In this document: piece after piece, positions 1 to 64,000 of the stretch | How the letters are laid out: each line of letters opens with the position of its first letter | Position numbering within the stretch: the stretch's first letter is position 1 | Assembly (NCBI RefSeq): GCF_947568905.1 | Contig: NC_079164.1 | Span: 108,996,001 to 109,060,000 of the forward strand | Source of the DNA: Ostrea edulis | Lineage: Eukaryota | DNA length: 64,000 nucleotides | Direction of reading: 5' to 3' | The notes under the pieces: model-generated | Seen by the model: the letters and a program-made list of their open reading frames with translations, nothing else | Databases searched by the model: none | What the model was told of the DNA's origin: nothing | Position numbers and translations under genes: made by a program

Positions 1-378
1 TTGTCTATAAAGTAATGATTTCCGAACTGACAATGATTCACCAGGATTAGTGAGGTGAGTTTCACGTAGTAAGTTCTCAACATATTTGAATTTAGCCTAA
101 AACATCAGACAGTTCCGGGAACCAGCCGCAGACGCTACGTCGTTTTTAACATAACACGACAGCAATCGACTTTTTGAAAGTGCAAAATGACTGCAGAAAT
201 AAAAGAGACATACTCTAAATCGTGGTAGGTGCTCGATGGATATTTGGACTAGCATCTCTTTCGAATTTCAGACCACTATCACACAAATCTTGCCTGAACT
301 TCCGCCACTTGTGGAGATAAAAATGGGTTAAACTGAATTTTTCGCGCGCTTCAATTTTTTGCCTTAGATATCCTATTA

Positions 379-643
379 TGATTTGATTGAATGATTTTAT
401 ATTGTTTAAGGTCCCGATCGAAAAATTTTCACGCCTATGGAGACGTCACCATTGCCGGTGAAGGGCTGCAAAGACGGGCATATGATTGGCACTTACGGCC
501 TTTGAGCAAGGAGGGATCTTTATCGTGCCACACCTGTTATGACATGGGGCTTCAGTTTTTGAGGTCTCATCGAAGGACTATCCCATTTAGTCACCTCTTA
601 CGACAAGCAAGGGGTACTGAGGACCTAATCTAACTCGGATCCC
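379..643 (-). mobile_element. SINE-like element, bivalve family with Deu/Nin-like central domain
   Basis: Reverse complement reads GGGATCCGAGTTAG...CTTGCTTGTCG...GATGAGACC...CAGGTGTGGCACGATAAAGATCCC... with a (TCAA)n-like tail; homologous copies at 17418, 30689 and 44771. Domain name is recalled, not searched. Confidence 0.8.
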
Positions 644-650
644 TATCACT

Positions 651-1380
651 ATGAAAGGCAAAGATATCTCATAATTCCTATCAGCAATACAAAACGGAGA
701 GTTGGGTAAACACGGATCACTGGATATACCAGAGGTGGGATCAGGTGCCTAGAAGGATTAATCATCCCTATCGACCAGTCACGCCTGCCGTAAGCTCTAT
801 ATCTTGATGAGGTAAACGGAGTTATCCGTAGGCAAAATCGGTGTGCCAAGAACGGCCTAACAATCGGTATGAAACACGTCAGACAGCATTTGACCCAATG
901 ATCGGTCGTATAGGCAAACTAGATCGTATTAACGACCATAGAATTTGCGAAATGCTGACTTTCAACGAAACTGTTGAAACCCCTGTACCATCAACTTGTT
1001 TGTCATTAGCCTGCCTCAATTAAAAAAGAATGACCATACGCAGAACAAGCTCTTGCATATAGAATCAGTTGAGATATATAAACACCATATGCAGGTGATA
1101 ATGGAATATTGCTGCATAAATATGGGAAGTTAACGATGGAGAAGCTGAAATCATCCCGTTTGTCATACAGTTGAGTTGTCAGTTTGCCGTTAATGTCTAC
1201 TTTCAATAAAATATCTAAGTATGAAGCAGAAGTTGACGACTGAGGTGTCTTTTATTTCGAGTTCACAGGGATATATCGAATCGACATATGAATGAAAATT
1301 ATCATTGTTAATAGATGATACGTTGTCGATATACTTAAATGTCGAATTGAAGGTCACAGCAAGATATTTTTTCTTGCATT
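651..1380 (-). mobile_element. Penelope-like (probably Naiad) retroelement 3' fragment, decayed RT C-terminus plus 3' UTR
   Basis: ORFs 1190-1408 and 1006-1206 give FNSTFKYIDNV...LYDKRDDFSFSIVNFPYLCSNIPLSPAYGVYISQL, matching the copies at 20495 and 57921. Confidence 0.85.
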
Positions 1381-1410
1381 TTGTACCTCTACATACTGTA
1401 AATCTCACAG

Positions 1411-1965
1411 TAAATCAAGTTGGTATCAACCTATCTTGGAACCATCACATTGATAGTGTTTGTAAGAAAGCAAACAACACCACTGCCTTCTTATGGAGAA
1501 ATATGTCATCTTGTCCAACCAACATCATATGGACAAATGTTACAAGACGTTGGTCAGACCCCAGATGGAATATACATCCACTGTTTGGGACCCTGACACT
1601 AAGAAGAATATCAAGAAGCGGCGCGTGACAAACAACTACAACACCACCTGCTGTGTCACAGCGTTGGTTGACAGGCTAAAGTGGAGAGCTTACACCAACG
1701 AAGTGTCCGAGCAAAGATCATCATGATGTACCTGGTTGTTCATTCCCTAATTGGTATGACATTGACTCCCCAACTCATTCAAACAGGAGCAGCCACATGG
1801 GGACATTAACACGGATACAGGATCCCATTCTGCTGTACCACCATCTTCAAGGAATCACTCTTTCCTATTACCATCAGGATATGGAACCAGCTGCCACAAG
1901 ATACAGTCATGGCCACAACCCTGGAGTCCTTTAAGACCAGGATCCAGGGATTTGTAACACCATAG
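1411..1965 (+). mobile_element. Non-LTR retrotransposon (CR1/L2-group-like) 3' fragment, frameshifted
   Basis: LSWNHHIDSVCKKANNTTAFL and CYKTLVRPQMEYTSTVWDP are typical post-RT LINE motifs, split across frames. Confidence 0.8.
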
Positions 1966-3068
1966 TAAAGAAGCAGTGCATGATTTTATCAGCTTTTAAA
2001 CTTGTAAATAGCAGTATGACCCCCCCCCCCCTCGCGCTCATGGTTTTTGAAGAAGAGTTGGTTATTTTCGAAGCCGTTGCAATTGGTCACCATTTAGTTT
2101 TATACCTTCTCAACACTTAAGAGTTCCAACAGTCTATTTCATAATAGTTTGTATTATCAATTAGTACAGAAAACTGTGTCTGGAGGTATAGAACTTTCTG
2201 AATGACAAGTACTTTACATTGGCTGATCCAGGAATTGTGAAGGGGGGTCTAGTACTTGATCGTTTAGCTACTTTTCACAACCTCCACCCCCACCCCCATT
2301 CACATAAAGTCTCGATAACTTAAATTTTTTGGTCCACAAAAATGGGGTGTCCGGACCCCCTCTCTGGATTCGCCCTTGCTTTACACAAAGACGTTTAAGC
2401 AATAAAAAGGAAACTGTGTAAATTTTAACCAATCTATTTGAAGTCGTCTTTAGAAAGTTAAGGCAAGATTTCCCGAATCACTATGTGTGACACTGGTCCG
2501 AGATTCGGAAGAGGTGTCAGTCGTAACATCCGGCCTCGACGAATCTCGCTGAAACTAACCTTTCCGTGCATGGGTCGTTCACCGGGGCTCTACTTTTCCT
2601 ACTGTCCTGGGCTGATGTTTTCGATTACCCCCATATTTTTTTTCTATTTCACGGACAATACGAAACAAAGTGTAATGGATTTATAGGGAGAGAGACGCTG
2701 GGATGAAATAAACTTGCATCCGGTATCACGGGTAGGAAGTAACATAGCTATATTTAGGTAACGTGACATTGAACTCCATAATGATAATAAATACATGTAC
2801 ACTTTAATATTTTTAAAACATGAAATGGTTTCCGAATTCCATGTAATCAGGAACTCAGTTAAAAGATGTGAAGCTTGCCTTGCCTTTTGAATATTGTAAA
2901 TTTCTTTACCTAACGAAATCGCGAAGAATGACTATTTGGGATCTGTCTTTTTTCGCAAATTGATATAGATAACCTGCATCAGTCGCCTGTCATTGTTTGT
3001 TGTTGATTGATCAATGGTTACTGACCTAGAACTGTATTTTGAAAAAAGCATAAATACCTCTGTATAGG

Positions 3069-3572
3069 CAGGGGCGTAGCCAGGGTACTTTTGACGTGGA
3101 CGCCCGAGTAGGTAGGGGGTTTGGGGTCCAGGGCAAAACCCTGGTGAGGGCCCAGGGGACGAAGCCCCCGGAAGCTGGTAAATTCTCGACGATTTCGATG
3201 TGTATATTCGACCCTCCTGAACGCATTTTCGTACACTTTATAAAATTTGATACGCAGCCATATTCGAGGTCTGTTCTGTTTTTGTACCAAATGCGGACAA
3301 ACACTTGTAAAATCTCAACAATGAGAAAGGGTCTGTTCAATATCGTTGTATGACGAACTCACTACAAACAATTTTAGACCTTTGAAGAGACAAAACAAAC
3401 ACGTATGGTTATTGACCTAGACTATCCGGTTTAAAACAGTCAGATAGAGTGGTTAATTAATTGGTTTAGACAGACCAAGTAATTGACTGATCTCGATATG
3501 TCTCTCCCCCCCCCCCCCACCAAATGATGTGGACGTTTGTGCGTACAAACGTACGCCTGGCTACGCGCCTGA
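3069..3572. mobile_element. MITE-like non-autonomous DNA element
   Basis: Terminal inverted repeats CAGGGGCGTAGCCAGG ... CCTGGCTACGCGCCTG; no clear TSD. A related degenerate element lies at about 2219-2377. Confidence 0.55.
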
Positions 3573-4035
3573 TTGGGAACGAATACCCCTTTGTTACCTT
3601 CGCAACAGGCAGTAACATGAATTACATCTGACTTTCGAGTCTTAAAATCAAAGAATAGTGTCAAGAAATTTAGGAAAGATGACTGCATTCAACTATTACC
3701 AAAAATTCAATTAAAATTTAGATTAATCAGAATTAATGGGGTAAAAAAGAAGGAAGACAAAAACGAAGAAAAAAATCCCCTTGCTTTTTCAACAACAAAA
3801 ACTTTGTGAAAGAAAATCATAGAACTGGATTCAATGACGAGATAGAGGTCTTTGGGTATAGCTTCACATTCATTGCCATGGGAACGGAAGTTTAAATGTA
3901 GGATTTCACAGAAATTCTACATATCCAAAGTGAATTATTGCAGCAGCAATTAGAAATTAGATAAGTGTATCAGACATTGCTGATGTATAGAAACTATTGG
4001 GACTATCGAGGGTCATAAGTGTAACTATGGTCACA

Positions 4036-4363
4036 TTCGAGCGTTCGCGTCGTAATCGGGAGGTCGTAAGTTCGAGCCCCACCCGTGCCACAGCCGCGTC
4101 AAACCTAAGACGTCAAGACAGATAGTGGTTGCTCCTTCGCCAAACGCTCGGCATTTAAAAGTTAGAATCATGGGTCTTTCGGATATGACCTTAAAAACGA
4201 AGGTCCTAGCTGTATCGTGGCAGACGTTGGCACGATAAAGAACCCCTACTGCTAGCTATAAGACCTTGAGCGCTAAGCATAGGTCTCAATTTGTGGTACT
4301 TCACCTACAGCTGTTGACGTCTCAATATGAGTGAAAAATACTCGACAGGACGTAAAACAATCA
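4036..4363 (+). mobile_element. tRNA-derived SINE (Meta/Deu-like central domain), slightly 5'-truncated
   Basis: B-box GTTCGAGCCC, central GCTCCTTCGCCAAACGCTCGGCATTT...GGCACGATAAAGAACCC, 9-bp TSD ATGGTCACA (4027-4035 and 4364-4372). Confidence 0.85.
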
Positions 4364-4939
4364 ATGGTCACAGTATTTACTGAGGAAGAAAACAGATTAA
4401 TTGGAATGATTTCATAAACTTTTCACATTAAGAGGGACGTGCGAAATTGTGATTAAGATTGGCATAATCTCAATACGACCAGGTCATGTGACCTAAAATA
4501 AGTTGAAATAATCTTTGTTAACAATAGCGACATCAAGCAGAATGGTATACTAGTATGCTCGTACATGTATAATTAGAGAAAATTGGTAACAATGACCGGT
4601 CATTGTTTTTTGCTATGAAAATAGTATATGAAAATCATGGAAATACCATTATTGAAACCATTGTCCTAATATTTCTATAGCAATGAAAACCTAGCGCAAC
4701 TACGATGTATCCATACCAAAGTCCTACCGGTATTCCTTCTTGTAATCAAAGTCTAATAAATAAACACATTTCCGTTTCATGAATTTGTATTTATACTAGA
4801 TATCTCAAACTCAACATAGTTTTAGTCATGTGACAATGTTCATCAAGCTATATCTACTGTAGCGGACAGTGTAAGAGGGAACTTATACTGCCTCGCTAGA
4901 GAGCTAGCTTTTCTAATGATGTGGTCGAGTCTCTCTCTT

Positions 4940-4993
4940 GATCACGCAAGTTAAGCAACCTCGAGCGTGATCAACACTTGGCTGTGTGACCGC
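4940..4993 (+). promoter_or_regulatory. 5S rRNA-derived internal Pol III promoter (A box, intermediate element, C box) in 5' LTR
   Basis: GATCACGCAAGTTAAGCAACCTCGAGCGTGATCAACACTTGGCTGTGTGACCGC aligns without gaps to the central part of metazoan 5S rRNA (GATC..GAAG.TAAGCA...TCGGGC..G.TTAGTACTTGGATGGG.GACCGC). Confidence 0.8.
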
Positions 4994-5273
4994 TACATGT
5001 TACAAATTGGTGGCAGCGTAGTAACTCCGGCGTTTGGCGGGAGGCCTGCTTCAGGTAGTCTCTTCGGAGTTCTGGGTACAAATGTGGATTCGTCTGGGGG
5101 TCGTCGAGAACGGCGTTGCTGAGCAGGTGTCAAACACTTAGAGAGAACTCACGCTAAGCTTCCGGACGAAGCTTCCCCTAGTGGGGGGAAGCGTAACTGA
5201 CGGTATAAGAGGGAACTTATACTGCCTCGCTAGAGAGCTAGCTTTTCTAGTGATGTGGTAGAGTCTCTCTCTT

Positions 5274-5327
5274 GATCACGCAAGTTAAGTAACGGCGAGT
5301 GTGATCAGCACTTGGCTGGGTGACCGG
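5274..5327 (+). promoter_or_regulatory. 5S rRNA-derived internal Pol III promoter in 3' LTR
   Basis: Second copy; its C-box region GTGATCAGCACTTGGCTGGGTGACCG is closer to 5S rRNA than the 5' LTR copy. Confidence 0.8.
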
Positions 5328-6307
5328 TACACGTTACACTACGCAGTGACGGGTGAAATTTGAGGTTCTTTCCTAAATGTTTTGTATTGATTGTGTAGCT
5401 ATCTTCAGGACACCAACAGTCGGTGGTTGATGACCTTCAGCGATCACGCAAGAAGTCACATATGAGTGCCAAGCAACATATTGGATATTTTACGGATAAA
5501 AGCCACGTTGGTATGGTAGACCATGCATCATAACATGCAACATTGGTCACCATTGCAGTCGGCAATGAAATAAAATAGACGCAAAATTTTAATGTGAAAT
5601 ATTCAAAGCAATGCCTTTTGTCCCAGTTTTGATATTTCGTGAAATGTTTGTCGTATCTAACATTTCAGTTAAACATGCAGTCGATAGTTCTAGACACCAC
5701 ACATGGCATCGTGGATACTTTTGATAAAGCTCTATGGCGTAGCGAATCACCAGCGAGTTTTATATGCTCTAATATTTTAGTGATCTGCTGGCATGGCATA
5801 CGTAGTGCATATATGTAGCAATTGAAGACTGACAAGATGATTTCCCGGTAATGAATTGTACCGTGGTATGAAATTGGAAGAAAGAACATGCGCATATCCA
5901 CGTGCATCAAAACAATTTGCATATAGAAGTCCACGTCTTAATTCAGAGTGTTTTATCAATGAAAACGTCTCACATGCTCCAACAAGTTTATCTTTTTTTG
6001 TTTTATGTAGCTTATTCCAGATAGAGATAAAACTATCGAGAAATTACGCCGTTTTATTACACAAAAGATAGAAAATGTTCGTCAAATCAGTAGACAAATA
6101 CACAGTTCTATATTCACCTATGAAATGGCAATTTTACGATTTTTTGTAAAAACATGTTTTCAAGTGGTTCTAAATTCACGGTTTTTATGTCCAGTCTTTA
6201 TAGATATATGTATCAAATGTTGCTTGTTTTTACTGATTTACTCCATAGCTAAATGAGCGAAAATTAGATGAATTAAAAATAAAGCTGAATACAGTATAAT
6301 AAACAAA

Positions 6308-6612
6308 AGGAAAGGTGAAGATTATGAATAGTGATCAATCTCATAACTCCTATAAGCAATACAAAATAGAGAGTTGAGCAAACACGGACCCCTGGACACA
6401 CCAGAGGTGGGATCAGGTGCCTAGGAGGGGTAAGCATCCCCTGTCGACCGGTCACACCCCCGTGATATTGATCAGGTAAATGGAGTAATTCGTAGTCAAA
6501 CTCAGTGTGCCAAGAACGGCCTACCACGTCAGACAGCATTTAATCCAATGGTCAAACTAGATCATTATAAGAACCATAAAATTTGCGAAATGCTGACTTT
6601 AAACGAGACTAT
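6308..6612 (-). mobile_element. Penelope-like (Naiad) 3' end fragment
   Basis: Family terminus AAAGGTGAAGA...GTGATCAATCTCATAACTCC and 3' UTR core CCAGAGGTGGGATCAGGTGCCTAGG. Confidence 0.85.
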
Positions 6613-7015
6613 TAAACACTATCATTGTTTTCATGATATACGTTCATAACTCATTATGAAATGGGAAACGTGAAAAAAGATTAATGAAATGTCTTTAGCC
6701 TTTTTAAAATTAGACAACTGAAGCAAGGATTTTACAAACCTTAGATTCATAGACTCGTATTAAATAAGGTGTTGATAACATTGATATAATCACTTCTCTT
6801 AAGAATAAAAAAAAAAACCAAATCGAAAGAGCTTTCAATTTAGAATCATCTCTTATCAAATTTAGTGTCCAGTAAAAAAGTCATTAACCCCTAATTAATT
6901 TTCAATACGTGATTGACTTAAAATGCAGTATGTAAATTATATACATATTATTTTAATTTAAAAATAACAAAATTCAATTTTCATTGTCTTCTTTGATTTA
7001 TAAATGCATTTTTCA

Positions 7016-10000
7016 TTACCAATCTACAAAGAGAAAAATGAAGAGAAAATTACATTATTATAGATTCTAACAAATTAAAGTACGTTTAAGTTCATAAAAG
7101 AAAAGCAAGGATACTTACATTTGATTTTAGAACCTGAAATGTAAATGTAGTTTATGAGAGTACTTTTAAAAAAAATTATATTAAAAAAATTACAGATGAA
7201 ATCTTTTCAAATAGTATTTTCACTAAAAAGTTTCCAAAATTTACCTGCATTATTTCTATTGCGCATCATTCCTCCCATTCCCATCATCCCTGTACCCATA
7301 CCAGATGGCATCATCATTTCAGCGGCTGGCATCATCATTTTTGCAGATGGCATCATCATTTTTGCAGGTGGCATCATCATCATTTCTTGGGCTGGCATCA
7401 TCATTTTTGCAGGTGGCATCATCATTCCTGGGGCTGACATCATCATATTTGCTTGTGGCATCATCATCATTCCTGGGGCTGGCATCATCATATTTGCAGT
7501 TGGCATCATCATTTTGGGTGTAGGTGCCATCATTGAACCTTTATTGCCTGCGTTCATTCCTCCCATCCCACTCATCATAGAAGCAGCTGCCATCATCATA
7601 CCCATATCCATAGGTGACATCGCCATTCCTCCCATACCACCCATTCCTCCCATACCACCCATTCCTCCCATACCACCCATGCTTGGTTTCATCATTTTTC
7701 CTCCTCCCATACCAGGACCCATGATCATCATATCAGCAGCGCCAGCGCCACTTCCTCCAGATGACATAACTGCACCATTTGAACCTCCTCCTACCATAAC
7801 CATCATTTTAGGCCCAGCACTACCAGCTCCAGCAGCTGCTACACCTTCTATTTCACCACCTTCAATTTCTCCAGGCTGTGGAGCCTCTGTTGGCTGAGGT
7901 GGAGATGGCATCGCTGCTTCACCTCCCTTTGCACCACCCATGGCAGCACCCATACCGCCATTCATACCGGCGCCCATACCGCTATTCATACCAGCACCCA
8001 TTTTACCTCCAGACTGCATAGGCACAGGCATCATGCCCTCAGCAGGTGGCATCATACCCGCTGGCATCATACCTGCTGGCATCATTCCCTCAGCTTCTGG
8101 CATTTTTCCTCCAGCTGGCATCATTCCTCCAGCTGGCATCATTCCTCCAGCTGGCATCATTCCTCTTCCTCCCGCTGGCATCATTCCTCCAGCTGGCATC
8201 ATTCCTCCAGCTGACATCTTTCCTCCAGCTCGCATCATTCCTCCACCTGGCATCATTCCTCCAGCTGGCATCATTCCTCCACCTGGCATCATTCCTCCAG
8301 CTGGCATCATTCCTCCACCTGGCATCATTCCTCCACCAGGCATATTTCCTCCTGCTGGCATCATTCCTCCACCTGACATACCTGCTGGCATTCCGTTAGA
8401 CGGCATTCCAGGTTCAGGTGCTGGCATCGGGGCTCCTGTCATCATACCAAGTGAAGAAGGAGCTGGTATCATAGAACCGGGCATCATTCCAGGGGCAGGC
8501 GCAGACATCATAGAACCAGGCATTCCAGGTGCCGGTTCAGGTGCTGGCATCATACCATTAGGCATCATTCCAGGTGAGGAAGGCATCATTCCAGGTGAGG
8601 GAAGCATCATTGAACCAGGCATCCTTCCAGGGACAGGTTCAGGCATTGGGGCTCCTGGCATCATACCAGGTGATGAAGGTGCTGGCATCATTGCATTAGA
8701 CATCATTCTAGGGGCTGGAGCAGATGCTGGCATCATAGCATTAGGCATCATACCAGGTGATGAAGGCGCTGGCATCATAGAACCGGGCATCATTCCAGGG
8801 GCAGGCGCAGACATCATAGAACCAGGCATTCCAGGTGCCGGTTCAGGTGCTGGCATCATACCATTAGGCATCATTCCAGATGAGGAAGGCATCATTCCAG
8901 GTGAGGGAAGCATCATAGAACCAGGCATCCTTCCAGGGGCAGGTTCAGGCATTGGAGCTCCTGGCATCATATCAGGCGATGAAGGTGCTGGCATCATGAC
9001 ATTAGACATCATACCATTAGGCATCATACCAGGTGATGAAGGTGCTGGCATCATACCATTAGGCATCATTCCAGGGGCAGGTTCAGGCATTGGAGCTCCT
9101 GGCATCATACCAGGCGATGAAGGTGCTGGCATCATACCATTAGGCATCATACCAGGAGAAGAAGGCGCTGGCATCATACCATTAGGCATCCTTCCAGGAG
9201 CAGGTTCAGGTGCCGGTGCCATGGGTCCTGGCATACCTTGTATCATCGTATTAGGCATCATTTCCGGGGCTGGGGCAGGCGCCATACCCATCATTCCCAT
9301 TATGTTTCCGCCTGGCATACCATTTCCTGGCATACCCATCATTCCCATCATGTTTCCGCCTGGCATACCATTGCCTGGCATACCATTTCCTGGCATACCC
9401 ATCATGTTTCCGCCTGGCATACCCTTGCCTGGCATACCATTTCCTGGCATACCCATCATGTTTCCGCCTGGCATACCCTTGCCTGGCATACCATTTCCTG
9501 GCATACCCATCATGTTTCCGCCTGGCATACCCTTGCCTGGCATACCATTTCCTGGCATACCCATCATGTTTCCGCCTGGCATACTCTTGCCTGGCATACC
9601 ATTTCCTGGCATACCCATCATGTTTCCGCCTGGCATACCATTGCCTGGCATACCATTTCCCGGCATTCCCATCATGTTTCCGCCTGGCATACCATTGCCT
9701 GGCATACCATTAGGTCTATTGCCTCTCCCTCGCCCTTAAAGAGAAATATAAGTAACGTTTATTTACACAAATTGGACATATTATGCCATTCTATAGCTCA
9801 TATATTGGCGTAATTGTCATTAGTGTGGAGGGAGGGAACCAGATTACCCGTAGTATGCGATCTTTCTTAGTCCATTGGTTGAAACTGGGTCACAATGCTC
9901 AGTTTTATCTGTTTGATCATATATGTTTGCATGAATCTTTAATGACTAAATGATGGATTAATTCGTGTTTTATTAAAGCAGTGCAACTTATCAACACATC

Positions 10001-10134
10001 ATACACGTTATGAAAAAATAGAAAAATACTAAATAGTGTCGTCTATGATACTTTAAGGAAGACTAACCATATGCTCTGGCCTGGGCTCCAGTTATTGCTA
10101 GGAGAAGTATGAAAGACACGGTATGTGACCTCAT
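7016..10134 (-). CDS. Gene A: secreted Met/Gly/Pro-rich repetitive structural protein, 859 aa (abductin/ligament- or shell-matrix-like)
   Basis: Exons 10134-10068 (MRSHTVSFILLLAITGAQARAY, signal peptide), 9734-7245 (repeat core, contains ORF 7207-9705), 7133-7119 (15-nt microexon GSKIK), 7023-7016 (YW*). All GT-AG, all phase 1, total 2580 nt. Confidence 0.88.
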
Positions 10135-10616
10135 CTAAAATTAAAACATATACATAAGAAGACAGAAGGCATTGTTCTAAACTGCTTAATGGCAGTACAC
10201 CAATACACACAAACCACTGTTGATTTCTGATGTTTGGTTAAATGCTTCATTAAACAAATATCAAAGGATGATGAAATAATTTGGGTGGTATTCCGATATA
10301 ATTATACCCTTTTGTGTTTGTTCCTTGTCTGGTTACGGTGGACAAAGTATGATCAAACTTGAATCCATACTAAATGAGGTTGCTTGCATTGTAACACGAT
10401 ATATTATATTCTTCTTGTTTTTATGAGATTTTTGAGGATTTTATCTGTAATTCTTTTTTAAAATTTTACACCCTGTGATATCTATGGAAATCATGGTGTG
10501 CACAAACCTGAATCTATACTGTATATTGAAGGTTGTACATTAAATTGAAAAAGTGTACCCTTGTGATTCTTGGGAGAGAGAAAGCTATATAAAAGAATTT
10601 GCCTGTATAAGCCTAT

Positions 10617-10938
10617 GTGAAAGGTGAAGATAACGAACAGTGATCAATCTCATAAATCCCACAAGCAATACAAAATAGATAGTTGGGCATACACGGACCC
10701 CTGGTTACACCAGAGGTGGGATCAGGTGTCTAAGAGGAGTAAAATCTCCTGTCGACCGGTCACACCCGCCGTGAGCGCTATATCTAGATCAGGTCAACGG
10801 AGTTATCCGTAGTCAAAATCAGTGTGCCAAGAACGGCCTAACAATCGGTATGAAACACTTCAGACAGCATTTGACCCAATGATGGTTGTATTGGCAAACT
10901 AGATCGTTATAACGACTATAGAATTTGCGAAATTAAGA
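10617..10938 (-). mobile_element. Penelope-like (Naiad) 3' end fragment
   Basis: Same family terminus and 3' UTR as 20495-21226. Confidence 0.85.
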
Positions 10939-11020
10939 CTTGTCCTTTCAGGGATGGAAATGTATGAATGAAATTTCATGCTAGTTAGATTTTATCCAAT
11001 TAAGTTCATCTGAATAGAAC

Positions 11021-11220
11021 ATTGATTGATTGATTGTTTTAATGTTTGCCTCGCCACACTAAACAATTTTTCAGTTATCTGGTGGCGCCCTTTTTTATTG
11101 GTGGAAGAGAGAACCCAGATACAATGTACCTGGGAAGAGACCACCGACCTTCCGAAAGTAAACTGAGAAACTTTCTCACTTACCGGCGCGAGTGGGATTC
11201 GAACCCGTGCCGACCAGAGG
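11021..11220 (-). mobile_element. 5'-truncated tRNA-derived SINE (V-domain-like)
   Basis: Matches 19128-19372; (TCAA)n tail; 12-bp TSD TCTGAATAGAAC (11009-11020 and 11221-11232). Confidence 0.85.
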
Positions 11221-13051
11221 TCTGAATAGAACATCCGGCAGAACAAATAATTACAATTTATGCTCATCATTACATTCCCAACACCAAAAGTAATAGTAGG
11301 GACCTTTTTGTTTCAGAGGATTACTGAAGGGGGGAGTACAGGGTGCTAATGTTGGCCTATTTTAGCGATATGATCCAAAATCGCCGAATAGTAATCATTA
11401 AATTTCAGGTCTTTCATGTTTATAGAATAATTTAAAAACATCACCAAATTCACAACAGTTATTACTGACATTCCCTTTTCTCTTATTTTACATGCACAAA
11501 ACTACCCTCTATAAAGTCATTCAATATGAAATACTGTATAGAAGCATGGTCTTACCTTTGTTTATTTGGCTGTGGTCTAATGCAATCTTTTTGACAAGAA
11601 GACAATGTCCTCCGCCAGAATTTTGTTTTTATACCGTGTACCTTCTATTTCCGCTAAACATTGCATTGACGCCAAGATCTGGACACTAATTTACAACTTC
11701 CAACATACAATGCAACACGGAGCCCTGAAAATCTTACACAATTTAGTCGTAAAAATGGGGGAGAACTACACGTGTTATGTGGTAAGAAAATCACGAAGAT
11801 CTGATACTTCTGGGATCCCTACTGAAGAAGACTAACAAGAGGAAACTTGCCGGTCGCCATGTTTGCAGTGCACGGTGTCCTTACAAGAGTTTGGTAAATA
11901 ACTGTTTTTACGAGAAAACAACCCTAATGAGCTAGTAGCTGGTTTAAGGTTAGCAACAATCAAAAAGAAAAACAAGAAAACAAAAAAATACGAAAATCAT
12001 TACTCATCCTAAATGCATTCTTCGTTGCATGCAAACTAATGCCATGGGCAGTTTCATAGAAGGATGTGTATTGACTATAGATTATGCATAATTAAAGATG
12101 CATACAAACCCCATCCCTAACATAGATTTATATACCCTGATTTGTGAAATTAACGCCTCAGCAGAGCCGAAAACTTGTGGGATTTGTTGAAAAACATTTT
12201 TTATTTACTGCATGTGATGGTAGAATTACATATAAAAATAAAATGCGTTCTCGGATAAAGCTGCTTAATCCTAGGTGGCAAACTGGCACCAATATCGCCA
12301 TCCCTGTATATTTATCAGGAAAATCAAAGGTGTTATCTAGATCATACAGAGAACTCAAGGCTATTTTTGTCACAGAGGACTAAAAGCTTCCCTCTCCTGA
12401 GGTGAATTATTTCTGTTCATAGAATAGAAATACATTTGATCACTAAAATTTGATAATCCATGTAAACCCCCCCCCCCTTTTTTTAACTTTCCAATTTTGT
12501 GTGTCAAAACCATTATGATATTTACAACCAGTTTCCCGCCATTTCTTGTAATTGGACGTCAGAAATAACGCAGTATATCGTGTTTATTCAGATATAATTT
12601 TAGTTCTTATTTTGATTTTTCCGAGAGCATTTGAGAATATGATTTATATTTATACCGTTCTTTTTAAAAAAAAAAAAATACGTACGTACTATCAATGTAA
12701 GTAATGTTCTCTAATGATCTCAATGTTCGCGAAAAGGAAAAATGGTATAGGTATAAAACTGTGCACTTTTACATCAAAAGGTAAACAATCGGGGGAAAGT
12801 AGAGCATACGATTTCATATTTTAGAATCACCAACAGTTTTTATTTTGAAAATATATTAGAAAAGTTATACATGAAAGTAATTTTCGGAAGACCAAATTAG
12901 ACCAATATACCTAATAAAATATTAATTAGTATTTTGGGATTGGGAATTCACTTGAGGGGACAAGATTCGCAATCTAAGATGAGACTTTGTCGAGTACGTA
13001 GACAGCAGATCTTGTTCCCGTAGAGGAATTTCCCACATTTCACACAGTATG

Positions 13052-13155
13052 CAAGGTGAAGATAACGAACAGTGATCAATCTCATAACTCCTACAAGCAA
13101 TACAAAATAGATAGTTGGGCAAACACGGACCCCTGGACACACCAGAGGTGGGATA
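13052..13155 (-). mobile_element. Short Penelope-like (Naiad) terminal fragment
   Basis: AAGGTGAAGATAACGAACAGTGATCAATCTCATAACTCC...CCAGAGGTGGGAT; similar stubs at about 14283, 16152, 30520 and 45030. Confidence 0.8.
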
Positions 13156-13302
13156 AAAAAAGTAGTATTTTCCTCATACTTTATCCACAGTATATACAGA
13201 AGCTCTGGAAAAAATTCAGAATTGTCAAAATACTCTACTGATCAATGAATACACGGTGGTTTCTCACACTGAGGATGATAGCCTACCATTTCATCTGGTC
13301 AG

Positions 13303-13436
13303 ATATTTGATACAGTGATTACATGTACATCGGGGTGGATATTTAATACAGTGATTACATGTACATCGGGGTGAATATTTGATACAGTGATTACATGTAC
13401 ATCGGGGTGGGTATTTGATACAGTGATTACATGTAC
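13303..13436. repeat. 36-bp tandem repeat, about 3.7 copies
   Basis: Unit ATATTTGATACAGTGATTACATGTACATCGGGGTGG starts at 13303, 13339, 13375 and 13411. Confidence 0.9.
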
Positions 13437-13884
13437 TTGTTACTTTCTCACATTTAGTCTAGATGTAGATGATAATCCGGCCTCTGATAAAAATCTTGGA
13501 ATTTCATTGGATGAAACCAATACTACATTATGTCTCTTACAAACCTAATATTTTAATATGCCCCTTCCACGTGGTTTACTAAACACACGTGTACTATGAC
13601 GTCACTGGAGTCAGCGCATATTATGTCGTGATAGGTGTGCGAAAACAAATGAATTCATTTTTTAATTTACAGTTTCTTGAAACACTTGTTTTAATCCCGT
13701 TGTTTATGGTTTAAATGTTGCAGCCACTCTTTCATTGTTGTGTGTTTGATAAAGTATCTCAAGAATACATACATTGCAGTCATTTATTATGACAGTTGTA
13801 CATGTACATGTACATACTTTAGAAAAGCATCAAGAATAAATAATGTCAATATGCCTTTAATTAATGTACAGGTAAAATCATCGA

Positions 13885-13915
<31 letters not shown>

Positions 13916-14539
13916 GGGTACATGTAATACGGAAATATATGGGATCATTGAAGAAGAAAAAACATATTGGGCTCGTATACAGTGAGTACATAGTATAGTC
14001 GAATTTACCTCCTGGGTTTGGCACATTTATCCGTGTCAGAAATAACGAGGACAATTTTAGAAACATGTATGCCTCAATATATGGCAATATTGAATAGGAG
14101 TAACTTTAATTTCGAATGTCTGTAACGATAGTGAAAAACAGGGCTTATTTACGAGTCAAGAGCAACCACAATACTAAGTTTGACCTCTATCAGACAAGGG
14201 TTCTGAATTTATTCTTAAACGTGAGTCAGGGATGTTTCAAACGATCGCAAAAATATGTGTTATGTTCTGATAAGATGCATCAAAAGTGAAGATAACAGTG
14301 ATCAATCTCATAACGCCTACTCAGAGTTGGGCATATTTTTGAAATGTCATTTTAAAAAATGATTGTTAGAAAGTCGATGTATACATTTTGTTACTATTAC
14401 ATATGCATTTTATCAGAATAAAGAACTAAATTACCTAACCCTTCTATACTCTAACTATTATCTATTCTGAAATAAAGTTCTTCTCTCACATGTTAAAGCA
14501 AGTCCATTGAGAAGAGACCTATTGTTCTATTTCGAACCG

Positions 14540-15013
14540 ATAACAGTGTAAATAGCTGCAACTGCGACATTTTGTACTTTTCCCGTGACCGCTTTGCCGG
14601 GTGATCGGTGACTTTGATGTAAGAAATATGAATAGCATGACGATTGGAGGTATGGAGAGAAGCATAATGAACCGTGGCATGGGTAAAGGGATGATGATGT
14701 TTATGATGCCGGGAAGGAATGATGGGATGATGAACAAAGTAGAAAAGGGTAATAGGATGATATTTGATAAATGCAGAAACTATTGGCAATGGTGGCACGA
14801 TGCTGTCTTCAACAACGGGTATAATGGAACGTGGAACGGGCGGGGACATGGAGAGAAGATGGAACAAATGGTAATGAAGTTATGATTAGTACATGGAATA
14901 CGAGAATTGTGCGAGACATGGAGGTGAAATGTAAGTACACATGTTATAATGACCTTGACACAATTGAAATGACAATGATCCTTGTATTTACAGATATGCT
15001 CAGTTCATTCTAA
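14540..15013 (+). pseudogene. Decayed Met-rich paralog of the cluster
   Basis: Met/Gly-rich frame 14601-14885 (RGMGKGMMMFMMPG) with frameshifts and stops; ends ATGGAGGTGAAAT|gtaagt like the K-ending exon of A/B1/B2, then acag|ATATGCTCAGTTCATTCTAA (YMLSSF*); upstream remnant AATATFCTFPVTALPG resembles a signal peptide. Confidence 0.55.
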
Positions 15014-15289
15014 AACAACAAGCTTTATGTAAAAGAAGGCATTCTGGATTACTTATGAAACATTTCCTTATTTGATACTATACCTGAAATACTTTTTTTC
15101 AATTCTACAACTCAACTCCAACATGCTATTCTTATAGCCACCTGTCTTTAGAAACTATTCACTCTTTTATTAATCGTATTTCATTCAATATCACAAATAA
15201 CATTATCTTTCTTTATAGACACTTAACAAGCAGTGTTTTGGTAAGTTCAATCCTTGACATTGCTGTAAAGGAGAAAACAAATGGATACT

Positions 15290-15945
15290 TAAAATGATAA
15301 CCATAAACACCACAAATAATACAACATTGAGAGTAAGGAAAACATCAGGATCAGGGGCTTAGTAGAAGTAAGCATCCCCTATTGACCGACCACACCCGAC
15401 ATGAGCCGTATATCTTGATCAGGTAAATGGAGGAATCGATATTCCAAATCAATTGGTAAAGAATTGTCTATCAAGTTGGTATGAACATATCAGACAACAC
15501 TCGACCTACACACAGGTTGTATTTGCAAATTAGATAATTATAACGACCATAGAATTTACAATATGCTGACTTTAAATTGAATTATTAAAATCCCTGTAAC
15601 ATCAATTTATTTTTCAGTAACTTGCTTTGTGTTATGAATTGATTATACGCAGAGAATACTCATATCTGCATATGATAATGTAGTATTGCTATTTAAATAT
15701 GGGTAAGTTGACGATGAAGAAGCTGAAGTCATCCCGTTTTCCATGATGTTCAGTTGTTAGTTTGCCGTTAGTGTCTATGTGCAATAAAACATCCAATATG
15801 TCACACTCTGTGGGGTGGTGTCTTTTATTTCGAGCCACTGGGATATATCAATTTGAGAGAGGAATGAAAGTGAGGATTGTTAATAGATAAAACGTCCACG
15901 ATGTTGCTAAATATCGAGATGGGGGCCACGACAGAAGAAGTGGCA
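15290..15945 (-). mobile_element. Old Penelope-like (Naiad) fragment
   Basis: Degenerate RT-thumb coding region and 3' UTR homologous to 57921-58745. Confidence 0.75.
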
Positions 15946-16569
15946 GTTTCTGTAGGCCTAATGGTGTATAATTTCATGGTCATTTATCGCCACTTTTATT
16001 TTAATTCTAAATGTATGGTGGGATTTTTGTAATCATAGTATCATTTTGAAGAGTTCATAAAAAACATAATCCACCATAGGAATTTTCAAAATTTTGATCA
16101 CTGCTTAATTTATTTCACCTAGAATTTTACATTAAAGTCTATGGGAAGATCATGAAAGGTGAAAATAACAGTGATCAATCTCATAACTCTTATAAGCAAT
16201 ACAAAATAGAGAGTTGGGCAAACATGGACCCCTGGATATACCAGAGGTGGGATCAGGATCATGCTTTATTAAAATATTTTAAAAAGAAATTATATGTTCA
16301 TACAAATCTCTTGGTGAAAAGTTACAAGTGCAAAAACGTCAGATTCTTATCATTTACCAGTCATGTAAATTTTATCTACTTCACTTTCATCATTATTTAA
16401 CAATTAACATTTAGTTTGATTTTTCATTCAAAATTGTTCACTATACTTTCGTAATACATTGGATATCTTTTAATGTAGGTATTCAATAGTATTTTAAAAA
16501 TAACATTGAAATCTGACATCCAGCCAAATGAAACTCAATCGACCGTAACGAGACATCGAAATTTAATTA

Positions 16570-17010
16570 TAAAAAGGTGAAGACAACAATGATCAATCTC
16601 ATAACTTCTACTAGAAATACGAAATTAAGAGGTTGAGCAGGTACGGACCCCTGCATATACCAAAGATGGAATCAGGTGCCTAGAAGGAATAAGCATCCCC
16701 TGTTGACCGGTCACACCCACCGAGAGCCCTCTCTCTTGATCAGGTAAACGTAGTAATCCGTAGTCAAAATCAGCAGGTAAAGAACGACTTATCAATTGGT
16801 ATGAAACAGGTCAGCCAGCATTCGACCCAATGACAGGTTGTATATCATGCAAAATGCTGACTTTAAACGATACTGTAACATAAACTTGTTTGTCAGTAGC
16901 TTGCATCGATTTAAAAACTGATTATATGCAGAACAAGCTCTTGCATATCGAATCGGTTGAGAGATATAAACACCAATGGGATATTGCTAAATAAATATGG
17001 GAAGTTGACG
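16570..17010 (-). mobile_element. Penelope-like (Naiad) 3' fragment
   Basis: Family terminus and UTR through AATATGGGAAGTTGACGAT. Confidence 0.8.
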
Positions 17011-17417
17011 ATATATTTCCTGCACGTTCTAAATATGATCGATTTCGATCTGCGTTCATCCAAAGACTAACCTTCTAATCACTTTTTGATTTAAAAGAAC
17101 TATAAAAGAGTAATCAAAGACGCACCAGACGGCAAGATAATGGGTAAATAGAAAACAATGCGTTGATGGTGCGAGATTCATTACCCCCAAAGTATCACTT
17201 TATTACTTTTCTTACGGCGTAACTACGATTCAGGGACTCACAAAGGATTGACAGATTATTAGCAGTTCTTTTTTTATATACAGATAATATGGTGTTTGCT
17301 CATACGATTTAGATTGTTAATATATTTTTTTTTCAGTGTAATATAGTTTTTCCTGTTATATCAACCACATGTTCACAGGATTGCTTTCTGTATAAAACGA
17401 CTATAACAGTTATGAAT

Positions 17418-17610
17418 ATCCCTTGCTTGTCGTAAGAGGTGACTAAATGGAGTGGTCCTTCGGATGAGACCGCAAAAACCGAGGTCCCGTGTCACGGCAG
17501 GTGTGGCACGTAAGCGCTGAGCATAGACCTACATTTTGCAGTCCTCCACCGGCAATGGTGACGTCTCCATAACAGTGCAAAATTCATAAGCGGGACGTTA
17601 AACAACATGT
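17418..17610 (+). mobile_element. SINE fragment, same family as 379-643
   Basis: CCCTTGCTTGTCGTAAGAGG...CGGATGAGACCGCAAAAACCGAGGTCCCGTGTC. Confidence 0.8.
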
Positions 17611-17826
17611 AACCAACACAAATTATGAATTTTAATGCTATTCGGTAATTACTGAACATAAAACTCATGAATTACATTTTATGAACTATATGTATGTCCA
17701 TCACAAACGCTAGCTATTAGTTGTGAAGTACGTCCTGGAGTGCCGAAAGATTAGTTGTGAAGTACGTCCTGGAGTGCCGAAAGATTAACAGTTGTCAAAT
17801 GCAGATTTGGCTTATGCAGGCTTGAT

Positions 17827-17863
<37 letters not shown>

Positions 17864-18577
17864 AGTGGATACATGGATTAATCTATAGGTTGTAAATAGT
17901 GCTAATATAAAAGAACTAAGGGACTTGTAAATTTTTCTATGATATTCAAACGTTGAAACATATTACTCTTTCTTATACCCCCCCCCCCTCTGTTTTGGGG
18001 CTTAATTGGGAATTCATGGAAATAAATTACATTCCATACAAATTCATTTTACTGATAAAAACATGAATTTAGTTTTCATGTTCATCATTCTTAACAAGGT
18101 TTCTTTGTAGCAAGTGTCGTTAAACGAAATCAGGTTTCCTTGGAAACGATCACTACATTAAATTGCAACTTTCTGAAACTGTCAAGTTCTGTCTTCTTTT
18201 CTGCGTACATTGAAAATTTAATTTCGATTTTCACAGATTTCATGATAATCTTGCAAGGGCCTTCCTTCATGTCATACATTCTTTTTATCTGAACACAGTA
18301 TAGAAATATCAGACTGTGGAGTGAATACGTGTCCAGGAAGAGATATTTTTGAATCGAACAGGTTCCTTATTTTTTAATGCAAAGTCTCTCTAAAAATATA
18401 ATACCCCCTCAGAAACATGACTGACTTAAAGAATAGTAAAACCTAAGTATCTGTAAATGGATCATTGATTTGCATTTTCAAAAACATATCACAGTTTCAT
18501 GAGATGAAATAGACCATCAGTATTAAGACAATGTTGATATCAAAACGAATACTATCAAACATTTAACTGTAGGACAA

Positions 18578-18972
18578 ACAGGTGGGATCAGGTGCTTAGG
18601 AGTAAGCATGCTTTGTCGACCGGTCACACCTGCTGTGATTCCGATACCTTGATCAGGTAAACGGAGTATCTAAAAATAAAGAACTGCCTGACAATTGGTA
18701 TGAAACAGGTCAGACAGCACTTTACCTAATAACAGGTTGTATTTGTAAAGTAAGCATTATAACGATCACATAATTTACGAAATGCTAGGTCTAAACCCCT
18801 CTAACATCAACTTGCCAGTAGCTTGCCTCGATTTAACACCTGACCATACGCAGAACATGCACTTGCGTTGAGAGACATAAACACTATATGCAACTGACAA
18901 TGGATTATTGCTTCATAAATGTAGGAAGTTGATGATGGAGAAACTGCTCATCCCGTTTTCATGAAGTTGAGA
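18578..18972 (-). mobile_element. Degenerate Penelope-like (Naiad) fragment
   Basis: GGTGGGATCAGGTGC...CAATTGGTATGAAACAGGTCAGACAGC. Confidence 0.75.
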
Positions 18973-19127
18973 TGTAAATATTGTCCCAAATAAATTTCTA
19001 TGATATGAACGCTGAAATACGTACCATACTTTTTAATCTCAGTATGATACATGATAGATGCAAAAAGTGTTACAAAATACACATACATAATGGTATGTGC
19101 GTTAATCTAATACCATATTGAATATAG

Positions 19128-19372
19128 ATTGATTGATTGATGTTTTCCGCCACACTCAGCAATTTTTCAGTTATCTGGTGGCGCCCAGTTTTTATTGGTG
19201 GAAGAGAGAACCCAGATACAATGTACCTGGGAAGAGACCACCGACCTTCCGAAAGTAAACTGGGAAACTTTTTCACTTACCGGCGCGAGCGGGATTCAAA
19301 CTCGTGCCGACAGAGGTGAGAGGCCGTGTGATTTTGAGTGCGATGCTCTAACCACTCGGCCACGGAGGCCCC
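19128..19372 (-). mobile_element. Full-length tRNA-derived SINE (V-domain-like)
   Basis: Minus strand GGGGCCTCCGTGGCCGAGTGGTTAGAGC (A box), GAGTTTGAATCCC (B box), (TCAA)n tail; TSD TATTGAATATAG (19116-19127 and 19375-19386). Confidence 0.88.
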
Positions 19373-19490
19373 ATTATTGAATATAGAGGAAAAGAATGGA
19401 ACAAATAGGATAAATGCTGTACTCAAGAAAACCACAGATACTTTGAAACATGAGGTTTCATACCATAATGAGGAAAGCTTTTCTTATAGT

Positions 19491-19668
19491 GTAAAACTTA
19501 TACAGTACCAATTTTGATGCACCAGATGCGCACTTCGACAAATAATGTCTCTTCAGTGATGCTCAACCGAAATGTTTGAAATCCGAAATAACTATGAAGT
19601 TTTAGAGCTAAATATAGCCAAAAACAGCGTGCCAAAAAAGTGGAGCCAAATTCGTCCAAGGATAAGAG
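19491..19668 (-). mobile_element. Penelope-type pseudo-LTR fragment carrying a hammerhead motif
   Basis: Reverse complement of the block at 27922-28063 and 43110-43410. Confidence 0.7.
19514..19566 (-). ncRNA. Minimal type I hammerhead ribozyme motif, A15.1-to-G variant
   Basis: UUGAGCAUCA CUGAAGA GACA-UUAUU-UGUC GAAG UGCGCAUC UGGUGCAUCAA; GAAA core changed to GAAG. Confidence 0.75.
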
Positions 19669-20494
19669 ATTGTTTTCCTCAGAAACATATTTTGTCCCGA
19701 GATTGAATAGTTGTCAGAAATGGCACAATTCTGAATTCTGCATTTTGTTTTAAATCAAAATTCTAATATGCATGAACTCTAATTGGTATGCTAATATTAT
19801 TACAAAAGATAAGAAACAAGTTTCAATATAATCTTATTTATTTTCAGTAATGTCATTTATTATCATGATCAAACAAATTACGTAATAGATCAAAATATAC
19901 AAAATTAATTGGCTGCGACAACTTAATACAAACAACTGTTTACTAATGACTAGGTTTCCAAATAAGTATATAAACATGTAAATTACACAAATTCACGATT
20001 CCAGCCAATATACATCTGAAAACACTAATGATAAAAAACACTGATAATATCAAAAAAGTAGTTATTCATCCCTTATGTAGAGGTCTTTTTAGATTAAGGT
20101 TAGCTAATTAGCTGAAATGAGGTACCCTTAATGTTACGTTTGGACACCAAGAGTTGCTTCAGTTCAAACAAATTTTCATGGTTTCCTCCAGTATCCCATA
20201 TCTTTCTCGGTCACACACTGAAATATACAGAATCGTTACACGATGCAGAATATTACACCGTATTTGTCATAAAATTATCATGAAAAAACCCTTAATTTAC
20301 TTAACAAATCATTTAATTCAAACTGGTTTCCAATTTTATATCATAACTATGTGGGTTTTGTTTTTATATTCTCTTATTTTTTATTATTATTATTTTTTGT
20401 TTTGCTTAAAAGGACAAATATCTTCAGTATAGAATGGTGTAAAGAAGTTACTAAGTCACTGTCTTAGACGGACTATTTACCCCCATTGCATATT

Positions 20495-21226
20495 ATGAAA
20501 GGTGAAGATAACGAACAGTAATCAATCTCATAACTCCTATAAGCAATTCAAATTAGATAGTTGGGCAAACACGGACCCCTGGATATACTAGAGGTGGGAT
20601 CAGGTGCCTAGGAGGAGTAAGCATCCCCTGTCGACCGGTCACACCCACCGTGAGCCCTATATCTTGATCAGGTAAACGGAGTTATCTGTAGTCGAAATAA
20701 GTGTGCCAAGAACGGACTAACAACCGGTATGAAACAAGTCAGACAGCAATTGACCCAATGATAGATTGTATTGGCAAACTAAATTGTTATAACGACCATA
20801 GAATTTGCGAAATGCTGACTTTAAACGAGACTGTTGAAACCCCTGCAATATGAACTTGTTTTTTAGTAGCATGCCTCGATTTAAAAACTGACTATACGCA
20901 GAACAAGCTCTTGCACATCGAATCAGTTGAGATATATAAACACCATATGCAGGTGATAATGGAATATTGCTACATAAATATGGGAAGTTGACGATGGAGA
21001 AGCTGAAATCATCCCGTTTGTCATACAGTTGAGTTGTTAGTTTGCCGTTAATATCTATTTTCAATAAAATATTTAATAATGGAGCTGAAGTCGATGACTC
21101 TGTGGTGTCTTTTATTTCGAATTCACAGGGATATATTGAATTGACATATAATACGTCGTCGATATATCTAAATGTCAAATTGAAGGCCACAGCAAGAGAT
21201 TTTTTCTTCTCACGTAGAAGTTTTTG
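20495..21226 (-). mobile_element. Penelope-like (Naiad) 3' fragment with RT C-terminus
   Basis: ORF 20717-21190 FNLTFRYIDDVL...LYDKRDDFSFSIVNFPYLCSNIP...FHTGC*; ORF ends right after the RT thumb with no C-terminal GIY-YIG domain. Confidence 0.9.
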
Positions 21227-22619
21227 AATTAATTCTGCTTCACATGAATATAAAAACAGGTCAGCTTTAAATGAAAAATTTACGGTATGACTATATGTTG
21301 GCCTGAATAGGTATCAAGTTTGCGTAGATTTAGAGATAGATAGAGAGGGTTTTCAGTTTTAAAATGATACTGTGTTTTGTACAGTATGTAGAAAACTATA
21401 AATGGATGCTGGTTTGCGGAGAGCCTGTAAGCTCATCAAAAAGCATGCTACAACTCAAGTTGGTATCTGAAAAATATAGGAAAAGAACATCGAAGAAATG
21501 ATTAATCTCATTAACTGGAAATCACTATCCGATGTTTTAATGAACCTCGTTCGATTTTACGTCACTTGCATGAAATCAGATCTGTTCTGAAACTGCACTG
21601 TATTTCATGAGAAAGTAATCACGATATCAAAGTAATAATAATTCTCCTAACTATAATCAGAAGGTGTAAACTGTAAAACAATCATTAGAAAAACCACTAA
21701 AAACGTTGTTTCATCAAAAGATTGGAAGGATATTTCTACTGTTATGACATGCATTGCCACAGCTAACTTGTGCGAATATTTACCCATCTTTTCTGGTTAC
21801 GTTTCACATTTAACCAAAAAAATCCATTATTTTAGAATTATTACATGATTTATAATAAATGCAAATCATTGTAATAATTGTGTAATAAAGTTAGAGTTTA
21901 TTTTAATTTTATTTCAAAACGTCTAATTCTACAGTCAGTGTTATGAAGGGTACTTTATTCAGAATATTCTTACATTGAATGATATCGAACGTTTCTAACC
22001 GCTTCTTGCCTTTTTTCCCTGAAAGCTGTCGCTATTTCCTTACTTTTTAAACTACGAATAGCAAATTCTAGCAACTTTGTTTGGTCTTTTGTATTACTTA
22101 CATCAGGAAGTAAAGTGTTCTTTAATGGTTTTGCCCTTTCCATCTTATCATTTTCACGAACTCTTATTCTTAAAACATAATTGCATGTGTCTAACAATGC
22201 AGTTGCTCTAAATATTTATTGACTGCTGCTTAGACTGCTGATAATCTGTAGAGTCTCAGAAATAAATTCGAGAGTTCTGATATATTTTACTTACATTACA
22301 AATGTGACAGGTCCCTTTTCTGCAGATACAAATGATGCATTTTGTTAAGTGCCTCAAAATCCAATACAGATGGACAAATGTGCAGACAGGACATCATTGA
22401 ATTAATTATCATAATCGTATAATAATCCACATGCTGTTTGGAGTTAATTCGTTCAAAATTCTGGATACCAATGATAACCTTCCTAAAAGTAAATTACCTC
22501 TGACGAAAGTGTCGGCTCTTTACATTGCAACATGTGTCTACAGCCAGCGGCTTAATACGTCAGAGATTGTTTTACGACGTGATGGCAAAACCAACTAACT
22601 TTTATGGGTCTTACCCAAT

Positions 22620-22620
<1 letters not shown>

Positions 22621-22681
<61 letters not shown>
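22621..22681. repeat. (CT)n microsatellite
   Basis: About 30 CT units. Confidence 0.95.
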
Positions 22682-22683
<2 letters not shown>

Positions 22684-24145
22684 TACCTCTGAGGGACCAC
22701 AATATAGGCAACTGGCTTTATACATATTAAATCTAAAATTAAAAAATCCAGAAATGTAGATGTTGACACTAGAATAAATCTTGAATAAAACATGTCCAAA
22801 CAGCGAGACGTTAATATTGCAAATTCCAATCTATGAGACACGCTAATCGTAAAACGATACATAGGAAAATTGATGACTTTGGGAAAAAAATGTAACGAAA
22901 TCTAAACAATTTCATGAAAAATACGTCTAATGTCAGTTGATGATATCCGTCTTTAAACTGTGTAACTAAACGTGGAAGTCCTAATAACAACCGGGAAATC
23001 TTAGTTGAAACATGCAGTACTGTCATGTGTCGTCCAAGCAACACCACTGTTGGAGAGAAGAAGGTGCTGCACAAGATAATCGTTTTACCTGGCTTGTAGT
23101 GTAATTGGTAGCATGTTCTAGATTTGTCCACGTGGCCATCGCATGACACTTAGGTTATGCCTGAAATGAACCATACTATGTAGCACCAGTCAAAATATTG
23201 AAATATAACCCTGGGTAGTCAAGTACCAGAATTGAATTTTTACATTCATTTTAGTTGGAGCATGCCTGAATTCAATCGTTCTCTATTTTAATTTCACGAT
23301 TTCTAAATGTTCAGGAATAATTATTACACAGTAATATGGGCATTATTTCTTTCAGGAAGGCAACGTCGGTTTTAAGTAGAACAATAAATACAATCGTAAG
23401 ATAAACGATTTTCTGGTAAAATTTTCAGTTTCCATCTTTATTTTAAAACTCAAATGTTTCTCTCTTTTTTTGCAGTAAATGTTTAAGCGATTATTCAATG
23501 CATTAGCAATTGCATTTCGGCCACATCTCAAAGTATATGCAGAAACATCGTTCATTCTTTCATGTTTTTCGTTTGAACAGAAATAGAAAACTATCTACTA
23601 GGTCTAAAAGAGAATTACCAATTACAAGAGTTCAGTAGTGTATATCTAATGTAAAATTCTTCACATATATCGTTTTATTTTTCATAGTGGTGAAGGAATT
23701 GTGAAATTAGATATTGATATTACCAATCCATATTGGGAAACTTGGTATAGATGTAAGAGACTTACTATTCGATGTAAATTCATTTTCAAAAGGTATCTTT
23801 TCCATACTCAAAGGGATACAGAGTATCAGAGTTTGTCTTATGAGCAATCTTTTTCCCCTATACAACTTTTGAAAAACAATTCTTTTATATCCTTTCTATT
23901 ACGAGCTTTCCATAAAAAAAATTCTTCGGTGTTCCTAAAACTGGTGTTCCCATAGTGTTCATTAATACACTGACGGAGCAATATATTTTAGGGTGCATCA
24001 TTGTTTTTTAAATCCCCTGGTTTCTGATTTTTCTTTGGTGTTACCCTTCAATGTAATACCAGAGTTTCTGTTATTAGGCTTTCCATTAATGAAAACATTC
24101 TGAGTTTACCATATAATGATTAAGGTACATATATATGGCTCATGT

Positions 24146-24300
24146 CCGTTGTGACCGGTCAATAGGGGATGTTTACTCCTCCTGGGCACCTGATCCAACC
24201 TCTGGTATGTCCAGGAATCAATGTTTGCCATACTCTCGGTGGTTTTGAATTTTATATGATTTAGGAGATTGATAATTGCTTGTTATCTTTACTTTTTCAT
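24146..24300 (+). mobile_element. Penelope-like (Naiad) terminal fragment
   Basis: GTGACCGGTCAATAGGGGATG...GCACCTGATCC...TTATCTTTACTTTTTCAT. Confidence 0.75.
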
Positions 24301-24701
24301 ACATCAGATGCCTTAATAGTCAAGAGCTATAATATCACCTTCAATTGAATTTGTATTTTGAGAAAATACGTGAAGTTTCTACCAACAGGGACAACGATCA
24401 AAGAGATGTGGGGAGAATTTGAGCGAGACAGTACATTTCTGTCATATGAATCCACTCATTTAATGAAATATATTGACAAAAAAAGTAGAACAAATTACAT
24501 TATTCACTTTTATCCGAGTTTCACGTAAATTTTTCTTAATTAGCAAACAACTACATTCCTGTGTCTAAAATCAATCGATTCGATCGGTATCATTTTCTAG
24601 GAGGAAATAGACAACATTTCATATAGTCCATTTGTTTGCATTACCATTGATTCCTTGAAAAATTCAGTCAGACGGCAATCAGTGATGTACATTATAGGGG
24701 A

Positions 24702-26362
24702 GTTCTCTAATCAATAAATAACTACACAATCAGTTCTCTAATCAATAACTACACAATCAGTTCTCTAATCAATAACTACACAATCAATTCTCTAATCAAT
24801 AACTACACAATCAGTTCTCTAATCAATAACTACACAATCAACTCTCTAATCAATGACTACACAATCAGTTCTCTAATCAATAACTACACAATCAGTTCTC
24901 TAATCAATAACTACACAATCAATAACTACACAATCAATAACTACACAATCAACTCTCTAATCAATAACTACACAATCAGTTCTCTAATCAATAACTACAC
25001 AATCAATGACTACACAATCAGTTCTCTAATCAATAACTACACAATCAATTCTCTAATCAATAACTACACAATCAGTTCTCTAATCAATAACTACTCAATC
25101 AGTTCTCTAATCAATAACTACACAATCAGTTCTCTAATCAATAACTACACAATCAGTTCTCTAATCAATAACTACACAATCAATTCTCTAATCAATAACT
25201 ACACAATCAGTTCTCTACTCAATCAATAACTACACAATCAGTTCTCTAATCAATAACTACACAATCAGTTCTCTAATCAATAACTACACAATCAGCTCTC
25301 TAATCAATAACTACACAATCAGCTCTCTAATCAATAACTACACAATCAGTTCTCTAATCAATAACTACACAATCAGTTCTCTAATCAATAACTACACAAT
25401 CAGTTCTCTAATCAATAACTACACAATCAGTTCTCTAATCAATAACTACACAATCAATTCTCTAATCAATAACTACACAATCAGTTCTCTAATCAATAAC
25501 TACACAATCAGTTCTCTAATCAATAACTACACAATCAGTTCTCTAATCAATAACTACACAATCAGTTCTCTAATCAATAACTACACAATCAATTCTCTAA
25601 TCAATAACTACACAATCAGTTCTCTAATCAATAACTACACAATCAGTTCTCTAATCAATAACTACACAATCAGTTCTCTAATCAATAACTACACAATCAG
25701 TTCTCTAATCAATAACTACACAATCAGTTCTCTAATCAATAACTACATAATCAGTTCTCTAATCAATAACTACACAATCAGCTCTCTAATCAATAACTAC
25801 ACAATCAGTTCTCTAATTAATAACTACACAATCAGTTCTCTAATCAATAACTACACAATCAGTTCTCTAATCAATAACTACACAATCAATAACTACACAA
25901 TCAGTTCTCTAATCAATAACTACACAATCAATAACTACACAATCAGTTCTCTAATCAATCAATAACTACACAATCAGTTCTCTAATCAATAACTACTCAA
26001 TCAGTTCTCTAATTAATAACTACACAATCAGTTCTCTAATCAATAACTACACAATCAGTTCTCTAATCAATAACTACTCAATCAGTTCTCTAATCAATAA
26101 CTACACAATCAACTCTCTAATAAATAACTACATAATCAGTTCTCTAATCAATAACTACACAATCAGTTCTCTAATTAATAACTACACAATCAGTTCTCTA
26201 ATCAATAACTACACAATCAGTTCTCTAATCAATGACTACACAATCAGTTCTCTAATCAATAACTACACAATCAGTTCTCTAATTAATCAATAACTACACA
26301 ATCAGTTCTCTAATCAATAACTACTCAATCAGTTCTCTAACCAATCAATAACTACACAATCT
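24702..26362. repeat. 27-bp minisatellite array, about 60 units
   Basis: Unit TTCTCTAATCAATAACTACACAATCAG with occasional shortened variants. Confidence 0.95.
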
Positions 26363-27637
26363 TTTCAAGAGCTTTGCTCTACTTTCACTAGTAATGGTAG
26401 AGACTACAGTGCAACGGAATATATATCCATTTGCATTAATTTTTGTATGGTATACAAAATGATACGACTTCTGTTTCATTTGTGTTTTTCCATTCGTTAT
26501 ATATTCTTTCTGTTTCTTTCGTATTGTTTTCAATTTATATTGTGTATTTTTATATTTGAAGCGTTTCCATTAGTATTGTATGGTTTTAAATCCCACCATT
26601 CTCATCTATATGAACTTTTTCTATTTGTTTTAAATATTTCTTTGTATTCTTTAATTTGTATTGCATTTTCTTTTGCATTTTGCAATAAATTATTTGTAAT
26701 CTATAATCCTTCATTTGTTCTTGTTAATAAATTTTATTTCTATTCGGTGTTTCTCTCTGTGAACTTATTCAAAGAATAAGTGTCTGGATGTATTATGAAG
26801 GCATAAAAGCAATCGAAGCATGGGGTAATGACAGGTTACCATATACATGTATCTCCAATGCTTTTACACAATACAACACAATACAAACAACCTAGATATC
26901 TATACTTTATGTCAGAGACAACATATTTTGTCATTTGTTTCTTTTTATTGAAGATTCAATGTTTTATGTAATGATAAATCGCATAAAGCGGATTATTTCT
27001 TACCGTCCAATATAACACATTCCTTCCTATTACATAAATCTGATATACTTCTTTTCTTCACATTTCATTTTTCAACCTGTTTAATGAAATTAAAACACCG
27101 GTATATAAACTTCATAGAGATATGAGATGGCCTAAAAATTACAACATCACGTGCAAAGTTACTTTCAATTCCTGTTTAATTTCGTCCTTAATCTGCTGAA
27201 AAGATTATTGTTGTAAAAAACAAAATTGAAATATCTCTTCGAATTTTATTTACTATCTTATACTTGTAAACTAATCATACATAAAATTGAAGTATATGAC
27301 GCTTATTTTCATAAGAAAAACTGCTAGAATGTATGATATATACAACACTATGCTAAGTACATATCCTTTTAAAAATGTTTGACATATATGGACGCTGACT
27401 CAAAGAATCAAAAGAATGTACAATTCATGAATAAAAGAAGGTGACACGTGTTCAGGATGTCCAGGATACCTTCGAACACATAAAAAGACACTATTTGTTG
27501 AGAATACTTTTCATAATGTGTGTGATCTAAAGAAACCAAACGTGTAAACGTGTCAGGTTAAGATGTCAACAACCAAGTCATGTAAAATTTTGTCCAATCC
27601 ACACTTTTGACTCCGGAAATTCAATGTAACTCATAAG

Positions 27638-27645
27638 TATATAAA
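27638..27645 (+). promoter_or_regulatory. TATA box of gene B1
   Basis: TATATAAA followed by a non-coding exon ending AAAG|gtaagt at 27719; same arrangement in B2. Confidence 0.75.
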
Positions 27646-27835
27646 CCCGCCTGGAAAGAGATTCCGTACAGAGTTCTACTTCTCCTATTGGAATAACTCA
27701 GTCTACCACTTCATCAAAGGTAAGTAGTTGGTAGCATTTCCACTCTGTAAATTTAATGGAAAAAAAACCTAATTGGACAATGAATGTACCATACAAATCG
27801 TTCTTCATTCTCTAGAACTCCATTTTGAATTTCAG

Positions 27836-29337
27836 ATGGCATCTTTCCTTTACGCTGTATCTGCCGCTTTGGCCGTCGCTATGGTCAGTGCTAGAGCTTA
27901 TGGCCCAGGTATGTATATTTGGCACGCTGTTTTTGGCTATATTTAGCTCTAAAACTTCATAGTTATTTCGGATTTCAAACATTTCGGTTGAGCATCACTG
28001 AAGAGACATTATTTGTCAAAATGCGCATCTGGTGCATCAAAATTGGTACTGTATAAGTTTTACATAACTACATATGATGTTAACTGAGTAATGAAGCAGT
28101 GTATACCAATGAATGGATATGTGCCCAAAGAAAGAAAAATGCTTTCAGAATGAGTGAATAACGCTCTTTCTTCATTATTTGATTTCTTTTTCTTGATCTT
28201 TGATAAATTACTTTTTCTCAGGTGGTAATGGTAACAGAATGCCCTCTGGAATGGGAAGTGGTATGATGTCAATGGGAGCCATGGGAGGCAATATGCCAGC
28301 AGGTGCAATGAATGGTGCACCCATGATGAACGCTGCACCCATGATGGCAATGAACGCTGCACCCATGATGAACGCTGCACCCATGATGCCAATGAACGCT
28401 GCACCCATGATGAACGCTGCACCCATGATGCCAATGAACGCTGCACCCATGATGAACGCTGCACCCATGATGAACGCTGCACCCATGATGGCAATGAACG
28501 CTGCACCCATGATGCCAATGAACGCTGCACCCATGATGAACGCTGCACCCATGATGAATGCTGCACCCATGATGAACGCTGCACCCATGATGCCAATGAA
28601 CGGTGGGGCTATGAACGGAGCCATGAAAGCAATTGGTAAAATGATGAAAGCCGCTGCCATGGGTGGAATGCCTTCAATGGGAGGTATGATGCCAATGCCA
28701 ATGGAAGCCATGATGGGAGCTGGAAACATGGGAGCCATGAGCCCAACTGACATGGGCGCCATGATGAACATGGGAGCTATGGGTAACATGGGATCTATGG
28801 GAGGTAGGTTAATATCATATAATGTAATATACATGTACATCATTAAAATAGATGGATTTAGCAAAATAACCAAACAACCTGCGTTTTTATCATAAAAAAT
28901 CCAAGTGCAGTGTCCGTCAACAATCTGTTCATTTCCCCATATTGTTTTGGGAAGTCTTAATCCCTTCCTATTTAATTACTAGTACTACAGTTTTGTAAAC
29001 TATCAGTTTACATTAGAGTTGCAAAACTTTTCTTGTTCATATTGATATAACTGTGAAATAAATCTGCCCAACTGAAATATACATAATAGTACACAAACGG
29101 TGTGTACAAAATATGTCAGGGACTACGTGTTAAGAAATAAGCGCTTTGATATCAAATACGTTGTTCAATGTCATTGATACATTATTACTTTTTATTACAG
29201 GTATGGGAATGAAATGTAAGTATTTTTTTTAAAGTATGAACAGAATGAACAGTTATATTTAGATAATACACAAACGTTGATATAATATGATATGACATTA
29301 TATGGTATTATTTTATATTCTTTCAGCTAGATACTAA
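27836..29337 (+). CDS. Gene B1: secreted Met/Ala/Pro/Gly-rich protein, 226 aa
   Basis: Exons 27836-27908 (MASFLYAVSAALAVAMVSARAYGP), 28222-28803 (MMNAAP/MMPMNAAP repeats), 29201-29215 (microexon GMGMK), 29327-29337 (SRY*); phase-1 GT-AG introns; AATAAA near 29398. Confidence 0.9.
27988..28040 (+). ncRNA. Minimal type I hammerhead motif with G12-to-A core mutation, in the B1 intron after the signal-peptide exon
   Basis: CUGAAGA GACA-UUAUU-UGUC AAAA UGCGCAUC; within an insertion of about 142 bp (27922-28063) absent from the paralogous B2 intron. Confidence 0.75.
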
Positions 29338-29951
29338 AAGTAGCTGACTAATACTCAACATCTCTCAGGACCATCTACATGTATTCATCGTGCATATAAT
29401 AAAGACCTGCAATAACAAGCTGTATTTTTATTTTATGAAGCAGAAAAACATATATTCATATATGATATTGTTAGTTGATAGAACCAAATGTACCTAAAAT
29501 GGAAGAGTCAACGAAGATATGAAAAATGCATGCGTTTTAAACTGGGCAGACAATGTACAATGTCAAGCAAATATAGCAACGCGAACAAGAATTTGTCTTC
29601 AATTGTGATATACATCTATATGAGTAGCAAAGATGATGTGGTATGCTAGGAAAAAGGTGTTTCAAAATCAGATAAAATTTGAATTGTTCACTGAACTGAG
29701 CGTCCCATTGACCAAGACCGTGAATAGTTCATTTTCATAGAGGATCATTACCAAACCTAATTAAACAATTTTGGCCGCGACATCGCATTTGATGAGGAGC
29801 AAACTACCAAGTACTCGAACATTTGCTTTGGAAAGATATAAAACAAAATATGTTTTCAAATGGCGAAAAAGTTATTTCCATTATTTTTAAATGCATTGAT
29901 AGTTTACATCTACCAAGGAAAATTAAAAAGGCTTCTCCATAGTTGATAAAC

Positions 29952-30180
29952 AAGTGAAGATAACGAACATTCATCAATTTCATAAACCCTATAAAGAATA
30001 CACAATGTAAACATGGAACCCTGAACATACCAAAGATGGGATCGTGTGCTTAGGAGGAGTAAGCATTCCCTGTTGACTGATCATACCTACTGTGAGCCCA
30101 AAATATTGGTCAGGTAAACGGAGTAATCCATAGTGAAAATCAGTATGTAAAGAACGGCCCCACAATTGGTATGAAACAAC
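29952..30180 (-). mobile_element. Degenerate Penelope-like (Naiad) terminal fragment
   Basis: GTGAAGATAACGAACATTCATCAATTTCATAA...CAATTGGTATGAAAC. Confidence 0.75.
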
Positions 30181-30688
30181 AACGATTGATATGTTTATTT
30201 GCCTCTATAGAGAAACCAACATGGCCATGCATTTCAGGGTGCCTCTTGGATTGCGTAGATATCTGTTGATATTGAATACTGATAAACAATGCTGACGTTT
30301 TAAGTTTATCTTAGCATGAGTGTTTTGTCTTTAATGTTTATGATAACTGTGTTATGTTTAATAGTACTTGGTATATAATAGGTTTCCCCACATACCTAAA
30401 GGTAAAAAATTTTCTTGTTACTTGAAACTATTCTAGATACATGTTCGTACTTTCTGATTATTTGCCCTGTCTTTCACAGTTTAAAGTGAAGAGAAGAAAA
30501 ATAATAAATTACTTGATGAAAAGTGAAGATAACGAACAGTGATCGATCTCATAACTCCTATAAGCAATACTTGATAAATATTATACAAGTATTGAGATTT
30601 TTTAGGTCAATACGACAACTTAGCTACCTACAGGGGAACTAAATAATCATATTGACATAAAAAAAATTGTCAATTATCTTTCATCATG

Positions 30689-30956
30689 TGATTGATTGAT
30701 TGAATATTGTTTAACGTCCCTCTCGAGAATATTTCACTCATATGGAGACGTCACCACTGCCGGTGAAGGGCTGCAAAATTTAGGCCTATGCTCGGCGCTT
30801 ATGGCCTTTCAGCAGAGAAGGATGTTTATCGTGCCACACCTGCTGTGACACGGGACCTCTGTTTTTGCGGTCTCATCCGAAGGACCGCCCCATTTAGTCG
30901 CCTTCTACGACAAGCAAGGGATACTGAGGACCTATTCTAACCCGGATCCCCACGGG
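30689..30956 (-). mobile_element. Full-length SINE, same family as 379-643
   Basis: Minus strand CCCGTGGGGATCCGGGTTAGAATAGGTCC...GGGACGTTAAACAATATTCAATCAATCAATCA. Confidence 0.85.
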
Positions 30957-31391
30957 ATGTCGAATAATAGCATGATTCAAAATTCATCTTTATTGAGGAA
31001 CACAAGTTTTCCCAAGATTTTAGTACTAAGTTATATGGCCTTCTTAACATCTGCTGCAAGACCTTCTCAAAGTGATAGAGACGCGAGTTTTCATTGGACG
31101 ACCAAAATTGATAACCATTCGTATAAATTTGGAAAACAAATGATGTATTCGCCTCGAAAGCATTTAGATGCGACTACAACGTTTTTATTTATTTTTATTT
31201 TTCTAGTTTGTTGGATCTCTGCCATTCAGAAAGTTCGAATGTACAAGTATTCAACTACATAATAATTCAAAAATATTCATAAGCTGCAGGAAATGGAATC
31301 ACCGAACACCTCGAACATAAAATATTCTTGGAACGCTATTTCATGTACGCTTCTTCGATGCAATTAAACAGTTACGTATTATCTCAAGATT

Positions 31392-31610
31392 ACTTACTTA
31401 CTTAATCCTCTTCGTGCTAGGAAGCACATAAGGCCTTCACTGAGGATCGCCATCTCTGTCTGTCTGCTGCCATGTTCTGAATCCGGCCCCAAGTCCAGCC
31501 ACACTCCTTCATCTCTTTCTCTACTGATCGCCGCCATGTTTCCTTTGGTCTCCCTCTATTTCTCTTTCCTGCTGGTGTCCATCTCATGGCTATCTTTGGG
31601 ATCTCAAGAT
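31392..31610 (-). mobile_element. RTE-clade LINE 3' end
   Basis: MRWTPAGKRNRGRPKETWRRSVEKEM...AADRQRWR followed by a (TAAG)n tail. Confidence 0.85.
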
Positions 31611-32139
31611 TATGAAATATAAAAGAGGAAGGAAATCGATATTGATTGTAAATCGAATAAGAAAATATCGGATTCATGATATGCATGCGATTATCAAATG
31701 TTTTCGCACATTGTTTCGAATATTATGCGATTTAATTTCGCCTATATTTTATGTGACAATCAGAGATTTATGTAATGTGTTGAAAAGACAGTATGTATAC
31801 TCGTATTTGATGGTTTTAATAAACAAAATTATCAGTTTCTTTTGCCGTTTATATTTTGTCCTAAACCTGTTTGACTGAAATCGGAGATTTTACTGCTTTG
31901 TAGCCTTTCATACTGCAACAGAGAGCTCTATTAAAAGTAGGACAATTCGTTGAGTAAAGTAGTCACATCGAATGGACTGGTACAATTATATGAATCTTCC
32001 TTCCTGTTTACTGTCGGAATGCCTGCCTCTGAACTAGTCTCTGTCGGAACGCATATCCTGTGAACTTGTCACTGTCGGAACGCATATCCGTTGAGCTTGT
32101 CGCTCTTGGAATGTATGTCTGAACATGTCCCTATCAGAA

Positions 32140-32395
32140 TGGCTGCTCAGTGGTTAGAGTTTTCGCTGTGTAACCTAGACGTAGTGATTGCTCCTTCGCC
32201 GAATGCTCGGCATTTAGAGATGAGAGTTGCGGGTCTTTCGCATGAGACCTTAAAAACGGAGGTCCCATGTCTCGGCAGGCGTTAACTCGTTAAAGAACCC
32301 TCACCACTGCTACACTAAGCTCCATAGGACTTCACCTACAGCTGGTGACGCCTTGATATGAGTTTACAATTCCTGAAGACACGTGAAATAAATAA
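32140..32395 (+). mobile_element. Degenerate Meta-like SINE
   Basis: GTGATTGCTCCTTCGCCGAATGCTCGGCATTTAGA...AAAAACGGAGGTCCC. Confidence 0.75.
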
Positions 32396-32507
32396 GAAAA
32401 TCTTTGAACTTGTCACTATTGGAATGCGTACGTTCTGAATTTTTCCCTTCTGAATGTCTACATTCTGAGTGGAACAGTTTCACCGACTGGACTTACACAG
32501 AGTTATG

Positions 32508-33545
32508 TATCTTCCAGTCCCTACAACTGGTCTACTAGTCCTCAGATCTTCCAGTCCCTACAACTGTTCTACTAGTCCTCAGATCTTCCACTCCCTACAA
32601 CTGGTCTACTAGTCTTCAGATCTTCTAGTCCCTACAACTGGTCTACTAGTCCTCAGATCTTCTAGTCCCTACAACTGGTCTACTAATCCTCAGATCTTCT
32701 AGTCCCTACAACTGGTCTACTAGTCCTCAGATCTTCCAGAAACTACAACTGGTCTACTAATCCTCAGATCTTCTAGTCCCTACAACTGGTCTACTAGTCC
32801 TCAGATCTTCCAGAAACTACAACTGGTCTACTAGTCCTCAGATCTTCTAGTCCCTACAACTGGTCTACTAGTCCTCAGATCTTCCAGAAACTACAACTGG
32901 TCTACTAGTCCTCAGATCTTCTAGTCCCTACAACTGGTCTACTAGTCCTCAGATCTTCCAGAAACTACAACTGGTCTACTAGTCCTCAGATCTTCTAGTC
33001 CCTACAACTGATCTACTAGTCCTCAGATCTTCCACTCCCTACAACTGGTCTACTAGTCTTCAGATCTTCTAGTCCCTACAACTGGTCTACTAATCCTCAG
33101 ATCTTCTAGTCCCTACAACTGGTCTACTAGTCCTCAGATCTTCCAGAAACTACAACTGGTCTACTAGTCCTCAGATCTTCCTGTCCCTACAACTGATCTA
33201 CTAATCCTCAGATCTTCCAGTCCTTACAACTGTTCTACTAGTCCTCAGATCTTCCAGTCCCTACAACTGATCTACTAATCCTCAGATAGTCCTGTCCCTA
33301 CAACTGATCTACTAATCCTCAGATCTTCCAGTCCCTACAACTGGTCTACTAGTCCTCAGATCTTCCTGTCCCTACAACTGATCTACTAATCCTCAGATCT
33401 TCCAGTCCCTACAACTGATCTACTAATCCTCAGATATTCCTGTCCCTACAACTGATCTACTAATCCTCAGATCTTCCAGTCCCTACAACTGTTCCACTAG
33501 TCCTCAGATCTTCCAGTCCCTACAACTGATCTACTAGTCCTCAGA
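32508..33545. repeat. 37-bp minisatellite, about 28 units, with alternating 36/37-bp variants
   Basis: Unit CTTCCAGTCCCTACAACTGGTCTACTAGTCCTCAGAT. Confidence 0.95.
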
Positions 33546-34149
33546 TGGATGGATAAGCATAGATATGTATCTGTTATAGACCTTCAAAAGCTGAGTATGC
33601 CCTGTCATGTTCAAGATCTGATTGTATGGCGAGATTTATATAAACTTGTAAGCTTGAAAAGATGTACTTATTGATAAATTATTTCATCTGAAATCGTTAC
33701 CCCTTGTTTTCCAACATAAACTGAAATAATCTTTAATACACCAACACTTTTATTAGTATTACAAGATCACTCGCGTTGTACGTAAATATCTTACAAAAAT
33801 AGAAATCATATATCAACAATCCATTACTTCGCTTTCGTTGATCACTTATCTTTGAGAAGAATAAATATACTGTAGATGGACAGCTAGACTGCTATTGGTC
33901 ATGCAGATGTTTCTCAGACGACCCATCAATAAGCATAAAAATCATAATAATTAGCATATTACCTGTCGATATGCATAGCATTTGGCAATAAGCATGACAC
34001 CTGTCAATAAGCATGACACCTGTCAATAAGCATACTACATACTGCATATACTTGTCAATAAGCATACTACCTATTAATAAACATATCTGCTGATAAGCAT
34101 AGCACCTATAATTAAGCTTAGCACATATCAATAAACATAGTACATATCA

Positions 34150-34990
34150 ATAACCATATCACCTATCAATACACATACCACTTATCAATACACATACCAC
34201 TTATCAATACACATACCACTTATCAATACACATACCACCTATCAATACACATACCACTTATCAATACACATACCACTTATCAATACACATACCACTTATC
34301 AATACACATACCACTTATCAATATGCATACCACTTATCAATACACATACCACTTATCAATATGCATACCACCTATCAATACGCATACCACTTATCAATAC
34401 ACATACCACTTATCAATACACATACCACTTATCAATATGCATACCACTTATCAATACACATACCACTTATCAATATGCATACCACCTATCAATACGCATA
34501 CCACTTATCAATACGCACATCATCTAATCAATATACATACCACCTATCCATAAGCATACCACCTATCAATAATCACATCATATAATCAATATGCATACCA
34601 CCTATCCATAAGCATACCACCTATCAATAAGCACATCTTCTAATCAATATGCATACCACCTATCCATATGCATACCACCTATCAATAAGCACATTATCTA
34701 ATCAATATGCATACCACCTATCCATAAGCACACCACCTATCAATAAGCACATCATCTAATCAATATGCATACCACCTATCAATAAGCATACCACCTATCA
34801 ATAAGCATACCACCTATCAATAATCATACCACCTATCAATAATCATACCACCTATCAATAAGCATACCACTTATCAATAAGCACACCATCTAATTAATAA
34901 GCATACCACCTATCAATACGCATACCACCTATCAATAATCATACCACCTATCAATACGCATACCATCTAATCAATAAGTAGCCCACCTAA
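34150..34990. repeat. 19-bp minisatellite with degenerate edges
   Basis: Unit TTATCAATACACATACCAC. Confidence 0.92.
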
Positions 34991-35236
34991 TCAATAAGCT
35001 TATTATACCGGTTTTATATTGTCGGTAACATATACCTCTTTTAACTATGGTTTTTATGTGCATTCATTCAATCATTGATAGTACATTCAATTCAATTATA
35101 TCTATGCTATCAACAATTCAATGAATGCACCCAATAATTAAGAATTGAAGATATTAATTATTTGAAGAGACCTTTAATTGAATTGTTGCGCGAATCAAAT
35201 AAATTGATGATATCTTCAAGTAATTAATTTAGCACT

Positions 35237-35701
35237 TCATTATGGTAACTCGTATGTATGCCTTCATAATGGTAACTCGTATGTATGCCTTCATAATGAT
35301 AACTCGTATGTATGCCTTCATAATGATAACTTGTATGTATGCCTTCATAATGGTAACTCGTATGTATGCCTTCATAATGGTAACTCGTATGTATGCCTTC
35401 ATAATGGTAATTCGTATGTATGCCTTCATAATGGTAACTTGTATGTATGCCTTCATAATGGTAACTCGTATGTATGCCTTCATAATGATAACTCGTATGT
35501 ATGCCTTCATAATGATAACTTGTATGTATGCCTTCATAATGGTAACTCGTATGTATGCCTTCATAATGGTAACTCATATGTATGCCTTCATAATGGTAAT
35601 TCGTATGTATGCCTTCATAATGGTAACTCGTACGTATGCCTTCATAATGGTAACTCGTATGCATGCCTTCATAATGGTAACTCGTATGTATGCCTTCATA
35701 T
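35237..35701. repeat. 27-bp minisatellite, about 17 units
   Basis: Unit CATAATGGTAACTCGTATGTATGCCTT; explains four repetitive ORFs in the track. Confidence 0.95.
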
Positions 35702-35826
35702 AGACCCGTACATAAGAGTAAGTTATACCTTCATACAAATTTCATAATTTTTTTAATGTACCTAATTATTCTGATCATCGAGGACTTTTGACATTCGTGG
35801 ATTAAATGGAAATTTCGCAAAAATCT

Positions 35827-36974
35827 GTTTTAGCTCACCAGGACGAATGTCCGGAGAGCTATTGTCATGACGGTGGCGGAGTCGGCGTCACACTTCAAGC
35901 AGGAATAACACACAAGAGAAATCTGACGAATTGGTTTGAAAATAATTTATTGCATATAGTACAAATGGATTGGATACAAGTTTTTACAACTTAAATAATC
36001 TCTATTATACAATGCAATTTATTTACCAAAAGATTGTCATCCAAACAAACATTGTTCAAAACCAGTAATGAATTATGATAAAATATCGTAATAATGATAT
36101 AATAAAATAAATTGTTGATTCAAAACCTTCATAAGTCTGATGAAGTTTTGTACAGCAGTAAAGAATGTTTCGTTTACATCATCTAATAGTAAATCACCCC
36201 CACCCCCCATCGATTGCAATTTAATTGTAGAAATCTGATATGAATGGAAAGTGGAGAATATGTACAATAATATTTAGAAACATACAGTTTCAGTACTGAG
36301 TTTAAACCCTTGCTAGACTCGATCCCACGATCTACAAATGAATAGTTGACTCCTAAACCTACTCAGCTACCAAGCTAGACAATTGAATTTAAAATAATAT
36401 ATACAGGTTATTTTTATTCATGTCTCAAAGGAAAACAGCCCTTATGACGATGTTATTCCCCCAAAGGGAAAATATTTTACCTTGGCTATATCTTTTGAAA
36501 CAAGGAGGATAGGGTTTTGATATTTTACATTATAGATATCTACTGACCAGGCCCATCATTTTTCCGAGACTTATGACCTAGTGACCTTTAATTTGGACTT
36601 TGGCCTACTTTCAAACATTTTACCCTAGGCTATATATTTTGAAGCAAGGGGGAGAAGGCTTTGATATTATACATATATATGCTTAATAACCAAGTCTTTC
36701 TTTTTAACCTAGTATCATTGACCTTGGACTTTGACCTGCTTTTCAAAAACTTCAACATTGGCAATATGTTTTAAACCAGGGGGATATAGCTTTCATATTT
36801 TAAATTAGATGCTTCATGACCAGGCGTTTTATTTCACATCGAGAATTATGACCTAGTGATCTTTACCTTGGAGGTTGACCTACTTTTCAAATATTATTAT
36901 ATCGTTTGAACCAAGGGGGATAGAGTGAGTGCAGTCACGCTTCTGGCGAGCTATATTGTCTTCTGACAACTCTT
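35827..36974. mobile_element. Helentron-like non-autonomous element with internal tandem repeats of about 150 bp
   Basis: Termini TTTTAGCTCACC... and ...GCGAGCTATTGTCTTCTGACAACTCTT resemble oyster Helitron-N/HINE ends; repeated GACCTAGTGACCTT blocks at 36480-36925. Confidence 0.6.
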
Positions 36975-37428
36975 CTAACGCTTCATATGTACGTTTTCTA
37001 AAACCACGAAAGGTTTTGATTAAACAAATATAACCCGTGTTTTTCTTAATTTGAAGGTGATAATAGTTTAGTTCAAATAAAACTTAATTGTCTGGTTTTC
37101 GAACAACAAACTATCTAAGTGTTTTCAATATAAGTACTTTTTTAAGATCCAGCTATAGAATGCTCAATGTTTTCCATCTACTTACCTTACATTAATTTTT
37201 TCACCCTTGTTCTTACATTTTATGGGAACAGCTTTTACACTCTTACATAATCACGAATTAATGTACATGTATCTGAACAACTACTTCAAGTTTATTTTCA
37301 CACACTATGTGTGGGATCTAGAGGAAATCAAGGCGTAAACTTGTCAGGTTAAGATGTCAAACAACAAAGTCATGTAAAATTATACTCAATTAACGTATCT
37401 TCTCCGGAAATTGATTGAAACAAATAAC

Positions 37429-37435
37429 TATAAAA
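37429..37435 (+). promoter_or_regulatory. TATA box of gene B2
   Basis: TATAAAA followed by a non-coding exon ending AAAG|gtaagt at 37510. Confidence 0.75.
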
Positions 37436-37614
37436 ACCCGTCTGTAAAGCTATTCCGTACAGAGTTCCATTTCTCCGGCTAGAGTAACTCAGTCTACCAC
37501 CTCATTAAAGGTAAGTACAAAGAATGTAGCTAGAGGTATTTTCACTAAGTAAAGTTAAACTACTTCAAAAATGATTTTTTAAAATCGTTCTTTAGAATTT
37601 CATTTGAATTTCAG

Positions 37615-40077
37615 ATGGCATCTTTCCTTTACGCTGTATCTGCCGCTTTGGCCGTCGCTATGGTCAGTGCTAGAGCTTATGGCCCAGGTATGTATATTTG
37701 TATAACATGATATTGATTCAGCAAAGAAACATTGAAATATTAGAATGGAAATGAGCTCAAACTTGGAGAAAGAAAAAAGCCTTTATAAGAAGTGAATGAC
37801 GCCCTTTATTTAAGTTTTCTTTTTCCTGATCTTTGATAAATTACTTTTTCTCAGGTGGTAATGGTAACAGAATGCCCTCTGGAATGGGAGGTGGTATGAT
37901 GTCAATGGGAGCCATGGGTATGATGCCAAAGAACGGTGCACCCATGATGCCAATGAACGCTGCACCCATGATGCCAATGAACTCTGCACCCATGATGCCA
38001 ATGAACTCTGCACCCATGATGCCAATGAACGCTGCACCCATGATGCCAATGAATGCTGCACCCATGATGCCAATGAACTCTGCACCCATGATGCCAATGA
38101 ACGCTGCACCCATGATGAACGCTGCACCCATGATGCCAATGAACGGTGCCATGAATGCAATTGGTAAAATGATGAAAGCCGCTGCCATGGGTGGAATGCC
38201 CTCAATGGGAGGCATGATGTCAATGCCAATGAATGGAATGATGGGAGCTGGTAACATGGGCGCTATGGGCAGCATGGGATCCGCAGGAAGCATGGCAGGT
38301 AAGCTGACATCATATAACGTACTATTTATCATTAGAAAAGCTCGAATTTGATGTATAAAATAACAGAAAACTAAGCGTTTGTTATCAAGTGCAGTGTCAG
38401 TCAACAGTATGGCATTTCCCAATATTGTTTTGGGAAACATTAATCCCTTTCTATTGGATTTCAAATAACATATTCATAGTTATGAAGAAACGGTTTTTAA
38501 CTCTCAGTTAAAATTACATTTTTTCTGCTTTACCTGGATTTGCCTATGAAATAAATCCGTCTAACTGAAGTATGAAATTTCCCCCCTACTGTGAATAGTG
38601 GTTCATGTATCATTATTGTAAATTAGCAAGAAAATTTCCAACTTATGTTATTAAAATAGTCGTTGTGGTAAAGAGATAAGCACTTCAATATCGAAGATCT
38701 GTTTTCAAAAGAATTAAACTTTTTTATTGCAGGTATGGGAATGAAATGTAAGTATATTTTTGCAAGCATCAACAAAGAGAACCTTTATATATGATAATAA
38801 TACTTCAAAGTTAATATAATAAGATATAATATAGCCTAATATATTATAAGACTGAATAATTCCGAGATTTCTGATTGGCTGAGACACAACAAATCAGAAA
38901 AATAGAACATTATGTTCACTTCGCTGTGTCTTCGAGGTGAATATAACATTCGATTTCTCGAACATTGGGAATTTCCAGACTGATGCGATTTGTTTTTATT
39001 TTTCGTCATCCAATGAAAACTTGCGTCTCTCATCACTTTCGTCCAAGTCTTGCACTAATGATGTAAAACAAAGATGGTCGATTAAATATCATTTGATAAG
39101 CTGAATAGTAGGTGGTTTTGATGTTTTGAATTATTCAATCAAATGATAAACAAAACACTCGCATCTCTCATCACTTTCGAGTAGGTTTTGTGCTAAAGCT
39201 GTAAAAAAAAACAAATAAAAAGATGGCGGATCAAGTATCTTTTCGTAAGCTTTAGTAGCCGGCTGCGATATCATACAATTATTGAGGTCAATATGATGTT
39301 CAAAGTAGAATAGTCACCTAGCCTGAATAAATAAAACATCGAAATTGGCTAATAGACCTACGAAACTAACCCAGATCAGCCATCACTGTATAGCCTAGAC
39401 TGCAACAGATGGTCGAAAATGAATAGAGACGCGAGTTCTTGCTTACTTTATGACTGAATAATTTCATACATCGAAACTGGCTAAAACGAGAACTTAATCA
39501 TTTATTCCTGAACAGATATATTTCGATCGGGTTCGGTGTTACTATAAATCAACAATATAGTCAATACAGCTTGTGATAGAAGTCATTATTTATACACATT
39601 CTACTGCAAGATAGTCAAAAGTGAATAGAGGTGCGAGTTCTCATTGTGTGACAAAAACGATATTCATCATTTGGAAATTCCCAATTCACTTTTGGTCATA
39701 TGTTAAAGAAAGCTAGAGTTATATTCATCTTGAAGGCAAGTGCAGGAGAATAGTTAAAGTTCTATTTTTCCGAGGTTGTTGAATCTCAACCAATCAGAAC
39801 GCACATAATTATTCAATCATATAAGAATTTGAATTATTCAATCATATAATAATACTATTATTGAAATTGTATCAGTCAATACAATGTTTCTGCTACCCTA
39901 AACGTACAATACTCACCAGGCCCTCTGGGCTCGATAAAAATTGTACTTCTCGTGAAGCTAAATGACGGTCTTGACCTAAAAAAGTCAATAAGCGTATGAT
40001 ATAATGTCAATAAAATGTATGATATAATGTCAATAAATGTATGATATAATGTTCTTTCAGCTGGATACTCTGCGTAA
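37615..40077 (+). CDS. Gene B2: secreted Met-rich paralog of B1, 182 aa
   Basis: Exons 37615-37687 (identical signal peptide), 37855-38298 (MMPMN(A/S)AP repeats), 38733-38747 (microexon GMGMK), 40061-40077 (SGYSA*); last exon and UTR homologous to B1; AATAAA at 40131. Confidence 0.9.
38845..39830. mobile_element. Foldback/MITE-like insertion in last intron of B2
   Basis: About 70-bp inverted ends (TATAAGACTGAATAAT...CTGATTGGCTGAGA...GAAAAATAGAAC versus GTTCTATTTTTCC...CAACCAATCAGAA...ATTATTCAATCATATAAG); related sequence near 31070-31260. Confidence 0.65.
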
Positions 40078-40240
40078 CTGACTAACCATCTCTCAGGACT
40101 ATTCATGTGTATTTTATAATATAGAATTGCAATAAAGAGCTGTATTTTCCTTGAATTGTCTAAGTGTGTCATTATTTGTTAGAATCAAGTCTCTCCAAAG
40201 AGAAGAGTGAAAAAAAACATGTAATATACATGTGTATCAG

Positions 40241-40516
40241 ACCTCGCATTGGGTCAAATGCTGTCTGGCGTGTTTCATACCGATTGTTAAGCTGTTCTTG
40301 GCGCACTGATTTTGACTGCGGATAACTCCGTTTACCTGATCAGGATATGGGGCTCACGGCGGGCGGGTGTGACCGGTCAACAGGGGATGCTTACTCCTCC
40401 TAGGCACCTGATCTCACCTCTGGTGTGTCCAGGGGTCCGTGTTTGCCCAACTATCTATTTTGTATTGCTTGTAGGAGTTATGAGATTGATCACTGTTCGT
40501 TATCTTCACCTTGCAT
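40241..40516 (+). mobile_element. Penelope-like (Naiad) 3' fragment
   Basis: Sense-orientation UTR ending TTATCTTCACCTTGCAT. Confidence 0.88.
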
Positions 40517-40762
40517 CTATCAGATATTTAAGAAATAGAATTGCGGCAGCGCTTCATGAAAATATGCCATCGTGAAGCGGTAAAGACCACAATGGTACCA
40601 TCATGTATTTTCAATATTAACATTCTATTTTCATTTCTGTTTCTCAAGATTCATACGCACATTGCTTACAACTGCAGCGTGTTTATAAGGAAATATCTAT
40701 CATTTCAATTCATAATGATATCAAAGGTAAAAACATTGGATAGGTACATGTAAATATTGTAC

Positions 40763-41555
40763 AATGAACAAGTAAAGATAGCGAACAGTGACCAGTCTCA
40801 TACATCAATCCTATAAAGATTGAAAAATCAATGATCAATCTCATACATCAATCCTATTAAGATTGAAAAATCGAGAGAAGGACAAACAAAGGCTCCTGTA
40901 TATACCATAGGTGGCATCACGTGCCTAGGAGGAGTAAGCATTCCATGTTGAACGGTCACATTCGCCGTGAGCCCTATATCTTGATCGGGTAAATGAAGTA
41001 ATCCGTAGTCAAAATCAGTATGCAAAAAACGGCCCAACAATTGGTATGAAACACGTCAGACAGCATTCAACCAAGTGATAGCTTGTATTTGTAAATTAGA
41101 TATGATGACCATAGAATTTTCGAAATGCTGACTTTCAACGAAACTGTTCAAACCCCTGTAACATCAACTTGTTTGTCAGTAGACTGGCTCCATTTAAAAA
41201 CTGATCATACACAGAACATTTTCTCGTGTATCGAATCAGTTGAGAGATAAACACCATATGGAGATGATAATGGAATATAGCTACAAATATGGGAACTTGA
41301 CGATGGAGAAGCTGAAGTAATCTCGTTTGTCAAAGGGTTGAGTAGTCAATTTGCCGTTGACATTTATGTTCAATAGAATATTCAAATATGAAGTAGATAT
41401 ACGAGACCCTGTGGTGTCTTTTATTTCGAATTTACTGGGATATATTGAATCGCCATATGGCTGAAAATGATTATTGTTAATAGATAAAACGTCGTCAATA
41501 TTTCTAAATGTTGAGTTGAAGGCCACAGCAAGATATTTTTTTCTTCTCATGTAGA
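40763..41555 (-). mobile_element. Penelope-like (Naiad) fragment with decayed RT C-terminus
   Basis: ORF 41281-41550 FNSTFRNIDDVLSINN...FDKRDYFSFSIVKFPYL. Confidence 0.85.
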
Positions 41556-42619
41556 ACCTTTTGAATCAATCCAATCTTCAATCCAATCTTCAATCTTGAT
41601 AAATTCAATTAAACAAAAACAGTGTGATGCAAATATTGATTTGACTAGACAATCGCTGAACCTGTGATTACCAAAATGATAATGGACACAGTCGAGAAAA
41701 ATTGTTTCAAAACCAGAAAAAAAAAATGTGGAATTGGTCACTGATTAAGCAAATTATGGCGCTTGCAAAAATAAAAGTAAGATAGCTCCATCAGAACTGA
41801 GCATGTATTGAATTATGTCCTGTTGACCAAAAATATAGACGATTCAATTTTTTTTTTCGTAGACGGGTAGTAAGAAATTTAATTAAGTACTAGTAATGTT
41901 GACCGTAGTATCGCAAAACACCTATATAAAAAATTATTTCTAAACAAAATTTCGAAAAGATGTTTTTTCCCGTTAAATGGGATGACAAAGTCATTACATG
42001 TATTTTGATTCTACGCTGTGGTAAATTAGACAAAAGAATTACATAGCGATGTGTTTCCTTGTCTCTGTATTGAAACCAACACGTTCTTACACTTCAGACA
42101 TCACTACTGGATAGTATTAGTGCCTCACAATATTGAAATCGAATTACAGCGATTCATTTTGGTAGTTTATTGCAGAATAAGTGTTTCACGTTTAATTTGT
42201 ACGATAATGGGGATAGAATAATCAATTAACGTACAAATGGTATAGCTTTGCTATGTATATTTACCAAAACATTTTCCCAAACCTTTACTGAAATATTATT
42301 CTTACATTTCTTGACATTTTCCCACTAAATTTAGAATTGATAATGTATACTGTTCAAGGTACATGTCCTTTTGATTAATCAATATTTGCCTCATATAGCA
42401 GATTAAGGTGGGGGAAAAAATACTCGAAGATAAAATTGTTTGGTGTACATGTAAAAAAAATATTGCAAGTAAATCAACTCTTCCATAAATTCCCTCAAAG
42501 TTATAAAATGTAAACAATAAGATGACGAGATAGGGAGAACGTAACTTTAAAACATCCTGAAGTACATTTCCATATTTTAAAACAAACAATAACTTTTACC
42601 TGATGAAATGTTCATTTTC

Positions 42620-43010
42620 TATTGATTTGATTGTTTAACGACCCTTTGAGGTTTTTCCTTCATTTGGAGACCTGACATGCTACAGATTTAGACCTATGCA
42701 TAGTAATCAGGGTTGTAGCAGTAAGGGTTCTTTAACGAGCCAACGCCTAGCGTGAAATGGACCTCTGGTTTGAAAGGTAACATCCGGAAAAAAAACTGCG
42801 ACTCTCACCACACGAATGCCGAGCCTTGGGCAAAGGAACAGTCACTAACCTTATTAGGTTCATTAAAAGTTTTACACCACCAGGTAATTAAAAGTTTTAC
42901 ACGACAAAGGTAATCCAAAGTTTTACACGACAAAGGTAATCCAAAGTTTTACACGACAAAGGTATGAGTGGGATTCGAAGCCACTACCTCCCGATCACGA
43001 AGCGAACGCC
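42620..43010 (-). mobile_element. Degenerate Meta-like SINE with internal 26-bp tandem repeats
   Basis: tRNA-like head GGGATTCGAAGCC...ATCACGAAGCGAACG on plus strand; AAAGTTTTACACGACAAAGGTAATCC repeated about 3-4 times. Confidence 0.6.
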
Positions 43011-43109
43011 GGGCCCTGCACCGTAACCGGTCAGTTTCTGCTGAATATTATCTTACGCGACCAACAGGATTTTTTTTATACTTGGATCATTTTCTCGAAT
43101 ATTATACCC

Positions 43110-43410
43110 GAGGGTCTCTACAGCCCAGTAGCTAAGTATTTCGTTATTAGCTTGAAAATACGGATGTATATTTAATTGCTGTGATAAGATTTAGGAATTC
43201 ATTTCAATATTAAGGATTATCTCCCTCATGCATAACTCTGATCCTTAGACGAATCTGGCGCCAGTCTTTTGGCACTCTGTTTTTTCTTTTAGCTATTACA
43301 AGTTTATTGTTATTTCGGATTTCCAAAATTTCGGCTTGAGCATCACTGAAGAGACATTATTTGTCGAAATGCGCATCTGGTGCATCAAAATTGGTACCGT
43401 TCAAGTTTTA
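43110..43410 (+). mobile_element. Penelope-type pseudo-LTR fragment with hammerhead
   Basis: Longest copy of the hammerhead-bearing block. Confidence 0.7.
43336..43388 (+). ncRNA. Minimal type I hammerhead ribozyme with intact catalytic core
   Basis: Stem I UUGA-GCAUCA/UGGUGC-A-UCAA, CUGAAGA (43346-43352), stem II GACA/UGUC, GAAA (43366-43369), palindromic stem III AUGCGCAU, predicted cleavage after C43377 (AUC). Confidence 0.85.
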
Positions 43411-43653
43411 CATCCATATGACTGTTTTGTTTTTGTTTTATATTTTGTTTTACGTCCTATACAGGCCAATGTGCCTCACTTCAATTTCACGAGTGGCACA
43501 TTTGGCTGTGATTCGATATAGAGAGGTGAAGTGGCACACATTTTAACCTATGCTTGACGATTACGGTCGCAGCAGTGAGGATTCTTTAGTGTACCAACGC
43601 CCATATTGACACGACACCTTTAGTTTTATGGTCATATCTAAAGGACCCATGAC

Positions 43654-43935
43654 CGGTCGCGGTAGCTCAGTGGTAGAGCGTTCGCTTCGTAACCGGGAGG
43701 TCATGAGTTCGATCTCCGCTCGTGCCGTGGCCGCGTCAAACCTACGGTGAGAATCACGGGTCTTTCGAATATGACCTTAAAAACGGAGGTCGCGGCAGGC
43801 ATTGGCACGATAAAGCACCCTCATTGCTAAGGCCCTGAGCGCTAAGCATGGGTCTAAATTTGATGTACTTCACTTACAGTTGGTGATGTCTCAGTATGAG
43901 GGAAAATTCTGGACAGGACGTAAAAAACAAACAAA
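43654..43935 (+). mobile_element. tRNA-derived Meta-like SINE nested in an older opposite-strand SINE (about 43520-44010)
   Basis: A box GGTAGCTCAGTGGTAGAGCG, B box GAGTTCGATCTCC, (AAAC)n tail. Confidence 0.82.
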
Positions 43936-44770
43936 CCAAAGGATCGACCTGTGAGTTTCACTTCAAATGACAAGTGCTCGGCGAAGGAATAGACACTACC
44001 TATGTTACAAGAGTGTACAATGCCAATAATTGGTTATGTACTAATTACAACTTACTTTTTTTCAATATCACCTGTACATGTATATGAATGGCAACTTATA
44101 TAAAAGGTGCACGTATTGCGAAGGAACTCGGAAAAGCTGACGAATGTGGGGATGGGGATGCCTTTCTCTTTCAGAATACGAGTCAATTGATAGCAAAATC
44201 ACGAACAATGCGTGTACATGAAACAGTTCAAAGTCAAGCTTAATCACCTTATTTTCGAGCAACAATCTATTTTGAGATTTTCGATTACAATGCACAATTA
44301 TTTCCATATATTTCCATTCACTGTTTCTCACTGGGTCTTACAGTTTGTGGAAATGTTCTTTCTTGTTTCCGCTACACTCTGATTCATAAGGAAGGAGTGT
44401 GTACGACTTCCTTCTAAGGTGAAAATCCCAGCAGGCCTCTCCCTCCTTCCCTGTCTCTCTACATTGCCCAATATTCAAATTGTATACTCTATTATGAGCT
44501 TAACTTGAAATTCCATATGTAATGTTCGTTTCAGATTAATCTTTGAATCTATTTTCATAGTTTATACATCAAACGTCGTTTTATTCTGGTTAACATTTTC
44601 GTCATCTTGTCGCGTAGGATGGCTTACATTATCATGATTTACAAATTCATGTACATGCAAAACATCTGCCATTCATATTACCATTCAATTTATAAATCAA
44701 TCATCAAATTATTGAAAACATCGTAAAAATCATATATTTCCCTTTATTGCAAGGGATCCAGATTAAAATA

Positions 44771-44985
44771 AGTCCTCACTTCCCCTTGCTTGTCGTAAGA
44801 GGCGACTAAATGGGGTAGTCCTTCGGATTAGACAGCAAAACGGAGGCCCCGTGTTACAGCAGGTGTGGCACGATAAAGATCCCTCCCTGCTACAAGGCCG
44901 AGCATAGGCCTAAATATTGAAGCCCTTCACTGGCAATGATGACGTCCCCATATGAGTGAAAAATTCTCGGTGGGACATTAAACAA
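44771..44985 (+). mobile_element. SINE, same family as 379-643
   Basis: CCCCTTGCTTGTCGTAAGAGGCGACTAAATGGGG...CAGGTGTGGCACGATAAAGATCCCTCCC. Confidence 0.85.
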
Positions 44986-45115
44986 ATCTGATATGTTCAA
45001 TCGTAAAGTACGACTTTCTTATCGACCTTAAGGAGAGTGTGACCGGTCAATAGGGGATGCTCACTCCTCCTGGGCACCTGGTCCCCAGCCCGGTCTATCT
45101 ATCTATCTATCTATA

Positions 45116-45538
45116 TATATAAAGCACTAAATAATCACAACTAGGTACTGAAAATTTTCGCCCCAGCCCGGGGTCGAACCAGCGACGTACGGCACCCACC
45201 GCCTAGCAAGATTGTCAAACCAGTGCGTAAGTCCACTCGGCCACAACGACTTCCCTAAAAAGGAAGCTTTGTTATGCTCCTAAAGCGCTACTTATACACA
45301 CTGATGCAATCCCACACAGTCGCTGTGTCATTCAGTGTTTAAGATATTTTATAAGGAGAGTGGATCTCTCGATGCAATTGTATAGAATATTTAATATAAA
45401 GCACAAACAAACAATTATAACACCCAACCTTACGTTTACCCCTAGGATCTAAACGATGCATGTGAAAATCAATTAATTAATATATAAAGCACTAAATAAT
45501 CACAACTAGGTACTGAAAATTTTCGCCCCAGCCCGGGG
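45116..45538 (-). mobile_element. tRNA-Ser-like Pol III unit bracketed by 58-bp direct repeats
   Basis: Direct repeats 45116-45173 and 45481-45538; minus-strand GTCGTTGTGGCCGAGTGG...GGTTCGACCCCGGG at 45250-45160, followed by TTTT. Confidence 0.55.
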
Positions 45539-45816
45539 CATATCGTTATTGTATCCTTCGTAACTTCGTAAAATCAACTGCTAAATGCAGAGTTTCAGAT
45601 AAAGTGCAGCTTTCTTTGAAATCCACGATGATTTTCACATATAGCAGTGTTAGCTCATTTTCTTATGATTATTCATCGTTGTAGAAGACGTAGTTTTACA
45701 CATTGAAGGATGTAGTCGGACATCTGTTCAGTGTTCTCGTTTTCACTTCAATGTCACCGGTAACACCTCCCAGTGTGTCAAAACGACCACGACAGCAGAA
45801 GTGGAGTGCCGGATAT

Positions 45817-45823
45817 TATATAA
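45817..45823 (+). promoter_or_regulatory. TATA box of gene C
   Basis: TATATAA followed by a putative non-coding exon ending AGAAG|gtgaga at 45889. Confidence 0.65.
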
Positions 45824-46137
45824 GTAACCTAGGTAAAGAAACTTTCACGAGAACTTTTGTCTTCCGTCAAATTCACTCTGCGGCAGAAGGTGAGAACTCT
45901 CTTAACAAATTTATGCAACGTATTTCAAATTTTTCAGAAATTTATTTTATCACGATCATCGATGTCGTTGTATTTATTGTTTTAGCTTATGTACTGTTTT
46001 ATATTCGACACTGCAGACTGACAATTACGATAAACCTTTACTGTTTTCAAGAGATTCTCTATGCCTTTAGTACAATATGTCTTATGAGGGATGTGGAATA
46101 TTTGCCGCTATTTTTGACGTATTTCCTGTTGTTTCAG

Positions 46138-47524
46138 ATGGCACCCTCCATGGCAGTGTTTTCCTTGTTGTCTGCAACACTGGTAGTTTCTCTTGTTCAT
46201 GGTAAATAAGATATATATCACATATCGAAATAGCATATCTATAGAATTAGAATTAACTAGATTTTTTTTTCTAAACGTGCACTGTGTCAGTGGCGGTTTT
46301 TAATCTACAACTTTGATACACTGCTGGAACATAGGAAATGAAATTAATCTTTGGTACTCCAAGTTACACTACGTTGAAGTTTTCCGGATTAAAGTAAATC
46401 AGAGAGATTATTAATGGACTGGATTATCAAAAGTGTAATTTGGATACTTTAGATGTGCAGAAAGTGGACAATGTTGATCAATTCTACTACTATATTTTTT
46501 CTTTAAGACCTTTATTGAAAATCTTAAAAAGCGGAAAACCACTGTACTCGTGCGTTTGTAGATCTAAACTTTCAGGATTTATATGCAAAATTTCAATTTC
46601 CCTGGTTTATTTACAAAAATTTATTTTACAAAGATAAATTCTGATGTTGAGATGTTTGTTAGCTAGATTTTGATTACGCGTTGGAGATTAAAAATAAGAT
46701 CTACATGTTGGAAAGTTTCTATAACAGAATAACGATAATAATAATGACGTAAAGTTGAGAGAAGTAACCGTACTTTATTCGCAGGTGGACTCATTCCAAC
46801 AAATAGCGGCATGGGAATGCTGGTAGTCCCAATCGGTAATGGTGAGGAACCGGCCAGACCCGTGGTCATTATCCCAGTTGTGTTGGGACATCAGAGACCC
46901 ATGATGCCAAAACCCATGATGATGCCCATGATGCCAAAACCCATGATGATGCCCATGATGCCCAGACCCATGTCACCCAAGCCTGCGATGATGAAGTACC
47001 CTATATCGCAAAACATGATGCCAGCTCAACCACAACAGATCGAGAGACCAGAAATCAAGACAGATGCCAGTGAGTAACGTCAATGATTTCTTTATATGAT
47101 TTGTTATTCTGAAATATATAATGTATATACATGTATATAGACAATCAACAACATAGCAAGTTATAAACCAAGGCTTTAAGAACATTTTATCAATAGAAAA
47201 TGAAAACTTTATAGCATTCAAATGTATGTGCATGTATAGACATTCTCCTGGAGTAGAATTCTGATACATTTTGAATTGAATTAATTAGAAGCACTGGGAC
47301 GCATCTTTTCATTTCCTTTATTTTTACCAATGTTGTCTTATCATGGCAACACCATGTTAAAACTTGTTGCCTTTATAAAATGATATAATCATTCGAAAGG
47401 GGTACAAATGGCATAACAAACTCCACAGCTAGGAGCATGCATTTGTTTAATTTTCTATTTTTCGTTTTGCTAAATTGGGTTATTTTCTCGCTTTTTAGGA
47501 GGTCGACAAACTCTGGAATTCTGA
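46138..47524 (+). CDS. Gene C: secreted Met/Pro-rich protein, 124 aa
   Basis: Exons 46138-46201 (MAPSMAVFSLLSATLVVSLVH), 46785-47069 (PMMPKPMMM repeats), 47499-47524 (RGRQTLEF*); phase-1 introns; AATAAA near 47620. Confidence 0.8.
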
Positions 47525-47651
47525 AGAAAATGCCCATTCCAGTGATGTTTTATATCGCCAGAAGTCGCATTAAAATGTTTATCCTTCACTGAAGTCTGTG
47601 ATACTTTATGTAGATTTAGAATAAACATCTCTACCTTCGTAGATTCCTCTT

Positions 47652-47891
47652 TTACATTCTGTTACGTCATAGCTGTACTGATCAACAGGTACATGTATAG
47701 TGATATAAGGGTTTGTCTGGGTAGCACCGATTACATTCTGTTACGTCATAGCTGTACTGATCAACAGGTACATGTATAGTGATATAAGGGTTTGTCTGGG
47801 TAGCACCGATTACATTCTGTTACGTCATAGCTGTACTGATCAACAGGTACATATATAGTGATATAAGGGTTTGTCTGAATAGCACCGATTA
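47652..47891. repeat. 79-bp tandem repeat, 3 copies
   Basis: Units start at 47652, 47731 and 47810, just downstream of the gene C polyA signal. Confidence 0.92.
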
Positions 47892-49723
47892 TATACAAGA
47901 TTTTTCCTTCTTCTTTAAATGAAAAGGTTAAAAGATAATGAACAATAACAAATCTGAAGGTTGTATGTTTTCATTCTGTAATATATACCATTGCATTGAA
48001 TGAGTTATAAAATTGTAAGTACAGCCTTTATCAAATATACATCTGTCTAAAATGAAAATTGACATATATGCACCAAAGATATACAAAAGCAGATTGGCAC
48101 CACCTGAAGCTGTAATGAATAGACACTTTTATCAAGATTTCATCAAAATGAATTATTGATAATCTTAATTCCTGTGCAGACGATATCTGTGAACGTACTG
48201 ATACTTACTTATTGATCTGCAGCTGGGTATTTAAGATATAAATTGTATGAAGTATGAACTGTGACACTTCACGCTGGTTGGAAACGAATGTATTTTCAAA
48301 AAATGAAGTTTACTTCTAATATTTACATTCTACTTTCATTTCTCTTTCGACATTTCCAGTCGTTAGAATAAAAGTACTATTTTTATCAAGATTTATACGA
48401 GCAATGTTTACGACTGCAACGCATTCATTAGAAATTGACTACCATTACAATTTGTAAAGATATCAAAGGCAAAAAACATTGGACATGTAGATATGTAACT
48501 GCATCACGCTTTCCAAGATTTTTTATTGTGTTGTCAATTAATGGCAGCTAGTATATTGTATTGGTTCCATTCAATTCCTGCACATTTACCTAACCTAACC
48601 AAAGTGCATATTTTATGTCCTTCTTTAATTGTCCTTGAACAAAGTTAATGTGGATCATCGTCTGATGATATCATAGGTCTTTCTTTTCTTTCGTCCATTA
48701 ATGTAAAACACGGGTTTAATCGACCGGAAATGAAATGTTTTACGACAGTTGGCGTCTCAAGACAATTTATATTTGATGCTTCAATGTGCTTTTCAACACA
48801 GAGAGGAATAAAACTGACGCATTTCCTACACCAAAAAACGTGTGAACATCTTCTGTTTATACACAAGAACAACAAAAGGAACATACATTTCCATGTTCTT
48901 TCATTATAAATTTTGTATTAATTTGAAAACAAATCACATAAAACGAAATTTACGTAATAATTAGAGTGTAAAATAATCACAGTATAATACAGCACCTGAC
49001 AATATCAACATATCAATTATTCATAGCAATAAAAATCATCTACTACATCATTTAACATAGGAATGATAAATCTATTGGGTAACAGAATGGCTTCGTTTGT
49101 TACAATATCATGAACCAAATTGTGTAATCTTTTTAAAATGATTAGTAATTCATACTTTTCATTTTAATTAAAGGGACTGGTTCAAGTTTTTCGAAAGAAA
49201 TGGGGTTTTTTTTTGTTGGTTAAATAATAAAGTATAGCTCATTTAATGTTGACAACCAAAATTTGGACCGTCTGAATGCAAGGATAAGAGCAATATTTTA
49301 GCTTTGATTCTGTGTTATGTAAACAAAGACTTTAGTCTTTTTATGTAAACAAACAAACCAATAAAACGTTAATTTTGTAATTCAAAACATCTTTATTTTG
49401 TACAATCACAAATTTTAACTTTTAAATGACACATTTTACCTACAGTATACCTGAGATGTGATATATATGATAAACTTGGATCAATATTCATTTATCTTGA
49501 AAACCCCGTAAACAATAACACTCCTCAATCTTTGTTTTCAAAACAAATAATAAACTCTCTGTGATGAGCTTCTGTCATGATGAATAATAATAATTTTTTG
49601 GTGAAACCCTCTAAACATGAAAATCGTGAATCAGTCCCTTTAAAACATTTTCCCCCATGAAAAGTTTTAACCTTTTGGTTACACGGCAAGTAATCCCCAT
49701 AGGTTGCAAAAATTCTTTGTGTT

Positions 49724-50486
49724 TTAGTAGATATGTTTTCCTAAAAAGTCATTTAACATTAAGTCTCCAACAGTTATCAGATTTGGCGTGGCTTGTTGTT
49801 GTTCAAGAATCGGGCTCAATGGGCTCAGATTCCAATGAGGAAATTTTTGCTTTTGTTGTTTATGAGTCGTTATTTTCCAACTCAGTGGTGATGGCCATCC
49901 TGAGACCGACGTCATGGGGTTTACCCAGGAACGCCTGGAGGGCATCATTCCAGTGCTCGTTGAAAATGGCACGACTTCGCTTTTGATTACAGTGCCTGAA
50001 AACAAATGAACGGTACTGTATGAAATTAAATGACATTTACAAGTGTTCGACCAAAGAATATCGATAGGATTATTAATAATTCTTTTGAGTAAAAACGATT
50101 ACAGAATGGGTCCTATTTACACTGTTACGGAAGAGTCAAATACATATTTAAGAAATAAATTTCAGTTTTGAAAATATATGAGAAAAATAACTGTGATATT
50201 TACAGAATTGTCAGAATTCCAATCAGTTATAACAGACGAACTATATTTATCAAGATCCATACGCACATTGTTCACGGCTGCGGAACATGAGGAAATGGCT
50301 ACCATTACAATTGGTAAATAATTATAATGAAGGTAAACACATTGGAAAGTGACTATTTGTTTATAAAACCTTCACAAACAGGAAATATACGCGTGTACAA
50401 ATTTACAACCAGTACTTACTTGAACATTTCAGTATTAGGAGGGACAAGAAAAGGAAAACAGGGAAGACAATCGCCGTTAGTTTCAT
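49724..50486 (-). CDS. Gene D: putative small secreted orphan protein, 112 aa
   Basis: Exons 50486-50420 (MKLTAIVFPVFLFLSLLILKCS, |gtaagt) and 49995-49724 (STVIKSEVVPFSTSTGMMPSRR...KHIY*), phase 1; candidate non-coding exon ending AGAG|gtaagt at 50748. Confidence 0.6.
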
Positions 50487-50562
50487 CACGCATGTGAACT
50501 GCAAATAGATACACTAGCTTAATTATCCAGTATTCTAAAATAAAAGATTCTTTAATCATTAT

Positions 50563-50564
<2 letters not shown>

Positions 50565-50639
<75 letters not shown>

Positions 50640-50650
50640 TTCTCTCTCTC
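50565..50650. repeat. (CT)n microsatellite
   Basis: Long CT run in the first intron/upstream region of gene D. Confidence 0.95.
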
Positions 50651-53389
50651 TTCCATTTCTTGTGATTATTTGTTCTTCATGACAACAAGAACTATAAACC
50701 AATGGATCACGTGTGACGTAGAACGTCACCGGCATTGTACCACTTACCTCTTAAATCCGTTATGTTTATTCATTCATTTATTTATCATCAGCAAAGTTTT
50801 CTTCATCCTATAATTGAGCATAATCGTCTACTTGTAACATATGTAATATAAGAATTTACATGTATTATGAACGATAGACTGTTGCATGGTTAAAGTACAA
50901 TTGTTGTGTTACAGTCATTTTTAAACAAGAGAAAATTATATTGTTGTTCCGTTGATTATGAAAAAGTCTTTGATTTTTTTAAATGGGAAAGTCTGTAATA
51001 CAAAGTTATTGATAACTGTTTACAATGAAAAGTTTTTAAAGTGTGTCATCATTGTGTGACAAAGTCAAAGTTTGTATCAAGCATGATGGTATATCAAAAC
51101 AATATCTTGATTTATCACGTGGTGTATTGGAGGGAGAAATACTGTCGCCCTTTTTATTTGTAATGTATAAAAATGACTTAGAACATTGTATTTCTAATAA
51201 TGGTACTTAGGAATAGGGTAACAAAAATGAGTGTTAGAAGTAAAGAGGTAATCTATTGGAGTAAGTTGATCAATTATTTTCAACTAAGGACGAAATTTCA
51301 ATTTAATGGGAAGTTTTCCAAACCACAACTACATTTTGCAAATCAAGAAAGAAACACTATGTATAGAATTATAAGTAAAACAAATTATTTTTATTTTAAT
51401 CTATTTTTGATAAATACATTGTTAGTGTATTGAGTTATGCATACAAAAGTTGAGGTTTCCATGATTTTTCATTAGTAATTGTAATTTTTTTCTTCTGAAT
51501 TGAAAAGGTCAAAGATTGTAACGTTTTACATGCCATAAAATATAACTTTTAGTATATACGATACTTTATGCACAGTGATCATAATTATGACAACATTTTG
51601 ATTTAACGATCAGTCAGTGTCTTAGAATGACATTTTGTTTTGACAAAGTATACATCTTATATCTATAATATTTAAGACTATTTTTACTAACCAAAAGAAA
51701 TAAACATTTTATGCATCGTAGATCAGCAATTTGTTTAGAACTTCCCAGGTATGAACTAACACATTTCTTCATTTCTAGTATAAGTGCAAGGTACAAGATC
51801 AATCCCTTCGACTTTACTGACAACTGTGTATATAGCGAGAGACAGGCATACACATAACATCTAAATGGAAAACGTAATGACTACTTACTATGGAAATCGT
51901 TTCCTGCAATAAAACAAATTTTATCGCTTTGCATTTATATAAAAATTTAAATCAGATGGAAAGGTTATTTGAATCGTTAGGCAAGACCGATTGCTTTTAT
52001 CCAAACTTTTATTTCCGAAAAATTTATAGTTCATTAAGTTTTATGACCCTGAATTTGTCATTAATGCGAAATCAGTTAAATGAACAAGATAAATTCATCC
52101 ATTGAATCATTACACACATTTTAAACAAAAAGAATAAAACATTTTGTTTTTGTAAAAACTACGTACGGTATTAGACACTGATTATAAAGAACATACTTAA
52201 AAAATTAAAGTGCAAAGAAAACGGCATTCGGACATATCGCCGTGCTATTACATTGCAATCAATTGTTCCAATGTTAGTCGGGCGTCTGGCAAGGAGATCA
52301 TCTTTCACCAACACTCTTTTTTGCATTGTTCATCAATGATCTTGCTAATGAAGTTAAAAAAATTAACAAGGGTGTATTACTTAGGGGGAAATCTTAGTAT
52401 TCTGTTGTATGTATATTGCATTGCTTTGGTAGCAGATTCAGCAGAAATATGCAGGATATTATTGATACAGTTTCCAAGTTGTGCAAAAAATGGAGCATGT
52501 TAATCAATGCTGACAAATCGGTTGTAAAGGGGTAGTCGAAGTGAATTCAATTTCAAGATTTCAAGTTTCGTAAGGGCGCTGGGATATTGATTACTAAATT
52601 TCATTCTTTCAATAATATTGGAATTTCAACTTATGAAAGTCTTTTCAAACACTGTATTTCTCACGTGCTAAATTTTCATTGTATTGAAATGGTCTAAAAT
52701 ATTATCTTGATGTACATAGATTTACCCCTCTACCGGCTTTACAGAGTGAATGTGGATGGAAAGTTTCACAACATAGACATATCCTGTACGTTATTGTTAT
52801 GTAAGACCTCAACAAATCTTTTAAGCTTTTCACACAGCACAAGTTTATGTCAATGACCATTTTAATGCATACTGCTCGACGTACCCCCCCCCCCCGCAAA
52901 GAAACAACAACGACTTTAGCTATTGATCTTAATTATGTTTTATTTTGGTAGTTTTACATATATAAGATCTTGAACCATTTCATTTCATTTAATTGTGTAA
53001 TTTGTTTTATATAAGGCGCTATCTAAATTTTATCATTATTATATAACACTGTAGATTATTGGAACCGGATGATAATCGAACCAAATATATGGCTTAAAAG
53101 CAGGTTAACAGCTGGTGATCAGGTCTGAAACTGACAGCGTGGTATTAGGGGGAACCAACATGGTCAGTTATTAAATGTGTGAACAATAGAAATTTTCAAC
53201 TTTTTCTTGATACATTTAACTACCATTCCAATTCTTTTCAAATTTGGTATGAAGCATCTTGGAGACAAGGAGGACATACGTTATAACTTTCAGGAATCCT
53301 GCACCCCTGGGGTGTTATTGGCGGGGCAAAAACTGCCCAAAATTGACAAATTTTCAAAACATTTCTTTCCTACAACCGCCCATATGTAA

Positions 53390-54295
53390 GAACAAAAGCC
53401 CCACAGGCCTTATCGGTCACCTGAATACTAGTGAAAAAGAATCACTACTCCCACGGGCTATGAAATCTAGAAAAAAATTCCTGTTCTGAATATCTAAGCT
53501 AAATTCTAATGTTCAGCAACAATATAAAACAAGATGTGTTCTTAAAACTTCACTCCCCTTAAAAACGCATACACTGATGAAAGGCTTTAAATAATATATG
53601 TATTAACATTAAAACATCATAAGATATGACTAATTTGGACCAATCCTAAAGTAATAACCCTGGGTTGTGAAATTCACCATTTTTTTGTACAACCTTTCTG
53701 CTTAATTCCTAAATATGCATTTAGATTTTAAATAGTATCAGCAAACTTACACATAAATACTATATACTAAGTTTAGCCCCACCCTGGGTTCAGAACCCCT
53801 ACTCTGGGGATCATCAAATTTACAATTTTGGTAAAAGACTACCTGCTCTATCCATTTAGTTTTAATTTAGTATCAATAGCACCAAAGAAGATGTTATTTA
53901 AGTGTTTTACACGTAAACACTATATACCAAGTTTGGCCCCACCCTGGAGTCAGAACCCCTACCCCCGGGATCATGAAATTTACAAATTTGGTAGAGGCTT
54001 TCCTGCTCTTCATCTCTATGCATATAGTTTTTCTTACACGTGTGTGGTTCTTGAGAAGAATCTTTTTGAAAATTGGCCAATTTTGGGCAGTTTTTGACGC
54101 GCCCCTAAGGCCCCAGGGGTGCTGGAGTCCTGAAATTTACAATTTATGTCCCCCTTTTCCCAATGATGCTTCATACCAAATTCTAAAAGAATTGGAATGG
54201 TAGTTCTTAAGAAGAATTTTAAAATGTTCAATTGTTAACGCACGACGGACGACAACCAACTGCAATAGGTCACCTGAGTTTACTCAGCTAATCTA
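53390..54295 (+). mobile_element. Helentron-like non-autonomous element, copy 1
   Basis: Starts AACAAAAGCCCCACAGGCCTTATCGGTCACCTGA, ends GGTCACCTGAG...CTAAAAA. Confidence 0.65.
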
Positions 54296-54299
54296 AAAA

Positions 54300-55281
54300 C
54301 TAAATGCATAGTGGTGTAGAGCAGGAAGGCCTCTACGAAAATTGTAAATTTCAACAATCTCATTTACAGTCAGCATTTCGCAAATTCTATGGTCGTTATA
54401 ACGATCTAGTTTGCCAATACAACCTATCATTGGGTCAAATGCTGTTTGACGTGTTTCATACCGATTGTTAGATCGTTCTTGGCACACTGATTTTGACTAC
54501 GGAGAACTCCGTTTACCTGATCAAGATATAGGGTTCACGGTGGGTGTGACCGGTTGACAAGGAATGCTTACTCCTCCTTGGCACCTGATCCCACCTCTGG
54601 TGTGTCCAGGGGTCTATCTTTACCCAATTCTTTATTTTGTATTGCTTATAGGAGTTATGAGATTCATCACTGTTCACCTTTCATGATCCCTGGGATAGGG
54701 GTTCTGACCCCAGGGCGGGGCCAAACTTAGTACACATATACAGTGTGTATGTGTAAAACATTTTAAAAATAACATCTTCTTTAGTGCTATTGATACTAAA
54801 TTGAAACTAAATGGAATTTAGAAGGAGCAGGTAGTCCTTTGCCAAAATTGTAAATTCCATGATCGTAGGGAGTACGGGTTTGGTTTCAGGGTGGTGTCAA
54901 AATTATAATAACGATTTGAAGGACTTTTTCAAGTTTGCTGATATTGTATAAAATCTAAAAGCAATTCAGGAATAGCAGAAAAAGATGAACAAAACATGGT
55001 GAATTTCACAACCCAGGGTTTTGACTCTAGGATGGGTCCAAATTAGTCATATTGTTTAATGTTAATACATATATCATATTATGTAAAGCCTTTCATCAGT
55101 GTATGCACTTTTGAGGGCATTGAAGTTTTAAGAACATATATTGATTTATACAGTTGCTGAACATTAGGATTTAGCTTAGATATTAGAACTGGAATTTTTT
55201 TCCCTAGATTTCATAGCCCCTAGGAGTAGTGATACATTTCACTAGTACTCAGGTAACCGACAAGGCCTGTGGGCCTCTTGT
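54300..55281 (-). mobile_element. Helentron-like element, copy 2, inverted relative to copy 1 and interrupted by a Naiad fragment at 54351-54684
   Basis: 54690-55281 is the reverse complement of about 53390-54000 and ends CAGGTAACCGACAAGGCCTGTGGGCCTCTTGTT. Confidence 0.65.
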
Positions 55282-55367
55282 TTAGACTTGCCTAGATGGT
55301 CGAGCGGTCTAGCGAGCTGGTTACATACTGCTAGGAGATTTGGGCGGAAGAGGATATATTATATATA

Positions 55368-55588
55368 TGAAAGGTGAAGATAACGAACAGTGATCAATCT
55401 CATAACTCCTATAAGCAATACAAAATATATAGTTGGGCAAACACGGACCCTTGGACACACCAGAGGTGGGATCAGGTGCCTAGAAGGAGTAAGCATCCCC
55501 TCTCGACCGGTGTTTCCCCCATAGTAGCTTTACCCCCGGAAAAATGGCTATATAGTAGTCTTTCCCCCTAGCAGGGTTTCCCCCTCAC

Positions 55589-55627
<39 letters not shown>

Positions 55628-56669
55628 GTTTTTTTTTATTTTAAAAAACAGATTATGGAAAGTCAAGCAGGCTTTGTACAACAAATATTGATATTGCATA
55701 GATCTGAGAATCGAAGAATGTATGTTGCCGATAGTTTGAATGTTAATACATGTATTTCCATAGATATACACTTTAGAGATATAGTTAACGGTATTACTGA
55801 GAAAGTATAAAACATGCGAAATTATATATAAATTCATAAAAAGCATTTTGTGGAAAACAAAGAGTAAGCCCACTTACAGAATAAATCTTTATGTCCAATG
55901 ATGTTCTGCAGTCTTAATTGTATCGATATCTTGAATTAAGAAGAGGCCAATAGGCCTTGATGGTCACCTGAGTCCATGCATGGACCTGTCTGAAAGGCTC
56001 TTATATGCACAAAAATCCCCCAAAGCCTTTACAATTGAAACATTTGGTAGACTGTATTACCGGTATGTAACCTCTTTACAAAAGCATTCAGTGTTCAATA
56101 TCTCAATATATTTTTGCAGATTAATTGACGGAATTTCAGACACCACCACCACCCTCCAGCAAAGTCTTTCCCCAAAAGTATTACTCGGGTAGTCAGCATC
56201 TTGATCACCTCAAGTATCAAGGTATTAGCATTTTACAAGAAGACAAAAATAGGGAGGAAATTAGTGAATCTCTTATATTCAACTTTAGATGAATATTTAT
56301 AGGATTTCCAGTTGATTCTAGAAATGAGTTTGAAACATTCAAGAATAGTCGCTTTTTTATTTTATTTGTAAAAGAATATTAACAAAATTAAATAAAATCC
56401 ACAAATCAGAGAGAAACCTACATGAATGTATGTGCAGGACTGCAGTTTTAACACTTGAATAACTCTATCCTACAATCTTATAAAATTGTTATATGAAACT
56501 TAAAAAGTAACGAGAGGCCCATAAGCAACATTGCTCACCTGAGCAGCAGGTCCTAGCAATAAATAAGCTTGAGCAAAACTATCATTATACTAGTACTTTG
56601 ATTCAGAAAAAAATTCATAGGTAAAAACACAAAGTTCATTATAACCCTTCATTTAAACAGATTTAATCT

Positions 56670-56723
<54 letters not shown>

Positions 56724-58745
56724 TTTAGAAAAGTCGTCAATGCATTTTTACTATTTTGCTGTTATTGTGGCCCTTCATTTGAATAATCATGAATCCCCAT
56801 TACACCAGGTAGCTTTGTGCCAGGTTTGGTTGAAATTGGTCCAGTGGTTTTGGAGAAGAAGTCTAAAATGTGAAAAGGTTACAGACAGACAAACGACGGA
56901 CAAGAGGTGATCAGAAAAGCTCAGTTGAGCTAGTTAAAAACGTTTAAGGAATGCATACTAAAAATCAAAACTTTTCCAGATTATTCTTCGTATAGGAAGG
57001 AAATATGATGACGTCGTCCATCTGTCAGATTCAAAATAAATTCATCTATGGAGAAATTATGTAAACGAATATGTATAAATCAAAGTACTGACAGTACAGC
57101 TGGGACTGAGTTGCACCGCCTGGAATAATTACGATAATATCGATAACATATTCACATCTATTGATCCACCAATGACCCGAGAACAATTAGGTGGAAAGTT
57201 TCCTCTCAAAAACATCTAATTCAATTGAAAAATCCTACTTCCCGCTAATGAGGTGTAAAGAATCATGCCTAACGAGAGAGCGAGTCGATTCCTTAGTAGC
57301 AGGAATTTGGAATCAGGGGCAGGCAACCAACATAATTGTACAATTTAAGTTCACTCCACTATATGTATGAAAAGTTTTTGTGTTTATCAATTGGAGAGAA
57401 TCAGTTTTGATTCCTCGAACGATAAATACTTATCCGTTTAATTAACAAAGTCTGAGTTGCCTAAATATGTGCTGTTTTAAAAGCACGAACTATTCTGATT
57501 TTACATTCTAAATATGTATATCATTGTTTTACATAACATTAAACTGAATGAAACGATGTTTCTTGAATTAATATATACTTCCAAAAATCCCAATCAAGGG
57601 AATTCGGAAATTAACTATCCATTTAGGATATAAAAGAAATGAATAGCCAGAAAAGGATTAATTTCAGAATGGAAAGAACATGTATGGGAATGGTCTGTCG
57701 TAAACGTAACCGGAATGAAAAGAAGGGGGAAAATCTACTATATAATAGGTTTTCCGTGGGAGTCATCTGGCTATAAAATGGGGAAATCCTACTATATAGC
57801 CACATTTCCGTGGGGGAAGATCTACTACATGGTCATTTTTCCGGGGGGGGGGGGGACTACTATATAGCCATTTTTTCCGGGGGGAGGGAGAGATGGCTAG
57901 GGGGAAAGGCTACTATACAAGACCGGTCACACCCGCCGTGAGCCCTATATCCTGATCAGGTAAACGAAATTATCCGTAGTCAAAATCAGTGTGTTAAGAA
58001 GAACGGCCTAACGATCGGTATGAAACATGTCAGACAGCATTTGACCCAATGATAGGTTGTATTGACGAACTAGATCGTTATAACGACCATAGAATTTGCA
58101 AAATGCTGACTTCAATCGAGACTGTTGAAACCCCTGTACCAACTTGTTTGTCAGTAGCTTGCCTCGATTTAAAAACTGACTATACGCAGAACAAGCTCTT
58201 GCATATCGAATCAGTTGAGATATATAAACACCATATGCAAGTGATAATGGAATATTGCTACATAAATATGGGAAGTTGACGATGGAGAAGCTGAAATCAT
58301 CCCGTTTGTCATAAAGTTGAGTTGTCAGTTTGCCGTTAATGTCTACTTTCAATAAAATATCTAAGTATGAAGCAGAAGTGGACGACTCTGTGGTGTCTTT
58401 TATTTCGAGCTCACATGGATATATCGAATCGACATATGAATGAAAGTTATTATTGTTAATAGACAAAACGTCGTCGATATATCTAAATGTCGAATTGAAG
58501 GTCACAGCAAGAGATTTTTTATTCTCGCGTATAAGTTTTTGAATAAATTACGCTTCATATGAATATAGAAACAGGTCAGTTAACAAAGGAGAACAATTTG
58601 TACCCATAGGAATTCCAACAGACTGTTGGAAGACCTGATCACCAAAGACCACGAAGATATTGTGAATGAGGAACTCTAGCATATTTTTTATTTCAACTTC
58701 AGAATACTTGTGCTTGGAATAAGTATCAAATTTAAGGTAGAAATT
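55368..58745 (-). mobile_element. Longest Penelope-like (Naiad) copy (55368-55511 plus 57921-58745), split by a 2.4-kb insertion
   Basis: RT motifs QSVGIPMGTNCSP (58548-58754) and FRYIDDVL...YDKRDDF (58008-58505), one in-frame TAA; 3' UTR resumes across the insertion. Confidence 0.9.
55512..57920. mobile_element. Composite non-autonomous DNA-transposon-like insertion with inverted subterminal repeats
   Basis: Flanked by duplicated GACCGGT (55505-55511 and 57921-57927); CCCCGGAAAAATGGCTATATAGTAGTC units inverted at both ends; contains a Helentron-like copy at about 56508-56940. Confidence 0.6.
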
Positions 58746-59498
58746 ACAATACATGTACTTTATTTAAATACAAACAATTATTAACCATTTTCTTTTTTTC
58801 TTTTGGTGGTAAATATGGACTTTTAGCAATATTAAAACATTTGAAAATAGTTTTACAAAATTCTATATAACAGTTTTTGGGCATCCCAATCCTCTGCCCT
58901 TAATATGAGTTTTAGATTCTTTTGTTTAAAAAAAAAAAATTCACTCTCTTCGATCCACTTTGCTTTTGACCTTACACATTGTCCATTTAACTCATTTCGT
59001 CGAATATCTTATCATTCTTTTTGCTTCTTGGTAAGCCCATCCAAAACTTCATTATCAAACATTTGTTTAAATTCACACTTTTACACAACATTTATTTCTA
59101 TATCTGTCACACATTAAAACTTATGTTTTCCAAAATAAAAAAAGTGAATGACTTGAATTGAAAGTTTTGAATTAATATTACAATATCAATCACATGCATG
59201 TGACGCACAGTTTTTTCTTAGAAGGAGAGGTGACACACACACCCCTCCCCAGAAAAAAACAAATTAAAAAATATATAAAATGCGCATCACCATTTTTATT
59301 GTAAAGCAATAAACGATGATACATTATTGATAGTTTATAAAAGAAATTCAATTTCAATTTTTGTTTTATATACATGTATAAGATCAAGAATACTCATCAC
59401 AGTCGGATGTAAATAGATATATATGTTAGCACAGTTTTCTTACTCATTGCAAACTTCTACACATTCACTGTCATTATTCCAATGTTTGTATTCCCAGT

Positions 59499-60478
59499 TT
59501 AGTAGTATCTGTGATAATTGAACTTTGTCATAGCTCTTCGGGCGCTTGGTGTAAGAAATTTATTACCCATCATAGAGTTGGACATTGCACTCGACGGCAT
59601 AGCTGACATCATCATAGCGTCCATCATTGGATTTGACATCGTAGAAGAGGACATAGTATTTGACATGGGATTTGTTGAGGACATGGACATCATTGGATTG
59701 GTAGTCATTGACATCATAGGGCTCGAAGACATGGACATCATCGGACTTGTAGAAGACATGGGCATCATAGAATTGGTTAAAGACATGGTCGCCATGGGAT
59801 CGGCAGACATCGCCATCGCCGGATTGGAGGAAGCCATAGCCATCATACGACTTCGGGTCATCATGTTTCTTGCCAATCTAGACATCATCGAAAGGACAGC
59901 TCGCATCGTGGGAGATGTCGTCATCATTTGAGTAATTACTGGCATTGATGTCCCAGTCATCATGGCCAACATAGCTGCATCTCTAAGAAGAGGCGTGGAC
60001 ATTGAACTGCTTAACATACTGCTCGACGGGTTCATTGAAGTGACCATTGGACTGGACATCGACATACCTGCAGCCAATTCAGCGGACGGAGAAGACATCG
60101 CATTGGCCAGAGCGTTACTCATTGCTGCGGCTGACATGGTGTTCGACATGGACGACGCTGGAATGATCGAATCACGCATCCCCATCGTGGATTCCGACGC
60201 CATAGATGGACTGGATGCCATATGTGACATAATTCTGGGATGTCTCTCTAAATATATAAAGCAAAAGGTAAACCGAAATTGATATACCAAAAAAACAACT
60301 CTTTATAATTGCATCGAATAAGAATATTTGTTTTCAGTGGTAAAGAGCATATACTAAACCCTAAGAACTGGATGTAATTTAAAGGATAGAAATACTTACT
60401 GTGGTATTTGATTGGTTTTGGTATAGCGTTTACACAGCACGCTAGCGCCATCATTAGAACGACGGTGAAAGATTCCAT
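59499..60478 (-). CDS. Gene E: secreted Met/Ser-rich protein, 275 aa
   Basis: Exons 60478-60400 (MESFTVVLMMALACCVNAIPKPIKYH) and 60247-59499 (KRHPRIMSHMASS...KFNYHRYY*), phase 1; non-coding exon ends AAAG|gtaagg at 60616. Confidence 0.88.
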
Positions 60479-60685
60479 CTGAAATATCAATACAAGGTAT
60501 TGTAATATACTTTATAACTGCTTTCATGATTCGTTATAGTGAACTTAAGTGATATCTAAATCATATAAGCATTCTTTTTTAACATTTCACTGTTAGGCTA
60601 AACGAAAAGCCTTACCTTTTGTTGCTTAGGTGAAGATTTTTGAAAAATAAAAATCGAAATTATGCTTGTGTCTTTTGCGAACCGC

Positions 60686-60693
60686 TTTATATA
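60686..60693 (-). promoter_or_regulatory. TATA box of gene E
   Basis: TATATAAA on minus strand about 70 bp upstream of the exon-1 donor. Confidence 0.72.
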
Positions 60694-61751
60694 TACTGGT
60701 TTTATTTCGTTCACTTGGTACTGGACTCAGCGGTAAAGGTCAGTGAAGGTGGGTAAACTTTGTTCTATCCAGGTGTGTGATGAGCAGTCGCTTTGGACTG
60801 TCATGATTTGCATCAATCTCATAACTAATCACAATAATTGGGTAATCATCACGAGAATGTTCATGGAATGATCAGAGAAATTTAGCTCGGCGTTTAATTA
60901 GGTATAAAATTCGATTAATTGGTATTATGTATCTTCTGTTTTGAAGAGCCGATGTTTCCCATTTGAGTGATAAGACTATGATAAATTTTTCTACGTCATT
61001 TGAGATAGATAACTTAACACTTTTGCGATTTTTTTGTGTTTGTTTGATATGCCGTATGCGTACTATAATGGTTGGGTAACCTAATATTAATTGTATCACA
61101 AACTTGATTTTTCACATACATAAAATATTTGTAAGTTAAAGATCATTAGCTACCAGTGTCATGTTTACCGATTGTCACCAAAATGACAAAAACAGCGTTA
61201 CAGTACATAAAAATTGCCATTGTCATATATATATAAAAAAAAAAAAAAAAAAACAACCATAAATCTTGCAATCGTTTGTTGTAATTCTGGCATTAAAATT
61301 TCTTTTGTTTATATAGAAACAATGACCGAAATATCATTATAAAGTAAATAGTTCATTGAATAGAAATGTTAAATAATTTTCATAAAAATCTATTGGAGGT
61401 CGCTTTTTTCACGATCAGATTTTTTCCTTCATTTTCAAACGAATTACAGCATTTTAATCGCGGTCCATAATTAAAGAGTTTTGACGTCTTAGGCTGATAC
61501 ATTTTTACTTATAAAAAATTGTGAAAATTGAAACTTAATAATTTAACTTGCCAATGATACAGGACTATAGTTTAATTCTTTTGTTAAACACAGCTTGTCA
61601 TTATTTTAATGTTGATGTAATACGAGCTCCATTCTTAATACTCGCACATGTATAGTGAGATAGTGATAATAAAGAAAAGGAGAATTAGGAGTGGCGAACT
61701 TTTTAAAAAATATATTACATGTATCTTGATCTGCAAGGCTTTCTACAATTA

Positions 61752-61958
61752 TGAATAAAATTTTATTCTTGAAAATACATGAGTATGTGAACTGCGACGC
61801 TGTACACCAGCGTTAGCGCACCATGAGGATCTTTACACCAGCGTTAGCGCACCATGAGGATCTTTACACCAGCGTTAGCGCATTATGAAATCTACGCTGG
61901 TGTGAAACGTTGCTGTTCATATCTTCATGTATTTTTAAAAATGAAATTTATTTCTTAT
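61752..61958. mobile_element. Palindromic MITE-like element with central 31-bp tandem repeat
   Basis: About 60-bp imperfect inverted arms; TACACCAGCGTTAGCGCACCATGAGGATCTT about 2.7 copies; related sequence near 40600, 48230 and 50150. Confidence 0.65.
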
Positions 61959-63224
61959 ATTTACGTTTTACTTTCACTTCTGTCGGAATTTTCCCAGCCG
62001 TAAAAATAGTCGTACTATATTTATCAAGATTCATACGCACATAGTTGACATTAATGAGGAAATGGATATCATTTCATTCGGTAAAGATATTGAAGACCAA
62101 AACATTGGAAATGTAAATGTCATGAATATATGAAAATGAACACGAAAACTCCGTCATCTTTTCTTCATCCATATCGCTTGCCCCTTTTTTTCATTTTCGT
62201 ATGAGGTTTATTTAGCGTGATTTTTAATTATCCTACTCTTTGAACTAAATGATATGAATACATATATTCATGAAAGTTTAGAAATAAATACCACAGGTGC
62301 CCGTGCACATGAATATATCCCCCCTCTTTTGTTTTTGGAATTATCAGTTATAGAATAAATGTAACCATTTTCATTTATTTACTATTTTTCTATACACACG
62401 CACCAATAATCGTTAAGAAATGCCATTACTTTGCATCTTTAATATATCTCCAACATCGAAGTCATACTAAACACAAATTATGACCGACGGAGCAGTCTAT
62501 GTTAAACGTCTTAGGTTTGAAGCGGCACCGGGATGAGGCATGTCTTGACCCCAGTTCAAGGTCATTTCGATCGTCGGGATAACACATCTATTCTATGCAT
62601 GTGTAGAGAATTTGAAGATGGTCACACATGATGCAAATGTTTCCCATGACTTTTGTACTTGTCCCAATTTATTGTCAATGTCATTTAGACAACACCAAGG
62701 TCATTTGAAAAAGGGTACAAAATGTATATATGACTTTTATCTAGGTGACTTCATTGAAGCCGTATCTTCGCAATGTTGTAATATCAGATGCCTCACTTTT
62801 AACTTTCACTGTGACCTTGATGTAATGCATGACCCTCGCCCATGCACGGTCAGTTTTAAGGTCAAAGTCACAAGAACTGCACTTTCTTCTGACACGTAAC
62901 TGTGTCACTTATTCCGTGCATCCTGCGACTCCCTAAATCGTACCAGCATGTTGCGTAAAAAAATCAGACTCTTTCTAATCAAGAGAATGATAATATAGGG
63001 ATTATTTACTGAACCAACCACAGTCTAGTAGTCTGGAAGGGATACGAGTGGCGTGTTCGAATTCCTTGATAAAACAAACATTAGCACTACACTGAATATT
63101 AAATAATCTAAAATTAAATTTTTTTTGGTTCTCCACACAGTGTTCTTCACTAGAGCTGTCACGGTTAACCGATATTCATATGTGGGTTGGTTACGAGTTT
63201 CTAGAAGAGAATTCCTATTGTTTT

Positions 63225-63678
63225 TCAGATCAAAAGGTCAAGGGCCAATTTACTCTGGGCATAGGAATATTCGATCCACTCAATATCTTAAGAACCCTTT
63301 GCTTGACAGACATCAAACTTGGTACACTGGTACATCCTAAGGTGTAGATGACCCCTATTGATTTTGAGGTCACATAGGAATATACTGACCACTCAATGTA
63401 TAAAGAACCCTTTGCTTGACAGACATCAAGTTTGGTACACTGGTATCTCTTTAGATGAAGATGACTCCCATTGATTTTGATGTCACATGGTCAAAAGTTA
63501 ATGATTGAACTGGACATAGTGATATATTGTCTCCTATATTTGATGAATTATTTGCTTGATTGACACCAAACTTGGCATACTGGTACAACATAAGGAGTAG
63601 ATGACCCCTATTGATTTTTATGTCACAAGGTCAATCCACTCTTGACATAGGAAGATATTGTCTGCTCAATATTTTGAG
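63225..63678. repeat. Degenerate satellite-like tandem repeats of the Helentron-carried type
   Basis: Recurring ACATCAAACTTGGTACACTGGTA...GATGACCCCTATTGATTTT blocks; followed by a Naiad fragment at about 63679-63878. Confidence 0.7.
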
Positions 63679-64000
63679 GCCAAGAACGGCCTAACAATCG
63701 GTATGAAACACGTTAGACAGCATTTGTTCCAGTGATGGGTTGTATCAGTAGATCATTATACTGACCAAAGAATTTGAGAAATGCTGACTTTAATCGAGAT
63801 TGTTGGAAACCCTGTTACAACTTGTTGTCCGTAGCCTGCCTCGATTTAAAAACTGATCATACGCAGAACAAGCTTGCTACATATAGTTTTATTTATAAAT
63901 ATTATACAATGCAGAATGGAAATTCATATACACATATGTTATAAATTCGAATTATAGAAAAGAAACAAGATACACAAATACCACTTTAACAGATTGAATT

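What the first reader, a model, noticed from the sequence alone, without database searches (positions are those of the whole stretch)
4858..5338. Complete TRIM with 5S rRNA-derived Pol III promoter in both LTRs (Cassandra/Ajax-like) in a mollusc
Seen in sequence: two 147-bp LTRs about 90% identical, a PBS complementary to the 3' end of tRNA-Leu (TGGTGGCAGCG), a PPT, a 4-bp TSD CTAC, a 187-bp non-coding interior, and a gapless 54-nt match in each LTR to the A box/IE/C box part of 5S rRNA. Established knowledge as recalled: 5S-bearing TRIMs are plant Cassandra and nemertean Ajax (5-bp TSD); animal Helenus TRIMs have 4-bp TSDs but tRNA-like LTRs. Inference: a 5S-LTR TRIM with a 4-bp TSD and Leu PBS, probably mobilised by Gypsy elements, may be an undescribed independent lineage in bivalves.
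Basis: partly seen in the sequence, partly recalled or inferred. Interest (0 to 1): 0.85.

Follow-up and report, generated by a model that had tools for sequence, protein, structure and literature searches.

The report
Oyster mini-retrotransposon carrying 5S promoter
This is an old, decayed copy of a small non-coding LTR retrotransposon family of an oyster genome whose terminal repeats carry the internal-promoter part of the 5S ribosomal RNA gene. Such elements were known only from plants and ribbon worms, so it is a new member of a known kind, not a new kind.

Summary
There are two 147-nt LTRs (89.8% identical), TG..CA ends, a CTAC target duplication, an 11-nt tRNA-Leu primer site, a purine tract and a 187-nt non-coding interior. 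Each LTR has a gapless 53-54-nt match (44/54) to positions 41-94 of the host's own 5S gene (z = 23.7). Rfam's 5S model is silent because only the promoter part is present.

The family is real and multi-copy. Its 34-nt 5S-like core occurs 490 times, 11 of 17 other full copies have 4-bp duplications, and some copies have identical LTRs. Other copies carry a 20-nt tRNA-Leu site, and one fossil copied 47 nt of the mature tRNA-Leu.

A 7.5-kb Ty3/Gypsy family is a credible helper. It shares the tRNA-Leu site, the 4-bp duplications, the last 10 LTR bases and a GGA-loop hairpin at the same distance from the 3' LTR.

Pol III transcription is inferred, not shown; no RNA data were usable. Whether the family is independent of nemertean Ajax cannot be decided.

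I found no description in the searchable literature, and Repbase and Dfam could not be checked. The scan had already noted this family four times elsewhere in this genome.

Verdict: new member of a known kind, with moderate interest.

The parts
4854..4857 (+). Left copy of the 4-bp target-site duplication, CTAC
   Evidence: Read; identical to 5339-5342. 4-bp TSDs are seen in 11 of 17 other full copies.
4858..5004 (+). 5' LTR, 147 nt, TG..CA
   Evidence: homologous to about 490 LTRs genome-wide.
4900..4900 (+). Predicted Pol III start (equivalent of 5S position 1, LTR position 43). This is an inference only.
   Evidence: Register of the gapless 5S alignment. No RNA data were available.
4909..4912 (+). 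TTTT run (LTR positions 52-55), 10-13 nt downstream of the predicted start. It is a candidate Pol III terminator that would define a short R when read in the 3' LTR.
   Evidence: kept in about 90% of copies and in the metagenome relative L134. The host 5S genes end in T runs.
4940..4993 (+). 5S rRNA-derived segment (5S positions 41-94). A-box equivalent 4949-4963, IE 4966-4971, C box 4979-4996.
   Evidence: 44/54 identical to the host 5S gene, gapless, z = 23.7. A box 14/15, IE 4/6 and C box 13/18 identical, counted by eye from the alignment.
5005..5191 (+). Non-coding interior, 187 nt; a decayed version of a 208-nt highly structured interior
   Evidence: Alignment of copies shows 13-nt and 7-nt deletions here. 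The fold z-score is -1.05 here against -5.07 in young copy L002.
5008..5018 (+). Primer-binding site, 11 nt complementary to the 3' end (with CCA) of tRNA-Leu(AAG/TAG)
   Evidence: Host tRNA-Leu genes end ..CCCACCGCTGCCA. Other copies have the full 20-nt site. Fossil L053 copied 47 nt of the tRNA.
5057..5069 (+). AGTCTCTTCGGAG, a 13-nt exact sense copy of the variable arm of host tRNA-Leu; meaning unknown
   Evidence: The local alignment of the interior to the tRNA is reached by 12 of 1000 shuffles.
5156..5174 (+). Hairpin just upstream of the PPT (AAGCTTC-CGGAC-GAAGCTT here; AGCTTCG-GGA-CGAAGCT in young copies), preceded by CGCTAAG
   Evidence: The same hairpin position and GGA loop occur in the Gypsy candidate. 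The motif is shared with the Ajax consensus interiors.
5180..5191 (+). Polypurine tract, AGTGGGGGGAAG
   Evidence: conserved in copies.
5192..5338 (+). 3' LTR, 147 nt (5S-derived segment 5274-5326, TTTT 5243-5246)
5339..5342 (+). Right copy of the target-site duplication, CTAC

Best explanation
Shown: window 4858-5338 is one old, inactive insertion of a multi-copy, non-autonomous LTR retrotransposon (a TRIM) of an oyster genome. Its LTRs contain positions 41-94 of a 5S rRNA gene, which is the internal control region (A box, intermediate element, C box), in sense orientation and ending about 11 nt before the LTR end. The family replicates like any LTR element. Mature tRNA-Leu primes minus-strand synthesis at the PBS, the purine tract primes the plus strand, and integration makes 4-bp duplications. 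Inferred: the proteins come from a Ty3/Gypsy clade in the same genome. That clade shares the primer, the TSD length, the last 10 bases of the LTR and a GGA-loop hairpin at the same distance upstream of the 3' LTR. Also inferred, by analogy with 5S genes, SINE3, Cassandra and Ajax: TFIIIA/TFIIIC/TFIIIB bind the 5S part of the 5' LTR and start Pol III about 50 nt upstream of the A box, near LTR position 43. The RNA therefore carries its own promoter. It runs through the interior and ends at the TTTT run (LTR 52-55) of the 3' LTR. This leaves a terminal redundancy (R) of roughly 13 nt for the first strand transfer. The same T run in the 5' LTR would have to be read through.
For: Structure and 5S homology. 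Family size and activity: 1274 first-look candidates; 490 occurrences of the 34-nt core at <=3 mismatches against 0 for the reversed control; LTR pairs 100% and 99.3% identical in L002 and L003; 4-bp TSDs in 11 of 17 further full copies. Primer: host tRNA-Leu genes; the 20-nt PBS in L043, L046, L051, L055 and L064; L053, an LTR plus a 47-nt copy of tRNA-Leu including CCA that stops before tRNA position 37. Helper: a family about 7.5 kb long with 543-nt LTRs, LTR pairs 97-99% identical, a tRNA-Leu PBS, 4-bp TSDs in 4 of 5 pairs, and Integrase_p58_C plus Tf2-type SH3 domains. The 45 nt before its 3' LTR are 23/45 identical to the TRIM in the same register (1 of 5000 shuffles reaches this). The predicted structure is identical there, and three stem pairs are changed on both sides. 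Promoter role: the match is gapless, so box spacing is that of a 5S gene. Across three lineages (L002 and metagenome relatives L134 and L096), the 5S part (0.85; C box 0.90) and the LTR ends are better kept than LTR 43-82 (0.68). No poly(A) signal was seen in the LTR by eye. Ajax and Cassandra are built alike.
Against: No transcript evidence. No run on record as RNA holds the element, and the contigs laid cannot show starts or ends. Rfam's 5S model gives nothing. The IE equivalent has 2 of 6 changes. A TTTT only 10-13 nt after the predicted start could abort transcription. Within the young family the whole LTR is evenly conserved, so there is no selective signal at that depth. LTR 1-42, which is not 5S-derived, is as well kept as the 5S part. 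The helper assignment is circumstantial: the 5' LTR ends share only TGTA, and several Gypsy families here use tRNA-Leu and end in CACGTTACA.
Confidence: 0.72

Rival explanations
1. The 5S-like segment is a passenger. It would be a relic of template switching onto 5S rRNA, or of a 5S-derived SINE insertion into an ancestral LTR, with no promoter role. The element would then be transcribed by Pol II from the conserved first 42 nt of the LTR, or by read-through from host genes.
For: LTR 1-42 is as conserved as the 5S part across three lineages. Contigs of possible RNA runs join the element to unrelated flanking sequence (records 1 and 2). The IE is imperfect, and a TTTT run sits close to the predicted Pol III start.
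Against: The segment covers just the three control elements with 5S spacing and no indel. The same partial 5S segment at the same place in the LTR is found in Ajax, and 5S boxes occur in Cassandra LTRs. No poly(A) signal was seen in the LTR. The runs are only guessed to be RNA.
Confidence: 0.2
2. The oyster family belongs to the same lineage as nemertean Ajax. It would share an ancestor, or have arrived by horizontal transfer of the TRIM together with its Gypsy helper clade, rather than by an independent capture of 5S.
For: Both are assigned tRNA-Leu. Both carry only the A box-IE-C box part, ending 11-13 nt before the LTR end, with a T run about 10 nt after the predicted start (read by eye from the supplement). 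The interior motif CGCTAAG N2-6 TCG N0-1 GGACGA, followed by the closing half of a hairpin and then the PPT, fits both Ajax consensus sequences. It is found in 11 oyster loci, with 0 expected in shuffles of the window.
Against: The oyster 5S part is closer to the host's own 5S (46/54) than to Ajax (about 78-80% over 46 nt, by eye). It also keeps 5S positions 41-48, which Ajax lacks. The states I first took as shared-derived (T73C, G71A) occur in genuine 5S genes of other marine organisms (L123). TSD length differs (4 against 5). The motif was defined after seeing both sequences. No formal alignment could be run because the Ajax sequences have no reference here.
Confidence: 0.4
3. It is a member of an already described bivalve TRIM group: Helenus (tRNA-like LTRs) or biv-TRIM.
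For: 4-bp TSDs and a Gypsy-type PBS, as in bivalve Helenus. The hosts are bivalves.
Against: No tRNA-like sequence is found in the LTR by ARAGORN or Rfam. Bivalve Helenus uses Lys, His, Ile, Pro, Glu or Ser, not Leu. biv-TRIM has 202-218-bp repeats, a 77-80-bp interior and a conserved TGATCCCAAAGGAC segment that is absent from all loci, and it was not detected in Ostrea edulis.
Confidence: 0.02
4. It is chance similarity, an assembly artefact, or a degraded 5S pseudogene pair rather than a mobile element.
For: Rfam's 5S model finds nothing.
Against: z = 23.7. There are hundreds of copies on all ten large contigs, each with its own TSD. The family also occurs in sequencing runs from other studies and in metagenome contigs.
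Confidence: 0.01

Closest known systems
Ajax (Ajax-1_NGe, Ajax-1_LiLo; Kojima 2024, PMC10886601)
   Same: A TRIM of 420-500 bp with LTRs of about 150 nt. The LTR carries only the A box-IE-C box part of 5S rRNA in sense orientation near its 3' end. The PBS is assigned to tRNA-Leu, and the host is a spiralian animal. A CGCTAAG-hairpin-PPT arrangement sits at the end of the interior (by eye; pattern test).
   Different: The host phylum is Mollusca, not Nemertea. TSDs are 4 bp, not 5 bp. The PBS is 11-20 nt and includes CCA, against 6 nt without CCA. The interior is longer (187-208 nt against 108-113 nt). The 5S part also keeps positions 41-48 and is closest to the host's own 5S.
Cassandra (plant TRIM; Kalendar et al. 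2008, 2020, PMC7215508)
   Same: 5S-derived A and C boxes, 18 nt apart, inside both LTRs of a non-coding TRIM. Tandem LTR-interior arrays occur in both (L022, L025).
   Different: Cassandra is in plants. It carries a fuller 5S domain with its own terminators, the tRNA-iMet PBS TGGTATCAGAGC, and a length of 565-860 bp. The plant box consensus sequences are not matched exactly.
Helenus of bivalves (Kojima 2024)
   Same: A TRIM with a Pol III-type promoter in its LTRs, 4-bp TSDs, a presumed Gypsy helper and oyster hosts.
   Different: Helenus LTRs are tRNA-like, not 5S-like, and none of the bivalve families uses tRNA-Leu.
biv-TRIM (Satovic et al. 2019, PMC6934838)
   Same: A TRIM of bivalves, with solo repeats and tandem arrays.
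   Different: It has 202-218-bp repeats, a 77-80-bp interior, no clear PBS and the PPT GGGGAGA. It has no 5S similarity and was not detected in Ostrea edulis.
SINE3 (5S-derived SINEs; Kapitonov and Jurka 2003)
   Same: Mobile elements that carry the 5S internal promoter in their own transcript.
   Different: SINE3 elements are non-LTR elements mobilised by LINEs, with no LTRs, PBS or PPT. None is reported from bivalves in the papers searched.

Membership tests
TRIM (terminal-repeat retrotransposon in miniature) | Two short direct terminal repeats with TG..CA ends, flanked by a target-site duplication | tested here: met
   147-nt LTRs; CTAC duplication; 4-bp TSDs in 11 of 17 other full copies.
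TRIM (terminal-repeat retrotransposon in miniature) | PBS and PPT bordering a short interior without gag or pol | tested here: met
   tRNA-Leu PBS, purine tract, and no ORF of 70 aa or more in the 187-nt interior.
Ajax / TRIMp3 with 5S promoter | Partial 5S rRNA-derived sequence (box A, IE, box C) in the LTR | tested here: met
   gapless match of 5S positions 41-94, 44/54 identical, z = 23.7, in both LTRs.
Ajax / TRIMp3 with 5S promoter | Sequence homology to the Ajax-1 consensus outside the 5S boxes | tested here: inconclusive
   A by-eye comparison with the paper's supplement and a pattern test show a shared pre-PPT motif and hairpin.
Ajax / TRIMp3 with 5S promoter | 5-bp TSD (as described for both Ajax families) | tested here: not met
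   4 bp. One copy, L005, fits 5 bp.
Ajax / TRIMp3 with 5S promoter | Transcription by RNA polymerase III from the LTR | not testable with these tools
   No run on record as RNA and contigs only. This is also untested for Ajax itself.
Cassandra | Box A RGTTAAGYRHGY and box C RRRATRGGTRACY, 18 nt apart | tested here: inconclusive
   The 18-nt spacing is met. The plant consensus is not met exactly: box A is AGTTAAGCAACC, mismatching at the 11th base (C for G) in the window copy and at the 11th and 12th in young copies (AGTTAAGCAACG); box C matches 11/13. The boxes follow the host animal's 5S instead. Counted by eye.
Cassandra | tRNA-iMet PBS TGGTATCAGAGC | tested here: not met
   the PBS is TGGTGGCAGCG (tRNA-Leu).
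Helenus | tRNA-like sequence inside the LTR | tested here: not met
   ARAGORN finds none. Rfam gives no tRNA match at E <= 10.
biv-TRIM | 202-218-bp repeats, 77-80-bp interior with a conserved TGATCCCAAAGGAC segment | tested here: not met

The most novel reading that the evidence does not exclude
Ajax-type 5S TRIMs may be an old spiralian lineage, or one spread by transfer, that co-evolves with a single Ty3/Gypsy clade. That clade would be marked by a GGA-loop hairpin 25 nt upstream of the 3' LTR and by tRNA-Leu priming. The life cycle would be fully adapted to Pol III: the start is set by the 5S control region in U5, and a T4 run 10-13 nt downstream serves as the terminator in the 3' LTR. The terminal redundancy would then be only about 13 nt. 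The sense copy of the tRNA-Leu variable arm in the interior would be a primer mimic.
Probability: 0.25. Interest if true: 0.65.

Novelty: new member of a known kind. Interest (0 to 1): 0.5.

Why it matters
LTR elements that run on a borrowed Pol III promoter are rare. Cassandra in plants is the only validated case, and Ajax in two ribbon worms is the only animal case with a 5S promoter. An abundant, recently active family in a farmed oyster adds a second animal phylum. It also offers a plausible helper family and a replication fossil that names the primer. This gives a tractable system for two open questions: whether Pol III really makes the genomic RNA of such elements, and how a terminator inside the LTR is read through once and obeyed once. 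In practice, about 500 or more dispersed 5S-like promoter fragments will confuse 5S rDNA annotation and probe design in oysters.

Tried and rejected
1. Rfam cmscan for 5S on the window copy and on a young copy gave nothing at E <= 10. I take this as the effect of a partial 5S, not as absence.

2. RNA evidence: no run on record as RNA holds the element, and the four runs laid are contigs that cannot show starts, ends or strand. This is no evidence either way.

3. Conservation profile within 18 close copies: flat at about 94% everywhere, so uninformative.

4. Covariation in the interior among 22 copies: 14 two-sided and 97 one-sided changes against 131 broken cells. This is what decaying copies give and is not a test of structure.

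5. Empty-site search with the left flank: the flank is unique in the genome, so there is no paralogous empty site.

I worked instead with the 3.5-kb loci that the genome search still returned.

7. Formal alignment with the Ajax consensus sequences was not run. They exist only as text in a paper's supplement and have no reference here, so the comparison is by eye plus one short pattern.

8. First metagenome pattern: no match. The second gave 77 contigs, nearly all genuine 5S genes. This made me drop the argument that T73C and G71A are derived states shared with Ajax.

9. I built no consensus of the TRIM or of the Gypsy family. All comparisons use individual copies.

10. Pfam on the large ORFs 2-5 kb downstream found nothing. 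They are in-frame tandem repeats, unrelated to the element.
Full report
**What is in the window**

- The two 147-nt LTRs are at 4858-5004 and 5192-5338. They differ at 15 positions (89.8% identity, K2P 0.11; nine transitions, seven differences at CpG sites).
- The LTRs begin TG and end CA. The 3' LTR now begins CG.
- CTAC flanks the element on both sides (4854-4857, 5339-5342).
- After the 5' LTR comes AAT and then TGGTGGCAGCG.
- Before the 3' LTR lies AGTGGGGGGAAG.
- The 187-nt interior has no ORF of 70 aa or more.

**The 5S claim**

Rfam's covariance model gives no 5S match at E <= 10, on the window copy or on a young copy. I therefore fetched the genome's own 5S genes (full-length, 118.8 bits) and aligned one to the LTR.
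- The match is gapless: 5S positions 41-94 against LTR positions 83-136, 44/54 identical in the 5' LTR and 43/53 in the 3' LTR.
- The best-diagonal score is 34, against 7.65 +/- 1.11 (maximum 15) in 1000 dinucleotide-preserving shuffles (z = 23.7).
- blastn gives E = 5e-10 against the whole window. The opposite strand scores 8.
- With Xenopus numbering, which this 5S shares, the segment covers the A box (14/15 identical), the intermediate element (4/6) and most of the C box (13/18), with the 5S spacing intact.
- Nothing convincing remains of 5S positions 1-40 or 95-119. That explains the silence of the structure-based model and means no 5S-like RNA is encoded.

**It is a family, and recently active**

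- The 481-bp element finds 1274 first-look candidates in the 895-Mb assembly, and the 40 that were scored all match.
- The 34-nt 5S-like core of young copies occurs 490 times at <=3 mismatches (52 exact). The reversed control occurs 0 times.
- Among 17 further full-length copies, 11 have perfect 4-bp TSDs of unrelated sequence and two more match 3 of 4. Two without a TSD sit in LTR-interior-LTR arrays. One fits 5 bp.
- LTR pairs range from 79% to 100% identical. L002 is 100% and L003 is 99.3%.
- The window copy is an old one. Against the family it has lost 13 nt and 7 nt from two interior hairpins.
- Its interior no longer folds better than shuffles (z = -1.05). The interior of L002 gives -98.1 kcal/mol, z = -5.07.

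**The primer**

- The genome holds at least 20 places ending GGTTCGAATCCCACCGCTGCCA. ARAGORN calls tRNA-Leu(AAG) at each of the three places checked, and a tRNA-Leu(TAG) gene with the same 3' end lies beside one of them.
- The window's PBS matches 11 nt of the CCA-bearing 3' end. Other copies carry the full 20-nt site TGGTGGCAGCGGTGGGATTC after the same AAT spacer.
- One locus, L053, is an LTR followed by a 47-nt copy (45/47) of the tRNA's 3' part including CCA. The copy stops just before tRNA position 37 and is followed by an inverted copy of the LTR start.
- This agrees with an earlier follow-up note of this scan (s1-287395). I checked it myself, and it shows that mature tRNA-Leu really primed this family.

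**A candidate helper**

Searching for LTR end plus a long Leu PBS also returned autonomous elements. One family (L054, L066-L085) has these features:
- 543-nt LTRs that run TGTAATG...ACACGTTACA, and a length of about 7.5 kb.
- LTR pairs 97-99% identical and at least ten full copies.
- 4-bp TSDs in four of five LTR pairs and in two solo LTRs.
- A pol end with Integrase_p58_C and a Tf2-type SH3 domain, which are Ty3/Gypsy marks; a weak Retrotrans_gag hit; and an extra ORF with a C2H2 finger.

The last ten bases of its LTR equal those of young TRIM copies. The 5' ends share only TGTA.

The 45 nt upstream of the 3' LTR are 23/45 identical to the TRIM without gaps, and only 1 of 5000 shuffles reaches this. 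Both fold into a 7-bp stem with a GGA loop at exactly the same place, with three stem pairs changed on both sides. I read this as a shared cis-acting signal and as the best available evidence for who mobilises the TRIM. It remains circumstantial, because related Gypsy families here have similar ends.

**How it most likely works**

The 5S control region lies downstream of the point where a 5S gene would start, so the transcript would carry its own promoter, as SINEs do.
- By the register of the alignment, the start falls near LTR position 43 (window 4900).
- A TTTT run follows at LTR 52-55 and is kept in about 90% of copies and in relative L134. The host 5S genes end in T runs.
- If Pol III ends there in the 3' LTR, U3 is about 42 nt, R about 13 nt, and U5 92 nt. 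U5 would include the promoter.
- The cost is that the same run in the 5' LTR must be read through.
- Read by eye from the paper's supplement, Ajax has a T run at the same distance from its predicted start.
- In L021 both LTRs carry 3.5 tandem copies of LTR positions 1-57, and each unit ends just after the T run. This is a hint, not proof, that RNA ends lie there.

None of this could be tested. No run on record as RNA holds the element, and contigs say nothing about ends.

**Comparison with what is known**

Kojima 2024 (PMC10886601):
- It was found only in two nemerteans (421 and 434 bp, 5-bp TSD, a 6-nt tRNA-Leu PBS). The search was not systematic outside nemerteans.
- Bivalve TRIMs in that paper are Helenus, with tRNA-like LTRs, 4-bp TSDs and primers other than Leu.

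Other sources:
- biv-TRIM (PMC6934838) differs in every dimension, and its signature segment is absent here.
- A 2024 review of rDNA in transposons lists only Ajax and Cassandra as 5S TRIMs.
- Searches for 5S SINEs or 5S TRIMs in bivalves found none.

By the descriptive definition this family is Ajax-like. It differs in host phylum, TSD length, PBS quality and interior length.

**Independent or related to Ajax?**

- The 5S part of young copies is 46/54 identical to the host 5S, against about 78-80% to either Ajax consensus (by eye). This fits independent capture, or later tracking of the host promoter as described for Cassandra.
- States I first took for shared-derived changes occur in genuine 5S genes of marine organisms (L123), so I dropped that argument.
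- On the other side, the end of the interior shares CGCTAAG, a hairpin with TCG-(N)GGA-CGA at its top, and then the PPT. A pattern written to fit both Ajax consensus sequences hits 11 oyster loci, with none expected by chance.
- The pattern was made after seeing both sequences, and the hairpin is also in the Gypsy candidate. It may therefore reflect related helpers rather than related TRIMs.

I leave this open at about 40:60.

**Beyond this genome**

A marine-metagenome scan returned two solo LTRs homologous over their whole length. L134 is 87% and L096 is 72.5% identical to the L002 LTR. L134's flanks match this genome only as repeats about 80% identical, so it comes from another, related organism. 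Across these three lineages, LTR 1-42, the 5S part and the LTR end are best kept, and LTR 43-82 is least kept. Runs labelled with two other coded organisms also hold family pieces.

**Standing**

The scan had already flagged this family four times elsewhere in this genome.

This is a sound finding and a new member of a known kind. Its main value is as a system with a named primer, a candidate helper and a testable Pol III model.

Noticed in passing
window 5057-5069; L002 1702-1714; tRNA genes L038 1483-1495: The TRIM interior holds AGTCTCTTCGGAG, an exact 13-nt sense copy of the variable arm of the host tRNA-Leu that primes the element. It is kept in most copies and absent from the Gypsy candidate. 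A local alignment of the interior to tRNA positions 22-66 is reached by 12 of 1000 shuffles. It could be primer mimicry, a relic or chance.
   Followed up: partly
L053 about 1354-1570 (G000:C5, near 69,611,100): One LTR is followed by a 47-nt copy of mature tRNA-Leu (with CCA) that stops before tRNA position 37, then by an inverted copy of the LTR start. This is an integrated by-product of reverse transcription.
   Followed up: yes
L021 (G000:C7, 34,749,864-34,750,684): Both LTRs of this copy carry 3.5 tandem copies of LTR positions 1-57, separated by 4-nt linkers. Each unit ends just after the TTTT run.
   Followed up: partly
L046 oriented 1337-1412: A 76-nt near-perfect palindrome is inserted in a TRIM LTR exactly between positions 56 and 57, next to the T run.
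   Followed up: no
L066-L085; e.g. L067 691-1266: The roughly 7.5-kb Ty3/Gypsy family has an additional ORF of 190-230 aa with one C2H2 zinc finger between the integrase and the 3' LTR.
   Followed up: partly
L031 1501-1619 and 1998-2042 (G000:C6, about 5.73-5.75 Mb): 5S rRNA genes sit in a 1915-bp tandem unit that also contains a histone 3' stem-loop (Rfam RF00032, 37 bits). 5S and histone genes therefore seem to be linked in one repeat.
   Followed up: no
window 7154-9739: A 2.5-kb stretch of in-frame tandem repeats (periods 18, 21, 42, 54, 138 and 306 nt) is open on both strands (832 aa and 599 aa) with no Pfam match. It may be a repetitive, Met/Pro/Gly-rich structural protein gene.
   Followed up: partly
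L123 165-330 and about 70 other marine metagenome contigs (L087-L163): Genuine 5S genes of unidentified marine organisms carry C at position 73, and sometimes A at position 71. These are states that also occur in the Ajax and oyster TRIM promoters.
   Followed up: partly

What the first reader, a model, noticed from the sequence alone, without database searches (positions are those of the whole stretch)
7016..60478. Cluster of secreted Met-rich elastomer-like protein genes: candidate oyster hinge-ligament (abductin-like) locus
Seen in sequence: five Met-rich genes (A, B1, B2, C, E), an orphan secreted gene (D) and a decayed paralog lie within 54 kb. Each intact gene has a signal-peptide exon closed by a phase-1 intron and a low-complexity mature exon, with Met roughly a quarter to a third of the repeat cores by eye. 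Established knowledge: bivalve hinge-ligament proteins are Gly/Met-rich (scallop abductin, Pinctada ligament Met-rich protein LMP), and Met-rich shell-matrix proteins such as MRNP34 exist. Inference: this is a co-regulated structural-protein locus with different repeat chemistries (MPG/GGM, MMNAAP, PMMPKP, MSS), probably poorly annotated because of low complexity and microexons.
Basis: partly seen in the sequence, partly recalled or inferred. Interest (0 to 1): 0.85.

Follow-up and report, generated by a model that had tools for sequence, protein, structure and literature searches.

The report
Oyster methionine-rich secreted protein gene cluster
A 54-kb stretch of an oyster genome holds six real, mostly unannotated genes for secreted, methionine-rich, disordered proteins; three are built like the pearl-oyster hinge-ligament protein LMP, but where they are expressed could not be tested.

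Summary
Five Met-rich genes (A, B1, B2, C, E), one small secreted gene (D) and a decayed copy lie at 7016-60696. Each intact gene has a signal-peptide exon closed by a phase-1 intron. Met is 20-32% of the proteins.

They are genes, not satellites:
- B1 and B2 are 100% identical in the signal and 15-nt micro-exons and 67-74% in introns. All seven gaps in the repeat exon are multiples of three.
- C, D and E lie in the same order in Saccostrea cucullata, with dN/dS about 0.2 for C and E.
- My three-exon model of C reproduces the annotated 105-aa Saccostrea protein exactly.

A, B1 and D have no counterpart among 5.8 billion database proteins.

The abductin reading fails: there is no GGFGGMGGGX repeat and no Cys, and Pro is high. 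The LMP reading is partly supported. Mature A, B1 and B2 have aromatic residues only at the first and last one to three positions. That layout matches Pinctada LMP, whose YGP start B1 and B2 share. Sequence similarity beyond that is not significant.

The only usable sequencing runs proved to be DNA, so ligament expression and co-regulation are untested.

Best reading: end-cross-linkable matrix proteins, with the ligament favoured for A, B1 and B2 (about 0.45).

The parts
10068..10134 (-). Gene A signal-peptide exon. The ATG at 10134 lies directly after an AG acceptor. The 67-nt exon ends ...ARAY + G with a phase-1 GTTAGT donor.
7245..9734 (-). Gene A repeat exon (830 codons). Its blocks are GMPGNGMPGGNMM, MMPAPSSPGMMPNG, GGMMPAGG and a K/N/E-MMMP-x-A unit. 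It is phase 1 at both ends, with a CAG|GTAAAT donor at 7244.
7119..7133 (-). Gene A 15-nt micro-exon (G)SKIK, phase 1-1, flanked by a tttcag acceptor and a gtaagt donor.
6952..7023 (-). Gene A terminal exon. It encodes the last residues Tyr-Trp plus the stop (7023-7016), then the 3' UTR up to an ATTAAA signal at 6957-6952.
10209..10308 (-). Gene A putative promoter and 5' UTR exon (TATA-like GGTATAATTATATC, weak donor). This is the least certain part.
27637..27719 (+). Gene B1 TATA box (27637-27647) and short 5' UTR exon ending at a CAAAG|GTAAGT donor. The region is conserved with B2.
27836..27908 (+). Gene B1 signal-peptide exon (73 nt, ...SARAYGP + G, phase 1). The ATG abuts the tttcag acceptor.
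28222..28803 (+). Gene B1 repeat exon (MMNAAP / MMPMNAAP units), phase 1-1, with a G|GTAGGT donor.
29201..29215 (+). Gene B1 15-nt micro-exon (G)MGMK.
29327..29403 (+). Gene B1 terminal exon (Ser-Arg-Tyr-stop at 29327-29337) and 3' UTR up to AATAAA at 29398-29403.
37428..37510 (+). Gene B2 TATA box and 5' UTR exon.
37615..37687 (+). Gene B2 signal-peptide exon, 100% identical to the B1 exon.
37855..38298 (+). Gene B2 repeat exon. It is 89% identical to the B1 exon, and all seven gaps are multiples of 3.
38733..38747 (+). Gene B2 15-nt micro-exon, identical to the B1 micro-exon.
40061..40136 (+). Gene B2 terminal exon (Ser-Gly-Tyr-Ser-Ala-stop). It follows a 1.3-kb intron enlarged by an insertion. 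AATAAA lies at 40131-40136.
45816..45889 (+). Gene C TATA box and 5' UTR exon (CAGAAG|GTGAGA donor).
46138..46201 (+). Gene C signal-peptide exon (64 nt, phase 1). The ATG abuts the tttcag acceptor.
46785..47069 (+). Gene C main exon (PMMPKPMMM repeats, ...IERPEIKTDA). It ends in a phase-1 A|GTGAGT donor, not at the in-frame stop two codons later.
47499..47625 (+). Gene C terminal exon (RGRQTLEF-stop at 47499-47524) and 3' UTR with AATAAA signals. It is conserved in Saccostrea and annotated there.
50420..50498 (-). Gene D signal-peptide exon (ATG at 50486, 67 coding nt, CAA|GTAAGT donor, phase 1).
49392..49995 (-). Gene D main exon (49995-49724, ending ...DLMLNDFLGKHIY-stop) and 3' UTR up to AATAAA at 49397-49392.
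60616..60696 (-). Gene E TATA box (60696-60685) and 5' UTR exon. The promoter has blocks conserved with Saccostrea.
60400..60478 (-). Gene E signal-peptide exon (79 nt, phase 1). The Saccostrea exon has the same length and plan.
59295..60247 (-). Gene E main exon (60247-59499). It is Met/Ser-rich with a conserved helical core and a Tyr/His-rich tail ending KFNYHRYY-stop. The 3' UTR runs to AATAAA at 59300-59295.
14600..14935 (+). Decayed A/B-type copy. It has a Met-rich ORF of about 94 codons and a relic of the micro-exon with its GTAAGT donor. No signal exon was found.

Best explanation
The region is a cluster of six transcription units for secreted proteins. At least its C-D-E part is conserved among oysters.

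A, B1 and B2 are paralogs with one five-exon plan:
- a 5' UTR exon;
- a signal-peptide exon that also supplies the first mature residues, Tyr-Gly(-Pro);
- one long exon that is nothing but Met/Gly/Pro (A) or Met/Ala/Asn/Pro/Gly (B1, B2) tandem repeats;
- a 15-nt micro-exon ending in Lys;
- a tiny last exon that supplies Tyr or Tyr-Trp.

The products are therefore long, disordered, uncharged chains without Cys. Their only aromatic, cross-linkable residues sit at the two ends.

I infer that they are secreted by shell-forming mantle epithelium. There they would be tied end to end through the terminal Tyr, possibly with the neighbouring Lys. Tyrosinase or peroxidase chemistry is the candidate route. 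The result would be an insoluble, flexible, hydrophobic network, as proposed for the Pinctada ligament protein LMP, which has the same layout.

The hinge ligament is the most likely destination for A, B1 and B2.

C (Pro/Met/Lys repeats) and E (Met/Ser-rich, with a conserved helical core and Tyr/His/Lys/Arg-rich ends) are probably further components of the same or a related matrix. D is a small non-repetitive secreted protein of unknown role.

Shown here: the gene structures, paralogy, orthology, selective constraint and composition. Inferred: secretion, cross-linking, tissue and material.
For: Gene reality:
- All six genes have a hydrophobic signal exon, compatible phase-1 splice sites and poly(A) signals. 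B1, B2, C and E also have canonical TATA boxes; A has only a TATA-like motif and none was found for D.
- B1 and B2 are 100% identical in the signal and micro-exons and 89% in the repeat exon, where gaps are only multiples of 3. Their introns are 67-74% identical.
- All periodicities in the A exon are multiples of 3.
- DNA contigs from four runs carry the gene A sequence.

Conservation:
- E matches Saccostrea XP_062593025.1 at E = 5e-48.
- The order E, D, C and the relative strands are the same on the Saccostrea contig.
- Identities are E 61%, C 58% and D 46%. dN/dS is 0.21 for E and 0.20 for C.
- My C model reproduces the annotated 105-aa coding sequence, including the 26-nt last exon.
- The E promoter has conserved blocks.

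LMP-like design:
- The aromatic residues are at mature positions 1, 837 and 838 in A, at 1 and 205 of 205 in B1, and at 1 and 159 of 161 in B2. None of the three has Cys.
- The LMP sequence printed in supplement 4 of PMC7591529 runs: signal peptide, YGPRNRGKMMP..., (MMMKPD)n...HPTPYNLYQG. It has no aromatic residue between the two ends.
- The N-terminus of B1 and B2 aligns without gaps to that of LMP, with p about 0.009 against layout-preserving shuffles.
- In Pinctada, Met-rich proteins make up the insoluble matrix.

Disorder: Pfam finds no domain. The AlphaFold model of E is mostly below pLDDT 50.
Against: - No transcript evidence for this genome. The runs found were DNA, with even depth over introns and intergenic DNA.
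- No proteomic evidence, and no open paper on true-oyster ligament proteins.
- Similarity of the mature parts to LMP is no better than composition predicts. A's N-terminus is not significantly similar.
- Met-rich insoluble proteins also occur in nacre and prism, so the ligament is not singled out.
- The signal-peptide cleavage site and Tyr cross-linking are inferred, not computed or measured.
- A, B1 and D are absent from the protein databases. This fits missed annotation but would also fit lack of expression.
Confidence: 0.45

Rival explanations
1. The genes are the same, but the products are framework proteins of the calcified shell layers or the periostracum. They would be made by mantle edge or pallium rather than by the ligament-forming isthmus.
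For: - In Pinctada, Met-rich regions are common to the insoluble proteins of nacre, prism and ligament. The Met-rich NU-5 is a mantle edge/pallium protein that is nearly absent from the isthmus (PMC7591529).
- The five Met-rich proteins have very different chemistries, which would suit several materials.
- E and C have no LMP-like N-terminus.
Against: - A, B1 and B2 have almost no acidic residues: 0-2 in B1 and B2, and 2.6% in A. The Pinctada study notes that its ligament proteins lack the acidic regions seen in nacre and prism proteins.
- The end-only aromatic layout and the YGP start match LMP specifically.
Confidence: 0.25
2. The products go into another secreted material or fluid. Candidates are adult or larval cement, mucus, egg or larval coats, and digestive secretions.
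For: - Nothing in the sequence ties the proteins to shell. The signal peptide, the disorder and the absence of database kin fit any secreted low-complexity protein.
- D is not Met-rich and looks more like a small secreted peptide precursor.
Against: - The only characterised proteins with this composition and layout are bivalve ligament and shell proteins.
- Cys-free, aromatic-poor, Met-rich chains are not typical of the known DOPA-, Cys- or phosphoserine-rich marine adhesives (my own knowledge, not tested here).
Confidence: 0.15
3. The Met-rich proteins bind or buffer soft metals such as Cu(I), in the way that MxM and MxxM motifs do in bacterial PcoE/SilE and in Ctr1. Oysters accumulate much copper.
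For: - A weak feature-based look-alike of E is the SilE/PcoE cluster (score 0.49).
- MxM and MMxM motifs are dense, and E has His at both ends.
Against: - A score of 0.49 is far below the level at which such hits mean anything and is driven by composition.
- A, B1 and B2 have no His at all.
- Their length and tandem-repeat architecture fit a material rather than a chaperone.
Confidence: 0.05
4. A, B1 and B2 are not expressed genes. They would be minisatellite-like repeats that happen to carry open frames, or recently dead genes.
For: - There is no database counterpart and no RNA evidence.
- The repeats also give long ORFs on the opposite strand.
- One decayed copy exists.
Against: - B1 and B2 show perfect conservation of the signal exon and the micro-exon, against 67-74% identity in introns. 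Only in-frame indels occur in the repeat exon.
- A and the B genes share a five-exon plan with phase-compatible consensus splice sites.
- All periodicities are multiples of three.
- The neighbours C, D and E are under purifying selection.
Confidence: 0.04

Closest known systems
LMP, the ligament methionine-rich protein of Pinctada fucata (Suzuki et al. 2019). The sequence used here is the one printed in supplement 4 of PMC7591529.
   Same: - Secreted.
- The signal peptide is followed directly by Tyr-Gly-Pro (B1, B2) or Tyr-Gly (A), then a short Arg/Asn/Gly stretch.
- The long body is made only of Met-rich tandem repeats that contain Pro.
- No Cys.
- Aromatic residues lie only at the first and last few residues.
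- Met is 27-32% here and higher in LMP.
   Different: - The repeat units are unrelated. LMP has MMMKPD, which is charged. The units here are GMPGNGMPGGNMM, MMPAPSSPG and GGMMPAGG in A, and MMNAAP in B1 and B2, which are nearly uncharged and rich in Gly or Ala/Asn.
- There is no significant similarity outside the N-terminus.
- The exon plan and genomic neighbours of LMP are unknown to me.
- Ligament location is not shown for the oyster proteins.
Abductin of scallops (Cao, Wang and Bayley 1997), as summarised in PMC13052691.
   Same: A Gly- and Met-rich, disordered, secreted elastomer candidate with a few Tyr thought to serve cross-linking. Gene A comes closest, with Met 27% and Gly 24%.
   Different: - No GGFGGMGGGX decapeptide.
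- No Phe and no Cys.
- No Ala-rich N-terminal domain with two Cys.
- Pro is 12-21% instead of very low.
- The proteins are much longer.
Other Met-rich insoluble shell proteins of Pinctada: NU-5, P,NU-5, pfu_aug1.0_1662.1_66071.t1 and MRNP34.
   Same: - Met-rich low-complexity regions in insoluble matrix proteins.
- The second ligament protein (66071) has a Met/Asn/Gly-rich tail that ends in Tyr, like B1, D and E here.
   Different: - Those proteins combine the Met-rich part with acidic or Ser- and Gln-rich regions or with folded domains.
- The proteins here are almost pure repeats.
- No sequence comparison with MRNP34 was possible.
Saccostrea cucullata LOC134254519 (XP_062593025.1, uncharacterised protein) and the neighbouring annotated 105-aa gene.
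   Same: They are orthologs of E (61% identity) and C (58%), with the same exon plans, order and relative strands.
   Different: - Neither has a known function.
- The annotated E ortholog starts at an internal Met and so lacks its signal peptide.
- The D ortholog is not annotated there.

Membership tests
Abductin | Gly/Met-rich domain built of the decapeptide GGFGGMGGGX | tested here: not met
   The motif is absent from all six proteins, and mature A, B1 and B2 contain no Phe at all. The feature is as stated in PMC13052691.
Abductin | Ala-rich N-terminal domain with two conserved Cys and conserved Tyr | tested here: not met
   All mature proteins have zero Cys. In A, B1 and B2 the N-terminal region holds a single Tyr at mature position 1.
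Abductin | Very low proline content | tested here: not met
   Pro is 18% in A, 12% in B1, 14% in B2, 21% in C and 8% in E.
Abductin | Main protein of the inner hinge ligament (resilium) | not testable with these tools
   No RNA or proteome data could be reached. The runs found were DNA.
LMP-type ligament Met-rich protein | Signal peptide followed by Tyr-Gly-Pro and a short Arg/Asn/Gly segment | tested here: met
   B1 and B2 read ...ARA YGPGGNGNRMP and A reads ...ARA YGRGRGNRPNGMP. LMP reads ...VYS YGPRNRGKMMP. The ungapped alignment of B1/B2 to LMP gives p about 0.009, while A is not significant. C, D and E do not have this start.
LMP-type ligament Met-rich protein | Body made of the tandem hexapeptide MMMKPD | tested here: not met
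   MMMKPD is absent. Other Met-rich tandem units are present. The mature parts are no more similar to LMP than shuffled sequences are.
LMP-type ligament Met-rich protein | Aromatic residues confined to the two chain ends, and no Cys | tested here: met
   The positions are 1, 837 and 838 of 838 in A, 1 and 205 of 205 in B1, and 1 and 159 of 161 in B2. LMP as printed has Tyr only in YGP... and ...YNLYQG. That this defines the family is my own reading of one sequence.
LMP-type ligament Met-rich protein | Expressed in the mantle isthmus and present in the insoluble ligament matrix | not testable with these tools
   Searches gave no RNA. The literature searches found no data for true oysters.
Oyster E family (Saccostrea LOC134254519) | Sequence orthology, shared exon plan and synteny | tested here: met
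   E = 4.9e-48, 61% identity and dN/dS 0.21. Both signal exons are 79 nt long, with a phase-1 intron. The neighbours D and C follow in the same order.
MRNP34 (Met-rich nacre protein) | Sequence similarity to MRNP34 | not tested

The most novel reading that the evidence does not exclude
A, B1, B2 and Pinctada LMP may belong to one old pteriomorph gene family of 'telechelic' elastomer proteins. In this design the exon structure keeps every cross-linking residue out of the repeat exon. Tyr comes from the signal exon, Lys from a 15-nt micro-exon, and Tyr or Trp from the last exon. Chains could then join only at their ends and form a natural end-linked rubber network. The repeat exon would be free to change its chemistry and length. 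On this reading the conserved C-D-E neighbours are the rest of the oyster ligament toolkit, and the locus would give the first molecular handle on the hinge ligament of true oysters.
Probability: 0.25. Interest if true: 0.75.

Novelty: new variant of a known kind. Interest (0 to 1): 0.55.

Why it matters
The open literature I could search describes bivalve hinge-ligament and insoluble shell proteins from Pinctada (LMP) and from scallops (abductin). It holds nothing for true oysters.

If these genes make ligament or shell framework material, they supply several things:
- sequences for a natural compressive elastomer;
- a clear and testable design rule, namely that cross-linkable residues sit only at the chain ends and are encoded by separate exons;
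- a compact locus in which repeat chemistry has diversified;
- examples of large genes that annotation pipelines miss because of low complexity and micro-exons.

They would also allow marker-based study of hinge formation in a farmed and restored species.

Tried and rejected
- **Word-indexed homology searches.** The B1 repeat exon gave no hit. The D main exon shared no words with any database protein. The A repeat exon gave two spurious hits. A local phmmer control showed that self and paralog hits would have been found despite the composition. The blanks therefore mean absence within the length range searched.
- **Pfam** on all six proteins found nothing.
- **ESM Atlas look-alikes** for A and E scored only 0.75 or less and reflect composition.
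- **RNA evidence.** The one run search returned five DNA-like runs and one weak possible RNA run. Laying four of them showed even depth over introns and intergenic DNA, so they are genomic.
- **Exact look-ups of ORF-type products** for C, E, A and the Saccostrea C exon found nothing on record.
- **Literature searches** for oyster ligament or Met-rich proteins, for abductin in Crassostrea and for six peptide motifs found nothing specific. The 2025 Biomacromolecules paper on the LMP repeat is not held.
- **Spliced full-length proteins** were not sent to the exact look-up tools. They have no single reference and would have had to be typed.
- **The Saccostrea locus** could not be extended beyond 10 kb on either side of E, so whether A- or B-type genes lie next to C there is unknown.
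- **Rfam** at gathering threshold found nothing in the window.
- **A shared promoter motif.** The conserved E promoter block GACAGTCCAAAG occurs only once in the window.
The stop two codons after ...TDA is rejected in favour of a spliced 26-nt last exon.

Full report
**1. What is there**

The window has no gaps. Listing ORFs showed exceptional Met-rich frames:
- 7207-9705 on the minus strand, 832 codons;
- 28200-28895 on the plus strand;
- 37833-38351 on the plus strand;
- 46811-47077 on the plus strand;
- 59499-60290 on the minus strand.

Upstream of each lies a short exon. It starts with ATG, encodes a hydrophobic signal-type peptide and ends at a GT donor after codon position 1. The long exon continues in frame behind an AG acceptor.

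In A, B1, B2, C and E the ATG follows an acceptor directly. In B1, B2, C and E the sequence is tttcagATGG; this 12-mer pattern gave 6 matches (with up to one mismatch) against 1.2 expected. A 5' UTR intron therefore abuts the start codon.

TATA boxes, short 5' UTR exons with GT donors and AATAAA or ATTAAA signals are in the expected places.

The sixth gene, D, was located on the minus strand at 50486-49724.

The predicted proteins are as follows:

| Gene | Length (aa) | Composition |
|---|---|---|
| A | 859 | Met 27%, Gly 24%, Pro 18% |
| B1 | 226 | Met 32%, Ala 21%, Gly 15% |
| B2 | 182 | Met 32% |
| C | 124 | Pro about 21%, Met about 20% |
| D | 112 | not Met-rich |
| E | 275 | Met 23%, Ser 23% |

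**2. Are they genes or repeats with accidental frames?**

Tandem repeats also give long frames on the opposite strand here, so ORF length alone proves little. Four other lines of evidence settle it.

- **B1 versus B2.** They are tandem duplicates. The signal exon (73 of 73 nt) and a 15-nt micro-exon (15 of 15 nt) are identical. The repeat exon is 89% identical, and its seven gaps are 30, 36, 12, 12, 15, 24 and 9 nt long. The introns are 67-74% identical, with gaps of arbitrary length.
- **Shared exon plan.** A, B1 and B2 share an unusual plan. After the repeat exon there is a phase-1 donor, then a 15-nt phase 1-1 micro-exon with a strong acceptor and a GTAAGT donor. A tiny last exon follows. 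The proteins end ...GSKIKYW...GMGMKSRY and ...GMGMKSGYSA.
- **Periodicity.** The twelve strongest self-similarity offsets in the A exon are all multiples of three.
- **Independent DNA.** Contigs from four DNA runs match the gene A region with no differences in the exon pieces they cover, so the assembly is sound.

**3. Relatives elsewhere**

B1, D and A have no counterpart among 5.8 billion proteins. A control showed that phmmer finds self and paralog matches for these sequences at that database size.

The exhaustive search with E found one protein, XP_062593025.1 of Saccostrea cucullata. It is an 'uncharacterized protein' and matched at E = 4.9e-48.

The 21-kb locus around it (L001) contains three genes:
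- the E ortholog;
- an unannotated D ortholog on the same strand, 4.2 kb (D's start codon) to 4.7 kb (its stop) beyond the end of E;
- an annotated 105-aa gene on the opposite strand, which is the C ortholog.

The order and relative strands are the same as in the window.

Aligning the C loci revealed a conserved 26-nt last exon. With it, my model of the Saccostrea gene has exactly the annotated coding range (18756-17366) and length. C in the window therefore ends ...TDA RGRQTLEF, not at the in-frame stop.

The Saccostrea E exon 1 encodes a full signal peptide upstream of the annotated start.

| Gene | Identity to Saccostrea ortholog | dN/dS |
|---|---|---|
| E | 61% | 0.21 |
| C | 58% | 0.20 |
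| D | 46% (last 20 residues almost unchanged) | not computable, synonymous sites saturated |

Synonymous sites are saturated in all three comparisons. The E promoter keeps several blocks, including the TATA box. C, D and E are thus old, constrained oyster genes.

A note from another agent calls this genome a flat oyster. I did not verify that.

**4. What the proteins look like**

- Pfam finds no domain in any of the six.
- E is predicted to be disordered except for helices at residues 85-136 and 233-247 of the main exon, with pLDDT about 70. These coincide with its most conserved block and with its tail.
- The most telling feature is where the aromatic residues lie. In mature A (838 residues) they are at positions 1, 837 and 838. 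In B1 they are at 1 and 205 of 205, and in B2 at 1 and 159 of 161.
- Cys, His and Phe are absent from A, B1 and B2, and charge is very low.
- These end residues come from separate exons. The Tyr comes from the signal exon, a Lys from the micro-exon, and Tyr or Trp from the last exon.
- E also keeps Tyr, Phe and His at its two ends, in both species.

**5. Comparison with known proteins**

*Abductin.* As summarised in PMC13052691, it has a GGFGGMGGGX repeat, an N-terminal domain with two Cys, and very little Pro. None of this is found here, so the genes are not abductins.

*LMP.* The LMP sequence printed in supplement 4 of PMC7591529 reads: signal peptide, YGPRNRGKMMP..., a long run of MMMKPD, then ...HPTPYNLYQG. 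It has no aromatic residue in between.
- A, B1 and B2 have the same layout, and B1 and B2 share the YGP start.
- The ungapped N-terminal alignment scores 47, with p about 0.009 against shuffles that keep the hydrophobic-then-polar layout. A, C, D and E are not significant.
- The mature parts are no more alike than their composition predicts.
- Kinship with LMP is therefore possible but unproven. Resemblance in design is clear.

*Limits of Met-richness.* The same paper shows that Met-rich regions occur in insoluble proteins of nacre, prism and ligament. It also notes that its ligament proteins lack acidic regions. The near absence of Asp and Glu in A, B1 and B2 leans towards the ligament but does not settle it.

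**6. Most likely mechanism**

Secreted, disordered, hydrophobic Met-rich chains would be joined through their terminal Tyr, and perhaps Lys, into an insoluble flexible network.
- Shown: the gene structures, the composition and the placement of the end residues.
- Inferred: secretion, cross-linking and elasticity.
- The destination is favoured to be the hinge ligament for A, B1 and B2, at about 0.45 for the whole statement. I put the reality of the genes above 0.9 and a structural extracellular role at about 0.7.

Rivals are shell-layer matrix (0.25), another secretion (0.15), metal binding (0.05) and non-expressed repeats (0.04).

**7. What could not be done**

- No RNA or proteome data were reachable. 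No paper on true-oyster ligament proteins was found.
- Co-regulation is untested, and the conserved E promoter block is not shared with the other genes.
- Whether A- or B-type genes adjoin C in Saccostrea is unknown, because the locus could not be extended.

**8. Verdict**

This is a new variant of a known kind. The known kind is the Met-rich secreted bivalve matrix protein. What is new is the set of repeat chemistries, a modular exon plan that confines cross-linkable residues to the chain ends, and a partly conserved cluster that is largely missing from annotation.

Noticed in passing
window 27918-28064; copies at 19490-19636 and 43268-43413: A 147-bp element sits in intron 2 of B1 and is absent from B2. 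It has a 98.6% identical copy at 19.5 kb and an 87% copy at 43.3 kb. The 43.3-kb copy overlaps the hammerhead-like motif that another first-stage note flagged. Rfam at gathering threshold reports no family anywhere in the window.
   Followed up: partly
window 6400-6800 and 10600-11400: Very high-copy repeats flank gene A, with summed contig depth of 10^5-10^6 against about 30-140 for unique DNA. An 83-bp piece at 10618-10700 has more than ten copies inside the window.
   Followed up: no
window 24713-26361, 32509-33546, 33949-34996, 35235-35700: Four satellite arrays lie between B1 and B2, with units of 27, 37, 19/38/57 and 27 bp. The last gives Met-containing ORFs in several frames but has no gene features.
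   Followed up: no
window 49724-49790; L001 15580-15642: D ends in a 20-residue motif that is almost unchanged between the two oysters: NLIT-x-x-DLMLND-(F/L)-LGKHIY. The Gly-Lys before the last three residues could be a processing or amidation site, so D may be a peptide precursor rather than a matrix protein. It is not annotated in Saccostrea.
   Followed up: partly
L001 9953-10031: The RefSeq model XP_062593025.1 of Saccostrea starts at an internal Met. The same exon encodes a full signal peptide 16 codons upstream, directly after a tttcag acceptor. The annotated protein therefore wrongly looks non-secreted.
   Followed up: yes
window 59850-60010 (E main-exon residues about 85-136): E is not pure low complexity. 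A block of about 55 residues (PLLRDAA...SMMSRLA) is over 90% identical between the genera and is predicted helical with pLDDT about 70. It may be an assembly or interaction module.
   Followed up: partly
window 20717-21190 and 58008-58505, minus strand: Two related reverse-transcriptase fragments (YIDDVL motif) of a retroelement. A similar fragment lies in the Saccostrea locus at L001 4862-5266.
   Followed up: no
window 38748-40060: The last intron of B2 is 1.3 kb, against 111 nt in B1, because of inserted DNA that includes a 22-bp tandem repeat at 39984-40052. The B2 stop codon has moved two codons downstream relative to B1.
   Followed up: partly
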